A DNA stretch of 64,000 nt from Gammaproteobacteria bacterium (lineage in GTDB: Bacteria; Pseudomonadota; Gammaproteobacteria; Eutrophobiales; Eutrophobiaceae): NCBI GenBank assembly GCA_965202685.1, contig OZ241853.1:27381-91380 (forward strand), in the 5' to 3' direction. A model generated the notes under the pieces. It did not search any database, was not told the DNA's origin, and saw only the letters and a list, made by a program, of their open reading frames with translations. The translations under genes were made by a program, and so were the position numbers. The number at the start of each line of letters is the position of its first letter. Position 1 is the stretch's first letter. This document shows positions 1-64,000 of this stretch, in pieces.

Positions 1-1528
1 TGAAGATGTAATCCACAGAGTTGTCCGGCAGTGTCATGTCGGCGCAGTTTCCCGTTGTCAACTGTGAATCGCCAACCTGAGAAGGCATAGGGGTGAACGC
101 TTTTTTCAGTCGCTCGAGTTTGCCATCCAGTATATACCAAGGATTGCACTCAGAATGTTGCGAGAGCAATCCAACACGGCCTGCCATATGCTGGCCTACT
201 TGCGAGTACCCAGTAGGACGGAAGCGGTTGAGCAAAGACATTCCAATAACAGCTTGTTCTGTGAAAAACAACAGCATGTCCCGAGTGCGGCAATCGGGGG
301 ATTTGATTGTCTTTCGCCATAGCGCGGATAAGACATGCCCGGCTCTCGGCAGAAAGATCTGGTGAATATGAGAAAACCTAGCAACTCCAGACCTATACAA
401 ATCTCCCCAAGCCACTGCCCCTTCAGGCGCATGCATCATTCTATCCACCGGCAATTCGGCGGGCTGATCTAAGGCGCGAATGCGGTTTAACAATTTAAAA
501 TCATGGGCCGTTGGCGCCTTTTCATGCTTGGTCCCGTCTGCTGTGTAGTTGATCAAGACCGGGACGCGCTTGGTGGTCTCCACATTTTGATTGATCGCGG
601 GGTCCCATTCGGAAATACGCAAGCGATTAAGCAGGTTCTTTGTCAAATGCGCATTGCAGGCGGGACAAGGAAATTGCGTTCGGGTTCTCCCTGTTTCTTT
701 GTCTAAAGTCTCTTCAACAAACACTATCTCAGTGACGCACTCCGGGCAAGTGAACACCTCGCTCCACACCGTGTAGTTGATCCGCCCTTTCGTCTTTCCG
801 TCTGTGTGCAGCGTTTCGTACATCCACCCGATCTCCTCCTCCACATCGTCTAACAGCGTCTGCGCGGCTTCAGCAAAGGCATCCACATCAAAAGGGATGT
901 TGTAGTTAGCGGCAATAAATGTGGCGGCGGGGGAAAGATCGCCGAGGATTGCCCGGCGCGCTCCCCACTTTGGCGGTTCGCGTCCTTCTTTCTTCCACTG
1001 AGATTCGAGTTCCCGTTTGTATTCAGAGGGCGCTGCGCCACACCATTGCGCCGCCACGCCAGTCATGCCAGAGCCGCAGAAGCCGTCTAACACGATGTCG
1101 CCCGGTTCCGTGTAGTGCAGGATGGAAGGCGCGATGGCGCGGTGTGGCACCTTGGTGTGGTAGCTGTGGGCCTTGTAGAGCAGATCGGTCTTGCCCTCGC
1201 TAACATCCACGGCGAAAGGCTTTTTGTGGCGCAACTCGTCAGGGTCGTAGGGTCTTCCATAGCGCTCTACGAACTCCGCCAGAAACGGGTTGGGACAAGC
1301 GGTATAGTAAGGCGGGTCAGAAAGCCGCAGGATGTCCTCGTCCGCGCCGCCGGGGAAGTCGACCCGTTGCCGCAACTTCGGCAACTCTTCTTTTAGCCGT
1401 GCAAGGAAATGGGCCCGGCGGGCGTCCTCGGACTCAAAGGTCAGGCCCAGACACTCTACAAGCCCTGATTGTTCGTCCGCTGACGGCTCGGCCACTAGAT
1501 TCAGGCTTTGAAGGTCAGTCTTGGGCAT
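1..1528 (-). CDS. pglXI: DNA N6/N4-type methyltransferase, N-terminal ~509 aa (PglXI-like BREX-3 methylase); continues past the left edge
   Basis: Absent from the ORF track because there is no stop codon inside the window. I translated the minus strand from ATG 1528: [16 protein letters not shown]...ILRLSDPPYYTACPNPF...GDIVLDGFCGSGMTGVAA (AdoMet motif I)...CPEC...CPAC (Zn-ribbon-like)...LPDNSVDYIF ending at nt 2. The frame is open throughout. The expected catalytic (D/N)PP(F/Y) motif would lie just off-window. The ATG overlaps the upstream stop by 14 nt. The gene follows brxF-brxC, as in BREX type 3. Confidence 0.8.
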   Translation of the reverse strand, partial: MPKTDLQSLNLVAEPSADEQSGLVECLGLTFESEDARRAHFLARLKEELPKLRQRVDFPGGADEDILRLSDPPYYTACPNPFLAEFVERYGRPYDPDELRHKKPFAVDVSEGKTDLLYKAHSYHTKVPHRAIAPSILHYTEPGDIVLDGFCGSGMTGVAAQWCGAAPSEYKRELESQWKKEGREPPKWGARRAILGDLSPAATFIAANYNIPFDVDAFAEAAQTLLDDVEEEIGWMYETLHTDGKTKGRINYTVWSEVFTCPECVTEIVFVEETLDKETGRTRTQFPCPACNAHLTKNLLNRLRISEWDPAINQNVETTKRVPVLINYTADGTKHEKAPTAHDFKLLNRIRALDQPAELPVDRMMHAPEGAVAWGDLYRSGVARFSHIHQIFLPRAGHVLSALWRKTIKSPDCRTRDMLLFFTEQAVIGMSLLNRFRPTGYSQVGQHMAGRVGLLSQHSECNPWYILDGKLERLKKAFTPMPSQVGDSQLTTGNCADMTLPDNSVDYIF

Positions 1529-3386
1529 AGGCTTTTTCCTCACGCTCCACGCCTGCCTGTCTCGCCATCAGGTTTTGTCCGGCCCTGGTCAGAATGTAAC
1601 GCTGGTTGGCGGCGTTGGGGCTGTCCGGGTTGGTCATGCTGACAATGCCGGCCTCCAGCAGGGGCCTCAGGTGGCGGTTGCGGAAAAATGAGCGGTGCGT
1701 CACGCCCGCCTGGGTCATCAGCTCCGCCAAGCTGCGCGGAGAGGCGCAGGCCGCCACGATGCGGCTTTGTTGTTCACTCAGCCGCATTGGTTGCTCAGCG
1801 GCCAGATCTCGCGTTGCCTTGCCGTTACTGTCACCCGGACGCGGCGCATATTCGCTGAAAACATCGCCGTTGCGCACTTGGTCCCTTCCGGGCGGGCCAA
1901 GAGACGGAAGAATGGCTTGTCCTTCAAGATGGGGGGCAAGACCGTACAGCCCTTCCTGGAGACGCTGCGTCACGCCCTGCCCTTCCAGGACTTCCAACAA
2001 AGACTTGGCCTCTGCGCCTATCAACCCTGTTATCGCCTTGGCGTCCACCAGCGAAACGCGCCCTTTCCTGCAGACGAACGCGAACACCCGCGCCTCCGCG
2101 TCATCCAACCTCAGGCCCAAACGGGTTTGAAACCGGCGTTGCTCCTCGCTGAGCAACTCCTCGCGAAAGAAGCGCACCTCAAAGGCCTTCCTGGTTTTGT
2201 CATTGTCAATTACCGGTGGAACATGGCCCAATTCCTGCCAGTTGCGAAAGATGGCCCTTATGCCGGTGCCGGCCTGTTCGCTCAGGCCCAGCCGGCGGAA
2301 CGCGGCGACGATGTCCGGGTTGCGCGTCTCTTTCTCGCCGGGCTCCAAGAGTTCACTCGCGCTGACAAAGGCGTCACCCGGGTTCCAAAACAATGTTCTA
2401 TCGCGAAAGAAGCGGATGCTGGCCTTGCGTCCATGGTCGCCGTAATCCTGATGGAGCAACAGGTTAATGGCGGCCTCGCGAAAGGAAATATAGTCCGGCG
2501 GGTCGTCATCGCGCCTAAGGGTCGTCATATCTATCCGGAACGGCCGTTCGGCGCGCCGCATATAGCGTTCGGAGAGGGTGAGCCAGGCAAGGAGCAAGTT
2601 CTCTTCCACAACGACGCGGTCGCTCCAGCGACGATCCGGCGACCAGGAATCGAAGTCGGCATCGATGAACTGGCAGTCCACCACTGGCCGCGAAAGCGTC
2701 TGGCGGACATAGCGGCCCCGGCCCAAAACCAGCACGGCGGCCCGGGTGGGCGCAAGGCGGCCGTCACGCTCCGTGACAAACCCCCACTCGCGCAGGAACT
2801 CCATGTCTGAGAGGGTTTGGCGCCGCCCGGGATTCCGATCCTCGAAAACCCGGCGATACCAGCCCAAGGTGTCCGGGTCGAAAAAGTTCTCGGCATCCAA
2901 ATCGATTGACTGCCGGTCGTGCTTGTCAGCGGAGGCATCACGCAAGAACCGTCCAATCTCCGTCATCGTGCAACGCTCGTCTCCACCGCCGCGCCGGATG
3001 AAGGACTGGCGCAGGTCGCCGCCAAGATAGATTGGCTTGTCAGGCCGAGGAGATTCAGGGATGTGGAACGCCAGCAAGGTCTTGCCTTCTAGGTCAATGG
3101 CATCCTCCGTGACATCGATCACCTGATTTAATTTTTGACCCGAACGCAGGACGCTCAGAAAATCATTCTGCACCTTGTCCACTTCGATAACGCCCACCGC
3201 TTCCACTGCGCCGTTGGCCTCGCGCGCGCCAAACACCAGCCAGCCGCCGGCGGTGTTGGCAAAAGCCGAAACCGTCTTGTAGGCGTCCTTCGGCACAGCG
3301 CGGCGCGCCTGCTTGAACTCGATGTCTGACCACTCGTATTTTTGCAAGCGCCCGATAAGCTCTTCTCGCGTCATCTTGGCTCCCAT
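1515..3386 (-). CDS. AlbA_2/Schlafen-type putative DNA-binding protein with C-terminal winged helix (family often annotated as RecG-like transcriptional regulator), embedded in the BREX operon
   Basis: 623-aa ORF. N-terminus [46 protein letters not shown] is the family signature. The central [15 protein letters not shown] block and the C-terminal [31 protein letters not shown] look wHTH-like. ATG 3374 forms an ATGA overlap with the brxC stop (alternative ATG at 3386). Confidence 0.75.
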
Positions 3387-6300
3387 TCCAGCACAAGACG
3401 CGCCTTGTCAGCGTCTTTGCCTTTCACTAATTCGTCCACATGCCCATTAAAACGCTGCTTCATCTCTTCCGGCGTGGCGGATGAGCCGCCATCAAGCAAT
3501 GCTCTGCGGATGGATTCAGTTGTCATAGACACTTTTTGCAGACCTGACAGCGCCTCTTTTAGCACTGAGACGAGACTCTCATTCAGGGTCTTGGGCAAAC
3601 GACGGTTGCGGATGAACTTGTCAATCGCTTGCGCCGCTTCCGGGTCGAGCAACTCCCGGCTTTCCTGGGCGGCTGGAGCCTCCAGATTTCTCAGTAGCGT
3701 TTCGGTCCAGTCATCCACCATGGCGTCTAATTCTTCATCCAAATCATTCAGAACCAAGTCTGCTGAGCGATCAACTTTCACGCTTGGCTTAAGGCCGCAG
3801 TGGCGGCACACCGGCGCAGCTTGCAACTCCTGTTCGATGAGCGCGGCGCAAGCCTTAAGATCGGCAAGGCGGCGCCAGCACTCTTCAAGACGCTGCCGGG
3901 GCAACAGTTCGATGGCGGTCAACTTCTCCAACATCCGCAACCGCGGGTCCCGCAGGAGTTTTGCCTGTCTCTCGCTTCCTTCTACGCTCAAACGCGCCTT
4001 GGCGTGCAGGGCCAAGTAACTGCCCGCATATTCAGTCTTCAGTTTCTTAAGCCGTTGCATCGTCCGGTGCCGAAAGCCGGCTTCGCCACGGGTTTTGGAG
4101 TCTCTCAACCCTTTGAGGATTTCATCTCTGGCGACATCCACCTTCTTTATCCAATCCTGTTCTTCCGGCAACCCCGCTTTGGCGCTGGATATGTAGGACG
4201 CCAAGGCGTCAAGATCCGCGCGCAACACCTCCAGCTCTCGCGTTTCCGTCAAGGCGCGCAAACCCACCTCATGCGCTGTTACCTCCTTGTCGCCATGCCG
4301 AAAATTTTTCAGCTTGCCGGGTGAATTGAAGACCTTGATCGAGTCAAGAAAGCTTTGGACAGCTTCCAGCTGTTTCCCCAGTTGTCGCGTTTTGTCATCC
4401 GCAAGCAGGTTCTCGCCCCAGAAGAACAGACCTTCGCGCAGGCGTTGGCCAGCGCGAGACAGCTCCTCCACCTTGTGGCCAACCGCTTTTTGCAACTGTT
4501 GCACCGGCTCGTTCTTGCCTTGAGTGATGAGCTGGGCCAGGCCTGGCGCCAAGCCGAGCAACTCGAACAAGGCGGTCAAGGCCGGCAAGTTCCACTTCTT
4601 GGGGCGTTCCAGGTGTCTGAATCCGGTCAATTCGTCCATGGAAGCGGCCGCCAGTTGCGGCACGCCGAGGGCGTCAAACTTTTGGCCAGAAATGGCCAAC
4701 ACCACATGGCCGGAATGAACCAGCGCCGCCAACACCACCACCACCCACTCCGGTTCCAGGCGCATGCGGGCTTTGTCCATGTATTCCACTTCGCGGCCAT
4801 TCTGAATGAGCTCGGACCGATTCAATACTTGGCCGCCCTTGTTTTCCAGAAGCTCCAGGATATGGCGGGCGTACTTGGAGTTTTTCGGCGCCAGCCTGCC
4901 GTCATCGAGCAATTCCAGAGCCTCAAGCACGGCACGGGCTTGCCGGCTTGGAGACTGCAACAAGCCACCGGCAATGGCGCGCAGGGCGTCTTGCGCGGCT
5001 TGGGCGCGATTGCTTCCAGTGATGAGCAACGAAAACTTGGGATAATCCGGCGCCTGGTCGGCGAAGCGCGGCTCCAGACAGATGCCGGCAATCGCGTTCA
5101 CCAGATCGCGCAAGTTGACCCGCTCATTCCCTGGCGTGCCGGTGACCTCACGGATCGAAGAATGCCCCTTTGCCCAGTTAAGCATTTTCTTAGCCGAGCC
5201 TTGATAGCTCACTTGGAAGACCTCCCCCCGGCGCTCATGGAGCCATTGCACCAGCCCGTTTAATGAATCATCCGCTTTGCCTTTGTAAGTTTGCTTGGCG
5301 TGCCCAGAGGAGGTGGAGGCCAGGTCCAACGCGGCGGCGTAGCGTTTTAGCGTCTCGCGGAACGCTTCATCCATGCCGCTAAAACGAAAGAACAACTCGT
5401 CAGCCTTTTTCTCGTCCTTGAAACTGGGCGGCTCGAAGGGTTGCACGAAATACAGGTAAAAATCCCGTGGCGGCGCGGCGGTGGAACGCTCGTTGGGCGT
5501 GCCGAAGAACAGATAGCCCCTGCGCGGCGCCTTGCGCTCCAGCCAGGTCAGTTCATGTTCCCAGATGTTATAGCCGGACACATAGGTGTTGTCTTCACAT
5601 TCCATCAGTTGTCTGAGGGCTATGTAGTAGTAGCGATTCAGCTGGAATTCGTCCAGGGTTTCGGCGCGTTGCTCGATCAGCGCGTCGTAGTCATCAGTTT
5701 TCGCCAAATCCAGGTAGTACTGGTCGTTGCGCTCATTCGCGGAGATGAATTGGCCGCTCACGGTGCGATGGATTTCATGCAACACTGTCGCCACTTGAGA
5801 AAGTAGATCGTCTGCTGGGTCGCCACCCAAGTCCTCGATCTCGGGCTGGTAGAGGCACAGGCCGTCCCGCAATTCCCGCGGCGTGGCGCCCAAAGGCGAG
5901 TGAATGTCGCCGTGGGTAAGACGGTGCACTGACAAGGCATGGATGATCCGCAACGCCATCGGCTTGTAAGCAGGGCGTGTGAACGCCTGTTTTACGCGCT
6001 CCTCTAACACCTCGCTGCAATCGATGACCGCCTTGATGTCCGGCACTGCGCGGAAGGCCGAATTACGGGTTAAATTCGCCCAGTAGCTGTCGTAGGAGAT
6101 GAGACCCGGGTAGTCAGTGGGCAAGTCATCGTCCAACAAGCGCTTCATGACATCGGAGAGCGTGCGCAGGGCCTCGCGTTTTTCCACCACCGACACCCGT
6201 TCCAAGGTGTCTATGTACTGAGGATGCGCCGGAAATAGCCGAACATACTCGTCCATGCCCTCGTTCATGCGCTCGTAGAACTTGCCAAAGGGCGTGAGGT

Positions 6301-7120
6301 AATCGCGTATCTTGGCTTGTTGCTTGGCGGTTTTACGCAACAGGCGTTCAGCCACCACAAATTTCACATCGCTCTTGGCGATAATGATTTGCGCGAAGCG
6401 GTCTTGCACGCGGCGCACGGCGTCCGCGGCGAAGGCGAAACGCTGACTATCGAAGATGGCTTCTTGAACGCCAGCTATGAAGCGCAAACGCAGATCCTTA
6501 CAGGCTTCCCCGAGCTCGCGCAGGAAGTTCAAATCCAGTATGAGTTGCTGGTCCTGGCGGGAGCGCAAATAGTCCAGCAGTTCGTCCACCACCAGCAACA
6601 AACCCTGATCAGGGAACGCGGCGTGGAAGGCGGTCATCATCTCCTCGAAACAGCGCTTATTGGTGACCACTTGGTCAGTGGGAGGAAATTGATAGGACAC
6701 TCCCATGCTTGTCAGGCTATCTGTCAGTTCAGCCGTGAGAATGTCCCGCAAGGACATGGTGGTTGCGCCGATCTCCGTGCGCACCACCCGGAATTTGCCG
6801 GCGATGCTCTGCGCCGCTTGCGCTGCCTGGGGGTGATTGAGGCAGTCCGTCAGGCCCTCCCTCTCAGCCAACGCTGAAATCATGGCCATGAGATGAGACT
6901 TGCCCGTGCCATAGTTGCCCACAATCAACAGACCCTTGTTGTCGGCGGGCTGGTCGAATTGGAGGTGTTTGAAGGCAAGGTCTTTGAACCGGGCCGCCAT
7001 ATCATCAGATATGACATAGGTTTCCACCAGCCGGCGGGCGTCGGCATCCCGGTCCGCGTGGCGCAGTTGCACCACAGACTCGATAGCTTCAAATTGGATC
7101 AGTTCGCCGTATTTCACCAC
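3371..7120 (-). CDS. brxC: large BREX P-loop ATPase (BrxC/PglY-like, ~1249 aa)
   Basis: Walker [16 protein letters not shown] and Walker [14 protein letters not shown], followed by a long helical C-terminal region. The size and the position after the small ATPase fit BrxC. The track start at 7237 overlaps brxF by 124 nt. GTG 7117 or 7120 gives a GTGA start/stop overlap with brxF and the N-terminus [18 protein letters not shown]. Confidence 0.8.
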
Positions 7121-7608
7121 GCTTGCCCTCCCGCCTGAAGATTCACTGCCAAAAAGCCCTCGTTTGCATAGCGGCGGCACTCCGGATGCCCCAGAGTGGC
7201 ATAGAGCAAGGCGTCTCCCTCGAAGGCGCCGGTCCACGCGGACACCACGGTCTTGTTGCGCGACAGACCCTGCAACAAGCGCAGTGGATCCTGTCGCAAA
7301 CTGGCCTCGAACAGCAATTCGGTGTTATCGAGCAACACGGCGCCGGCACCGTCTCCCCTATTCTCCACACAGCTTTCGAGCAGGCGCCTCGCCCTCGAAT
7401 CTCGCTGGGCGGCAGGCAGTTCCAACATTTGGCGCGACAACTCCAGGCTCACATTCACAAGGGGAGCGGCGATGCGTTCGCTAACGGACTCCAACACGCG
7501 AGTTTTACCGGCCCCGGCCGGCCCCACCACCAATACCAAGCGATGGTAGCGGTCCGCCGCCTGCCGCATTTTATCGACGACAGCCTCAATGGCCTGATTG
7601 AATTGCAA
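7114..7608 (-). CDS. brxF: small P-loop ATPase, BrxF-like (BREX type 3 first gene)
   Basis: 164 aa with Walker [14 protein letters not shown] and a Walker B-like [11 protein letters not shown]. It is the first gene of the operon, directly upstream of and overlapping the large ATPase. Confidence 0.7.
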
Positions 7609-7882
7609 TGTGCGTTGCCTTCCTACTCGAACCGCCAGGATTTCTCGCCAAAAGAATGTCAGCGCGAGGGCGTCTATTCTTCATGCAGGGCGGTTGTGTC
7701 TTTAAGGGTTTCCCCGCTCCGGCTCTCAGTTTGCAGTTTCCCTCATAGCCGCCTGCTTGTCAAGTGACAATAATCGCCACGGAAGCCCGGGCCTGATCCC
7801 CCGAATAAGCGGCAGACCCCTAAATGGCGGCTTGAGTGAGACATCCTACCACAATATATGCCGTTAGTCCCTCAACTTCGCA

Positions 7883-7960
7883 CTTGGTCAGTGACTTAGT
7901 CACTGCTTAGTCAGTCACTTTGGTCCCTGCTTGGTCAGTGACTTAGACACTGCTTGGTCA
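7883..7960. repeat. 31-bp direct repeat x2 (47-bp period), each containing a palindrome, plus about 5 TT(G/A)GTCA iterons
   Basis: cttggtcagtgacttagtcactgcttagtca (7883-7913) versus cttggtcagtgacttagacactgcttggtca (7930-7960). CAGTGACTTAGTCACTG at 7889-7905 is a perfect 8-1-8 palindrome, and the second copy at 7936-7952 has one mismatch. Confidence 0.85.
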
Positions 7961-7996
7961 CTGCCTAAGTCTGCCATTGCCCCCAAACGGCGGCTA

Positions 7997-8086
7997 TGGC
8001 GGAGAGGGTGGGATTCGAACCCACGAAGGATTTTAACCCTTGCCGGTTTTCAAGACCGGTGCGATAGACCACTCTGCCACCTCTCC
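7997..8086 (-). tRNA. tRNA-Ser (anticodon UGA), CCA encoded
   Basis: Minus-strand sequence GGAGAGGTGGCAGAGTGGTCTATCGCACCGGTCTTGAAAACCGGCAAGGGTTAAAATCCTTCGTGGGTTCGAATCCCACCCTCTCCGCCA. Acceptor stem is GGAGAGG/CCTCTCC. Anticodon stem is CCGGT/ACCGG with loop CTTGAAA. It has a long variable arm and the T-loop GGTTCGAATCC. Confidence 0.93.
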
Positions 8087-8219
8087 GGGGCGCGAGGCGC
8101 GGTCAAGAACGCAACTCCCGGCGCATTCTTGCCCTGCAAGGCGCATTTTACAACGGAATCGTCTATAATTTGGCCATTAAACGCGAACGCCCATAGCAAC
8201 TTGTCCATCAGGTGAAAAA

Positions 8220-8963
8220 ATGAGCCAAAATCCCCGTTTGCAAGCCTGTCTGCGCTGGTTGTTCCGGCTTTGCCTGCTCAACCTGGCGTTTATCGCGGTG
8301 GTCATCGCCGGACGCATGCTGTTGCAGTGGCCTGGCTACAAGTCATTCATGCTGTATGTTTTTGGCGCGCAACTGGGCCTGGCGCTAAGCGGCGTCGGCA
8401 TCGTGGCCTTGGGCTACGCCCTGCTGAAAAACCGCTCCCTAACCCGCCCCTGCCTGTTGGTGTTCCTGCACGGCTTGCTGCCCACCCTTGTGGCGGTGAT
8501 CGCGGTGGGCCCCGGAGCGTTCAAGTCCCCTCTGATCCATGACATTGCCACCGACACCGACAATCCGCCCGAATTCGCGACGGCGCATACCCTCAGGAGC
8601 GCCGATGAAAACAGCCTGGAGTACGCCGGTGAAGGCATCGCCGTTATGCAGAAAGCCGCCTATACTGACCTGGGGCCGCTGTTCAGCGACTTAGACGCCG
8701 ACGCCGCCTTTGACCGCAGCTTGGCCGTGGCGGAAAAATTGGGTTGGACTATCAGCGAGGAAAACCGCGGCGCCGGGCGCATAGAAGCCTACGAGGTTTC
8801 TGTGGTTTTCGGTTTTGTTGACGATGTGGCCATACGCATCGCGGCAATGGAGAATGGCAGTCGGATTGACTTGAGATCGGCGTCCCGGGTCGGGCTTGGC
8901 GATCTGGGGATGAACGCCAAGCGCATCATGGAATTTATAAACGAATATAATAACTTACAATAA
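8220..8963 (+). CDS. DUF1499-family membrane protein
   Basis: 247 aa with N-terminal TM helices. The C-terminal block GFVDDVAIRI...IDLRSASRVGLGDLGMNAKRI matches the DUF1499 signature as I remember it. Confidence 0.7.
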   Translation: MSQNPRLQACLRWLFRLCLLNLAFIAVVIAGRMLLQWPGYKSFMLYVFGAQLGLALSGVGIVALGYALLKNRSLTRPCLLVFLHGLLPTLVAVIAVGPGAFKSPLIHDIATDTDNPPEFATAHTLRSADENSLEYAGEGIAVMQKAAYTDLGPLFSDLDADAAFDRSLAVAEKLGWTISEENRGAGRIEAYEVSVVFGFVDDVAIRIAAMENGSRIDLRSASRVGLGDLGMNAKRIMEFINEYNNLQ

Positions 8964-9003
8964 TAAGTTCATTTTACTTATAGTTTTATAAACAAGCGCA
9001 TAG

Positions 9004-9165
9004 CCTTGCCCAAGGCCGGACCAGGCGGGGACGCGCATGGGCAAATCCTTGCCCAAGGCCGGGCCAGGCGGGGCCGCGCATGGAGTCAAATCCCCGCCCA
9101 GGGCCGGGCCAGGCGGGGCCGCGCATGGGCAAATCCCCGCCCAAGGCCGGGCCAGACATGGCCGC
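9004..9165. repeat. about 43-bp GC-rich tandem repeat, about 3.7 copies, each able to form a hairpin (REP-like)
   Basis: The unit cttgcccaaggccgggccaggcggggccgcgcatgggcaaatc is repeated head to tail. TTGCCCA...TGGGCAA are inverted within each unit. The element is intergenic. Confidence 0.85.
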
Positions 9166-9337
9166 CGGTCGGCGGAATTGGCCCCCATCCGAAAGCCGGG
9201 GCAAGCTCTTGTTTGCCATCAGCTAATTGAGTTTTCCAAAACAGGATGTGTTATTATTGCCATTGGAACGAAATCTGACATTCCGCGTCACACAACTACA
9301 GATTTTCAAACACGAGCATCGATTTCGGAGGTTGAAG

Positions 9338-10009
9338 ATGAACCAGAATTACGCAGTAGCGCGCCCAGCTGAAGCGGTATTGGCCAGCAACAAGCTGATT
9401 CGCAACACCTACATACTGCTTTCCCTCACCCTGCTGTTCAGCGCGGCCATGGCCGGCGTCGCCATCGCCATCAACATGCCGAGTTTGGGCCTGTTGCTCA
9501 CCTTGGGCGGTTATTTCGGCTTGCTGTTTTTGACCCAGGCCCTGAGAAACAGCGTCTGGGGCCTGGCGGCGGTTTTCGCCCTGACGGGCTTCATGGGCTT
9601 GACCCTGGGGCCGTTTATCAACGCCTATGTGCAAGCGTTCTCCAATGGCGGCCAGCTGGTCATGTTGGCCCTGGGCGGCACCGGCGTCATCTTCCTGGGC
9701 CTGTCCGGTTACGCCTTAAGCACCCGCAAGGATTTCAGCTTCATGGGCGGCTTCCTCATGGTGGGCATATTGGTGGCCTTCCTGGCCGGGCTGTGCGCCA
9801 TGATTTTCAGCGTGCCGGCCCTGGCGTTGGCGGTGTCCGCCATGTTCATCCTGCTGATGTCCGGCCTGATTCTCTACCAGACCAGCGAGATGATCCACGG
9901 CGGCGAAACCAACTACATCATGGCCACGGTGACCCTGTATGTCGCCATTTACAACCTGTTCACCAGCTTGTTGCACATTCTCGCGGCGTTTGCGGGCAAT
10001 AACGACTGA
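9338..10009 (+). CDS. BAX-inhibitor-1/YccA family membrane protein
   Basis: MNQNYAVARPAEAVLASNKLIRNTYILLSLTLLFSA followed by 7 TM helices, ~223 aa. A GGAGG sequence lies 7 nt upstream of ATG 9338. The track start at 9227 is an upstream extension. Confidence 0.85.
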   Translation: MNQNYAVARPAEAVLASNKLIRNTYILLSLTLLFSAAMAGVAIAINMPSLGLLLTLGGYFGLLFLTQALRNSVWGLAAVFALTGFMGLTLGPFINAYVQAFSNGGQLVMLALGGTGVIFLGLSGYALSTRKDFSFMGGFLMVGILVAFLAGLCAMIFSVPALALAVSAMFILLMSGLILYQTSEMIHGGETNYIMATVTLYVAIYNLFTSLLHILAAFAGNND

Positions 10010-10086
10010 AGGCGTCTCACAACGGCGGCAACTCTCTTAACAGGGGGAGGAGCTTGGAAGCGGCGGCTTGCCGCGACTTGCCCCCT

Positions 10087-10224
10087 CCCCCTGATTGATG
10101 CCGAATGGCGCGGATGTCCTGATGCACTGTAACGGCGCATTCCCCTGTTGCCCCCCTGGTTGATGCCGAATGACGCGCTGACGCCCTGTGGCGGCGCGTT
10201 CCCCTTGCTGACCCCCCCGGGTTG
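10087..10224. repeat. about 64-bp tandem repeat, about 2.2 copies
   Basis: ccccctgattgatgccgaatggcgcggatgtcctgatgcactgtaacggcgcattcccctgttg is followed by cccccctggttgatgccgaatgacgcgctgacgccctgtggcggcgcgttccccttgctg. Confidence 0.75.
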
Positions 10225-10255
10225 TCCCCTTGCCCATGCGGGGGCTAAGGCACTG

Positions 10256-10450
10256 AAAAACGGGCGATTCAGTTGCGCTTCAAGGGCCTGATGAGGAAGG
10301 CGAAGGGGCGGAACCTGCCTAAAAACGGGCGATTCAGGGACGCTTCAAGAGCCTGATGAGGAAGGCGGAGGGACGGAGCCTGCCTAAAAACAGGCGTTTC
10401 AGGGACGCTTCAAAGGGAGCGGCGGGACAAACGCGGAGCCTGCCCAAACA
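10256..10450. repeat. 65-bp tandem repeat, 3 copies
   Basis: aaaaacgggcgattcag...cttcaag(g/a)gcctgatgaggaaggcg(a/g)a(g)gg(g)cgga(a/g)cctgcct starts at 10256, 10321 and 10386. Confidence 0.85.
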
Positions 10451-10469
10451 AGGGGTTGCCCCCGGTGCT

Positions 10470-10664
10470 TCAATCTTCTGTTCCGGCCTCTTGCGCCCCG
10501 CCCGGCTTCACCCCATCGGCCTCGGCCCGGGCCTGCCGACGCTTTCTCAGGGCCCTGAGAAGCCGTTGCAATGGATACCAGACGAAACCGACCACCATCA
10601 GCAGAAAGGCCGCCGCCACCACCAATAGCGAACCGATAGCAGCCAGACCGGCCCCTGGCCCCAT
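10470..10664 (-). CDS. possible small membrane protein (64 aa)
   Basis: MGPGAGLAAIGSLLVVAAAFLLMVVGFVWYPLQRLLRALRKRRQARAEAD has one TM helix and a basic tail. No family was recognised, and it could be a GC-rich spurious ORF. Confidence 0.3.
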   Translation of the reverse strand: MGPGAGLAAIGSLLVVAAAFLLMVVGFVWYPLQRLLRALRKRRQARAEADGVKPGGAQEAGTED

Positions 10665-11039
10665 GTAGGCCCAGGCCAGCCCTGGCGCCGCGCAACCCAG
10701 ACCCAGGACGCCCCAGCGCAAGGCGGGGGATGATCCAGGGGGGCGCGGAAGCCTTGTTCGCGGCGTTCTCATAGCGGGCGGCATGGTGCCACCTTTTGTC
10801 AAACCTGTCAACAAGGGGCCGGCCTCGGCCCGCCGACCTCAGGCTTCCAGGCCCTGGAGGCTGTTTAAAATCCAAAGCGGACAAAGCGGTTGCTTTTCTT
10901 TTTTCGTTGTGATAGAGTGTTGCGCTTTGCACGGCGACAGGGCGCAGTCCGTTGCCGCACTCCAAGAATAAACGCAACGCGCCGATGACAATGGGCAACG
11001 CGTGAATACCGACAACTCATTCATTTCAGGGGAGCTTTT

Positions 11040-12173
11040 ATGCAAATTGGTGTCCTGAAGGAGACCTTTCCGGGGGAAAACCGGGTTGCCGTCGCGCCGG
11101 ACGCGGCCAAAAAGCTGGTCAAGCTGGGCGCGGCCCTCACGGTGGAAGCCACAGCGGGAGAAGGTTGCGGCTTCATGGACGGAGACTACGCCGAGGCTGG
11201 CGCCGAAGTCAGTGCCAAACGCAAGGACCTGTTGACGAAATCCGAGGTCATCCTGCGCATCCGCAAGCCGGAAGCCGCTGAAATCGGCCAGTTGCAACAA
11301 GGCTGCATACACATCAGCTATCTGGATCCCTTCAACGAGGGCGACTTGGTGGCGGCCCTGGCGAAACAGGGGGTCAGCGCCATCAGCATGGAGATGATCC
11401 CCCGCACGACGCTGTCGCAGAAAATGGACGCCCTCAGCTCCCAGGCCAACTTGGCCGGTTATGTCGCGGTGATGATGGCGGCCAACAGCCTGAACCGGAT
11501 TTTCCCCATGATGATGACCCCCGCCGGCACCCTCAAGCCCGCCAAGGTGTTTGTGTTGGGCGCGGGCGTGGCGGGCCTGCAGGCCATTGCCACCGCCAAG
11601 CGCCTGGGGGCCAAGGTCACGGCCTTTGACACCCGTCCCGTGGTGGCGGAGCAGGTGCGCTCGGTCGGGGCGAAGTTCCTGGAGATCGACCTGGGCGAGA
11701 CGGGGCAAACCCAGGACGGCTACGCCAAGGAGCTGACCCCTGAGCAGGTGGAAAAGCAGCGCCAGGGCCAGAAGGAGGCCATCGCCGAGTCCGATGTGGT
11801 CATCACCACCGCCCAGGTGTTCGGGCGCAAGGCGCCGGTGTTAGTCACCCGCGACATGGTGGCGGCCATGCAGCCTGGCAGCGTCATCGTTGACATGGCG
11901 GCGGAAACCGGCGGCAATGTGGAGGGGTCGGCGGCCGGCCAGGAAACCGTGGTCAACGGCGTGACCATCATCGGCCAGGGCAACTGGCCCAATTATGTCT
12001 GCCGCGACGCCAGCCAAATGTACTCGTCCAACCTGTGCAACATGATCAGTCAATACTGGGACAAGGACCGCAACGCGCTGGCGCTGGACCTCGAGGATGA
12101 CATCATCCGCGGTTGCCTGATCACCCACGGCGGCGCCATCGTCAATGAAACCATCAAAAACCTGAACAGCTAA
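11040..12173 (+). CDS. pntAA: NAD(P) transhydrogenase subunit alpha part 1
   Basis: 377 aa: MQIGVLKETFPGENRVAVAPD..., Rossmann motif VFVLGAGVAGLQAIATAKRLGA. It is followed by the small alpha-2 and beta subunits. Confidence 0.93.
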   Translation: MQIGVLKETFPGENRVAVAPDAAKKLVKLGAALTVEATAGEGCGFMDGDYAEAGAEVSAKRKDLLTKSEVILRIRKPEAAEIGQLQQGCIHISYLDPFNEGDLVAALAKQGVSAISMEMIPRTTLSQKMDALSSQANLAGYVAVMMAANSLNRIFPMMMTPAGTLKPAKVFVLGAGVAGLQAIATAKRLGAKVTAFDTRPVVAEQVRSVGAKFLEIDLGETGQTQDGYAKELTPEQVEKQRQGQKEAIAESDVVITTAQVFGRKAPVLVTRDMVAAMQPGSVIVDMAAETGGNVEGSAAGQETVVNGVTIIGQGNWPNYVCRDASQMYSSNLCNMISQYWDKDRNALALDLEDDIIRGCLITHGGAIVNETIKNLNS

Positions 12174-12184
12174 AGGAGCCTCCC

Positions 12185-12492
12185 ATGGAAACCACTTTTG
12201 TCACCCTGGACGCGGTGTATTTAACTTTCATCCTCGTCTTGGCCATCTTCCTGGGCTTTGAGCTGATTAGCAAAGTCCCCGCCACCCTGCACACCCCCCT
12301 GATGTCCGGGGCCAACGCCATATCGGGCATCACCCTGGTGGGCGCGCTGTCCTCGTCCGGCGCGGGCCACGCTGAAGCGGCGGCCGTGTTGGGCACCTTG
12401 GGGGTCGTCTTCGCCACCATCAACGTCGTGGGCGGCTACATGGTGACGCACCGCATGCTGTCCATGTTCAAGAAGAAAGAAGGGAGCGGACA

Positions 12493-12496
<4 letters not shown>
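12185..12496 (+). CDS. pntAB: NAD(P) transhydrogenase subunit alpha part 2 (membrane)
   Basis: 103 aa, 3 TM helices, LHTPLMSGANAISGI motif. It overlaps the pntB start. Confidence 0.9.
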
Positions 12497-17659
<5,163 letters not shown>

Positions 17660-17675
17660 GAATGCCCCGCCCCCG

Positions 17676-20189
17676 CTATTGCTGAGTGTGTTTTTCTCTA
17701 CGCCGCGCGCTTTTTGCTTCATCAAGGGCTTCTTCTCTCAAAGCGATGATTTCTCTTTCGATTTTTTCCCTCCCCGCCACTATCTGTTTCATCCTTTCCT
17801 TGATGCGGCTTCTTTTCTCACTGTCTCTATGCAACGGAAGATGAAGTTCACGCCAACGCCCTCCTATGTTAGGCAAAGTGGTGTCAATAAACACCTTGTT
17901 GTAAAGTTGTTGTTTAGTGAGCTCATGGGTGATCAGATAGGCCAAATAAAAGGCATCTATCTCATACTTGTTGTCAGCATCGATAATTCTGAACACAAGA
18001 CAGTGGCTATTCAACAATATCTCGGTGTCCGTAGGAAGAAGCACGGCTACATCGCCTACGCGATAACTTCCTTCTTTGACAAAGATTAAATCTCTCGCTC
18101 TTAACTCCACCCCCGTTCCTTTCACCTGCTGGTAAATATGCTCGGGAACTCCAGACACAGGATTCTTGTATATTGACAAATTGCCTATGTCGCCCGCTCT
18201 AACATAAGGCACATCGCCTAATCCTTTGTATTCTCCAGGAGGAGAGCCGTGTCCTTTGTGAACTTCCATGATGCCTTCCTCAACCAAGTTGCCCAATGGC
18301 AACCAGTCAATGTTTTCATCTTCTGAAAGATGATTCTCTCTCTTCCAATAATATCTTGGAACATAGATGTCGTTTTTTATTTCCGCGCGCTTTTTGCAAA
18401 AGACATGTTTGTTTTCGTTAGCGTCAGGACGACTTATTTCCTCCTGTATGCAGCGAGTGTCATCCCAGACTTCATCCGATATTTTGCCTTCCACGGGTTT
18501 CATCATGACCTTCCCTAAATGATTTTTTCCCATTTGTTCCGCGACGCCAAAAATGACATCTTTCTGCGGCGCGCCTTTCTCCAAAACAAGCAATAGGGTT
18601 TTTGCATTGCAATGTGGGCGGAAAGTGTTATGCGGCAGATCAATCACAGCCTTGATATTGTTGCCTTGTTGCATGTATTGAATAATGTGTTTTTTGGTCG
18701 GCGCGTGAAAATAGGTTTCCGGAAGCACAATGGCCAATCGTCCGCCTTCTTTCAGCATATCCAGACAGCGTTCGATAAAAAGCTCCTGAGGGGGCGTTTT
18801 CACCACCTTATCGGTCTTGATGAATTCTCCCTCTTCGCCTCGTTTCCACTTGTGTCCTAAATCAAATTGAGCGCACTCCGCCTCCAACACTTTTGTTTCT
18901 TTGCTTCCAAAGGGGGGATTAGTGAGGATAACATCGAATTTTTTGAATTGCTCAGTGTTTTCCACAAACAGGTTTTTCGCATTGCCGTCAAAATCTTCCG
19001 GGGCGTGAAGGGAATTTTGCTGAACGATGTTGCTGCCGCCATCTCCGATAATTGACATGTACGCCTTGGTGATCTTCACCAGATCAATTTCTTTGTCTAT
19101 CCCGCAGATGGTTTTTTTCGCCATCCTTCTCTTTTCCAATTCAAACTCGCCAGCGGGCATGTTTTTCCATTTTCTGTCTTCCCGCATCTGTTCCCAGATA
19201 TGACTGAGAGCGAAAATCAAAAATCCGCCACTGCCGCAGGCAGGATCGCATATCATCTCATCGGGCTTCGGATTGACAAGCCGCACCGCGATTTTCACAA
19301 TCTCTCTGGGGGTGAAAAACTCCCCCTTTTCACCCACCAGCTTGGATTCAGCAAACACTTCAAACGCATCGCCAACCACATCTTGATCCGCGCCGATCAG
19401 GGAATACATTTGCAGTTCGCCAACCACATAGGCAATCCCATTGTCATCCAAGGTGATCTGCTCTCCCCCTTCAAAAATGCCTTCAACTTCTAGATCCTTT
19501 TTGACATCATCAAACAAGCGCTTTACTTTTTGAGCAACGGCGGTCTTATCCTCGTTAGCGCCAATCCTGAATTTCGGGACGCCTTCCACATCGTAACGCT
19601 CGTCTTGCATCTTGCAAAACAACAGGCGGATCATTTCATTGCCCAGCTTTTCTCTGCGGCTGATGTTTGTGTTGGTGTAAAGGGTGTTAAGAATGCGCCG
19701 AAAGATGAGCTTCAAATTGCTCGCAGGCTTTAGCGAGGCCTTATTCTGCAAACTGCCTATATCTTCTATCGTTTCACCGCTTCTTGGTATTTGATAGATT
19801 GCATTGCGCTTGACTTCTCCTGAGGCATGATCCCGCCACAGGTATTCGATTTCCTCGCCGTTTGTCCACACGCCCCAGGCGCAGGAAGTCGCAGTCATGT
19901 AGCTAATTAACTGATTGATCCCGTCTTTTCTATCTTTTCTTTTAGCCTCGACAATTCCCCATACATCGGCGCCTTGCGCTCTCTTTTTTGCGTCTGTCGT
20001 TTTATAAACAACGAGGTCTGCTTTCTCTCTGCGCCGACTTCCTCGCTGCACCAGGACTTCAATATCCATCTGCTCCTTGAGGTAGCCATAATCATGGCAC
20101 AGGACTTTCTCATAATCCTGTCTCACCTGTTCCTCAGGAGTGTCTCTCACTGGCTTGTCTGTCGCCCAATCTTTCATGCCGCCCATCAC
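17676..20189 (-). CDS. single-chain restriction-modification protein B (paralog of A, same three-module architecture)
   Basis: ADLVVY...WGIVEAKRK; ICDPACGSGGFL; ILTNPPFG; shared blocks LPETYFHAP and DLPHNTFRPHCNAK; TRD with TTLPNIGGRWRELHLPL followed by a helix. The true start is probably ATG 20177 (MKDWATD). It is the most AT-rich gene in the window by eye. Confidence 0.8.
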   Translation of the reverse strand: MMGGMKDWATDKPVRDTPEEQVRQDYEKVLCHDYGYLKEQMDIEVLVQRGSRRREKADLVVYKTTDAKKRAQGADVWGIVEAKRKDRKDGINQLISYMTATSCAWGVWTNGEEIEYLWRDHASGEVKRNAIYQIPRSGETIEDIGSLQNKASLKPASNLKLIFRRILNTLYTNTNISRREKLGNEMIRLLFCKMQDERYDVEGVPKFRIGANEDKTAVAQKVKRLFDDVKKDLEVEGIFEGGEQITLDDNGIAYVVGELQMYSLIGADQDVVGDAFEVFAESKLVGEKGEFFTPREIVKIAVRLVNPKPDEMICDPACGSGGFLIFALSHIWEQMREDRKWKNMPAGEFELEKRRMAKKTICGIDKEIDLVKITKAYMSIIGDGGSNIVQQNSLHAPEDFDGNAKNLFVENTEQFKKFDVILTNPPFGSKETKVLEAECAQFDLGHKWKRGEEGEFIKTDKVVKTPPQELFIERCLDMLKEGGRLAIVLPETYFHAPTKKHIIQYMQQGNNIKAVIDLPHNTFRPHCNAKTLLLVLEKGAPQKDVIFGVAEQMGKNHLGKVMMKPVEGKISDEVWDDTRCIQEEISRPDANENKHVFCKKRAEIKNDIYVPRYYWKRENHLSEDENIDWLPLGNLVEEGIMEVHKGHGSPPGEYKGLGDVPYVRAGDIGNLSIYKNPVSGVPEHIYQQVKGTGVELRARDLIFVKEGSYRVGDVAVLLPTDTEILLNSHCLVFRIIDADNKYEIDAFYLAYLITHELTKQQLYNKVFIDTTLPNIGGRWRELHLPLHRDSEKRSRIKERMKQIVAGREKIEREIIALREEALDEAKSARRREKHTQQ

Positions 20190-20371
20190 TCTTTAATCAT
20201 CGATGTCTTCTTGGCCTTCAACCTTCCCGTTACAGGCCGAACAACCGCTCATGCAACCGCTTCCCCCTGGGGTTCGTTCATTCGCGGGCCGCGACCCGCT
20301 GTCTGCCTGAGGCGCAAGGCCTTAGCCATGACTCTCCCCTCGCTCCGGCTTCGCGCGCCATTCTACCAAAT

Positions 20372-20400
20372 ATAGTAGATGATTTCCTGAAAAAACGCAA
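20372..20400 (-). promoter_or_regulatory. candidate sigma70 promoter for the R-M pair
   Basis: On the minus strand: TTGCGT (20400-20395), a 17-nt spacer, then TACTAT (20377-20372), about 185 nt upstream of gene B. This is pattern match only. Confidence 0.3.
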
Positions 20401-20626
20401 TATGAGGGAAAATCAACCCAGGGCCGCGAACCCGTCCGTCCCGTTCTTGCGGCGGCGCGGCGGCGCGGCGGCCTTCCGGCCCCCGACTCCCGCCCTGATA
20501 GGAGGGGCGCCCCCGGCAAGGGCGCGAGTCATCCGCAGGTCATCGTCCTGGGGGGCATGTCCTCACCGGTGGCGGCATCTACCCAGGCGCATGGCAACGC
20601 GGGTCATCGCCCTGGGGAGCCTATCC

Positions 20627-21409
20627 TCACTGCTCCCTGCTGGCGCGGCGCAGGTGGAATTCCGCCAAGGCAAGGTCCTCCGGCCGGGCGATTTTGATGT
20701 TGTGGGCGCCGGCCGGCACGATCCGGGGCTTGCGGCCCTGGCTCTCCATGGCCTGGGCTTCGTCAGTCGCCACCCCGCCTTTCGCCACCACGGCGGCAAG
20801 ACTTTCCCTTAGCGTGGACAGGCGAAACATTTGCGGCGTCAGGGCCCGCCACAAGCCGTCGCGGTTGATCGTTGTCTGAACCTCGTAGGTCGCCGCGGGG
20901 GGCGAGCTCTCCCCGCGGGCCGGACCCTCCCCGCGGGCCGGACCCTCCCCGCGGACGCCGCCTTGCTCCGCTCGCTTCACCGTGTCGCTGAGGGGCGCGG
21001 CCAACAAACCGCCGACGGCATGATCCTTGACCGCGGCAATGAGCAGATCCAGGTCTGCTGACTTCACGCAAGGTCTTGCCGCGTCATGGACCAACACCCA
21101 ATCATCCTCAGCGGCCTGGTCCGCCAGGTGGTTCAGCCCGTTCAACACCGAGTGGCAACGCTCCGCTCCGCCACTGGCGCGGCTGATCTTGGGATGGCGG
21201 GACACCCCTAAGGCATCCCAATGCGGATCATCCTCCGCGATGGCGACGACGATGCCGGCGATCAGCGGATGATCGCAGAAAGGCGCAAGACTGTGTTCAA
21301 TCACGGTTTTATCCAGGAGCTTGAGATATTGCTTGGGTTTTTCAGCGCCCATGCGCCGTCCAATGCCCGCCGCTGGCACGACAGCCCAGCAATTCGCCCC
21401 ACCGCTCAT
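20627..21409 (-). CDS. ispD: 2-C-methyl-D-erythritol 4-phosphate cytidylyltransferase
   Basis: 260 aa: WAVVPAAGIGRRMG...KQYL, ...VLVHDAARPCV, ...GLWRALTPQMF. It carries an in-frame repeat insertion (see findings). Confidence 0.9.
   Translation of the reverse strand: MSGGANCWAVVPAAGIGRRMGAEKPKQYLKLLDKTVIEHSLAPFCDHPLIAGIVVAIAEDDPHWDALGVSRHPKISRASGGAERCHSVLNGLNHLADQAAEDDWVLVHDAARPCVKSADLDLLIAAVKDHAVGGLLAAPLSDTVKRAEQGGVRGEGPARGEGPARGESSPPAATYEVQTTINRDGLWRALTPQMFRLSTLRESLAAVVAKGGVATDEAQAMESQGRKPRIVPAGAHNIKIARPEDLALAEFHLRRASREQ
20909..20956. repeat. 18-bp in-frame tandem repeat, about 2.7 copies, inside ispD
   Basis: ctccccgcgggccggacc occurs at 20909 and 20927, with a partial copy at 20945. It encodes GEGPAR GEGPAR. 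Confidence 0.9.
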
Positions 21410-21430
21410 GGCAAGGCCCTTAGGCCAAGT

Positions 21431-21550
21431 GCCTCATGGCGCCGGCCATGAAGCAGGCGCAGACGAGGGTTGCGCCACAAGGGCCTCATGGCGCCGGCCA
21501 TGAAGCAGGCGCAGACGAGGGTTGCGCCACAAGGGCCTCATGGCGCCGGC
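21431..21550. repeat. 52-bp tandem repeat, about 2.3 copies
   Basis: gcctcatggcgccggccatgaagcaggcgcagacgagggttgcgccacaagg starts at 21431 and 21483, with a partial copy at 21535. The last copy supplies the 3' end and stop region of ftsB. Confidence 0.9.
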
Positions 21551-21867
21551 GCGCCGTCAGCAACGCCATCAGAAACCGCCTCAGAACCAAGCTCCCCACC
21601 CTCGACGATCTGATAGAACACCTCGTCATCCTTGACCATGCCCATTTCGGTGCGGGCCTTCTCTTCCACCGCGTCCAGGCCGTGTTTGAGATCCATCACC
21701 TCGGCGGCCAGGGAATCGTTCCGCTCCCGGGCCTGCTTGTTTCCCTCTATCAGTTGCTCTTTCGCCGTCTCCAATTGGCGCACATCCCTCATTCCGCCAG
21801 GGCTGAACCAGAGCCGGTACTGCAACAGCCCCAACAAAACCAGCAGTATCAACACCAAAAGCCGCAC
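21538..21867 (-). CDS. ftsB: cell division protein FtsB
   Basis: 109 aa: MRLLVLILLVLLGLLQYRLWFSPGG, one TM helix and a leucine-zipper coiled coil. It sits in the conserved eno-ftsB-ispD context. Confidence 0.88.
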   Translation of the reverse strand: MRLLVLILLVLLGLLQYRLWFSPGGMRDVRQLETAKEQLIEGNKQARERNDSLAAEVMDLKHGLDAVEEKARTEMGMVKDDEVFYQIVEGGELGSEAVSDGVADGAPAP

Positions 21868-21871
21868 GCCA

Positions 21872-24008
<2,137 letters not shown>

Positions 24009-24024
24009 CCCCCCGCCCTCAGGG

Positions 24025-25779
<1,755 letters not shown>

Positions 25780-25896
25780 TCAAGCCAGTGCCGTGGGAGC
25801 GCCATCTATGGAGGGGCATGTTAACACAGATGGCAGGGCCTGGCGAGGGAACAGGCCCGCGAAGCCCGGCCCCGAACCGGGGGCCAACCCCCGTTC

Positions 25897-27132
25897 TCAG
25901 GCCCGGCCCGCAGGGTCAACCCGGCGCAAGCAGGCGGCTTCCACTTCTTGCGCCGACCGGCAGCCCAACAACATCAAATTCCGCCTGATCTCCTCGGTTA
26001 AGAGTTGCAGGGCCCGGTCAACCCCCGCCTCGCCCCCGGCCCCCAAGCCGAACAAATAGGCCCGGCCTATCATCACCGCCTTGGCTCCCAGGGCCAAAGC
26101 CTTGATCACATCGGCGCCCCGGCGAACGCCGCCATCCAAAATGACTTCCGCCTTGTCCCCCACCGCCGCGGCAATCTCCGGCAACACGGACAGCGGGGAA
26201 GGCGCCTGGTCCAATTGCCGCCCGCCGTGGTTGGACACAATCACCGCCGTGGCCCCTGCGTCCACCGCGCGCCGGGCGTCGGCGGCGTTCAATATCCCCT
26301 TGATGGCGAAGGGGCCGTCCCATTCCGAGATGATCCACGCCAGGTCTTCCCAGGTCACGGCGGGGTCAAACTGACTGGAGGTGTAATCGATGACGGAAAA
26401 CAGATCCTGAGCGGCCCCGGCATGGTCCCGCACATTCGCCAACTCCAGGCGCGGACTGCTCAGAAAACGCCACAGCCAGCTGGGGCGCCGCAGGATGTCC
26501 ATGGCGTTGGCCAAGCGCAACTGGGGCGGCACCGTGAACCCGTTTCTGAGGTCCCGCTCCCGTTGCCCCGCCACCGGCAGGTCCACGGTCAGGCACAAGG
26601 CGCAGTAGCCGGCCGCCCGGGCCCGGTTGATGAACTGCCGCAGCAATTCACGGTCGCGCCACACATAGAGCTGGAACAGCTTGGGGCCCGGGGCGGCCGC
26701 CGCCACCTCCTCGATGGACAGGGTGGACATGGAGGACAAAGAATACAGCGTGCCGGCTTTATGCGCGGCCCGAGCCGCCGCCGCCTCGCCGGCGTGGTGA
26801 AACAGGCGCGACATGCCCGTCGGCGCCAACACAAAAGGCGTGGCGACGCGGACCCCTAACACGGAAACGGACAGGTCCGCCTCCTTGACGCCGGTCAAAC
26901 AACGGGGGACTAACGCATACTGGCTGAAGTCGTCCGAGTTCCGTCTCAGCGCGACCTCATCCTCCGCCGCGCCGTCCATGTAATCGAACACGGCCCGGGG
27001 CAGGCGCTGGCGCGCCACTTGGCGCAAGTCGGCGATGGAGTGACACCGGGCCAAGGCCCGGCTCACGGGCTGTCCCTCCTGGAGGCGAGCCGGGGCGTGA
27101 GGGTCCCGCCCCCGGGCCAGGCGTCCGCTCAC
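25897..27132 (-). CDS. FMN-dependent alpha-hydroxy-acid dehydrogenase (L-lactate dehydrogenase/glycolate oxidase family)
   Basis: SIADLRQVARQRLPRAVFDYMDGAAEDE, VSNHGGRQLD and GRAYLFGLGAGGE motifs. The exact start is uncertain. Confidence 0.85.
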   Translation of the reverse strand: MSGRLARGRDPHAPARLQEGQPVSRALARCHSIADLRQVARQRLPRAVFDYMDGAAEDEVALRRNSDDFSQYALVPRCLTGVKEADLSVSVLGVRVATPFVLAPTGMSRLFHHAGEAAAARAAHKAGTLYSLSSMSTLSIEEVAAAAPGPKLFQLYVWRDRELLRQFINRARAAGYCALCLTVDLPVAGQRERDLRNGFTVPPQLRLANAMDILRRPSWLWRFLSSPRLELANVRDHAGAAQDLFSVIDYTSSQFDPAVTWEDLAWIISEWDGPFAIKGILNAADARRAVDAGATAVIVSNHGGRQLDQAPSPLSVLPEIAAAVGDKAEVILDGGVRRGADVIKALALGAKAVMIGRAYLFGLGAGGEAGVDRALQLLTEEIRRNLMLLGCRSAQEVEAACLRRVDPAGRA

Positions 27133-27208
27133 GGCCGCCGCGCCGGGTGGGCCTGGGGCCGGTTAGCCTGGCGCGTCACGAGTCCAGCCCCCGGCAGGCC
27201 CGCGCCAC

Positions 27209-28129
27209 TCAGGGGCTTTCCGCCCGTTGCAGGTCGTAGAGGATGCGCAGAAACATGTCGGGCTTGAGAAAATCCCTGCCCCAGGTCTCATCGTAATCCG
27301 CATTGGGCTTCAGCGCGATGATCTCATCTATGGACTTCCCTGCCGCGATGAGTTTCGCCATCCTGCCGCTCACCGTCTCCAACATGACAAGATAGTCCCG
27401 CATGGCCTGCTTGTCCCCCAGGGGGCCGTGTCCGGGGATGATGCGGGTGTCGTCATCGGCGAGCGCGAGAATGGCCTTGATGGTCTTGATGGCGCCGCTG
27501 ACAGAGCCGCCGCTGGAGATGTCCATGAAGGGATACACGCCGTTAAACCACAAATCGCCGGTGTGGATCACATTGGCGTTGACGAAGTGAATGAGGCTGT
27601 CGCCATCGGTGTGCGAGTTCTTGTAGTGAATCACCCGCGCCTCATCGCCGTTCAGGTGCAGGGTCAGGTTGTCGTTGAAGGTCAGCACCGGCAACGCGGC
27701 CTTGGGGGAGGCCGGGACCACGCTTCCAAAAGCGGCGATTTCCGTGTCCACCGACATGCGCTTGCGAACATTGTGGTGCGCGACGATGACCACCCCCTCG
27801 CCCGCCAACAGCTCGTTGCCCCCGGTATGGTCGTAATGCCAGTGGGTGTTGATCAGAAACCTGATGGGCTGGTCTGACAGGGCCGCGACGGCGGCCTTGA
27901 TCTTCTCGCTCAACGGCGCGAACTGATCGTCTATCATAAACACGCCGTCCGCGCCGACGGACACGCCGATGTTGCCGCCTTCGCCAGTCAGCATGTAGAT
28001 GCCCTCCGCCACCTTCTGGGTCTTTATCTCGATGGCGGCGAACCTGTCTTCCTGGGCCTGAACCGGGGCGGATGCGAGCAGGCCCGCCGCCAACGCGAGG
28101 GCGGCGCGCCTGAGAGGTCTGTTGCTCAT
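27209..28129 (-). CDS. secreted MBL-fold metallo-hydrolase
   Basis: Signal peptide MSNRPLRRAALALAAGLLASAPVQA from ATG 28129, and the HWHYDHTGG (HxHxDH) motif. Confidence 0.85.
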   Translation of the reverse strand: MSNRPLRRAALALAAGLLASAPVQAQEDRFAAIEIKTQKVAEGIYMLTGEGGNIGVSVGADGVFMIDDQFAPLSEKIKAAVAALSDQPIRFLINTHWHYDHTGGNELLAGEGVVIVAHHNVRKRMSVDTEIAAFGSVVPASPKAALPVLTFNDNLTLHLNGDEARVIHYKNSHTDGDSLIHFVNANVIHTGDLWFNGVYPFMDISSGGSVSGAIKTIKAILALADDDTRIIPGHGPLGDKQAMRDYLVMLETVSGRMAKLIAAGKSIDEIIALKPNADYDETWGRDFLKPDMFLRILYDLQRAESP

Positions 28130-28239
28130 GGCTCTCTCCTGTTGTGGGGTGGGTTTTAGTATAACCCACTTCCGCAAAGGAGAGCGGCAGGCAGTGGCCT
28201 AAGCGCCGACTGACGGGCGCTCCCGGCGCGGCGCGCCTC

Positions 28240-29055
28240 CTAAGCCGAAGGATGCCAGCCCGCGTCCGCCCAGAGTTGCCCGGACACGATGGCGTTGGAG
28301 ATCATGAAGCAGATCGCGTCGGCGATCTCCGCCGGCCGGATCAGCCTGCCGATCTGGGTGGCGGGCAAGATGTGGCTCTCCACATAATCATCGCCCAGGG
28401 CCCGCACCAGAGGCGTGTCGGTGAAACCAGGGTGAATCACCCCGCAACGCACCCCGTGGTGCATGGCCTCCTTGGTCAGGGTCGAGGCCGCGCCAGCCAG
28501 GCCGGCCTTGGTGGCGGCGTAGGAGACCTGCCCTTTCACCCCTTGGGAGGACACCGAACCGATGAAAATGACCGCGCCCTGGGTCTTTTCATTGGGTCGC
28601 CATTTTTTCAGCCCGCGCCGGGCCCGCTCCTCCGCCACCCGCGCGATCATTTCCATGCCCCAGTACGCGGCGGCGATCAGGTTGATCTTCACCACCTGCT
28701 CAAAGTCTTCCCGGGGGTAAATGACCGCCTTCCCCGAGGCCTTGTCCACCTTCACGGCCAAGGCGTCCCGGGTGAGGCCGGCGGCCGGGACGCAGATGGT
28801 CGCCACCTCGCCCTCCTGGCGCACTTCGTCATAGACCCGGACGCGGAAGGAGTCATCGCTCACATCGCCCTGGTGCGCTGTGGCGACGGGCCTCCCCACC
28901 GCGTTGTTGATCTCTTCGGCGACAGCGCCAACCTGTTCCGATTGATCCACCACCGCCACTCTGCCAGCTTGGCGCCGGGCCAATTCGAGGCACAGGGCCC
29001 TGCCGATGCCGCTGGCCCCGCCTGTCACGACCGCGATTCGGTCCTGTATCCGCAT
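28240..29055 (-). CDS. SDR-family oxidoreductase
   Basis: TGGASGIGRAL cofactor motif and the YAATKAG (YxxxK) catalytic motif; 271 aa. Confidence 0.88.
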   Translation of the reverse strand: MRIQDRIAVVTGGASGIGRALCLELARRQAGRVAVVDQSEQVGAVAEEINNAVGRPVATAHQGDVSDDSFRVRVYDEVRQEGEVATICVPAAGLTRDALAVKVDKASGKAVIYPREDFEQVVKINLIAAAYWGMEMIARVAEERARRGLKKWRPNEKTQGAVIFIGSVSSQGVKGQVSYAATKAGLAGAASTLTKEAMHHGVRCGVIHPGFTDTPLVRALGDDYVESHILPATQIGRLIRPAEIADAICFMISNAIVSGQLWADAGWHPSA

Positions 29056-29171
29056 AGTTCGCCTCCTCTCTTAAGCGCGTTTCAGGCGGCTATTCTACAC
29101 GGCGTTTTGTTGCAATGCAAAACTTAGTGATTATTAAGAAAATCAAATAGTTGCCATCATTTTAATGCGCT

Positions 29172-29330
29172 GCAACGAGGGCCGGCGGGGCTCAGCCCGC
29201 CCCTGCGGGGCGGCGTGAAAGAAAACGCGTCGCAACGAGGGCCGGCGGGGCTCAGCCCGCCCCTGCGGGGCGGCGTGAAAGAAAACGCGCCCCAACGAAA
29301 GCCGGCGGGGGCCAACCCGCCTCCGCGCCG
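29172..29330. repeat. 60-bp tandem repeat, about 2.6 copies, with an internal GC hairpin
   Basis: gcaacgagggccggcggggctcagcccgcccctgcggggcggcgtgaaagaaaacgcg starts at 29172 and 29232, with a degenerate copy from 29292. CCGCCCC/GGGGCGG are inverted within the unit. Confidence 0.9.
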
Positions 29331-29400
29331 CCATTCTCATTGCCTCGAACGGGGGAAACGATGTAAAGTGCGTAATCGAACAACAAGGGGAGCCCAACTC

Positions 29401-29871
29401 ATGTCAAAAACCCATGCCGTGAAGACCATCCTGTTATGCCTCGCGCTGTCCGCGCCGTTTCACCTCGCCCTGGCGGACAACCATTACGGGCCCAAGGCGA
29501 TTGAGGCGCGGATCCAACTCGGCGACAGCGACGGCGCCAAGTCATTCGAGCCTAAGGAACTGACCTTCGAGCGGGGCAACTATTACAAGCTGATCATCAC
29601 CAACGCCAGTCCGGAAGAGCATTACTTCCACTCTGGCGGGTTCGCCACCCATATCTTCACCCGCAAGATCAGGGTGCGAGACGGGAAGGGCGAAGTCGTG
29701 GCGGAAGTCCACGGCGCCGTGAACGGCGTGGAACTGGTCCCCGGGGGCGTCGCCGAATGGTGGTTTTTTCCCATGACCAAGGGCGCAAACCTGAAACTGT
29801 ACTGCCCTATAGACGGACACGAAGAGGGCGGAATGGTGGGCAGCATCAACATCACCGGCTCCTTGAAGTGA
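29401..29871 (+). CDS. secreted cupredoxin-like copper protein
   Basis: ATG 29401 gives the signal peptide MSKTHAVKTILLCLALSAPFHLALA. The C-terminal LYCPIDGHEEGGM resembles a type-1 Cu Cys-His-Met ligand set. The track start at 29215 lies inside the repeat array. Confidence 0.65.
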   Translation: MSKTHAVKTILLCLALSAPFHLALADNHYGPKAIEARIQLGDSDGAKSFEPKELTFERGNYYKLIITNASPEEHYFHSGGFATHIFTRKIRVRDGKGEVVAEVHGAVNGVELVPGGVAEWWFFPMTKGANLKLYCPIDGHEEGGMVGSINITGSLK

Positions 29872-29904
29872 AACGCGGCGCCGCTGAGCCGGCCCCCCTG
29901 CTCC

Positions 29905-32079
29905 TCAACCGCCTCGGCGCCGTTTGAATTCCCGGCGCCGGGCGTACAGGACCCGCTCTGTGTAGCCGTTCGGCTCTTCCAAGCCGGTGAAGATCAGATC
30001 CAGGGCCGCCTGAAACGCGATGCTGTCGTCAAAGTTCGGGGCCATGTTGACATAGCGGGGGTCGTCGGCGTTCTGGTAATCCACCAGGGACGCCATTTTC
30101 TCGCATGCCGCCGCCACCTCCTCCCGCGTCGCCAGGCCATGGCGCAACCAGTTGGCGATGTGCTGGCTGGAAATGCGCAGGGTGGCCCGGTCTTCCATCA
30201 ACATGACATTGTTGAGGTCTGGCACCTTGGAACACCCCACCCCCTGCTGGATCCAGCGCGCCACATAGCCCAGCAGGCCCTGGACATTGTTTTCCAGCTC
30301 CGTCTTCACCGCCTGCTCGCTCAGGGCCCGGGGCCCTAACAGCGGCAGGGTCAGGAGATCCTCCAGGCGGGCGCGGCTCAGCCGATACAGCTCCCGCTGG
30401 CGGGTGCCGACATTGATCTGGTGGTAGTGCATGGCGTGCAAGGTGGCGGCCATGGGCGAGGGCACCCAAGCGCAGGTGGCGCCGGCCCGGGGGTGGTTCA
30501 CCTTCTGCTCCATCATGGCGGCCATGTTGTCTGGCTCAGACCACATGCCCTTGCCGATCTGCGCATGCCGGGGCAGGCCCGTCTCCATGCCTATGTCCAC
30601 ATTCCAGTCCTCATACGCCAACAACCACGGCGCGGTCTTCAGTTGCGCCTTGGGCAACATGGGGCCGGCCTCCATATTCGTGTGGATCTCGTCAGCGGTG
30701 CGGTCCAAAAAGCCGGTGTTGATGAAGATCACCCGGTTTCCCGCCTTGCGGATGCACTCCTTGAGGTTGAGCGTGGCGCGCCGCTCCTCATCCATAATGC
30801 CGATTTTGATGGTCAGCCGCTCCAGCCCCAGGGCGTCTTCCACCCGCTCAAACAACTCCACGGTGGCCGCCACCTCCTCCGGGCCGTGCAACTTGGGCTT
30901 GACGATGTAGATGGACCCCGCGGGGCTGTTCCTGAACCTGCCGTTGCCCAACAGATCGTGTTTCGCCGCCAACGCCGTCACCATGGCGTCAAGAAACCCC
31001 TCTGGCACCGGCGCGCCGCCAGCGGTCACGGCGTCCGTGTAGAGATGCAGGCCCACATTGCGCAACAGCATCAAGGCCCTCCCCGGCAAGGCGAAGGGTT
31101 TGCCATCCGGCGCCGTGTAGCGCCGGTCCTCCTCCAGGCGGCGCTGGAGGACTCCGTCGTCCTTGAACACCTTTCGGCTCAGGTCGCCCTTCATCAGTCC
31201 TAGCCAGTTCCGGTACACCCGCGTCTTGTCCTCCGCGTCAACGGCCGCCACCGAATCCTCGCAATCCATGATCACGCTGACCGCCGCCTCCAGTTGCACA
31301 TCATAGACGCCAGCCAGGTCGTTGCGCCCTATGTAGTAGCCTTCCCCCAAGCGAAACTCAATATGCAGAGCGTTGTGCCGCAACAGGATGCTGTCCGGCG
31401 ATTCCGGGTCCCCCGTGTAGCCGGCGAAACGCTCCCGTTTGCCCAAGCCATGCTCGCTGCCATCCCCCATCACGCCCACCAGCTGACCCGAGCGCACCTT
31501 GTATTGCGCCACATGATCATGGCTGCCCACGGCCATGGGGGTGGCGCGGTCCAGGAACTGGCGCGCGTAGCGGGTCACATCCCGGCCCCGCACCGGGTTG
31601 TATTTTCGGGCCCGCCCCCGCCCTTGGCTTTCGGGGATGACATCGGTGCTGTACAGCGCGTCGTAAAGGCTCCCCCAGCGGGCGTTGGCGGCGTTCAGCG
31701 CGTAACGGGGGTTGTCCACTGGCGCCACCAGCTGGGGGCCGGCGATGCGGGTGATCTCATCATCGGCGCCCGCGACGGCGACCTTGAAATCGCCGCCCTC
31801 GGGAACAAGATAGCCGATGTCCTGCAGGAACCGGCGCTGGGCCTCCGGATCATGTTCCGGATTGTCCCGGTGCCAGCTGTCGATCCGGGCCTGAAGCGCG
31901 TCTCGCCGGGCCAACAGGGCGCGGTTCTTGGGCCCCAGGTCGGCGACAATGCGGGCCAGGCCGGCCCAGAAGTCATCGGGGTTCACCCCCGTGTCCGGCG
32001 CGATCTCATCGCGCACCAGGTCATGCAAACCCTGGTCTATGGACAAACCATGCAATTCGACTCGCTCATTCATCGCCAC
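29905..32079 (-). CDS. glcB: malate synthase G
   Basis: 724 aa, the typical length, with strong similarity by eye over the full length (e.g. NTGFLDRTADEIHT, MEDRATLRISSQHIANW). Confidence 0.95.
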   Translation of the reverse strand: MAMNERVELHGLSIDQGLHDLVRDEIAPDTGVNPDDFWAGLARIVADLGPKNRALLARRDALQARIDSWHRDNPEHDPEAQRRFLQDIGYLVPEGGDFKVAVAGADDEITRIAGPQLVAPVDNPRYALNAANARWGSLYDALYSTDVIPESQGRGRARKYNPVRGRDVTRYARQFLDRATPMAVGSHDHVAQYKVRSGQLVGVMGDGSEHGLGKRERFAGYTGDPESPDSILLRHNALHIEFRLGEGYYIGRNDLAGVYDVQLEAAVSVIMDCEDSVAAVDAEDKTRVYRNWLGLMKGDLSRKVFKDDGVLQRRLEEDRRYTAPDGKPFALPGRALMLLRNVGLHLYTDAVTAGGAPVPEGFLDAMVTALAAKHDLLGNGRFRNSPAGSIYIVKPKLHGPEEVAATVELFERVEDALGLERLTIKIGIMDEERRATLNLKECIRKAGNRVIFINTGFLDRTADEIHTNMEAGPMLPKAQLKTAPWLLAYEDWNVDIGMETGLPRHAQIGKGMWSEPDNMAAMMEQKVNHPRAGATCAWVPSPMAATLHAMHYHQINVGTRQRELYRLSRARLEDLLTLPLLGPRALSEQAVKTELENNVQGLLGYVARWIQQGVGCSKVPDLNNVMLMEDRATLRISSQHIANWLRHGLATREEVAAACEKMASLVDYQNADDPRYVNMAPNFDDSIAFQAALDLIFTGLEEPNGYTERVLYARRREFKRRRGG

Positions 32080-32091
32080 CGCCCTCCGCTC

Positions 32092-33864
32092 TCACATTCG
32101 GTCAACCACTGGGACTCCCAACAAGGACAAGCCCAACTTGATCCGCCGCGCCACCGCCAAGCTCAAAACCAGTCGGGATTGTTTCACCGCCGCGTCCGCG
32201 GTCAGTATGGGGCAATGTTTCCAAAACTGGCTGTAGAGGCTCGCCAGCTCGTGCAAATAGCCGCAAAGGACATGGGCGGACAGTTTATTCTCGTAATCGG
32301 CGAAGAGTTCGGAAAAGGCCAGCAGACGCAACAGCAATTCCCGCTCCAGTTCGTGGGAGACGCGCAAGACCGGGTTGGACTCCAGCTCGCGGGGGGCGGC
32401 GCCGGCCTTGCTCATCAGGCTGGCGATGCGCACATGGCAATACATGATGTAGATGCCGGTGTTGCCCTGGCTGGCCAGCATTTGCTCCCAGTTGAAGGTG
32501 TAGTCCATTTCCGGGCGTTGCTTGAGGTCTGCGTACTTGAGCGCGGCGAGGGTCAGCCTCTCCGCCACCTCCTCCCGTTCGGCCTCGTCCAGCTCCGGGG
32601 CGCGCTCCAGGGACGCGCGCCGGTTGCGCTTCACCCCCTCGGCAAGCAAGTCCCTGATTTTCACCGTGCCGCCCTGGCGCGTCTTGAACCGCGTTTTCTT
32701 CACCGCGCCGCCCTCCTTCACCTCTTGCAGGACCACCCCGTAGCCCAAGTGCCTGAGTTCAACGGCGTCGCTCAGCCAGCCCGCCTTGCGGGCCAGGGCC
32801 TCGATCATCTGAAAATGCAACTGCTGCCCGCGGTCGGTCACGATGATGATCCGCTGCGCGCCCAGGCGGTTCACCCGGTGCCGCAACGCCGCCAGCTCGG
32901 TGGTGGCGTAATTGTAGCCCTCGTCGCTCTTCTGCACCAGCACCGGCAAGGGATCGCCGGCGACATTCCGAAAGCCCTCCAGGTAGGCGCATTTGGCGTT
33001 GTCGCTCTCCGTCAGGAGTCGCTTCGCTTCCAGTTCCGCCACCACCCGCGGCAGGTCCTCCCGGTAGGCGCTTTCCGGGCTGTCGTGAGATTCATCCAGG
33101 CTCACATTGAGCCGGCGGTAAAGTTCGTGGCAATTTTGCAGGGTCTTCTCCATCAGCAGGCCCCAAATCGCCAGGGCGTCCGGGTCCCCAGCCTGCAACA
33201 GATTGACCTCCGCGGCGGCCCGTCGCGCGAAATCCGCGTCCGTCTCCTTCAGTGCGGTGGCCGCGGCGTAGAGCCGCTCCACCTCTTCCAGAGACGCTGC
33301 CCGCATCTGTTGCAGATCGTCTCCGCAACGCTGCTTGATCATGGCCACCAAGACGCCGAAATTCGCCCCCCAGTCCCCGTAGTGGTTTTGCCGCAACACC
33401 TCATGGCCCAAAAACTCCAGGATCCGGGCGATGGAATCGCCGATCACCGTCGAGCGCAGAGTGCCTACATGCAGGTCTTTCGCCAAATTGGGGCTGGAAT
33501 AATCCACCACCACTCGCAGAGGGTTTGCCGTGAGGGGAACGCCGCAACGGGGATCCGCCAGCCCTTGCGCCGCTTCGCGGGCCAGCGCCGCGTCTTTAAC
33601 CCGGATGTTGATGAACCCCGCGCCAGCAACCGCGGCGGTTTCTATGGCTTCATTCTCTGGCAGGGCCTTGACGATGGCCGCCGCCGCGTCCCGGGGCGCC
33701 AACTTCTCCCCCTTGGCGATGTGGAAGGCAACATTGGACTGATAATCGCCGAACTTCCGCTCCCGGCACGGCGTCACCTGGCAGTCCGCGCCGGCGTGAG
33801 CGCTGGCGAAACAGGCCCGTGCCGCCTCCTCCAAAGCCTCTTTGATTGTATCCACCAGGGCCAT
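32092..33864 (-). CDS. argS: arginyl-tRNA synthetase
   Basis: 590 aa: VVDYSSPNLAKDLHVGTLRSTVIGD (HIGH region). The C-terminal anticodon-binding domain ends in VDRM. Confidence 0.95.
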   Translation of the reverse strand: MALVDTIKEALEEAARACFASAHAGADCQVTPCRERKFGDYQSNVAFHIAKGEKLAPRDAAAAIVKALPENEAIETAAVAGAGFINIRVKDAALAREAAQGLADPRCGVPLTANPLRVVVDYSSPNLAKDLHVGTLRSTVIGDSIARILEFLGHEVLRQNHYGDWGANFGVLVAMIKQRCGDDLQQMRAASLEEVERLYAAATALKETDADFARRAAAEVNLLQAGDPDALAIWGLLMEKTLQNCHELYRRLNVSLDESHDSPESAYREDLPRVVAELEAKRLLTESDNAKCAYLEGFRNVAGDPLPVLVQKSDEGYNYATTELAALRHRVNRLGAQRIIIVTDRGQQLHFQMIEALARKAGWLSDAVELRHLGYGVVLQEVKEGGAVKKTRFKTRQGGTVKIRDLLAEGVKRNRRASLERAPELDEAEREEVAERLTLAALKYADLKQRPEMDYTFNWEQMLASQGNTGIYIMYCHVRIASLMSKAGAAPRELESNPVLRVSHELERELLLRLLAFSELFADYENKLSAHVLCGYLHELASLYSQFWKHCPILTADAAVKQSRLVLSLAVARRIKLGLSLLGVPVVDRM

Positions 33865-33957
33865 GGCGGCATTCTCTCAAAATCATCCCTGCTTGTCAGC
33901 ACGGCCCCCGGCATGCATTGCCGCCCGCGGCGCGCGCCGGGCCGGGCCAGGACGGGA

Positions 33958-34125
33958 TTACCAACTCAGGCGATAGTCCAGGCCCGCCTGGGCCCGATGT
34001 TGGCCGGGAATGTGGTCGGCGTTGTGGGCGTAGCTGAGCTCAAGGGCCAGTTGGCCCTTGAACAGGGGCGGTCGTGTTGAACATGGCACCGCGGGGATAA
34101 TCGGGGCGTCCCGCCGCCGTTGCGG
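33958..34125 (-). pseudogene. remnant of the 3' end (beta-barrel C-terminus) of a third S8 autotransporter copy, with an internal ~0.2-kb deletion
   Basis: 33958-34079 aligns nearly base for base with 38040-38161 and 35321-35442 (ttacca(g/a)ctcaggcgatag...gttggcccttgaacagg). It then jumps to the segment homologous to ~38375-38420 (gttgaacatggc.ccgcg...ccgccgcc). The downstream unit cattgccgcccgcgg...gggccgggccagg is also conserved. Confidence 0.85.
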
Positions 34126-34129
34126 TTGG

Positions 34130-34660
34130 CGTCAATGCCGCCAGCAGGTCAGGCAATCAGGTAATCAAGCGAGCCGTCGCCATCCAGGTGCAAATCGCCC
34201 CACTGCAGGACATGGGGCTCGTCCGCTGTCAGCGCGATAGTGAAGTCGCCTGGTTCCCCGGTGACTTCCGCGCTGGTCACGCCATCCAGGCCCTCTAACG
34301 CCGCGTCCACCTAGGCCGCCGTGGCGCTGATGGGCAGGTCAGCGGTGATGGCATCGTCAAACCGCAGAAAGTAGGAGCCGCCATCCGCTTGATAGTACAG
34401 GTGGTAACTGGAACGGTGCAGGCTGTCATCGGACGCTGGCAGATCCACGCCGCCCCCGATGCTCAGATCCCCGGCGTCCAGGCGTCCGCTCGCGCCGCCC
34501 TCCCCTACAAAGGTGAAGTCGTCTATGGCAAGCGCCGCGTTGCCGAGATTAAGCAGGGTGATGGTGCCGCCGTCAGGCAGGGTGATTTTCCTGTTGTTCG
34601 TTACGCCAGCCCCATCCCAGTTCGAATCTATCAAACCGGAGAGCGTCAGCCCTTGAGACT
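34130..34660 (-). pseudogene. stop-interrupted coding remnant (unknown secreted passenger-like sequence)
   Basis: The 107-aa ORF 34311..34634 (ITLPDGGTITLLNLGNAALAIDDFTFVGEGG...) continues in frame after a stop as VDAALEGLDGVTSAEVTGEPGDFTIALTADEP.... No start context is visible. Confidence 0.35.
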
Positions 34661-34679
34661 CGAGATCGCGGGCCTGCCC

Positions 34680-34976
34680 TTACTCATCCGCCGGTGGGCC
34701 GGCGCCTTTCCCCTGGCGGGCCTGGGAGACAAGCCAATCGAGATTGACTTTTATAGTGGCAATGTCTTCTTTTATCTTGCCCATTGTTTCGTCGATGCGG
34801 TTAAATCGCTCGTCTATTTTCTTGTGCCTCTCGGCGCAATGCTTCTCGTGATCATCTACCCGGTCTTCAACCCGCTTCAATCGCGCCCAGACCTGGGACG
34901 CGTACCAAACGATGGCAATCCCCAGCACAACCGCGCTCGGGCCGCCCAACCATTCAGGGATAAAATCAAAATTCAT
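34680..34976 (-). CDS. small membrane-anchored coiled-coil protein (98 aa), unknown function
   Basis: MNFDFIPEWLGGPSAVVLGIAIVWYASQVW is a TM helix, followed by a charged helix (RLKRVEDRVDDHEKHCAERHKKIDERFNRIDETMGKIKEDIATIKVNL). It lies in an AT-richer patch. Confidence 0.55.
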   Translation of the reverse strand: MNFDFIPEWLGGPSAVVLGIAIVWYASQVWARLKRVEDRVDDHEKHCAERHKKIDERFNRIDETMGKIKEDIATIKVNLDWLVSQARQGKGAGPPADE

Positions 34977-35320
34977 GGCGTTATGTTACCTCGCATTGTT
35001 GCGCTTGCCCTTGTTCCTCATCTCAAGCCCGCGCTGAATCCTCGTTAGGGAGCATGTCAAACAGCTTGATGAGCGACATGCCAGCGCGAAATGCCTTCCC
35101 AGGGTCGCCCCTGGGCTTGTTTCTTCTCTCACTTTATTTTATCATGCCAGTCATTCTTGTCAAGCGCTTTTTCCCAATTTCCCCTCAAATCCCTGTCAAG
35201 TTATGCATATAATCCCCATCGTTAAATAGTCAATGGCGGACAAGTTGCATTCGCCCCTGGGCCGACCCTGCGACCATTGCCGCCCGCGGGGCCCGCAGGG
35301 CCGGGCCAGGGCGGGATGGA

Positions 35321-37858
35321 TTACCAGCTCAGGCGATAGCCCAGGCCCGCCTGGCTCCGATGTTGGCCGGGGATGTGGTCGGCGTTGTGGGCGTAGCTGA
35401 GCTCAATGGCCAGTTGACCCTTGAACAGGAGCCGATCGTGGCGCAACTGAAACCTAACCTCGCGGGTCTCAGGCCGCAAGGCGAAGCGCGCCTGCTCATA
35501 GCGCCAGTTCCCCGCCCGGTCCCGTCCCACGGCGTAGCGCAGGGTCCCGCGTCCGCTCTCGGCCCGCAAGGGCTGGCCGATGGACAGCCGCGTGCGCGTC
35601 TCCGAGCCGCGATGTTCCAGGGCCAGGGTCGCCGCCGAGTACAGCGAGCCGGTGGCGTTGAACATGGCGCCGCGAGCGTAATCCGGCTGCCCCGCCGCCA
35701 ACAAATAATCCAGATGCAACGCCACCCCGCCCGCTTGCGACAGCGGCCAGGCGTGTTCCCGCGCCACCCACGCCAGCTTGGAGTTCGCCGCCGCGCCAAA
35801 GGCCCCGGCCGGCCGGGATCCTTGGTTGGTCTGCGTCTCCACGATGACCCCCAAGCGCAACTGCTCCATCACCTCCCCGGAGAAACCAAAGGCGTGATAA
35901 TCCCTCTCTGCGGCAAAGCCGCTCTCGGGGAAGTCCGCGCGGAAACCGGCGGCATGAAAACCATCGCCCCACAGGGTCATGCGCAGACCCTGACCCTCTT
36001 CCCGCCCCTCCCCGGCCGCGCCGAACCAGCGCAGGTGGGACAGCAGGGCCCGCTGTTCAAACCCCTCGTCCCAACCTGGCACGGGCAAGATCGCCTGAGG
36101 CGCGGGGACGGTCGCGAACAAGCTCGCGGCCGGTTGCCAGAAGGGCGCGTTCCAGGCATCGAAGCCCGCCACTTCCTGCCCCGCCAAATGACGCCCGACG
36201 CGCCCCCAGGCTGGCGGCGTCGCCAGACGGGTGCGGTGGAGGCTGGCCTGCATGGCGGCGGTGCCGGTGCTGACCTCGCCCACCGGCGCGGTGGCGGCGT
36301 TCAGGTCCAACAAGCCGGCCCCATAGATGAGGGAATCGCTGTAGCGCCCCCTGTTGTTGGCGGTGTTGACCACCCGCAAGGCGACTTCCCGGTTGCTCAG
36401 CTGGCCGCGAAATCGCTCCATCACCAGGGCAAGGCTGCCAGCCACTAAGGGCGCGGCCACGGAAGTGCCGCCGCCCTGCCGATGAAAGTTGACATCCGCG
36501 TCATCCGGGTCTGTTTCAGGGTTGAAGTTTGGCGACGCCACCCTGAGCCCTGCCGGCGCGGTCAGACAATAGTGCCGGCCGTGGGCCTGCGGCTTCCAGT
36601 CGCCAGGAAGGGGGCCGCAGCGGTTGGAGTAGTAGGCGATTTGACCACCTTCAGCGGCCGCCACCGCCAGGTAGTGGCCTCGCACGACAGGCTCGCGCAC
36701 GGGCAGGGCGGCCCTAGGGTCGGGCCGATCCCGGGTGGAGTTGCCGATGGCCCACACCTCAATGGTTTTTTCCTGCGCGTCCCGCTGGGTGAAAGCGGCC
36801 CAGAATGCCGGGAAATCTCTCTTGTAAAGGGCCTCGTTGGTGAACTGCCAGTCCTGACCGGGGCTGCCTACGGAGAAGTTGATGATGTCGGAGTGGGACA
36901 GGAAGTCCCGGTACGCCGAGGCCTTGCTGGCGTCATCTCCTGTGAGGAAGGCGTTTCCAGCGAAGTGGATGCTCCTGAATTCTGCATCTAGTAGCGGACG
37001 GATGGTGGCTCCGGGGGCGATCCCGTAGCGCCAGCCAGCGGCCACGGAGGCCACAACAGTGCCGTGGTCGGGCTGGGAACGATAGCCTATGAAGATGCCT
37101 GTTATTTCTTCATAGTCGTATTGCCCGGGGAACGCATGCCAGCCATCGGCGTCTCGGCTGAGGTCCCGGATGAACCAGGTGTTGTATGCATCTGGAAAGC
37201 GTCGCTCCGATTCAATGATGCGATGGGCGTAGTGTTCAATTAGGGCCCGGTCGCCATCGGCATCGATCTCGAAGACGCGACACTCTGCGCCTTCCTCCCG
37301 GCAACCTGAGAAGGCCTCCGGCAGATTCTGAGGGAACTCCTCCGGAGCCCCACTAAAGGCGGCGCTGGGGATTTTGCGGACTATGAAGGTCCCTCGGCGT
37401 TGCACGCGCCCGGCGAACTCCGGGTGCAGGATGTCAACGCCGGTGTCAACTATGCCGATCCTGACCCCCCGGCCGCTGAGGCCGCGGGCGTAGGCGTGTT
37501 CGGCGTTGATGCCGTCCCAGCCTGTCACCTGCTGAAATTTGAAGTCGTCAAGGATTTGTTCCGGGGGTCCCCCGAAGGAAGGCAGGTAGAAGCTCAGCAG
37601 ATCCCGGAAGGCCTCGTCGGTCAAGCGCTCATCCGGCAGGATCAGATCGGCCGGCGCCCGGTAGTAGGTCGCGTTCTCAGGCAACAGCGTGTCCCCCGGC
37701 GTTGGGCCAGGGGCGGTTGTCAGGGGCGAGGGGACGGATTCGGGGGGCAACTCCGGGTAGGGCGAAGCGGCGAGAGGGGCAGGCCCCGCGGCCGTAAGCA
37801 GGAAAACCGCCAAGGTCAGAACAGCGCGACAGGCAAAATTTTTCGCATCACTATCCAC
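35321..37858 (-). CDS. S8 subtilisin-family serine protease autotransporter, copy 1
   Basis: Catalytic triad motifs RIGIVDTGVD (Asp), DHGTVVASVAAG (His) and GGGTSVAAPLVAG (Ser). A ~270-aa C-terminal beta-barrel ends in [11 protein letters not shown] 37858 gives [25 protein letters not shown], which aligns with the signal peptide of copy 2. The track start is 37966. Confidence 0.85.
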   Translation of the reverse strand: MDSDAKNFACRAVLTLAVFLLTAAGPAPLAASPYPELPPESVPSPLTTAPGPTPGDTLLPENATYYRAPADLILPDERLTDEAFRDLLSFYLPSFGGPPEQILDDFKFQQVTGWDGINAEHAYARGLSGRGVRIGIVDTGVDILHPEFAGRVQRRGTFIVRKIPSAAFSGAPEEFPQNLPEAFSGCREEGAECRVFEIDADGDRALIEHYAHRIIESERRFPDAYNTWFIRDLSRDADGWHAFPGQYDYEEITGIFIGYRSQPDHGTVVASVAAGWRYGIAPGATIRPLLDAEFRSIHFAGNAFLTGDDASKASAYRDFLSHSDIINFSVGSPGQDWQFTNEALYKRDFPAFWAAFTQRDAQEKTIEVWAIGNSTRDRPDPRAALPVREPVVRGHYLAVAAAEGGQIAYYSNRCGPLPGDWKPQAHGRHYCLTAPAGLRVASPNFNPETDPDDADVNFHRQGGGTSVAAPLVAGSLALVMERFRGQLSNREVALRVVNTANNRGRYSDSLIYGAGLLDLNAATAPVGEVSTGTAAMQASLHRTRLATPPAWGRVGRHLAGQEVAGFDAWNAPFWQPAASLFATVPAPQAILPVPGWDEGFEQRALLSHLRWFGAAGEGREEGQGLRMTLWGDGFHAAGFRADFPESGFAAERDYHAFGFSGEVMEQLRLGVIVETQTNQGSRPAGAFGAAANSKLAWVAREHAWPLSQAGGVALHLDYLLAAGQPDYARGAMFNATGSLYSAATLALEHRGSETRTRLSIGQPLRAESGRGTLRYAVGRDRAGNWRYEQARFALRPETREVRFQLRHDRLLFKGQLAIELSYAHNADHIPGQHRSQAGLGYRLSW

Positions 37859-38039
37859 AAGTCGGTTCCCGGCTTTGCGGCAACGCCGCGTTTGTTGACA
37901 AAAGCTTGCCTTGGCAAGGCGGCTTTCATAATGCGCCACAATCGTTAAATGGTCAATGGCGGACAAGTTGCATTCCCCCCTGGGCCGACCTTGCGACCAT
38001 TGCCGCCCGCGGCGCGCGCAGGGCCGGGCCAGGGCGGGA

Positions 38040-40961
38040 TTACCAGCTCAGGCGATAGCCCAAGCCTGCCTGGGCCCGATGTTGGCCGGGGATGTGGTCG
38101 GCGTTGTGGGCGTAGCTGAGATCAAGGGCCAGTTGGCCCTTGAACAGGGGCCGGTCGTGGCGCAACTGAAACCGAACCTCGCGGGTCTCAGGCCGCAAGG
38201 CGAACCGCAACTGCTCATAGCGCCAGTTCCCCGCCCGGTCGCGCCCCACGGCGTAGCGCAACGTCCCGCGCCCGCTCTCGGCCCGCAAGGGCTGGCCGAT
38301 GGACAGCCGCGTGCGCGTCTCCGACCCGCGATGCTCCAGGGCCAGGGACGCCGCCGAGTACAGCGAGCCGGTGGCGTTGAACATGGCGCCGCGAGCGTAA
38401 TCCGGCTGCCCCGCCGCCAACAAATAATCCAACCGCAACGCCACCCCGCCCGCGGGCAACAGCGGCCAAGCGTGTTCCCGCGCCAACCACGCCAGCTTGG
38501 AATTCGCCGCCGCGCCAAAGGCCCCGGCCGGGCGGGCGCCCTGGTTGGTCTGCGTCTCCACGATGACCCCCAGGCGCAACCGCTCCATCACCTCCCCGGA
38601 GAAACCGAAGGCGTGATAATCCGTCTCGGCGGCAAAGCCGCGCCCGGAGAAATCAGCGCGGAAACCGGCGGCATGAACACCATCGCCCCACAGGGTCATG
38701 CGCAGACCCTGACCCTCTTCCCGCCCCTCCCCGCCCGCGCCGAACCAGCGCAGGTGGGACAGCAAGGCGCGTTGCTCAAATCCCTCGTCCCAACCCGGCA
38801 TGGGCAAGATCGCCTGAGGCGCGGGGGCGGTCGCGAACAAGCTTGCGGCCGGTTGCCAGAAGGGCGCGTTCCACGAGTCAAAACCGGCGATCTCGAGGCC
38901 TTGCAAGCGTGGTCCCAGGTCGCCCCATGCTGGCGGCGTTTGCAGGCGCGTGGCGGCGATGGCGGCCCGCAACGAGGCGGTGCCGGTGCTGACCTCGCCC
39001 ACCGGCGCCGTGGCGGCGTCCAGGTCCAACAAGCCGGCCCCATAGATGCGGGAATCGCTGTAGCGACCCCTGTTGTTGGCGGTGTTGACCACCCGCAAAG
39101 CGACTTCCCGGTTGCTCAGCTGGCCGCGAAACCGCTCCATCACCAGGGCGATGCCGCCAGCCACTATGGGCGCGGACAAGGAAGTGCCTTGGCGCACTTG
39201 ATGAGCGTTGGCATCCGCGTCTGTTGCCGGGTCGAAGTTTGGCTCCGCCACCCTGAGCCGTCCCGGCGCGGTCAGGCAATAGTGCCGGCCATGGGCCTGC
39301 GGGTTCCAGTCGTCGGGCAGGGTGCCGCAACGGTTGGAGTAGGTGGCAATTTGGCCCTGCCCAGTGGCCGCCACCGCCAGGTAGTGGCCGCGGACGGCAG
39401 GCTCGCGCGCGGGCAGGGAGGCCAGAGGGCTGGGGCGGTATGAGGAGTTGTTTCCGGCGGACCAGACCTCAATGGTCTTTTCCTGCGCGTCCCGCTGGGT
39501 GAAGGCGGCCCAGTATGTCGGGAACTCTCTCTTGAGCCAGGCCTCGTAGCCGACATGACCGTCGTAATTATCGGGGTGGCTGCCTATGGAGCGGTTGATG
39601 ATGTCGAAGTGGGACAGGAAGTCCCGGTACGCCCTGGCCTTGCTGGCGTCGCTTACATTGTAGAATGGGTGAATATAGCGGTCGTCTTGCAACGGAGCGA
39701 TGGTCGCGCCGGGGGCGATTCCGTAGCGCCAGCCGGCGGCCACGGAGGCCACAAAGGTGCCGTGGTGGAGGTTATCATTCGAGTAAGAGGTATCCTCATG
39801 TGCGTATAGCCCGGGGATATCATACCAGCTGGCAGCGTCGTCGCGGCTGAGGTCCCGGATGAACCAGGCATGGTATTCGTCCGGGAAGCGTCGCTCTGAT
39901 TCGATGATGCGATGGGCGTAGTGTTCAATCAGGGCCCGGTCGCCATCGGCATCGATCTCGAAGACGCGACAATTAGCGCCTCCCTCCCGGCAACCTGAGA
40001 AGACCTCCGGCAGATCCACAGAAGCGCCAACGCCGGCATCTACGTCGTTGTAGGGGACTTTTCTAACTATGAAGGTTCCGCGGCGTTGCACGCGCCCGGC
40101 GAACTCCGGGTGCAGGATGTCAACGCCACCGTCATTTATGCCGATTCTGACCCCCCGGCCGCTGAGGCCGCGGGCGTAGGCGTGTTCGGCATTGATGCCA
40201 TCCCAGTAGTCTCCCACCTGCTGAAATTTGAAGTCGTCAAGGATTTGTTCCGGCCGGTTTCCCCCGAAGGAGGGCAGGTAGCGGCTCAGTTGCGCACGGA
40301 AGGCCGCGTCGCTCAAGCGCTCATCCGGCAGAATCAGATCGATCGGCGCAGGGTGGTAGGTCGCGTTTCGAGGCAACAGCGTGTTCCCCGGCGTTGGGCC
40401 AGGGGCGGTTGTCAGGGGCGAGGGGACGGATCCGGCGGGCACCTCCCGGTAGAGCGAATAGATGGGAGGGCTTGGGTCAGGCGTCGGCTCAGGCGCGGGG
40501 GCCGGCTCTGGCTCCGGCTCCGGTTGCGCGGTCGGCGGCGTCCATCCTGGTGGACGGCCCTCATCCGTGTAGAAAAACTCCTCAAGCCAATGTTCGTGTG
40601 TGTAATCCTCAAGCTCCGGCTCCGGTTGCGGCTCAGGCGCAGGGGCCGGCTCCGGTTGCGGCTCAGGCGCAGGGGCCGGCTCCGGCTCAGGCGCGGGGGC
40701 CGGCTCTGGCTCCGGCGCGGGGGCCGGCTCCGGTTCCGCGGTCGGCGGCGTCCATCCTGGTGGACGGCCCTCATCCGTATAGAAAAACTCCTCAAGCCAA
40801 TGTTCGTGTGTGTGATCCCGCAGTTCAAATTCAAACCGGGCGTCTCTCCGCTGAGGACCTTGCTCCCCCGCCGCCCCCGCGGCCGGGAGCAGGAAAAGCG
40901 CCAAGGTCAGAACAGCGCGACAGGCGCGATTTTTCGCGTCAATATCCATAAATTCGTTCAT
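38040..40961 (-). CDS. S8 subtilisin-family serine protease autotransporter, copy 2 (with N-terminal Pro/Glu-rich repeat insertion)
   Basis: [23 protein letters not shown] and [12 protein letters not shown]. The C-terminal ~330 aa are nearly identical to copy 1 and also end in GLGYRLSW. Signal peptide is M(NEFM)[24 protein letters not shown]. Confidence 0.85.
40440..40830. repeat. intragenic 210-bp tandem duplication plus (EP/AP)n microrepeats in S8 copy 2
   Basis: gtcggcggcgtccatcctggtggacggccctcatccgt.tagaaaaactcctcaagccaatgttcgtgtgtgt occurs at 40531 and 40741. It encodes (D/H)(Y/H)[25 protein letters not shown] twice, separated by [10 protein letters not shown]... runs. Confidence 0.9.
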
Positions 40962-41028
40962 AAATACGCCATAATCGTTAAATAGTCAATAGCGGACAAG
41001 TTGCATTCCCCCCTGGGCCGACCTTGCG

Positions 41029-41078
41029 TAGAGTCTTGCGAATCTTTTTTGCGATTCATGCGAAAGATTCATGTACAT
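41029..41078 (+). repeat. left terminal inverted repeat with TGCGA(A/T) transposase-site-like iterons
   Basis: tagagtcttgcgaatcttttttgcgattcatgcgaaagattcatgtacat. It contains tGCGAATC, tGCGATTC and tGCGAAAGATTC. Confidence 0.85.
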
Positions 41079-41252
41079 GCCACTTGACATGGTGCAATTA
41101 TCTTTGATTTTTGCGGGGGGAACTGAGGGGGCAGGACCGCCAGCAGAGTTGCTGGCGGGGTCAGTCGCCGGGGGCGGCAGGGCCGCCGGCAGAGTCGCTG
41201 GCAGTGGTGCCGGGGGATGGCGAACTGACAATTAGTCGGCGGGGGAGGTGGG

Positions 41253-41780
41253 TCAGTCGCTGGGGGGCGCCCAGAAGGAATCGGCAAGGGTAGCGGTCAG
41301 CAATCTTTTCACGGCCGCGGTGGTCGTGGCGGCGTTGATGGCGGTTTTTTGAGTTTGATACAACCCCCGCAACCGGTCGCGCTCGTTGTTCTGAGCCGCT
41401 GTCTCGCCATCGCGCAAGCGCAGTAAAATTTCGGCATCCAAACCACTCACGCCGTAGTTCGCCGTGATTTTGTTTTGACAAAAAGCATGGATCTGGGCGA
41501 TAGCCAGGTTCTTGGCCTCCGCAAGTTGCGCAAGGGGCAGGGCCGCTTGAAGCTCGGCCCAGGTGGGCTTGGCGCTGGCGGCGGGGTCAACAGCTTGCCC
41601 ATCGTAGTTTGGCACGCCCGGCGGGTTCCAACGATAAGCGTTCCAGGTGTCGGCTGTGAAATTTGGAACACCGCCGCCCGCCACCTCACCTGGCGTCAAC
41701 CCGTACGGCAAGACAAGTGGCGGGGTTTGAGATAGCAAGTATTGCAAAGCTAAATTGAATTCTATTTTTGTCATGTCCAA
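41253..41780 (-). CDS. phage protein distal to the host-specificity protein (tail-fibre accessory position)
   Basis: 175 aa. Its start abuts the stop of the J-like gene. No family was recognised. Confidence 0.5.
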   Translation of the reverse strand: MDMTKIEFNLALQYLLSQTPPLVLPYGLTPGEVAGGGVPNFTADTWNAYRWNPPGVPNYDGQAVDPAASAKPTWAELQAALPLAQLAEAKNLAIAQIHAFCQNKITANYGVSGLDAEILLRLRDGETAAQNNERDRLRGLYQTQKTAINAATTTAAVKRLLTATLADSFWAPPSD

Positions 41781-44700
41781 TCAACTCGGCCCTTTTATGC
41801 CATAAACTCTGTAGATAGAGCCAGTCTCGTCGCGGTTCTCGCCACGAATGTAGATCGTTCTCGAGTTGGAAGCTCTCCAAACATGAAAAGTAAGAGTGGT
41901 GCTGTCATTTCGCCCGGTTCCAATATGGCTTTTGTTCGGATTTCCGGTCGGCCCGGCTGAGGTGCCAACCGCCATTCTCGCGCCAGGCGCCAACCCGATT
42001 GAATACCAGGTGGCAGACTGTCCGAAAAACAACACCCACGGCCAGTCGGCCAGTGATTTTGTCCTTGCAATGCTTAAGGCCTGGATCCGTGTGCCGTTCG
42101 GGTCGGCCCACTCCGCGCTTCCCGCCCAAAGCTCTGTCACATTGAAAAGATCAGCCGAGATATGATTAGCCTGAATCGTTCCTTCGATGTCAGCGTCTCG
42201 AACTCGCAAATTCAATGCGGAGAGGCTTTGGACAAAGATTTGCCGCGCCGTGACTGAATTCGGAAACAGGACGCTGCCGGGAATCACCAGGTCAATCTTT
42301 ATCCAGCGCGTTCCGTTCCAGGTTCGCATCTCCCAAAATTTAGGATTCGATTTCGAGTTTGCGAGAGTCACGACGTCCGTCAGCACATTGTCGCCCGTCG
42401 TCAGCCGGTTCGCTTCCGCGTCCGACCAGGCGGTGCCGGTCCAGTTCAAATTGTAGTAAGTCGCCGCGCCGCGCCGCACATCCGCGTGCTGGTTGTACAA
42501 CACGGGCGCGCTCCAGGCGGTCCACGAACCCGTCTTGCCACTCCGGTTCGACACCCATTCGTATTTCAGCGCAGAGGTCACCCCCGCCGGCCGGCTCGTC
42601 CAGCCCGTCGGATTATTGCCCACCGGCAAGGTGGGCGAGACGGCGGATGCCGTGCGCCGGTAGATGAATTGCACGCCGGGGCCGGGCACCGGGGCCGGGA
42701 TCTCCGGGGGGTCCGGGATGGGCTGGTCTCGGGGCAAAGTAGTCACGGTCGCCGACGCCCAGCTGCTGGCGTTGCCGCTGGCGTCCAGGTGGCGCGCAAA
42801 CACTTTCAGGTTTTCTGCCGCCGCCAAGTCCAGGCGCGAAAATACGGTGCCTTTCACCGTCCCTCGCAAAATCGCCTGGGCACCATCTTCGTCTCCTAGT
42901 GTTTGGGCGCCGTCGCGCAGTTCGGTTATGGAGTAGTCTGGCTCTTCGGGTTTGTCCCAAAGCGCCGTCCAGCCGCCGCGCACTGGCAACACCCTCAAAC
43001 CCGCCGGCGCGTCCGGCGCGATTTTGTCTCCAGCCAGGGTGTATCCGCAGGTGTGTTCCGGCCCTGCCGGCGCCACCAGCGAGCCCGGCACTACCACGAT
43101 CTCCAGGCTCCCGTAGGGTTGATCAATCCAACTCGCGCTGGTTTGCGATTCATCCAGCACCGCCACCACCCGCCAGCGCTCCGCCACCGGCGCCGGCTCC
43201 CCCGCCTTGCGCTTCGGCGTCCGCCGGGCGCGGATCACCCCGCCGCGCCAGTCCCCCGCCACGGTCAAGGTGGCGGTGATCTCATTTGCGAAGCCATCCG
43301 CCACCTTGATCTGCTTTTCAGACAAGACGCACGCGACCACCCGCGGCCCCCGATACTTCAAATCTGGCAGGGGGTCTGTCAGGTCCAGGTCCGCGGCCTC
43401 GTAGTATTCCGCCACCTCGTCAATCGCCGTGAAGCGATAGCGGTCCATGGACCGAGGCTCAATCTCGATAATCTTCAGTTTGCGCGGCGGGTTCTCCGCG
43501 CCGTAGTGCCGCCACAGCACATCGCCCGCCACCACGCCCTTCTCCACCGGCGCCGCGGCCAAGCCGCCGTTGTCTGGCACGCCCGGCAACGGGGTCTGCA
43601 ACACCGGCCGGCTGGTTGCGCCAGCGCCGCCGTCCGGGTGCGTAACCACGCTGGTGTGCAAAGTTCCATCCAGCAGGCGGAAGGTCATGTAGTTGACCTC
43701 CGCGTCAATGTTGACATCCTGGTTCAGCGCCGGCGACGCCGCCGTCCCGCCCGGTCGCAGGCGTCCCGTCGTGCCGCCGCTCAGCAAATCCGAGGTCACT
43801 TGCACCACATCGCCGCGCCCTATGGTCAGCCCCTCAGGCCCCATCTCCCAGGTGATCCGCCGGCGGTGATACTTCTGCCGCGCCGCGATTAAATTCGTCT
43901 CCTCCTTCGCCTGCGCCCGGCTCACAATGCCTTGCAGCGTCACCGTCGCCGTCCGCGACGGCGCGGTCACGCCCGCCTTCAGCCGCCGCAACTCCGCCGG
44001 TTGCCAGTCAAAATCCGGGTCTATGTATCGAACGACAATCTCATCCGCCAACCTGCCGTCCGCGTAATTCACTTCCATTGTCCCGGCGATGATGTTTCCT
44101 GGCGTGATCATCGCGGTCGGCGCCAAGCCCGCCTGGTCAAACACCACGCCGAGTTTGCCGCTGGCCCAGCTCGCCGACGCCCGCCCGCACCGGCAAATCA
44201 TGTTCAACACATCGGCGATGCTTTGCGACCCGGTCAACACTGTGTCGCACTTCAAGCCCTCCGCCGCGCACCACACGCGCCAGGCGCGGATGGAGGTTTC
44301 ATCAATCCGAGTGTCCGGCAACCCCAGGCCCGCCACCAGTCGCCCGTCGGCCCGCACGCCCTTCACAAACCACCGGAAGATGTCCGCCGGGTTGCTGGTA
44401 ATTTGATTGGCGGACGACCACGCCGAACCGCTCCAGGTTGGAACCTTTTGCTTCACCAACGCGGACAGCCGCTCAATGCGCCCCTGCAATTGCCCGCTGG
44501 CTTTGATCTTCAATTCCAGCCGCGTCCGCCCCGTCGCGTCCGCCGTGTTCGCCTGGAAAGTTCGCAACGCGGTCCAGGTCACGCCCTGGTCCGTAGTGCG
44601 ATCCGCCTTGCTCTCCCGGCTGTTTAGCGCCGCCTTGCGCTTCATGCGCACGTCCCACTTCTTCGTGTGGTCGGTCAAATCCACACCCACCGTCTTGCGC

Positions 44701-45752
44701 ACCGCATCCGTCGCGCTGTTGCTCAGTGTCTCGGTGGTTCGCGTCGGCGTTAGCCAGTTCGGATCAGTGCCATGTTCCTTCCACTCAATTTGGATCGCAA
44801 CTCGCCGCTCTTCCCCCTCCCCGTTTTTCTTCCTGCCGAAAAAAACGCCGACAAAATCCAACTCCAGCCGTTTCGCCTTCTCCTCGCTAGTCCGCGAGAC
44901 CCAATCCCCATAGGCGTTTGTCGCGGCGGTCGCGCCCGGGTGCGGCAACAGCCCCCCGGCGCTCGTTTGCACATCCCCCGCCAGCAGCGTCACCGCCTGG
45001 CCTGGCCGCCGAATCTCATCATCCACATCAGCGTAGGCGCTTAACAAGGTGTCGCCGATCTTAATCTCGCTGATGTCTAAATCGCCGACCCCAAAATCAA
45101 ACAGCTGAAAGAGGTACTGATCGTCGCCGATGAACTGGGTGTATTCTTGCGCCGTCAGATCCGGGAACACCCGGTGCGTCCCCAGCGCCAACATCGCCGG
45201 CTCGTAAGGCCGCGCCTGGTTGGAGCCGCCATGCAAGGAAAACACCGACCGCCCCGGCTCCCCGGCGTCCGGCAACTCCACGGGAAACAGCGCGTTAACG
45301 ACAAGCCCGCCGATGACTTTGGCCCCCGCCACCAGCGCCGCCTTGCCCAGGCTCAACCCCACCGGCCCCAGGTGCAAAGACAATGTAAGCACAGTGATGG
45401 CGGTGATGATCTCAAACGGATCGCTGTCCCCGCCGCCCTGGACCACCGCCCGCGCCTCCACGATCTGTCCCGGCAACACCAGCCGCCGGGCCCATTCGTC
45501 CCGCGCCACTCTTTCGCCATCCACCCGCGCCGCCACCGGCCCGCCGCTTAACGCCATCCCGCCCTGGCGCAACACCTCCGCCAGGCTCGCGCCTTCGTCC
45601 GGCACCACCGCCACTGACTGCCGCCGCCCATCGGAAGTGATCGGGTGCGGCCAAAAGTCAACCAGGGCTCCCGTCTCAGGGGCCGTCGCAACCAACGCCT
45701 TGTCCTCAGGCTTAGGCGCCGCCGCGCCCACCGCCTTGTCTTTCTTCTTCAC
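41781..45752 (-). CDS. phage host-specificity / central tail fibre protein (lambda J / GTA g15-like), with a gpI-like N-terminal module
   Basis: About 1323 aa from GTG 45752 (GTGA overlap with the upstream stop). SVFSLHGGSNQARPYEPAMLALGTHRVFPDL resembles a J N-terminal block. The size and position after the NlpC/P60 gene fit. A hydrophobic DPFEIITAITVLTLSLHLG segment precedes it. Confidence 0.8.
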   Translation of the reverse strand: MKKKDKAVGAAAPKPEDKALVATAPETGALVDFWPHPITSDGRRQSVAVVPDEGASLAEVLRQGGMALSGGPVAARVDGERVARDEWARRLVLPGQIVEARAVVQGGGDSDPFEIITAITVLTLSLHLGPVGLSLGKAALVAGAKVIGGLVVNALFPVELPDAGEPGRSVFSLHGGSNQARPYEPAMLALGTHRVFPDLTAQEYTQFIGDDQYLFQLFDFGVGDLDISEIKIGDTLLSAYADVDDEIRRPGQAVTLLAGDVQTSAGGLLPHPGATAATNAYGDWVSRTSEEKAKRLELDFVGVFFGRKKNGEGEERRVAIQIEWKEHGTDPNWLTPTRTTETLSNSATDAVRKTVGVDLTDHTKKWDVRMKRKAALNSRESKADRTTDQGVTWTALRTFQANTADATGRTRLELKIKASGQLQGRIERLSALVKQKVPTWSGSAWSSANQITSNPADIFRWFVKGVRADGRLVAGLGLPDTRIDETSIRAWRVWCAAEGLKCDTVLTGSQSIADVLNMICRCGRASASWASGKLGVVFDQAGLAPTAMITPGNIIAGTMEVNYADGRLADEIVVRYIDPDFDWQPAELRRLKAGVTAPSRTATVTLQGIVSRAQAKEETNLIAARQKYHRRRITWEMGPEGLTIGRGDVVQVTSDLLSGGTTGRLRPGGTAASPALNQDVNIDAEVNYMTFRLLDGTLHTSVVTHPDGGAGATSRPVLQTPLPGVPDNGGLAAAPVEKGVVAGDVLWRHYGAENPPRKLKIIEIEPRSMDRYRFTAIDEVAEYYEAADLDLTDPLPDLKYRGPRVVACVLSEKQIKVADGFANEITATLTVAGDWRGGVIRARRTPKRKAGEPAPVAERWRVVAVLDESQTSASWIDQPYGSLEIVVVPGSLVAPAGPEHTCGYTLAGDKIAPDAPAGLRVLPVRGGWTALWDKPEEPDYSITELRDGAQTLGDEDGAQAILRGTVKGTVFSRLDLAAAENLKVFARHLDASGNASSWASATVTTLPRDQPIPDPPEIPAPVPGPGVQFIYRRTASAVSPTLPVGNNPTGWTSRPAGVTSALKYEWVSNRSGKTGSWTAWSAPVLYNQHADVRRGAATYYNLNWTGTAWSDAEANRLTTGDNVLTDVVTLANSKSNPKFWEMRTWNGTRWIKIDLVIPGSVLFPNSVTARQIFVQSLSALNLRVRDADIEGTIQANHISADLFNVTELWAGSAEWADPNGTRIQALSIARTKSLADWPWVLFFGQSATWYSIGLAPGARMAVGTSAGPTGNPNKSHIGTGRNDSTTLTFHVWRASNSRTIYIRGENRDETGSIYRVYGIKGPS

Positions 45753-46207
45753 AGCCACCGGTAAAACCCCGTCAAAGTCAACTGCCGCTCCGCCAAACAA
45801 TCTATCGGATGCCGCGCGACGCCCATCCCCGCCAGGCAATGCAACACGCAAGTCGCCAACGGCAACACCGCCACCACGCCAATGTGATGACCCAAGGACA
45901 GCCGCCGTCCCGCCGCCTTCATCAGCGCGATGTCGCCATCCCGAGGGGCCTCCCCCGTTGCGTTGGATAGCCGGCGACCCAGTTCGCCCGTCAACTGTTC
46001 AATTTGCCGGTCCCGCGCCCGCACGCCTTCCTCATGGCTCGGCAACGCCACCGCTCGCCCAAACTCCGCCTGCGCCACTTCCACCACCAGATCGGCGCAA
46101 TCAAACTCCCCCCGCAAGTAGGGCCGCCCTAAATACTTGTCCGACCAGTGCGCCCCTGCGCCATCCCCCGGCTTGACCGCCTGCGCCGCCACCCAACCGC
46201 CGGCCAT
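45749..46207 (-). CDS. NlpC/P60-family tail peptidase (lambda K / GTA g14-like)
   Basis: 152 aa. GEFDCADLVVEV is the candidate catalytic Cys and GHHIGVVA the candidate His. It overlaps the upstream stop by 1 nt. Confidence 0.7.
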   Translation of the reverse strand: MAGGWVAAQAVKPGDGAGAHWSDKYLGRPYLRGEFDCADLVVEVAQAEFGRAVALPSHEEGVRARDRQIEQLTGELGRRLSNATGEAPRDGDIALMKAAGRRLSLGHHIGVVAVLPLATCVLHCLAGMGVARHPIDCLAERQLTLTGFYRWL

Positions 46208-46680
46208 CAGAACAACCCCGGCGAATGATCCGGATCGTGCCGGATCTGCACCGCCGGACGGTGCAACATCGGGTCAAATCCCAGCCGCGCCGACACGCTC
46301 TGCGTCGACACCTGCATGCCGACCACATCGAGTTCCACGGACCACTCAATCACATCGTCCACCACCTGCATCAACTTCATCACCGCGCCGTTGCCGCCAT
46401 CGCTTAATTCAACCCACTGCGTCAGCACATTGCCCACATTGTCAATCACCAACTCAGCCCGCGGGACCTGGCCGTCGGCATCGTCCGCCAGTCGCGCCCT
46501 GAACCGGGCCGCGACAAAATTGTTGCCATCAATAGTGTGATTTTTCGTGTCGTTGACCGCCCGCGCCGGCGCAGTCACATCCGGGTGCGTGATCTCCAGC
46601 GCCGTCAACACAGGCGCCTCCGGCGTCCCGGCGCGGCTCGCCTGGTCAAACCGATCAGATGTCGAAGACAGGTCCGGCAT
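46207..46680 (-). CDS. minor tail protein (lambda L-like position)
   Basis: 157 aa: LTALEITHPDV...FVAARFRARLADDADGQVPRAELVIDNVG resembles the DUF1833/minor tail family as I remember it. The assignment rests on position. Confidence 0.55.
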   Translation of the reverse strand: MPDLSSTSDRFDQASRAGTPEAPVLTALEITHPDVTAPARAVNDTKNHTIDGNNFVAARFRARLADDADGQVPRAELVIDNVGNVLTQWVELSDGGNGAVMKLMQVVDDVIEWSVELDVVGMQVSTQSVSARLGFDPMLHRPAVQIRHDPDHSPGLF

Positions 46681-46685
46681 GGCTC

Positions 46686-48005
46686 TCAGGGCGCCGCCGC
46701 GCCGCCGCGGGTGGTGAAAAAATCAGAAAGAAACCCCGTGTTGCCGGCGCCGGCCGCGTTCCAGACCACCGCCACATCTATCGGCGCGCGCTGGAATGCC
46801 GCGCCTATCAAATTATTTGAAAACCAGCGCGGAGACTGATTATGACTAAGATTCCCGCTGTATGGTTCCGATGTATCAGCGTCTCCAACCACTATTTTTG
46901 CGGCCGCTCCGCCCCAAGCCGCGATGAACGCCAGCCCCCGCCGCGCCGCCGCCGTCAAATGCGGCCCCGCCACATCGCCGCTGGCTTCCCCTGGGGCAAT
47001 CAAACGAATTCGGAAGAAATTTGATGTCCGGAACTCCAGGGTGCTGAGATGCGCCGCGCCGCCGCCCACGATGAATTTGCCCGGCAGGCTCCCGCCCTCC
47101 TGTTGCACCCCCGGCGGCCAACCGGTCATAATGCGGTTTGCCCCGCCCTGGCCCACCGCTTGCAAGAAGAAGGGCAATCTGTAGCGCCAATAAACCCTGC
47201 TGGCGTCTCCCAACGCCACCTCCGGGTCGAAAATCGACCGCCCCACATTCGCCTTCACCTCCACCGGCGCCGGCGTCTCGAGCGTCAAGGTCGCCTCCCA
47301 CCGCGCCAGGCCCGCTCGCGTCCCCGCCTGGCGCAACGCCACGCCGCCATAGCCCCCCGCGATCCGCGCCCGCCACGCGCCGCCATCCGCCGACGGCAAC
47401 CAAATCCATCCCATCCGGTTGTTTTTCAGCCAATGCAAAAATTCAAACAAGCGATCATCGTCCACCACCGCCGTCAGCCGCTGGGTGCGCCACGGCGCAT
47501 CTTCCCGCGCCGCCTGCCGCGCCACGCCCGCCCCCTGCAAACCCGTGCGCTCAGCCTGCAAAGTCCCCCCCAGGGCCAGGTCGCTCTTAATCTGGGCGTA
47601 ATGCGGCCAAAAAATCAGATCGCTCTTGCGCGTTGCCCGCGGCCGCATCTCAATCTCCATCTCCGCCATCCATCGCGCCGCGCCGGCCCTCGTCCCCACC
47701 TGCTGATAGCCAACGCGTCCCGCGCCGCCGACAAACCGGCCCTGATAGTCTTGCGGGTTGCCAACGCCCGGCAAGCTCTGCGCCAAAAAGTCAAACCAGC
47801 CCGCGCCTTGCGCGGCCGCCCAGGTCCGAAACGCCTCCAGCCGCCCGTCTTTAATGAGACCCCGCAACCGCCAGGTCTCCACCACCCCGGAACTCGCCGG
47901 GGCCTGCCGCGCCGCGCCATCCTCGAACCGCGCCCTGGTCATATCTCCCGGCGCCGCCCGCATGGAAACCGAGGCGGCTTCCACCCCATCCAGCTCCGTC
48001 ATCAT
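46686..48005 (-). CDS. minor/distal tail protein with two internally repeated modules
   Basis: It is the next minus-strand gene after the tape measure, separated from it only by the plus-strand ORF 48121..48606. The repeated blocks are ...RLEAFRTWAAAQGAGWFDF...GTRAGAARWMAEMEIE and ...RLFEFLHWLKNNRMGWIWL...GTRAGLARWEATLTLE. The start is uncertain (48005, 48020 or 48092). Confidence 0.6.
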   Translation of the reverse strand: MMTELDGVEAASVSMRAAPGDMTRARFEDGAARQAPASSGVVETWRLRGLIKDGRLEAFRTWAAAQGAGWFDFLAQSLPGVGNPQDYQGRFVGGAGRVGYQQVGTRAGAARWMAEMEIEMRPRATRKSDLIFWPHYAQIKSDLALGGTLQAERTGLQGAGVARQAAREDAPWRTQRLTAVVDDDRLFEFLHWLKNNRMGWIWLPSADGGAWRARIAGGYGGVALRQAGTRAGLARWEATLTLETPAPVEVKANVGRSIFDPEVALGDASRVYWRYRLPFFLQAVGQGGANRIMTGWPPGVQQEGGSLPGKFIVGGGAAHLSTLEFRTSNFFRIRLIAPGEASGDVAGPHLTAAARRGLAFIAAWGGAAAKIVVGDADTSEPYSGNLSHNQSPRWFSNNLIGAAFQRAPIDVAVVWNAAGAGNTGFLSDFFTTRGGAAAP

Positions 48006-48120
48006 CGCCGCCGCCAACATGGTCAGAACAACCACAACAGCCACGCCGGGGCCGCCAACGCCAAAAACCCGCCCATCAGCGCCCCTTGACAACCCCCGCC
48101 CTGTGCGATGTACTCAACCC

Positions 48121-48606
48121 ATGTTGCGCCTCCTCGCCCTGTCGCTGCTCGCCCTGGCCGCGCCCCACGCCATTGCCGAGCAAGTCCCTTTCTGCCAGAT
48201 GGTCCTGAAGCGGATGGAGATGGTGGAGTCGGAGCAGGACCTGGAGCAGGTCCTGGAGCTGATGAAGTCGGCCAAGGACCGAGACCTTCACCCGGACGTA
48301 GCCGAAGCACTCCGCGGGCTGGAGGAAGCACTCCGCAAGACTGATCCCGGAACCGCCGTGCGGAGGGTAAAAGAGTGGTACAGGTACAAGAGGACGCCCA
48401 AACCGCGCTACTATGTGCCGCTCCCGCTCTCCCGGGAATTGCTGAACGGCACCGTGAACCCCTGCGACAGCGCCTACGCATCGTGTCCGCCGGAGCTGGA
48501 GAACATCTATGATAGGTTGAGCAGTGCCCGGCGCCACGACGATCAATCGAATCTCGAATACTATCAGCGCAAGCTCCGTCTTTATTATGAGTACTACCGG
48601 CCCTGA
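48121..48606 (+). CDS. secreted hypothetical protein; opposite-strand insert (moron-like) inside the tail operon
   Basis: ATG 48121 gives the signal peptide MLRLLALSLLALAAPHAIA, then a helical, charged body, 4 Cys and a Tyr-rich C-terminus YYQRKLRLYYEYYRP; 161 aa. It is the in-frame tail of track ORF 47758..48606. Confidence 0.6.
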   Translation: MLRLLALSLLALAAPHAIAEQVPFCQMVLKRMEMVESEQDLEQVLELMKSAKDRDLHPDVAEALRGLEEALRKTDPGTAVRRVKEWYRYKRTPKPRYYVPLPLSRELLNGTVNPCDSAYASCPPELENIYDRLSSARRHDDQSNLEYYQRKLRLYYEYYRP

Positions 48607-48612
48607 CGCCGC

Positions 48613-49668
48613 TCATCCCGTCCGCCTCCCCAGGCTGTAAGCCTGTTCCAACGCCTGGCTCAGCGGCCCCCGCCGCGCGATGTCATCCAACGCCACATTC
48701 ACCACCAGCCGCCCCCCGTCCGCCTCGGCCCGTTGCTCCACCACCTCCTGCTGAGTCGCCCCCCGGTTCTCCACCGTCACTTGCACCTGTTGCGGCGGCC
48801 CCCCGGCACCCTGCGCCAGGGCCAACACCGTCTCGCCGCTCGCCAGCGGGGTCAACATCTCCTGCCCCAGCCGCCGTTGCGCCGCGCCGCTGACCGCCGC
48901 GCGCAACATAGCCTGCAACGCGTCGCCGAATCCGCCGCCTTCGTTGCCAACCCGAAACTGTTGCGCCCCGCCGCTGAACACTGCGCCCAACACAGCCCGC
49001 AACGCGTCGCCGGGTCCGCCGCCTTCGTTGCCGACCTGAAACTGTTGCAACTGTTGCAACTGCGCATCCGCCCCGCATGAACAATCCCTGATGCGATCCA
49101 ACAGCTCCGACTGCGTCTGCAATTCAGTCAATAGCTTCGCGCATTCACCAACAACTTCCTTCACCCGGGTTTCCGTATCTATCTGCGCCTGGACATTCTC
49201 CCCGCAGGTCTTGTCCAACTCCTTCAACTCCGTCACCACATCAGCAGGCCCGCCCGGCGCCGGCAGCCCCAAGCGCCCCCGCAACGCCATCCCCAGTTTG
49301 TGCGCTATAGGGCCGGTCACCCCGATCTGAATCACCGCCCGCGCCGTGTCCGCCGCCAGGTCACTCAAAAATTGCTTGAGAGAAAACTTGCCCTTGGTGA
49401 TCAACCGCACCAGCTGATTTTCAATGTTCTTGAATGCCCGTTTGAACGCCTCTTCCACATGTTGAGCCGCATTGGTCGCCTCGCTGGCATACTTTTCCAG
49501 TCCGCGCAACAAGCCGTGAACCCCCTCCCGTGAATTCTCCGAGGTCACCACGCTCTGTTGCCGCGCCTCCGCCGCATTCTCCGCGTTGGCGGCAACCTTG
49601 TCGATGTCGACCTTGCGCGACTTGCCGTCGACGGTGAGCTCGAGGTTGATTTTCAGATTGTCAGGCAT
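48613..49668 (-). CDS. tail tape measure protein (short, 351 aa)
   Basis: It follows the G/GT chaperone pair. The N-terminus is helical (NAAQHVEEAFKRAFKNIENQLVRLI) and there is an internal 28-aa duplication. Confidence 0.7.
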   Translation of the reverse strand: MPDNLKINLELTVDGKSRKVDIDKVAANAENAAEARQQSVVTSENSREGVHGLLRGLEKYASEATNAAQHVEEAFKRAFKNIENQLVRLITKGKFSLKQFLSDLAADTARAVIQIGVTGPIAHKLGMALRGRLGLPAPGGPADVVTELKELDKTCGENVQAQIDTETRVKEVVGECAKLLTELQTQSELLDRIRDCSCGADAQLQQLQQFQVGNEGGGPGDALRAVLGAVFSGGAQQFRVGNEGGGFGDALQAMLRAAVSGAAQRRLGQEMLTPLASGETVLALAQGAGGPPQQVQVTVENRGATQQEVVEQRAEADGGRLVVNVALDDIARRGPLSQALEQAYSLGRRTG

Positions 49669-49933
49669 CAGACGAATTAACCAGCCGCCGCGCTTCCGCT
49701 TCCATGAAGCGCAACTTGTCGAACAGCTCGGGGGAACGCTCCAACGCCATGAACCGCGCCGCCGCCCACGCGCCCGCGTAATCCAGCCCCAACAAATGCC
49801 CGCTCATGGCCGCGAACCGCCACTGGGTGCCGCACGCCAAAAACAGCCGCGCCGCATCCGCGTTCTCCGGAAAAACATGGATCTCGCCGCCGCGCCCACT
49901 GACCCAGGCGCGGACGACACTCAGGAGTTTCCC
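49661..49933 (-). CDS. -1 frameshift extension of the tail chaperone (gpGT analogue)
   Basis: The slippery site G_GGA_AAC (49933-49927) lies in the zero frame. The -1 frame is open for 90 codons (GKLLSVVRAWVSGRGGEIHVFPENADAARLFLACGTQWRFAAMSGHLLGLDYAGAWAAARFMALERSPELFDKLRFMEAEARRLVNSSDA) and stops at 49663-49661, overlapping the tape-measure ATG. Confidence 0.75.
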   Translation of the reverse strand, partial: GKLLSVVRAWVSGRGGEIHVFPENADAARLFLACGTQWRFAAMSGHLLGLDYAGAWAAARFMALERSPELFDKLRFMEAEARRLVNSSDA

Positions 49934-50262
49934 GAGTTGCGCCCCGCAACCGCATCAAAGTAGGCCTCATAGAGGCCGGCCTTCACATACGCGAAGTCCA
50001 GCACGGCTTTCACAAACTGCGGCTCGAACGGAAGCGGCTTCCCGCCCTTGTCCTCGATGCCGGACCAGCCCGTCAACACTTCCTGGAGCAAGGCGCCATT
50101 GTCCCCGTCTCCCTCCGTCAGCGCCAAGAGTTTTGACTGCGGCAAGTCCAAAAACTTCGCCGTGAACTGTTGCCGTCCCACCCCCGGCACTTGCACCGAG
50201 ACGGTGGTTTCAAACTCCCGCCGGGCGTCCTTGCCCAAGAACACAAACTTCGGTCCGCTCAT
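49921..50262 (-). CDS. tail assembly chaperone (lambda gpG analogue)
   Basis: ATG 50262 gives MSGPKFVFLGKDARREFETTVSV... It ends at TGA 49923-49921, directly after the slippery heptamer. Confidence 0.75.
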   Translation of the reverse strand: MSGPKFVFLGKDARREFETTVSVQVPGVGRQQFTAKFLDLPQSKLLALTEGDGDNGALLQEVLTGWSGIEDKGGKPLPFEPQFVKAVLDFAYVKAGLYEAYFDAVAGRNSGNS

Positions 50263-50263
50263 T

Positions 50264-51115
50264 CTAAGAGGCAGGTTGCTGGTTGATGTAAAGCGGCGAC
50301 AAGGCGCCATCCGCCGGTTGCAGGATCTCCACATTCAGCGTCATCGCCTGCGCCGCGGTCCGATCCTTCAGTGCCATGTCGCCCCCCGGCCGAATGATCG
50401 CCACCGGCGCGTAGTAGTTGTTGCCGCGCCCTTGCGCCGAAACCTCCATATACCGGAAGGCCGCCTTCACCTGCTTGCGCGCGCTGGCGGCAACGGTCTT
50501 CAGCGTCTGCGCCACCGGCGTGTAATTCACATGGACCCTGCCGGCCGCGATGCGCTTCCCAGGCTCGATGTAAAATCGCCCGGCCTTGTCGTCCAAGGTG
50601 TAATCTCCCACCGCGTTCACCCGGCCGTCGGTGTGAAAACTCGTGGGGGTGTAAGTTGTGCCGCCGCTGGCGGCGCTGTGGACGCCGAAGTCGGCGCCCT
50701 TCTTCACCGATCCCACGCCGGCGGGCTTGCTGCCGCTGACCCCCAGCTGATACCAGTGGCCTGGCTTCACTTCCATTATGGCATCAGCATGGTTCCGGAG
50801 CACCGCGTCCGCCGCGTCCGTTTGCTCGCCTTCATCCCCCAGAACAAACAGCGCCAGGTTCTCCGGCGACAGATCCTGCAAGTTCACTTCGAAGGAGCGC
50901 GCAATGCTCGACACCACGCGGGCCAGCGTCCGCGGCGTCGCGCCATCGCCGGCGACCACCGTGGTCTCCTCGGTCTCAATCCGCAACACGCCGCTGGTGG
51001 TGTCCCCCAGGTAACGCTCGCCCTCGGTCTTCTCATTCGCCGCCAGAACATCGATAAAACATTCCCCGGCCCCGATCACAGTGTTGTTCGTGTGTCTGTT
51101 TCGCGCTTGGCTCAT
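50264..51115 (-). CDS. major tail (tube) protein
   Basis: 283 aa, immediately upstream of the chaperone pair. No sheath-sized gene is present, so the tail is non-contractile. Confidence 0.65.
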   Translation of the reverse strand: MSQARNRHTNNTVIGAGECFIDVLAANEKTEGERYLGDTTSGVLRIETEETTVVAGDGATPRTLARVVSSIARSFEVNLQDLSPENLALFVLGDEGEQTDAADAVLRNHADAIMEVKPGHWYQLGVSGSKPAGVGSVKKGADFGVHSAASGGTTYTPTSFHTDGRVNAVGDYTLDDKAGRFYIEPGKRIAAGRVHVNYTPVAQTLKTVAASARKQVKAAFRYMEVSAQGRGNNYYAPVAIIRPGGDMALKDRTAAQAMTLNVEILQPADGALSPLYINQQPAS

Positions 51116-51136
51116 GGTCTCACCTCTTTCAAAAAA

Positions 51137-51664
51137 TCAAACTGTTGCAGCCGGTTGAGTGATCCAACCAGCCATCTCATAATCGTCCGCCCACACCTGG
51201 GCCTCTTCCGTGAAGTTCAACAACCGGCCGCGCCGGTATTCCACGCGCTCCGTCGCCCCTGGCGGCACCCAACCCAACAACGCCTCCCGCACCCGTCCAT
51301 GCAAAGTTTCAACCTCTTCCACGCCGGCCTCGCCGCGCCGGTCCTGGCGATTGGCGACCGCCAACGCCACCGTCACGCCGACCACGCAACGCTGCCGCAC
51401 CGCGCCCGCCTGGATGTTGCCATCCGCGTCTTCCGCCGCGTACAGCACATACACGCTGTCCTTTTTAATCGTCTCAAGATCCGCCAACGCCTGCGCCAAC
51501 GCCGCCGCGCCCTTCACCTCCACCGCGCCGCCGCCATCAGCCGCCAACTCCGTTTTCAGGCGCTCCACCCAATGCGCGATCACGCCGCTATCCCCCGCGC
51601 CACCAGCGCGCGTTTGCCAGTCTTGAAAATCGCTATGCGCTTCATGCGCTAAAGGTATAAACAA
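51137..51664 (-). CDS. tail terminator / tail completion-like protein (first gene of the tail operon)
   Basis: 148-175 aa depending on the start: TTG 51664, or GTG 51583 preceded by GGGGGA. The assignment is by position upstream of the tube gene. Confidence 0.5.
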   Translation of the reverse strand: MFIPLAHEAHSDFQDWQTRAGGAGDSGVIAHWVERLKTELAADGGGAVEVKGAAALAQALADLETIKKDSVYVLYAAEDADGNIQAGAVRQRCVVGVTVALAVANRQDRRGEAGVEEVETLHGRVREALLGWVPPGATERVEYRRGRLLNFTEEAQVWADDYEMAGWITQPAATV

Positions 51665-51668
51665 AGAT

Positions 51669-51707
51669 TTGTGACATCGGAAGGGGGGTCATGTCACTAT
51701 TTTTTCG
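51669..51707 (-). promoter_or_regulatory. late-promoter-like dyad element (copy 2) upstream of the tail operon
   Basis: The reverse complement cgaaaaaatagtgacatgaccccccttccgatgtcacaa matches 58462-58500 at 33/39 positions. GTGACA-N15-TGTCAC is followed after 10 nt by TTATAC. Confidence 0.6.
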
Positions 51708-51926
51708 CCGCCTTTTCCGGCATGGCCGCTGGCGCGCGCCAACAAGAGGGGAACAAACGATGATTGAAAAATCCCGGCGGCCCTGGCGCCGCCTGGAAAA
51801 CCGCATGGCAAGCCGCGATGCCGCGGCCGCTTTCAAACCCTTTTTCTTAAACCGTTTCTCAGCTTGATCTAAAAATTCTTGCCACTTCTCAATATGCAAT
51901 TGCGCCCATAAAAAAATCAATCCCGC

Positions 51927-52430
51927 TTAGCGTTCTCTCGAGCCGGCAGAACCTCCCAGCCCAACCCTGAGACGACCCGGCTCAGGGGCGTCTTCCGTCT
52001 GGAACAGCTTGGGCCAGCGCCCCTTAATCTCCTCGATGAAGTGTCGCCGCCCATATTCATTGTTCTGCTCATAATGCTCAGCAAGCGTCGCCAGCGCCTC
52101 CGCAATCCGCCGGTCGCGCCCCAATTCCAGATCCAGCGCGGCCCCCTCCTCCCCCTCCTCAAAAGTGTAAAAACCAAGGAGTGTTTTTACACTTTTTGCC
52201 GACTCGCCCGGGCCCGCCTCCCCACCCTCAATAGGTGTTATATGAATTTCGTAGCCTAACACTTCCAGCAATCGGAAAACGCTATCAAAAGCAGGTTTTA
52301 CGCCTTGTTTTATGTCTCTGACAAAATCTTCCCGCTCGCCGCACTTCAATGAAATTTGTCTATCTGACTGGCCGGATTCCGCGATCAATCGTTTCAAATC
52401 TGTTGCGTCCATGTATGGGACTTTTACCAT
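51927..52430 (-). CDS. XRE-type HTH repressor (Mu c / CI analogue)
   Basis: 167 aa: DLKRLIAESGQSDRQISLKCGEREDFVRDIKQG is an HTH. It is divergent from the early operon. Confidence 0.75.
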   Translation of the reverse strand: MVKVPYMDATDLKRLIAESGQSDRQISLKCGEREDFVRDIKQGVKPAFDSVFRLLEVLGYEIHITPIEGGEAGPGESAKSVKTLLGFYTFEEGEEGAALDLELGRDRRIAEALATLAEHYEQNNEYGRRHFIEEIKGRWPKLFQTEDAPEPGRLRVGLGGSAGSRER

Positions 52431-52479
52431 AAATCGGAAATTATTGACAAATAACCGCTCCTTTGTATGTGAAAAAACC

Positions 52480-52507
52480 TTGACTTATGGGTTTTTTCCC
52501 ATAGAAT
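52480..52507 (+). promoter_or_regulatory. candidate early promoter (Pe)
   Basis: TTGACT (52480-85), a 16-nt spacer, then TAGAAT (52502-07), 6 nt before ATG 52514. It lies in the divergent repressor/early intergenic region. Confidence 0.4.
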
Positions 52508-52513
52508 GCCCCT

Positions 52514-53029
52514 ATGGATTGCGTAAATATCACAAACCTTATAGATCGCCTGGCTCAGTTCGCCTCCCTGTCCCCGTCGTACATCAGCGTCAAATGCAGC
52601 GGCGACAGCAAATTTTACAAACGACTGAAAGCAGGCGGCGATGTGCGATTGTCCACCTTCAACCGCATCGTCCAATGGTTCTCCGACAACTGGCCCGCCG
52701 ACCTCTTCTGGCCGGCGGACCTCCCCCGCCCGGCCCCGTCCCCGGACAGCCCGGCGGCCCAGGCCCGCGCCGCCGACCCCGCCAACGACCTGAACGCGGA
52801 TGGCGAGATCGCCAACCTTGCCGCCTGGTGCCGCCGCAACGCCTACGAGCCCAACGACGCCCGCTCTGTCATCCGCCGCTACGGCGCCGGCGGCCCCCGG
52901 GAGGGCCGCTATCCCCGCCGCGGCTCCGCCGCGCAATTCGTCCTGGAGCAACTAATCAAAACCGGAGACCGCCGCTTTGCCACCTATCACCGCTATGACC
53001 GCATCGCAAACTCGGCGGGCCTGCGCTGA
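52514..53029 (+). CDS. early protein in the Ner/Cro position, putative DNA-binding N-terminus
   Basis: 171 aa: ITNLIDRLAQFASLSPSYISVKCSGDSKFYKRLKAGGDVRLSTFNRIVQWF is HTH-like. It is the first gene of the rightward operon. Confidence 0.5.
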   Translation: MDCVNITNLIDRLAQFASLSPSYISVKCSGDSKFYKRLKAGGDVRLSTFNRIVQWFSDNWPADLFWPADLPRPAPSPDSPAAQARAADPANDLNADGEIANLAAWCRRNAYEPNDARSVIRRYGAGGPREGRYPRRGSAAQFVLEQLIKTGDRRFATYHRYDRIANSAGLR

Positions 53030-53172
53030 GTCGCAAATCTCGCCGGGCGCCATAGTCCCGGCGCGATCATCGTGGCGGTTGCCCGCTTCCACGATGGCCG
53101 GCGGCCACCCCACTCCTCATGGTCGCCGGCGCCTTTTTCCCACCCCCCGCATCATCCATCTCGGAGAAAACC

Positions 53173-53715
53173 ATGAACGAAGAGAACGACTCCTTGCGCC
53201 TGGACAAAATAGAAGACCAGGCCCGCGAATACGCGGCGGCGAACGCCGCCACCCTGCGCCTGGCGGACGACCTGAAGGCCGCCATCGCCGCCGTCTGCGC
53301 TAAACAGGTCGGCAAGATCAAGACGGCGGCCCAGGCCGCCGCCGTTGAAAGAGAAACATTGATGTCGTTGCTGGCGGACGCCGCCGACCTGTTCGCATCG
53401 CCGCGCCGCTCGCTGACCGTGGATGGCGTGCGGGTGGGCTGGAAGAAAGAGCGCGGCAAGGTGGTCATCACCGACGAGGCCGCCGTCGTCCAGCGCATCC
53501 GCGAGCGCCTGCCGGAAGACCAGGCCGAGTTGCTCATCCGCCGCACTGAGCGAGTCCACAAGCCTGGCGTCTATGACCTGAGCGCCGGCGACCTGAAGCG
53601 GTTGGGCATCCAGATCGAAGCCGACGCGGACGCGCCCTTCATCAAAGACATCGAAGTCCCCATTGACAAGTTGATCGCCGGACTCATGGACGAGTACGCG
53701 GAACAGAGCCAATGA
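53173..53715 (+). CDS. gam: host-nuclease inhibitor Gam-like protein
   Basis: ATG 53173 is preceded by GGAGAA. An N-terminal coiled coil is followed by TVDGVRVGWKKERGKVVITDEAAVVQRIRERL...IRRTERVHKPGV...GIQIEADADAPFI. This parallels the Mu Gam layout (LVTGDVSWRVRPPSVSIRG...RFIRTKQEINKEAI). Confidence 0.7.
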   Translation: MNEENDSLRLDKIEDQAREYAAANAATLRLADDLKAAIAAVCAKQVGKIKTAAQAAAVERETLMSLLADAADLFASPRRSLTVDGVRVGWKKERGKVVITDEAAVVQRIRERLPEDQAELLIRRTERVHKPGVYDLSAGDLKRLGIQIEADADAPFIKDIEVPIDKLIAGLMDEYAEQSQ

Positions 53716-54014
53716 GCAAGGAAAGCTACGAAAACAAAAGCCAGCGCCACCTGATGGTGGTGGTGGAGGCCCTGGCGGCGACCCCGCTGGCGCCGCAAAC
53801 CACGGAGGAAATTCATCGCCAGATAAATGGCCCCGTGTCAAAAGACCAGGTCTGGCGCGCCTTGCAGAACCTGGAGTCCCAGGGCTGGGCCGAGAAGCGC
53901 GGCGGCGGCTGGGCGTTAAGTCCCCGCCTGACGCGCCTGTCGGAGCGTTTGCGCATCGACATCGCCCAGGCCCATCGCGCGTACTTGGCCCCGCCGGAGC
54001 TGACTGCGCCATGA
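53712..54014 (+). CDS. small winged-helix DNA-binding protein
   Basis: 100 aa: LMVVVEALAATPLAPQTTEEIHRQINGPVSKDQVWRALQNLESQGWAEKRGGGWALSPRL. Confidence 0.55.
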   Translation: MSKESYENKSQRHLMVVVEALAATPLAPQTTEEIHRQINGPVSKDQVWRALQNLESQGWAEKRGGGWALSPRLTRLSERLRIDIAQAHRAYLAPPELTAP

Positions 54015-54036
54015 ATGACGCCCTCCCCGCCGCGCC

Positions 54037-54867
54037 ATGACCCCGGCGCACTGGGCCGTCCCCGCGCTAAACGCTTCCGACCTGGCGGAGCGCATCAATG
54101 GTTTGCGCGCCGCCACTTGGCAAATCGCGCGGCAATCCGAGGCCCAGATCATGGAGATGCTGTGGGAGTTGCGGCACAAACACTTCACGGGGGAGGACGC
54201 CGCGCCCACCGATTCACGCTCGCCGGACCAACGCTTTCAGGCCTTCGTTGAGGCCCGCATTCCCTGGCTGCCGCCGGCGGACGCGCAACGCATGGTGGAC
54301 ACTTGGGACGCCGCCCGCAAGGATCGCAGTTTGCTGGAATTCGCCCGCGCCAAGCCCGGCGAGGCCATGCGCTTTTTCCCCGTGTTGGCCGCTGGCGGGG
54401 CGGACGCCTTCCCCGGCGACAAGGATGTGGCGGAGATCCTGGCCATGCCCCCCCGCAAGCGCAACAAGAAGTTGCGGGAACTGATCGACGCCGCGGACAG
54501 CGACGGCAAACGCCGGCCTGAAGATGAGGAGCTCATCAAATCCCTGCGGGCGGAGCGGGATGAGTTGGCGGCGGCCCGCCGGGCCGGGCAAGACCGAGAC
54601 GCCTGCTTCAACGCCCTGACCAAATACCTGGACAAGCTCAACGCGCTGGCGGCGGACTTCAGGATAAAAGCCACCCTCGAGACCAGCGAGTTTCTCGCAG
54701 CGTACGGTCCCGGCCTGAAAAAACACTGCCCCAAAATCATAAAGAGCCGCATCGACGACATTCGCGGCACGGTCAGCGCCACCCAGGCGGACGCCGAGCA
54801 TTTGCTGGAGCAGTGGCTCCACTTCGACTTGTGGGACAAACAAGACGCGGATGGCGGGAGCGACTGA
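54037..54867 (+). CDS. phage early protein, unknown function
   Basis: 276 aa with normal amino-acid composition. It is tightly packed in the early operon. Confidence 0.55.
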   Translation: MTPAHWAVPALNASDLAERINGLRAATWQIARQSEAQIMEMLWELRHKHFTGEDAAPTDSRSPDQRFQAFVEARIPWLPPADAQRMVDTWDAARKDRSLLEFARAKPGEAMRFFPVLAAGGADAFPGDKDVAEILAMPPRKRNKKLRELIDAADSDGKRRPEDEELIKSLRAERDELAAARRAGQDRDACFNALTKYLDKLNALAADFRIKATLETSEFLAAYGPGLKKHCPKIIKSRIDDIRGTVSATQADAEHLLEQWLHFDLWDKQDADGGSD

Positions 54868-54868
54868 G

Positions 54869-55093
54869 ATGCGCGCCGCGAAACTCGAGGTCTCCGCCCG
54901 CCTGCAGCGCGTCGCGAACCTGTTGGGAGACGGGGAGGAGCATTCCACCCGCGAGATCGTTCACAAATGCAATGTGTGCGCGGTCAATTCCGCCGTGTCC
55001 GAGTTGCGGGCCAATGGCCTGAACATCGTTTGCCGGCAACGCCCCAGCAGAAACGGCAGCCACCACTTCACCTATCAGTTGCTGGAGGACTGA
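54869..55093 (+). CDS. small wHTH protein preceding the transposase
   Basis: ATG 54869, 2 nt after the upstream stop: MRAAKLEVSARLQRVANLLGDGEEHSTREIVHKCNVCAVNSAVSELRANGLNIVC. Confidence 0.55.
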   Translation: MRAAKLEVSARLQRVANLLGDGEEHSTREIVHKCNVCAVNSAVSELRANGLNIVCRQRPSRNGSHHFTYQLLED

Positions 55094-55100
55094 CCCGCCC

Positions 55101-56759
55101 ATGGCCGCCCTCACCGCCGCCGCCCGCCAGGAAATTCAACGGGCCTTCGAGGCGGCGGCTCCCGGCGCCACGGCGGCCCTGGTTCGCAAGCTGGCGGCGG
55201 CCTTCGGCGTCTCCACATCCACCATCTATCGGGTCGCTCAGCGCGGCGGCAAGAAACGCAAGCGCGCCCCCCGGCGCCCGGAATACCGCGAGTGGGCGCG
55301 GACGGCGGCCCTGATCGCCCGCGCCTCCCCCGAGCGCCCCTTGCCGTTGGACCTGGCGTTGGACGCCGCGATAAAGAGCGGCGCCTTGCCGCCAGAAGCG
55401 GCGGCCATGCCCATCGGCACGGCGTACCGCATCATCCGCGAGCTGGGCTTCACCCCCCGGGCCCGCCGCGCCCGCCGCCTGTTCGCCGACTATCCCATGC
55501 AGGCTGTCCAGGTTGACGGCTCCGGCTCCGAATGCCTGATGGTGGAGCGCGTCCTGGCGGACGGCGACTTCCAGTTGAAGCTCAACACCACCCCTTTGCC
55601 CAGCGGGGGCTACAAAAACAAGCCCCTGGGCCCTGAGCGTCTGCGGGTCTGGTGCTACGGCCTGTGGGACATGGCCACCGGCTACACACTGAGCCGCTAC
55701 GCCGTCGCCTCTGGCGAATCATCTCTGGACGCCATGGCTTTTCTGTGTTGGGCCTTGGGCGCGGAACATGGCGACCCTCGCGTGCCGTTTCACGGCGTTC
55801 CCGACAATCTCTGGACTGACCAGGGCCCGCTGTTCAAATCCGCCGCCAGCCGCGAGTTGCTGGAGCGCTTAGGGATCAACCTGGAAGCCGGCGCTCCCTA
55901 CAACAAAAACCGCATGGGCGGCGTGGAGCGCTCCCACCGCGCCCGGTGGTCCCGCTTCGAATCATCCTTGTTCACGGCGGGCCGGGAGACCTGGACCCTG
56001 GCGGCCCTGAACGCCCGCCTGCTGGAGTATCACATCAGGGAGAACGACCTGCGCTTTTCCCGCGCTCGGGTGGGCGACCGCAACGCCAGCCGCGCCGCCG
56101 CCTGGGTGGCCCTGACCAACGCCCGCCCGACGGACAACCGCCTGCGCAAGTTGCCGGCGGATCCTATCGCCACCATGGCCCGGGAGGCCCGGCGCTGGGC
56201 CGACGGCAACGGCGTGATCCGCTGGGGCGGGGTGGAATACGAGCTCCCCGGCGACCTGTGCAACCAGTGGGTCACCGCCCGCCGCCCCGCCGTGGCCAGA
56301 GACAGCGAGGCCGGGGACAGCGGGGCCGGCGCCGCCGTGGTGGTGGAGACGGCCGGCGGGGCGCGGGTCCTGGCGCCGCCATTGCGGGCCCGGCCTTATG
56401 GCCAGACCCCGCCGGCGGCCACGCCGCCGCTGGAGCGGGCCCTGGCGGAGTCCCCGCCCACGGCCGCCGTGGACTGCTACGGGCCCGGCGCGGCCCGGCC
56501 CCATGCGGACGCGACCCCCTTGCCGCCGCGGAGCGGCCCGGCGGCGCCCCTGGTCAATCCCCTGGACGCCAGCCGCCACGCCTCCCCTGAGGAGGCCATG
56601 CAAGCCTTTCTGTCTTTATACGGCCGCCCCCTGAGCGCGGCGCGGGTGGCGCAGGCGCGGGCCATCCTGGCCCGCCACGACTTCAGCAAACAGGCGGTGC
56701 GGGACCTGGCCCTGGACATGTCTCACCTGGTGGCGGCCGCCGCCAACCAAGAGGAGTGA
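55101..56759 (+). CDS. Mu-type DDE transposase (MuA analogue)
   Basis: 552 aa with an N-terminal HTH (LAAAFGVSTSTIYRVAQRG). Candidate DDE residues are in VQVDGSG, LWTDQGPLFKS and GGVERSHRARW. Confidence 0.85.
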   Translation: MAALTAAARQEIQRAFEAAAPGATAALVRKLAAAFGVSTSTIYRVAQRGGKKRKRAPRRPEYREWARTAALIARASPERPLPLDLALDAAIKSGALPPEAAAMPIGTAYRIIRELGFTPRARRARRLFADYPMQAVQVDGSGSECLMVERVLADGDFQLKLNTTPLPSGGYKNKPLGPERLRVWCYGLWDMATGYTLSRYAVASGESSLDAMAFLCWALGAEHGDPRVPFHGVPDNLWTDQGPLFKSAASRELLERLGINLEAGAPYNKNRMGGVERSHRARWSRFESSLFTAGRETWTLAALNARLLEYHIRENDLRFSRARVGDRNASRAAAWVALTNARPTDNRLRKLPADPIATMAREARRWADGNGVIRWGGVEYELPGDLCNQWVTARRPAVARDSEAGDSGAGAAVVVETAGGARVLAPPLRARPYGQTPPAATPPLERALAESPPTAAVDCYGPGAARPHADATPLPPRSGPAAPLVNPLDASRHASPEEAMQAFLSLYGRPLSAARVAQARAILARHDFSKQAVRDLALDMSHLVAAAANQEE

Positions 56760-56763
56760 AACC

Positions 56764-57621
56764 ATGAAAATTTTGACCCGAAGACACTTCAAACTGCCCG
56801 CCGATCCCTGGGCCGGCTGGACTTGCGACACCGCCGATCAGAGCCGGGTGGGCGACCTGATCAAAGCGGCGGTGGCGGGCGATCTGTTCGTTTCAATAAT
56901 CGGCCCTCGCGGCAGCGGCAAAACCCGGGCCGCCCGCGCCGCCCTGGCCAACTGCGGCGACGGGGCGCGGGTGGTGGAGCCCTTGCGGTTGACCAGGGAC
57001 AAGTTGCACATGGGGGACATCGAGACCGCCATCTGTTTCAGCCTCTCGGATGAGTCCCCCCGGCGCTCTGGCGAGGCTCGCTCGCGCCAGACGCGCCGCA
57101 TTCTTGGCGCCGCCAGCCGCGGCAAGAAAGTCGTTTTATTCATCGACGACGCCCATGTTTTGCACAGCCAAACCCTGCGGGCCTTGAAACGCCTGCGGGA
57201 GCTCAGCTTTGCCGGGCGGGCGCCCTTGCTTAGCGTCATCCTGGCGGCCCAGCGGGACAAGACCGCAAGCATCCCGGAGGTGGGCCTGCGCTCTGACGCG
57301 CTGACCCTGGGCGGCTTGGCGAAGGCGGAAGTCTCGGCGGCTTTGCGCGCCGCCGGCCTGTTGGATGGCGTCCTGACCCACGAGGCGGAACTGGCGCTCG
57401 CCGCCGCGCCCGCCGCTGGCAACTGGCTGGACCTGCGCCAGCTGGTGGACGACTGCCTGTTCCAGGCCCTGGCCGCCGGGGCGCGGCAGGTGGATGCCAT
57501 CCATGTCCGCGCCGCTTTGCGCGCCGCCCCGGCCGCAACCTCCGTCCCGGCCACAGACGCGGGCGACCCCGCGGCCGGGGCCGCCCTGGATGAGTACCTG
57601 GCGCAACGGGAGGCGGCCTGA
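56764..57621 (+). CDS. AAA+ transposition ATPase (MuB analogue)
   Basis: Walker A IIGPRGSGKTRA and Walker B VVLFIDDAH. It lies directly after the transposase. Confidence 0.8.
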   Translation: MKILTRRHFKLPADPWAGWTCDTADQSRVGDLIKAAVAGDLFVSIIGPRGSGKTRAARAALANCGDGARVVEPLRLTRDKLHMGDIETAICFSLSDESPRRSGEARSRQTRRILGAASRGKKVVLFIDDAHVLHSQTLRALKRLRELSFAGRAPLLSVILAAQRDKTASIPEVGLRSDALTLGGLAKAEVSAALRAAGLLDGVLTHEAELALAAAPAAGNWLDLRQLVDDCLFQALAAGARQVDAIHVRAALRAAPAATSVPATDAGDPAAGAALDEYLAQREAA

Positions 57622-57629
57622 GGGCGTCC

Positions 57630-58115
57630 ATGTCCGCCGCAAGCCTCCCGCCGCCGATCACCCCGGGCCAGATCAAGCTGATTCATGTGATGTTGACCCG
57701 GCAAAAGATAGACGATGACGACTACCGCGCGCTGCTGGAGTCGCTCTACGGGGTGGACACTTGCAAAAACCTGACCCGCAAGCAGGCCAACGAACTGCTG
57801 ACGCGCCTGGGCGCGGGCCAAAAGCCCAAGCCCGCCCAGGCCGCCAAGTCCAAGCCGGCCCAGCCGGTCCCGCCGCGCCGCCGCGACCCCAATGTGGTGG
57901 CGTTGGCCACCCCCGCCCAACATCAGCTGATCCGCGCGCTGATCCATGAAGTCAAATGGCGCATGCAACCGCCGGCCGCGGCCTACGCCGCCTGGCTGCA
58001 ATGCAACCAGTCCCTGGACAAAGTCCGCACCACGACCGAGGCCGCCAAGGTCATTCGCGGCCTGAAGGCCCTGAAAGCTCATCAGCAAGGAGGAGGCCAA
58101 GCCCGCTCGCAGTGA
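57630..58115 (+). CDS. gemA: GemA/gp16-like regulatory protein (DUF1018-like)
   Basis: ITPGQIKLIHVMLTRQKIDDDDYRALLESLYGVDTCKNLTRKQANELLTRL. A second repeat reads ATPAQHQLIRALIHEV. Confidence 0.7.
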   Translation: MSAASLPPPITPGQIKLIHVMLTRQKIDDDDYRALLESLYGVDTCKNLTRKQANELLTRLGAGQKPKPAQAAKSKPAQPVPPRRRDPNVVALATPAQHQLIRALIHEVKWRMQPPAAAYAAWLQCNQSLDKVRTTTEAAKVIRGLKALKAHQQGGGQARSQ

Positions 58116-58116
58116 C

Positions 58117-58527
58117 ATGAACGACCTGGAGCTCACCGCCGCGCCCTTGTTTGCCGCCTTGGTGGACGCCGTCCAACGCTGCCTGGAATCCCCAGGCTAT
58201 CGCGCCCTGGCGACCCGGCCCGCGCCCGCGGGTTCCGCTTCCCTGGCGCAACGGCAAGCGCGGAGGATCGCCGCCGCGATCTGCGACGCCAGCCACGACG
58301 AACTGGAGGGCTTTCCCCCCTTCGCCGAGTTGCGTTCAGTGATCCACATCCAACGCCGCAACGCCTGCATCGTTCAGGACTTCACCGGCCACAACTACGG
58401 CGACTTGGCGCGGCAGTGGAGCCTGTCCACGCGGCAAGTGCGGCGCATAGTGGCGGGCGCCCGAAAAAATAGTGACAGGCCCCCCCTGCAAATGTCACAA
58501 CCTAAAACCCATAATCGCCGCCCATGA
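58117..58527 (+). CDS. mor: Mor/C-family transcriptional activator
   Basis: 136 aa with the C-terminal HTH GHNYGDLARQWSLSTRQVRRIVAG. Its position before the lysis genes fits Mor. Confidence 0.75.
   Translation: MNDLELTAAPLFAALVDAVQRCLESPGYRALATRPAPAGSASLAQRQARRIAAAICDASHDELEGFPPFAELRSVIHIQRRNACIVQDFTGHNYGDLARQWSLSTRQVRRIVAGARKNSDRPPLQMSQPKTHNRRP
58462..58500 (+). promoter_or_regulatory. late-promoter-like dyad element (copy 1) upstream of the lysis operon
   Basis: cgaaaaaatagtgacaggccccccctgcaaatgtcacaa contains GTGACA-N15-TGTCAC. CATAAT follows 11 nt later (58510-15), and ATG 58524 follows 8 nt after that. Confidence 0.6.
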
Positions 58528-59030
58528 ACCACGAGCTCAATCAGCCGCCCCAGGGTCAGCTCAGCGCCCACTTCAGCCTGGCGGAGTTTTTGCACAGCGA
58601 CCTGGCCCTGCGCGAGGGCATAGACAACGACCATCCGCCGGAAGCGGCCCTCCAGGACATGCGCATGTTGTGCCTGAATGCGCTTGAGCCGCTGCGCAAG
58701 GCCCTGGGCGACCGGCCCCTGCGAATCACCAGCGGCTATCGTTGCCCGCAACTGAACAAGCTGTTGAAGAGTGCGGACACCAGCCAGCACCTGTTGGGCC
58801 AAGCGGCGGATTTCCAAGCGCCGGGGATGGATTTGCTGGAGGTGGCGAAAGTGGCGGCCGCGCGCAAGCTGGTTCATTTCGATCAGCTGATCTACGAGGG
58901 CCGCTGGCTGCACATATCGTGGGCAAAGCAACCGCGCCGGCAACTGCTCACCGCCGGCTTCGCCGTGACGCCGCGGCAACGCGGCTACCTTGCCGGCATC
59001 CCCGGCGTAAGACAAACCGAGCGAGGGTGA
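58524..59030 (+). CDS. peptidase M15-family endolysin (L-alanyl-D-glutamate/D-Ala-D-Ala peptidase type)
   Basis: FSLAEFLHSD..., ITSGYRCPQLNKLLKSADTSQHLLGQAADF, ...WLHISW (H-x6-D...H zinc-site pattern). Confidence 0.8.
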   Translation: MNHELNQPPQGQLSAHFSLAEFLHSDLALREGIDNDHPPEAALQDMRMLCLNALEPLRKALGDRPLRITSGYRCPQLNKLLKSADTSQHLLGQAADFQAPGMDLLEVAKVAAARKLVHFDQLIYEGRWLHISWAKQPRRQLLTAGFAVTPRQRGYLAGIPGVRQTERG

Positions 59031-59035
59031 TCGCC

Positions 59036-59293
59036 ATGTTCGTTTTCCTGCGAGAAAAAATCAATCAATGCGCGGCCCGGGTGGGCGCGTTTGTCTGCAA
59101 CGCCGGCTTCCTGTTCATGGCGGCGCTGGTCTGGTTGCTCTCCGCCTGGCGCATGGTCTTGACCGCCACTGGCGCCATCGCCTTCGTCTCCTGGATGTGG
59201 GCCTTGGCGGGCGTCGGCGCGGCCCTGTTTGCCGCGCTGATTGTCATCCTGGCAGGCGCGCTGGTGTGGCTGGTTCACACCAATCGCATCTGA
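59036..59293 (+). CDS. small 3-TM membrane protein (holin/antiholin candidate)
   Basis: The in-frame ATG at 59036 in track ORF 58742..59293 gives MFVFLREKINQCAARVGAFVCNAGFLFMAALVWLLSAWRMVLTATGAIAFVSWMWALAGVGAALFAALIVILAGALVWL. Confidence 0.55.
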   Translation: MFVFLREKINQCAARVGAFVCNAGFLFMAALVWLLSAWRMVLTATGAIAFVSWMWALAGVGAALFAALIVILAGALVWLVHTNRI

Positions 59294-59302
59294 CAAACCC
59301 TC

Positions 59303-59797
59303 ATGCTCGCGCAACTCTTTGCTGGCGGCTTGGCGGGCGTCCTGGACGGCGCCCGCAAGATAGTCGACGAGTTTCACCTCTCCGGCGAGGAGAAAAACCA
59401 GTTCATGTTGCAAATGGAAGCGCTGTTGCAACAGCGCGACCGCGAGATAGAGCGCACCATCCGCTCGGAACTCAAAGCCAAGTCAGACATCGTGGTGGCG
59501 GAGCTTAGCCAGGGCGACAACTACACCAAACGGGCCCGCCCCACTTTGATTTACTTCGGCATGGCCCTGATCTTTTTCAACTACTGCCTTGTGCCTTTGG
59601 CGCAAACCTTCACTGGCGCGGACATCGCGCCCTTCGAACTGCCAGGGGAGTTCTGGCTCGCCTGGGGCGGCGCGGTGAGCGTGTACGCCCTGGGCCGAAG
59701 CGCCGAAAAACGCGGCATCCGCAACCCCGCAACCTCCGCCATCACCGGCAGCGGCGCGGCCCCGGTCAACAAACTGGTGGAAAAACTTTTGGACTGA
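59303..59797 (+). CDS. 3-TM holin family protein (GTA/phage release type)
   Basis: 164 aa: IVDEFHLSGEEKNQFMLQMEALLQQRDREIERTIRSE...YTKRARPTLIYFGMALIFFNYCLVP. Confidence 0.7.
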   Translation: MLAQLFAGGLAGVLDGARKIVDEFHLSGEEKNQFMLQMEALLQQRDREIERTIRSELKAKSDIVVAELSQGDNYTKRARPTLIYFGMALIFFNYCLVPLAQTFTGADIAPFELPGEFWLAWGGAVSVYALGRSAEKRGIRNPATSAITGSGAAPVNKLVEKLLD

Positions 59798-59800
59798 AAA

Positions 59801-60151
59801 ATGGAGCAAGAACTCATATTGTGGTTTTGGCGCGGCCTGTTGACACTTGGCATGGGCGGCTTGGTGCGCCTGCTTATATGGCAGCGCAAGATCGAGCGCG
59901 AGCTGGCGGAGCAAAAAGCCAAGATCGCCAGCGCCGCCGCCCTCGGCGCGGAAGTCAAGGCGGCTTCAACAAAAGTGACCACCCTGGAAGCCAACATGGC
60001 GGGAATGGCGGCGCTCAAAGAAGAAGTGATCGCCTGCCACCGCCGGCTGGACGAGGTGGCGGAAACCACCGCCACGCTGACCGGCGAGATGAAGCAGATC
60101 AACAACACCCTGCATTTGATTCAGGAACACCTGATGGGGAAGTCCAAATGA
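59801..60151 (+). CDS. membrane-anchored coiled-coil protein (Mu gp25 / DUF2730-like, or spanin-like)
   Basis: 116 aa with an N-terminal TM helix LILWFWRGLLTLGMGGLVRLLIW, followed by a coiled coil ending in LHLIQEHLM. Confidence 0.55.
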   Translation: MEQELILWFWRGLLTLGMGGLVRLLIWQRKIERELAEQKAKIASAAALGAEVKAASTKVTTLEANMAGMAALKEEVIACHRRLDEVAETTATLTGEMKQINNTLHLIQEHLMGKSK

Positions 60152-60627
60152 ACCCTCCCACACCTCGCAAAGAGCGCCTGCGCAAGGAGGTCCGCCGCGC
60201 CCCGCTGGACCTGTTGGAACAGGCCGCCGGCCACGACCTGAACGCCGCCATGCTGGAGCAATCCGGCGCTCCGCAACGCTCACTCCGCGCCGAACACGGC
60301 CGCAACGCCGCCATCACCGGCATTAACCTGATCTATGCCGCCACCCACCAGTTCGGCGCCAAAAAAGGCCAGTTCGCCAACAAGAAGGGCCGACCCATAC
60401 TATGGGGCGACCTCCCGGCCCGGCCCTTCCTCGGCGTCCACAACCAGGAGCGCAAGCAAATCCGCGCCGCCATCCTCAACCACCTCCGCGCCCGACCAAA
60501 GCGCTCACCCAGATCGCCCGCCACCGCCTCAACGGCAACAACTTCGGCGCCAAAGCCATCCCCATCGTCTGGCAAAACCACCGCGACGATTAGCCCCCGC
60601 CAGCCCCGCCCAGCCACAGGTCAGTAG
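60148..60627 (+). CDS. virion-morphogenesis (Mu G / tail-completion S-like) protein, probably truncated or chimeric
   Basis: ATG 60148 forms an ATGA overlap with the upstream stop. INLIYAATHQFGAKKG...LPARPFLGVHNQERKQIRAAILNHL matches the family core. The N-terminal half is about 40 aa too short, and the C-terminus runs into Pro/Ser/Thr-rich read-through. Confidence 0.55.
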   Translation: MNPPTPRKERLRKEVRRAPLDLLEQAAGHDLNAAMLEQSGAPQRSLRAEHGRNAAITGINLIYAATHQFGAKKGQFANKKGRPILWGDLPARPFLGVHNQERKQIRAAILNHLRARPKRSPRSPATASTATTSAPKPSPSSGKTTATISPRQPRPATGQ

Positions 60628-60768
60628 CGAAACCGCCATCCCCGGCGCCGCGGGCCCTGGCGCCCGCCGTCAAGCAAAACCCACCGCCCCAAAACAACGC
60701 AAGAAACCTCCCAGATCCTTCCCGCGCATAGTCAAAAATCTTTTGATTTTCCGCTTTGCCGCCCGCAA

Positions 60769-60818
60769 ATGTACATGAATATTTCGCGTGAATCGCAAAA
60801 AAGATTCGCAACATTCTA
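60769..60818 (-). repeat. right terminal inverted repeat
   Basis: The reverse complement is tagaatgttgcgaatcttttttgcgattcacgcgaaatattcatgtacat, with 4 mismatches to the left repeat. The inner sequences diverge immediately, so the two are distinct L-type and R-type ends. Confidence 0.85.
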
Positions 60819-60852
60819 CGTTGAGGAACAACCCCCGGCGTTTCTCTTTATA

Positions 60853-61884
60853 ATGCGCCTGCATGACTCCCCCCGCCCCTGCGCCGCCTGGTTTTCCGCC
60901 ATGGGCCTGTTGACGCAAGCAGGTCTGATCATAGGGTTGCTGTTGTTGCTGGGCCTGCTGTTGTGGCAGGGAGCCCAAGAGGTCCTGGCGTTGCTGTTGT
61001 CATCGGGCTGGCCCCTGCTGTTGCTGCCTTTGGTCTGGTGCCCCACGCTGTTGCCCGCCACCCAGGGCTGGCGCCAGCTGTTTCAGCCGGGCCATGTTCC
61101 CTCGTTCCCCCGGGCCCTGGCGGCCCTGTGGATGGGGCGCGCCGTCAACAACTTGTTGCCGGTGGCTTCCTTGGGGGGCGAAGTCGTGAAGGCGAGGCTG
61201 CTGTTCCTGTGGGGCGCCAGCGGCAAACGGGCCGCGGCTTCCGTGATGGTTGACAAGGCCGCCCAGGCCCTGGCGTTGGCATGCTGGGGGCTCCTGGGAG
61301 TCCTGTTGCTGTTGCGCCGGCCCGGCAACGAGGAGTTCGCCTTCTACGCCGCCGCCGGGTTCGCCGTCCTGGTGGCGGGGGTTTTCGGCTTCATCGTCGC
61401 GCAACGGGCCGGACTTGTTGGCGGCATGGCGCGAGCCGGACAGAAATTGACGGGCAAAATGATGAACAGCGATGCCTGGGAGGGCATGAGGGTTTCCGCC
61501 TCAGAGGTGGATGAGATCGTGCGGGCCCTGTACGCGGAGCCGAAAAAAATCCTGTTGGCCACTGGCTGGAGGCTGTTGGGACTGGTGTTGCACACCGCGG
61601 AGCTGTGGCTCGCCTGCTGGCTCCTGGGACACCCCTTATGGTTGTTGGACGCCCTGCTCTTGCGCAGTCTGACGGCCGCCTTAAGCGACATCGCCTTCTT
61701 CATCCCCAATGCCTACGGCGCGCAGGAAGGGGCCTTCATCGTCGTGGGCGCGTTGCTGGGCCTCTCTCCCGAGTTGGCTTTGGCCCTCTCCCTGGCCCTG
61801 CGCTTGCGGGACCTGGCCTTCGACCCCGCCGGCCTGTTGGCCCTGCACCACATAGAGAGCCGCCGCTATTTCGCCCGCCGCTGA
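60853..61884 (+). CDS. UPF0104/HpnL-type (lysylphosphatidylglycerol-synthase TM-region-like) membrane protein
   Basis: The protein from ATG 60853 is polytopic, with MGRAVNNLLPVASLGGEVVKARLL and PNAYGAQEGAFIV blocks. The first 84 nt of the track ORF lie inside the phage inverted repeat. Confidence 0.7.
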   Translation: MRLHDSPRPCAAWFSAMGLLTQAGLIIGLLLLLGLLLWQGAQEVLALLLSSGWPLLLLPLVWCPTLLPATQGWRQLFQPGHVPSFPRALAALWMGRAVNNLLPVASLGGEVVKARLLFLWGASGKRAAASVMVDKAAQALALACWGLLGVLLLLRRPGNEEFAFYAAAGFAVLVAGVFGFIVAQRAGLVGGMARAGQKLTGKMMNSDAWEGMRVSASEVDEIVRALYAEPKKILLATGWRLLGLVLHTAELWLACWLLGHPLWLLDALLLRSLTAALSDIAFFIPNAYGAQEGAFIVVGALLGLSPELALALSLALRLRDLAFDPAGLLALHHIESRRYFARR

Positions 61885-61897
61885 GGGGACGCGGGCC

Positions 61898-61930
61898 AAA
61901 AAAAACCCCGGCTTGCGCCGGGGTCTTGTT
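61898..61930 (-). terminator. bidirectional rho-independent terminator between convergent genes
   Basis: aaaaaaaa CCCCGGC ttgc GCCGGGG tcttgtt. On the minus strand the hairpin is followed by T8 (the strong direction, terminating fae). Confidence 0.8.
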
Positions 61931-61946
61931 GGGACAAGAAACGCGG

Positions 61947-62459
61947 TTACGAATGCGCCTGGAAGGGATGATCCGAACTGCCGCGCTTGCTCAGGACTTC
62001 AGAAGCCTTGGGCTCGCGGGCCACGGCGCGCTGGATCGACTCCTTCGTGGCGGCGTAGTTGTAATCCTGGATTTTGTCGTTGTCCTCCGCCAGCCAGTGA
62101 ATGAACACGCCGACGCAGATATACACATCGTCCGCCTCATCCGCCGGAATGGTGCCATCTTCAACGCAGTCCATCACCGCCATGGACACGGCGCGCTGGG
62201 CCGGGCCGAACATCTGCACGGCCTGATTGGCGCCTTTGATGGTTACTTTGTTGAACATGACCGTGGTGGGTTTGCACGCCAAATTCGGCGCCACCACCGC
62301 CAACAGGGATGTGAACCCGTCTTTGTTATTGGTCAGAGCGTTGCAGGCGGCTGTTTCCGCCGCGCTGCCGCGGGGGCCCATGATCAGGTCGATATGCGCC
62401 ACCTCGTTGCCATCTCCCACCAATGATTCGCCAACCAACACTCTATCGATGACTGCCAT
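61947..62459 (-). CDS. fae: formaldehyde-activating enzyme
   Basis: ATG 62459 is preceded by GGAGGAGG: [35 protein letters not shown]...; 170 aa. The track start at 62600 is an extension. Confidence 0.92.
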
Positions 62460-62631
62460 CTCTTCGCCTCCTCCCGTTAGGAAATTTTTGATTTTTTTCA
62501 GTAAGTTGCACATGTTTTTTAATCTCTCGACTGAAGTATCAATCGCACAATGTCCGGCTGGAACCACCCCCGCCAGCAACCCTACGATAGCACATTGCAA
62601 GGTTTTTGCAACTATTTATCACGCTATTTTT

Positions 62632-63621
62632 TCAATTTTTTTGCGGGCGCCCGCCAAGGTCTCCCGCGCAACCCCAGATGTCCTCCAGGCGCCGCGCCAA
62701 CAGGCTGGCGAAGGTCAGGTCCGCGCAAGCGCCGGGGTTGATCCCGTCCCGCTTCAGCTCCCGGTCGAAGGTCAACAGGAAATCCCGCATCCGCTCCGGG
62801 TCGCCGCAGTCGGCGAACCGCTCCCACGCCGCCAGGGCCTTGGCGCGGGTTCGCTCCGCCGCCGCCGCGCCATGCTTGCGCAAAACATGGGTGTCCCGGA
62901 ACTGCGCCAAATAGCCGAGATAACAGGCCACGCAGGCCCATTCCGCGCTGTTCCAGCGCCGCTCATAGTCCCGCAGGCGCGGCGCGCCAACCCGCAGGAC
63001 TTCCCGATAGCCATTGGCGTATTGCCGCGCCACCAGGTCCCGCCCCCGGGCCGCCTCCATGGCCGCGCCCAGGTCCGCGCCGCTGGCCAGGTCCTGCACA
63101 TCGTGTTTTTCCACCCTGCCCAGGCCGCCGGGATTGGCCAGGCGAATGGCGGCGAAGAGGTCGCGGCCATCAGCGGGGGCAAGGGAAGCCAAGACGCCCC
63201 GCAGGGCGGCGCTGAGCCCCTTGGCGGGCGCAACGCCCCTGACAGGGCTGGCCGGCGCGGACCGCTCCCAGGCTCGAATCAAGGGGGCCGCCAACAGGAT
63301 CATGCCCAGGTTGGTGTTGCAGTGAACCGCCGCCAAGGTGGCCCTGACGCTCTCCAGGATGCGCCGACCCACCCCTATGGCGGGGTCGCACAGAATGGGG
63401 GCGACCCGCTCCGCGCTCTTGATGAAATCCTCGCATTCCATGTCATGCCCGCCGGCGTGGCGGCTGACATTCCCCGGCTTGAGGGCCCTGACCTCGCAGA
63501 GGAAGCAATCGAGCAGCACTCGGGCCAACCCGGCCCGCGTCGGGGACGCCGCCCCGCCGCCCGGGCCGGGCCGCCGCGGCGCCTCCAGGGACTCAGGAAA
63601 AGGTGCCGGTAAAGGATTCAT
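62632..63621 (-). CDS. triphosphoribosyl-dephospho-CoA synthase (CitG/MdcB)-like protein of H4MPT-linked C1 clusters
   Basis: 329 aa: [16 protein letters not shown]..., [13 protein letters not shown]. It sits between fae and mch. Confidence 0.75.
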
Positions 63622-64000
63622 CCAGCCGTTCCAGGTCCACCCTGCCGGCCTGGAATGAATGGCCCGTCTTGATGGAGCTGACGGTGACCCGGGCCGGACT
63701 GAACAGCATGGGATCGATTTCGTAGAAATCGTAGTCGGCGCGTTTCAGCGTCTCGGCAAAGGGGGGGCCGTAATCCTTGGACGCGCTGCTGGGCAGATCG
63801 TAGGCCAATTTCTCGGCCTGCTCGTCCTCGGCGTCCACGAAGAGATGGACCTGTCCGGCGAACAGGATGGCGTCATTGGTGCGGCTCATGGCCGTCAGAA
63901 AATTCGGGGCCGGCGGGCTCAGGGGCGCGCTGCCTAGGCCGTCGACGATCTTTTCCAAGGGAAAACGCAAGGCGTGGGCCTTGTGCAAAGCGGTTTCCAA
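63593..64000 (-). CDS. mch: methenyl-H4MPT cyclohydrolase, C-terminal part (gene starts beyond the right edge)
   Basis: ...[70 protein letters not shown]... The first track codon is simply the window edge. Confidence 0.85.

Follow-up and report, generated by a model that had tools for sequence, protein, structure and literature searches.

F-type tailocins (F-pyocins, monocins) carry no head or packaging genes, sit at a fixed locus in related strains, and combine a lambda-type terminator, tube, G/GT chaperones, tape measure, tip proteins and J-like protein with a lysis cassette and activator of their own, recombination or diversification being focused on the fibre region. Mu-like siphophages (B3/D3112-type, RcapMu-type) encode Gam, a MuB-like ATPase, GemA, Mor and DUF2730, and have terminal inverted repeats with CGAAA-type sub-repeats. 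These features recur together in the 19,794-bp Mu-like element described here, which is bounded by inverted repeats and set between host genes in the window (the whole 64-kb stretch of DNA analysed). Because a head-less version occupies the same spot in related uncultured bacteria and its genes are under purifying selection, the element looks like a domesticated producer of tail particles rather than a dying prophage. Tentatively, we regard it as a Mu-like siphophage derivative that lost its head genes long ago, may be maintained by selection, vertically inherited and tailocin-like, and may still use Mu-type replication and late activation; judged from sequence, this reading is a good possibility, short of being probable.

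The control, transposition and lysis genes listed by the first-pass annotation are present by PHROG and Pfam matches (Table 1): the plus strand encodes Gam, a regulator, a DDE transposase, a MuB-like AAA+ protein, GemA, Mor, an M15 endolysin, a GTA_holin_3TM holin and DUF2730. In the transposase, D240 and E276 are invariant, and it has a profile match to retroviral integrase cores. On the minus strand, the same databases identify a J-like protein, a DUF6950-like protein, a DUF1833/minor tail protein, an M-like protein of 468 aa, a tape measure, G/GT, a tube protein and a tail terminator. The true start of the M-position gene is probably near 48014. The J-like protein matches PB4_spike below threshold (22.2 bits against a cutoff of 27), and the 175-aa accessory protein has no match in Pfam or PHROG. 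The intact slippery site and the dyad motif on both the lysis and tail blocks, also claimed in the first pass, were both recovered. The slippery heptamer is GGGAAAC (49927-49933, minus strand), where a -1 frameshift opens the 90-codon T frame, and site and frame are kept in all head-less and full-length copies; the dyads are conserved in relatives, full-length L002 having the same motif upstream of its scaffold gene. The claim of a full tail set holds for the lambda-type genes and fails for the tape measure (below), while the reported NlpC/P60 minor tail protein must be withdrawn, as no such domain was detected. Of the ORFs listed, two (49677-49970 and 48023-48616) were either read in the wrong frame or are spurious.

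Table 1. Features of the element and its host flanks (positions in the window)
Feature	Position	Strand	Evidence and selection
S8 subtilase, host flank left of element	38040-40961	-	
Left terminal inverted repeat	41027-41078	.	5'-CGTAGAGTCTTGCGAATC...; 49/52 identical in type-B copy L037
Accessory protein, 175 aa, 3' of J	41253-41780	-	Homologs after J in L031, L037, L039; dN/dS 0.28
J-like central tail fibre/host-specificity protein, 1356 aa	41781-45851	-	phrog_31 8e-85; Phage-tail_3; dN/dS 0.27-0.29
Minor tail protein, weakly DUF6950-like	45749-46207	-	dN/dS 0.22
Minor tail protein	46207-46680	-	phrog_396; DUF1833 in relatives; dN/dS 0.29
M-position tail-tip protein	46686-48092	-	Homolog of 381-aa gene after tape measure in full-length L040; dN/dS 0.40
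Moron ORF between tape measure and M-like gene, opposite orientation, start uncertain	47758-48606	+	High GC3
Shortened tape measure, 351 aa	48613-49668	-	Tape_meas_lam_C at residues 51-122; dN/dS ~0.8
Tail assembly chaperones G (49921-50262) and G-T (T frame to 49661)	49661-50262	-	dN/dS G 0.17, T 0.24
Tail tube protein, 283 aa	50264-51115	-	phrog_807 4e-29; 89 homolog clusters; dN/dS 0.58
Tail terminator, in-frame fusion with ~20-codon scaffold stub (about 51587-51664)	51137-51664	-	PF23840 1e-21
Late-promoter dyad upstream of tail operon	51669-51707	.	TAGTGACAT-N13-ATGTCACAA
Repressor-position gene, 167 aa, fast-evolving	51927-52430	-	Weak HTH/antidote match; position conserved; dN/dS 0.5-2.7
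Early genes	52514-55093	+	Conserved across family; dN/dS 0.11-0.30
phrog_7669 protein	52514-53029	+	
Gam	53119-53715	+	
Regulator	53712-54014	+	
276-aa protein	54037-54867	+	
80-aa protein	54851-55093	+	
DDE transposase, 552 aa, DD35E core	55101-56759	+	phrog_310; 233 homologs; dN/dS 0.14
MuB-like AAA+ ATPase	56764-57621	+	phrog_296, AAA_22; dN/dS 0.26
GemA-like protein	57630-58115	+	Pfam GemA in orthologs
Mor late activator	58117-58527	+	Pfam Mor in orthologs
Second late-promoter dyad, upstream of lysis genes	58462-58500	.	
Lysis block	58524-60151	+	Pooled dN/dS 0.08-0.23
M15 endolysin	58524-59030	+	
85-aa protein of lysis block	59036-59293	+	
GTA_holin_3TM holin	59303-59797	+	dN/dS 0.10
DUF2730	59801-60151	+	
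Right-arm deletion scar: ~36 aa of small conserved gene fused to C-terminal half of Mu G-like protein	60148-60627	+	
Right terminal inverted repeat	60769-60820	.	Pairs with left repeat
LPG_synthase_TM and CitG, host flank right of element			

The enclosing inverted repeats, noticed from the start, are 52 nt each and 92% complementary, and their 22-nt core occurs at two places in the 64-kb window, the repeats themselves (0.00 expected in shuffles). Homology to other copies ends exactly at the outer boundaries of the repeats, which are the true element ends. Three TGCGAww sub-repeats in the left repeat are probably transposase-binding sites. Eight head-less copies from different metagenome samples fall into type A (the window, L031, L035 and L038) and type B (L001, L033, L034 and L037). 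The window, L031 and L037, the three copies with the left end covered, have an identical left host junction (GCATTCCCCCTGGGCCGACCTkG/CGTAGAG), and one right flank is common to the four type-B copies; among these left ends and right flanks, no second insertion site of a head-less element was found. A search for the same head-less synteny had been set beforehand as a test, and what close relatives have at this site is indeed the head-less version. In the comparison of the window with L037, dS is 0.29 for the flanking S8 gene and 0.26-0.42 for the element genes; flank and element have diverged equally, at a dS of about 0.3. L007, L009 and L010, from Acidobacteriota MAGs, form a second lineage without heads, in which transposase, MuB, Mor and endolysin remain intact despite only 75% amino-acid identity among its members.

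The absence of head and packaging genes was likewise upheld. When the head proteins of three full-length relatives (L002, L039 and L043) were compared by tblastn with the whole 64-kb window, no head gene was matched at E<0.01, and the single significant match was to the N-terminus of a small right-arm ORF (L2_103 aa 1-36, E 1e-9). Residues 1-13 of the scaffold reached only E 0.9, and the stub fused to the terminator was established instead by DNA alignment (A3), which shows its homology with the 5' end of the scaffold gene in L002. In this alignment of seven head-less copies (the eighth, L038, was left out), stub and terminator join at the same point in 7/7, with the late promoter and about 20 codons retained. 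This indicates a single ancestral head deletion. The shortened G-like gene of the first-pass annotation is the right-arm scar, which matches positions 65-147 of 148 of the Phage_tail_S profile and has an N-terminus homologous to L002 16422-16733. Type B has a different remnant at this position, and the head remnants are eroding differently, as a G fusion in type A and an intact small ORF in type B. Conceivably, the element is half of a split functional system with its head and packaging genes at other sites in the genome, under the same Mor-type promoters, like dispersed GTA clusters; dispersed clusters are known for RcGTA, and the 64 kb read here come from a contig of roughly 3 Mb. We consider this highly improbable. 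The scaffold stub and truncated G are in-place scars of both head modules and so indicate deletion rather than relocation, the window contains no head homolog, and so short a tape measure sits uneasily with a tail that delivers DNA.

Throughout the family, head2 and the tail operon run leftward from a Mor-type dyad promoter and the early, lysis and head1 genes run rightward; in full-length relatives the order is scaffold-capsid-gp36-tail leftward and early-lysis-terminase-portal-MuF rightward. Two readings had been offered at the outset. The first, a dying prophage rearranged by a single inversion and by deletions, was right about the deletions, which took out head2, head1 and the tape-measure core. 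The inversion falls away, as the divergent layout is native to the family, and 'dying' is not supported, given the same head-less structure, the same left junction, two lineages diverged like the host flank and purifying selection on nearly all genes. The second, a domesticated particle producer with transposition ends, is better supported, but has to accommodate a tape measure of about one third the usual length, tail genes about twice as relaxed, and a single left junction.

A dN/dS significantly below 1 was obtained for 23 of the 24 genes, with values such as 0.29 for J, 0.17 for G, 0.14 for TnpA and 0.10 for the holin; every tail gene but the tape measure is among them, and the proposed check for purifying selection on the tail genes came out positive to that extent. 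Tail, early and lysis genes are full-length in each copy where sequence covers them, with the exception of the type-B tape measure, which is shortened further; the 4-kb J gene and other tail ORFs are thus intact across eight copies at a dS of about 0.3-0.4. An in-frame internal deletion has cut the type-A tape measure to 351 aa, where full-length relatives have 923-980 aa. It retains the N-terminal ~14-25 aa and C-terminal ~270 aa without the core (alignment A4) and aligns to residues 671-938 of the 939-aa L039 protein. The loss is about two thirds in type A and three quarters in type B (range 235-351 aa), and both conserved termini are preserved in every copy. The adjacent moron ORF has no family match in profile searches; it has a counterpart in L031, and its region is homologous to DNA after the tape measure in full-length L043. 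The C-terminal part of the J-like protein is strongly diversified from copy to copy, and the region from J to the M-like gene is ~88% identical between copies that are otherwise 97% identical, a pattern typical of specificity determinants.

These data must also be weighed against slow decay, in which a defective prophage is under selection in part only (immunity, lysis, moron), or has its ORFs refreshed by recombination with full-length relatives, and the tail genes are themselves without function. Three separate deletions, head-gene scars eroding differently in types A and B and a tape-measure dN/dS of ~0.8 all fit decay, as does the pooled dN/dS of terminator, tube and G, which is 0.30-0.65 for pairs of head-less copies and 0.20 for a pair of full-length phages, making the tail genes about twice as relaxed. 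Mosaicism with full-length phages is also clear: the L002 transposase branches inside the clade of head-less type B (94% identity with L037), the tube tree mixes head-less and full-length types, and the L037 J N-terminus is 89% identical to a copy of J that lies, on the L039 contig, behind an inserted element end. Full-length L043 comes from the same sample as L037. Sequence brought in from live phages, where selection has already purified it, could make purifying selection look stronger than it is. Tape-measure loss, relaxed tail genes, eroding remnants and gene flow also count against the tailocin-like reading. Nevertheless, decay seems rather unlikely to us, as it leaves unexplained the intact and constrained tail ORFs, the conserved frameshift site, promoters and terminal repeats, the long-term retention in a second lineage, and the restoration of heads in 0/8 copies despite recombination with full-length phages.

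The intact and strongly constrained ends, transposase and MuB raise another possibility, a helper-dependent satellite or natural mini-Mu with its own ends, transposase, lysis and tails, which would borrow capsids and terminase from full-length relatives; the borrowed capsids would package the element by headful, along with neighbouring host DNA. The dyad half-sites are shared with closely related full-length phages, and a full-length phage is present in the same sample. Furthermore, in L039 the tape-measure gene of a full-length phage is interrupted by a left end of this kind, and elements with such ends therefore transpose in this community. Against this stand the single left junction and single type-B right flank with no second site, the failure to find a clean 5-bp target duplication (CCTTG versus TTGAG in the window, 4/5 in L037), and an exact terminal-repeat pattern with a single match among viral-contig records, to this same locus. 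A satellite is, in our judgement, distinctly unlikely.

Under the tailocin-like reading, induction through the repressor-side switch would free the early operon, and the DDE transposase, MuB-like ATPase and Gam would drive replicative transposition of the element from its conserved ends. Mor would then turn on the two dyad promoters, one for endolysin and holin and the other, now directly upstream of the tail terminator, for the tail genes. Lysis would release short flexible tails, roughly 50 nm long given the 351-aa tape measure. The particles would most likely be of F-type tailocin-like kind, with any killing specificity drawn from the diversifying J region.

New here are the native divergent layout, the old shared head-less state and the imperfect tail set, and each known system matches the element in part. 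Full-length relatives share Mu gp27, Portal_Mu, Mu F and gp36 with Mu-like siphophages, whereas the element lacks head genes, the late genes of its family form two divergent operons, its transposase belongs to a ~540-aa family with a 22-35% partial match to the B3 type and no MuA Pfam domains, and its termini are CRTAGA...TCTAYG, not TG...CA. Laboratory mini-Mu and Mud elements also have ends, A and B genes and no head genes, and are packaged in principle only by a helper, but this element is a natural one that has kept its lysis and tail operons and is found conserved at a single locus. GTAs of the RcGTA type are likewise domesticated, vertically inherited phage-derived clusters under purifying selection with a GTA_holin_3TM holin; however, they retain capsid, portal and terminase, of which the element has none. 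The cf-PICI satellites, with their likewise incomplete structural gene set, are its mirror image, making capsids and stealing tails where the element encodes tails without capsids, and, unlike for cf-PICIs, the copies and junctions compared gave no evidence of mobilisation. Finally, the element differs from F-type tailocins in its Mor/dyad late switch, its tape measure of 235-351 aa, and its DDE transposase, MuB-like ATPase, Gam and conserved terminal repeats; to our knowledge, known tailocins retain no replication or transposition genes, and in this the element is unusual.

Gene calls between the terminal repeats, made with PHROG and Pfam scans, place the tail genes of the Mu-like element on the minus strand and its early and lysis genes on the plus strand (see table). 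The transposase, MuB-like ATPase, Gam and terminal repeats are retained intact and strongly constrained, a DDE transposase and an AAA+ target-selection ATPase thus both being present, and the lysis cassette and regulator comprise the M15 endolysin, holin, Mor and two copies of a dyad late-promoter motif. The frameshift site of the tail assembly chaperones (G/GT) is canonical, with GGGAAAC three codons 5' of the G stop, followed by a 90-codon -1 frame encoding a DUF1799 domain. The first-pass annotation had reported that head and packaging genes are absent, and this was borne out: the profile scans found no capsid, portal or terminase family in the element, and tblastn with the head proteins of three full-length relatives gave no head-protein match at E<0.01 in the whole window. 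The traces that remain match scaffold residues 1-13 (E 0.9) and residues 1-36 of the product of a small gene in the right arm, to which no function was assigned (E 1e-9). A split system, in which the heads are encoded elsewhere, seems to us very improbable. In contrast to the same annotation, no window gene carries an NlpC/P60 domain in PHROG or Pfam; it was seen solely in the tail set of L041, a locus of an unrelated second lineage. Two reading frames implied by its map were also discarded, one being in the wrong frame (the actual T frame is reached by a -1 shift) and the other probably spurious, with dN/dS of about 1 and the conserved frame on the opposite strand. PADLOC assigned the family-less genes to no defence family, and no match was found by megablast of the element against GenBank phages, by a single-protein scan of GTDB genomes or by two scans of JGI metagenomes.

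Features of the element, its surroundings and related loci
Feature	Sequence	Position	Strand	Remarks
Head-less Mu-like element	window	41027-60820		19,794 bp
Left inverted-repeat arm	window	41027-41078
Right inverted-repeat arm	window	60769-60820
Tail genes	window		-	J-like, two small minor tail proteins, M-position protein, tape measure, G/GT chaperones, tube, tail terminator
Early and lysis genes	window		+	Gam, regulator, 552-aa DDE transposase, MuB-like AAA+ ATPase, GemA, Mor, M15 endolysin, GTA_holin_3TM holin, DUF2730
Dyad late promoters	window	51669-51707; 58462-58500
Repressor-position gene	window	51927-52430	-
Cargo hot spot	window	51727-51921		repressor-position gene to tail late promoter
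ORF opposing tail operon	window	47758-48606	+
Discarded ORF, wrong frame	window	49677-49970
Discarded ORF, probably spurious	window	48023-48616	-
S8 subtilase paralog	window	35321-37966		881 aa
S8 subtilase, outside left repeat	window	38040-40961	-	973 aa, host gene
LPG_synthase_TM protein	window			host gene, frame begins near right repeat
CitG	window			host gene, outside right repeat
TATAAT-containing stretch	window	60821-60900 region
Segment matching L038 insertion	window	34128-34498
107-aa ORF	window	34311-34634
Low-GC island	window	15176-20189
tRNA-Ser (TGA)	window	7997-8086	-
RTX (HemolysinCabind) gene	L031; L035	8183-8929; 8281-9195
1.96-kb insertion	L038	about 11589-13548
Aminoacyl-tRNA-synthetase-like gene	L002; L043	6292-7776; 2175-3659		494 aa
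Transposition junction	L039	14249-14300
IS21-family insertion	L007	3647-5994		IstA/IstB
Tle1-like phospholipase gene and partner	L007; L009; L023	14042-15859; 9102-11192; 19441-21254		partner 270 aa
Lambda-type tail set	L041			703-aa tape measure, two M-like, L-like, K-like with JAB + NlpC/P60, 1839-aa J

The family of the transposase is large (233 homolog clusters, proteins of ~540 aa), and we compared layouts by tblastn mapping and gene tables across 27 loci from MAGs (Gammaproteobacteria, Acidobacteriota, Binatia and others) and metagenomic contigs. The left arm recurs as a leftward series of scaffold, cement, major capsid, gp36, tail terminator, tube, G/GT, tape measure, tip proteins and J, and the right arm as a rightward series of early genes, transposase, MuB, GemA, Mor, lysis, DUF2730, gp27, large terminase, Mu portal and Mu F. 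The head and packaging module is therefore present in the full-length relatives and absent from the element. An inversion of the tail block, which had been proposed from the sequence, is not needed, because the divergent layout recurs in full-length relatives; in one of these, L002, the dyad TAGTGACAT...ATGTCACAA stands upstream of both the scaffold gene and the endolysin gene, which indicates two divergent late operons. L002 and a second full-length relative, L043, also carry in the early operon a class II aminoacyl-tRNA-synthetase-like gene (tRNA_anti-codon and tRNA-synt_2 domains), a gene that the head-less elements lack.

A search for the same head-less synteny in related genomes, which the first-pass annotation had suggested, found seven further copies. 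Three form type A together with the window (L031, L035 and L038; transposases 95-99% identical to that of the window) and four form type B (L001, L033, L034 and L037; 89-92%). L037 is complete: it has the two terminal repeats and is flanked by an amidohydrolase and, at the opposite end, an S8 subtilase. It had been envisaged that relatives might carry the full-length phage at this site and this strain alone a scrambled version; the relatives have the same head-less form there, and a recent strain-specific scrambling is excluded. Furthermore, the left-arm deletion junction is common to all seven head-less copies in the junction alignment (L038 is not in it): the dyad promoter and the first ~20 scaffold codons (M-T/K-R-I-A-I-F-K...) are joined to the start of the tail terminator, in frame in type A, and in type B as a 27-codon leader that ends in GTGA and overlaps the terminator start. 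In the right arm of the window, the N-terminus of the small gene is fused to what is left of a Mu G-like protein, its C-terminal half, whereas in type B the small gene is intact and the G fragment absent, so the scars are eroding independently. Between the window and L037, the dS of the flanking S8 gene (0.29) is about equal to that of the element (0.26-0.42), and the simplest history is that insertion and head loss each occurred once, in an ancestor, and that element and host have since diverged together.

The inverted repeats that had been noted around the element were upheld, as 52-nt arms, 92% complementary, at the prophage-host junctions; their 22-nt core has no other occurrence in the window (0.00 expected in shuffles). 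As the inner ends read TGTACATGAAT, resembling the 5'-TG terminus of Mu, we suspected that the repeats might face outward. This was ruled out by the homology with the type-B copies, which runs inward through the motif and stops at the outer CRTAGA boundary, and by the TGCGAww sub-repeats, which are oriented inward as in Mu. The host sequence abutting the left repeat is identical in the window, L031 and L037 (GCATTCCCCCTGGGCCGACCTkG, then CGTAGAG). The right flank differs by lineage, with LPG synthase in the window and amidohydrolase in type B, for which an adjacent rearrangement is the simplest reading. No convincing 5-bp target-site duplication was found in the window (CCTTG versus TTGAG) or in L037 (CCTGG versus CCGGG, a 4/5 match); erosion of the duplication or a rearrangement of the right flank may account for this.

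Several other features of the window and its relatives were recorded. Two S8 subtilase paralogs lie in tandem directly outside the left end, the proximal one being the left flank kept in all lineages (dN/dS 0.65, window versus L037), and a TATAAT-containing stretch lies ~30 bp beyond the right end, 5' of the LPG synthase gene. Between the repressor-position gene and the late promoter of the tail genes lies a cargo hot spot: it holds an RTX gene in L031 and L035 and a 1.96-kb insertion in the IMG/VR copy, L038, part of which is 92% identical to a window segment overlapping a 107-aa ORF. An ORF opposing the tail operon, between the tape measure and M-like genes, has a counterpart in L031, is homologous in its DNA to sequence after the tape measure gene of L043 and, apart from a weak MLKL_N-like match, has no family. 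Elsewhere, an island of low GC content (47-50% versus ~63%) holds two tandem ~840-aa genes, each with an HSDR_N domain fused to an N6 DNA methylase (Eco57I/MmeI-like), which look like a duplicated type IIG-like restriction-modification pair. A tRNA-Ser is the only RNA gene found in the window by Rfam and ARAGORN, and no rRNA was detected there.

The full tail set described in the first-pass annotation stands in so far as all tail genes are present and open in eight copies; the tape measure protein, however, has lost ~600-700 aa in frame. Indeed, every gene is open and full length in each copy where the fetched stretch covers it, barring the further-shortened tape measure of type B. Purifying selection on the tail genes, an analysis that had been proposed, was found for all but the tape measure: between the window and L037, dN/dS is significantly below 1 in 23 of 24 genes, the exception being the tape measure (0.79, p = 0.14). 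Among head-less pairs (within A, within B and A-B), dN/dS is 0.33-0.45 for pooled tail genes (0.15 in the near-identical window-L038 pair), 0.11-0.23 for early genes and 0.08-0.23 for lysis genes. The tail genes are constrained, yet about twice as relaxed as in live phages: terminator, tube and G give 0.30-0.65 in head-less pairs versus 0.20 between the full-length L039 and L043, a pair in which the tape measure gives 0.47. The degraded look is confined to the head-gene scars and the tape measure core, with no general omega of about 1, and simple neutral decay is unlikely. The repressor-position gene gives 0.5-2.7 in head-less pairs; it reaches 1.0-2.7 in four of six type-A pairs (the other two are identical or untabulated) and is 0.4-0.8 otherwise, which fits a diversifying immunity specificity.

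Among full-length relatives, the close ones have a tape measure of 939-980 aa and a distant one has 923 aa. In type A its length is 351 or 323 aa, and in type B about 200-237 aa, residues having been lost from the interior of the protein; the N-terminal MxDNLKxNxELTVD motif remains, as do the C-terminal ~100 aa, which are highly conserved. In lambda, tail length is proportional to tape measure length; on this basis the predicted tails would be roughly 35-55 nm long instead of about 150 nm.

There has also been exchange with full-length phages. The transposase of L002 nests in the type-B clade (94% identical to that of L037), types A and B are intermixed in the tube-protein tree, and the N-terminus of J in L037 is 89% identical to a J gene on the L039 contig. 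The window and L031 are 97% identical, but only 88% so in the tail-tip region from J to the M-like gene. On the L039 contig, the tape measure gene of the full-length phage is broken, about 30-40 aa before its end, by a left terminal repeat, behind which inverted accessory and J genes point inward. This is a genuine element-into-phage transposition junction, and elements with such ends are thus active in the community. Such gene flow is the main caveat where dN/dS is taken as a measure of selection on the head-less element proper. A different account of the same element would be decay that recombination, or else partial function, has buffered, and we consider it rather unlikely. Alternatively, the element could be a satellite whose missing heads are supplied by a co-occurring helper, for which the full-length L043, from the same sample as L037, would be a candidate. 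However, every copy with its left end fetched (the window, L031 and L037) has one and the same left junction, no second insertion site was found among them, and the sole viral-contig match is to that locus also; we therefore regard helper dependence as improbable.

Head loss with retention of the rest has happened at least twice, as judged from a second head-less lineage with full-length sister loci (L022 and L023). Its members L007, L009 and L010, from Acidobacteriota MAGs, have transposases 75-90% identical to one another and about 50% identical to that of the window. Their genes include those for transposase, MuB, Mor, M15 endolysin and DUF2730, with no terminase or portal on the right side, and on the left fn3-domain genes in place of scaffold and capsid, then tail terminator and tube. 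The tube protein of L041, 92% identical to that of this lineage, heads a full lambda-type tail set. No recognisable repeat was found at the right end of L007, L009 or L010, and L007-L009 homology ends ~12 bp past the DUF2730 stop; this lineage may be truncated instead of bounded. An IS21-family insertion separates two fn3 genes in L007. The lineage also retains a gene for a T6SS Tle1-like phospholipase and its partner, which in L023 follow the portal gene, suggesting a retained MuF-region toxin module.

The best-supported reading, which we hold tentatively and at a little under an even chance, is that the element is a domesticated, vertically inherited, self-lysing tail producer. We put it no higher because the tape measure is drastically reduced and because expression and particle production are putative. 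Its conserved parts, namely the transposition engine, Mor switch, lysis genes, tail genes with their frameshift signal, diversifying J and both repeats, would together meet the needs of a replicating producer of this kind. It is possible, although we would not presume it, that Mu-like phages have at least twice given rise to vertically inherited head-less elements which selection retains for making short non-contractile tail particles, and whose induction still requires replicative transposition and the Mor cascade; such elements would form a tailocin class with a retained transposition engine. The full-text literature searched yielded neither a head-less Mu-type tail producer nor a tailocin of transposable-phage origin or with a replication engine still in place. 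Phage domestication has its textbook examples in tailocins and gene transfer agents. If particles are made, the element would represent a new route to that state, by precise loss of both head modules and tape measure shrinkage; it would also offer a natural test of how tape measure length sets tail length, and would point to phage-tail weaponry in uncultured bacteria seen only in metagenomes. Even apart from function, it is unusual for a 20-kb head-less prophage to have stayed intact while its hosts diverged to a dS of about 0.3, and there is a second lineage of this kind.

Among known systems, the element is a derivative of the Mu-like transposable siphophages and not a functional member, since it has neither heads nor a clean target duplication. 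It differs from a decaying cryptic prophage in being under purifying selection and in having the same head-less form at the site in relatives. It resembles the F-type tailocins in lacking capsid, portal and terminase, in having a lysis cassette and regulator and in occupying a conserved chromosomal locus, and differs from them in one defining feature, as it keeps replication and transposition genes. In its working, with particle production putative, the element would be most like an F-type tailocin.
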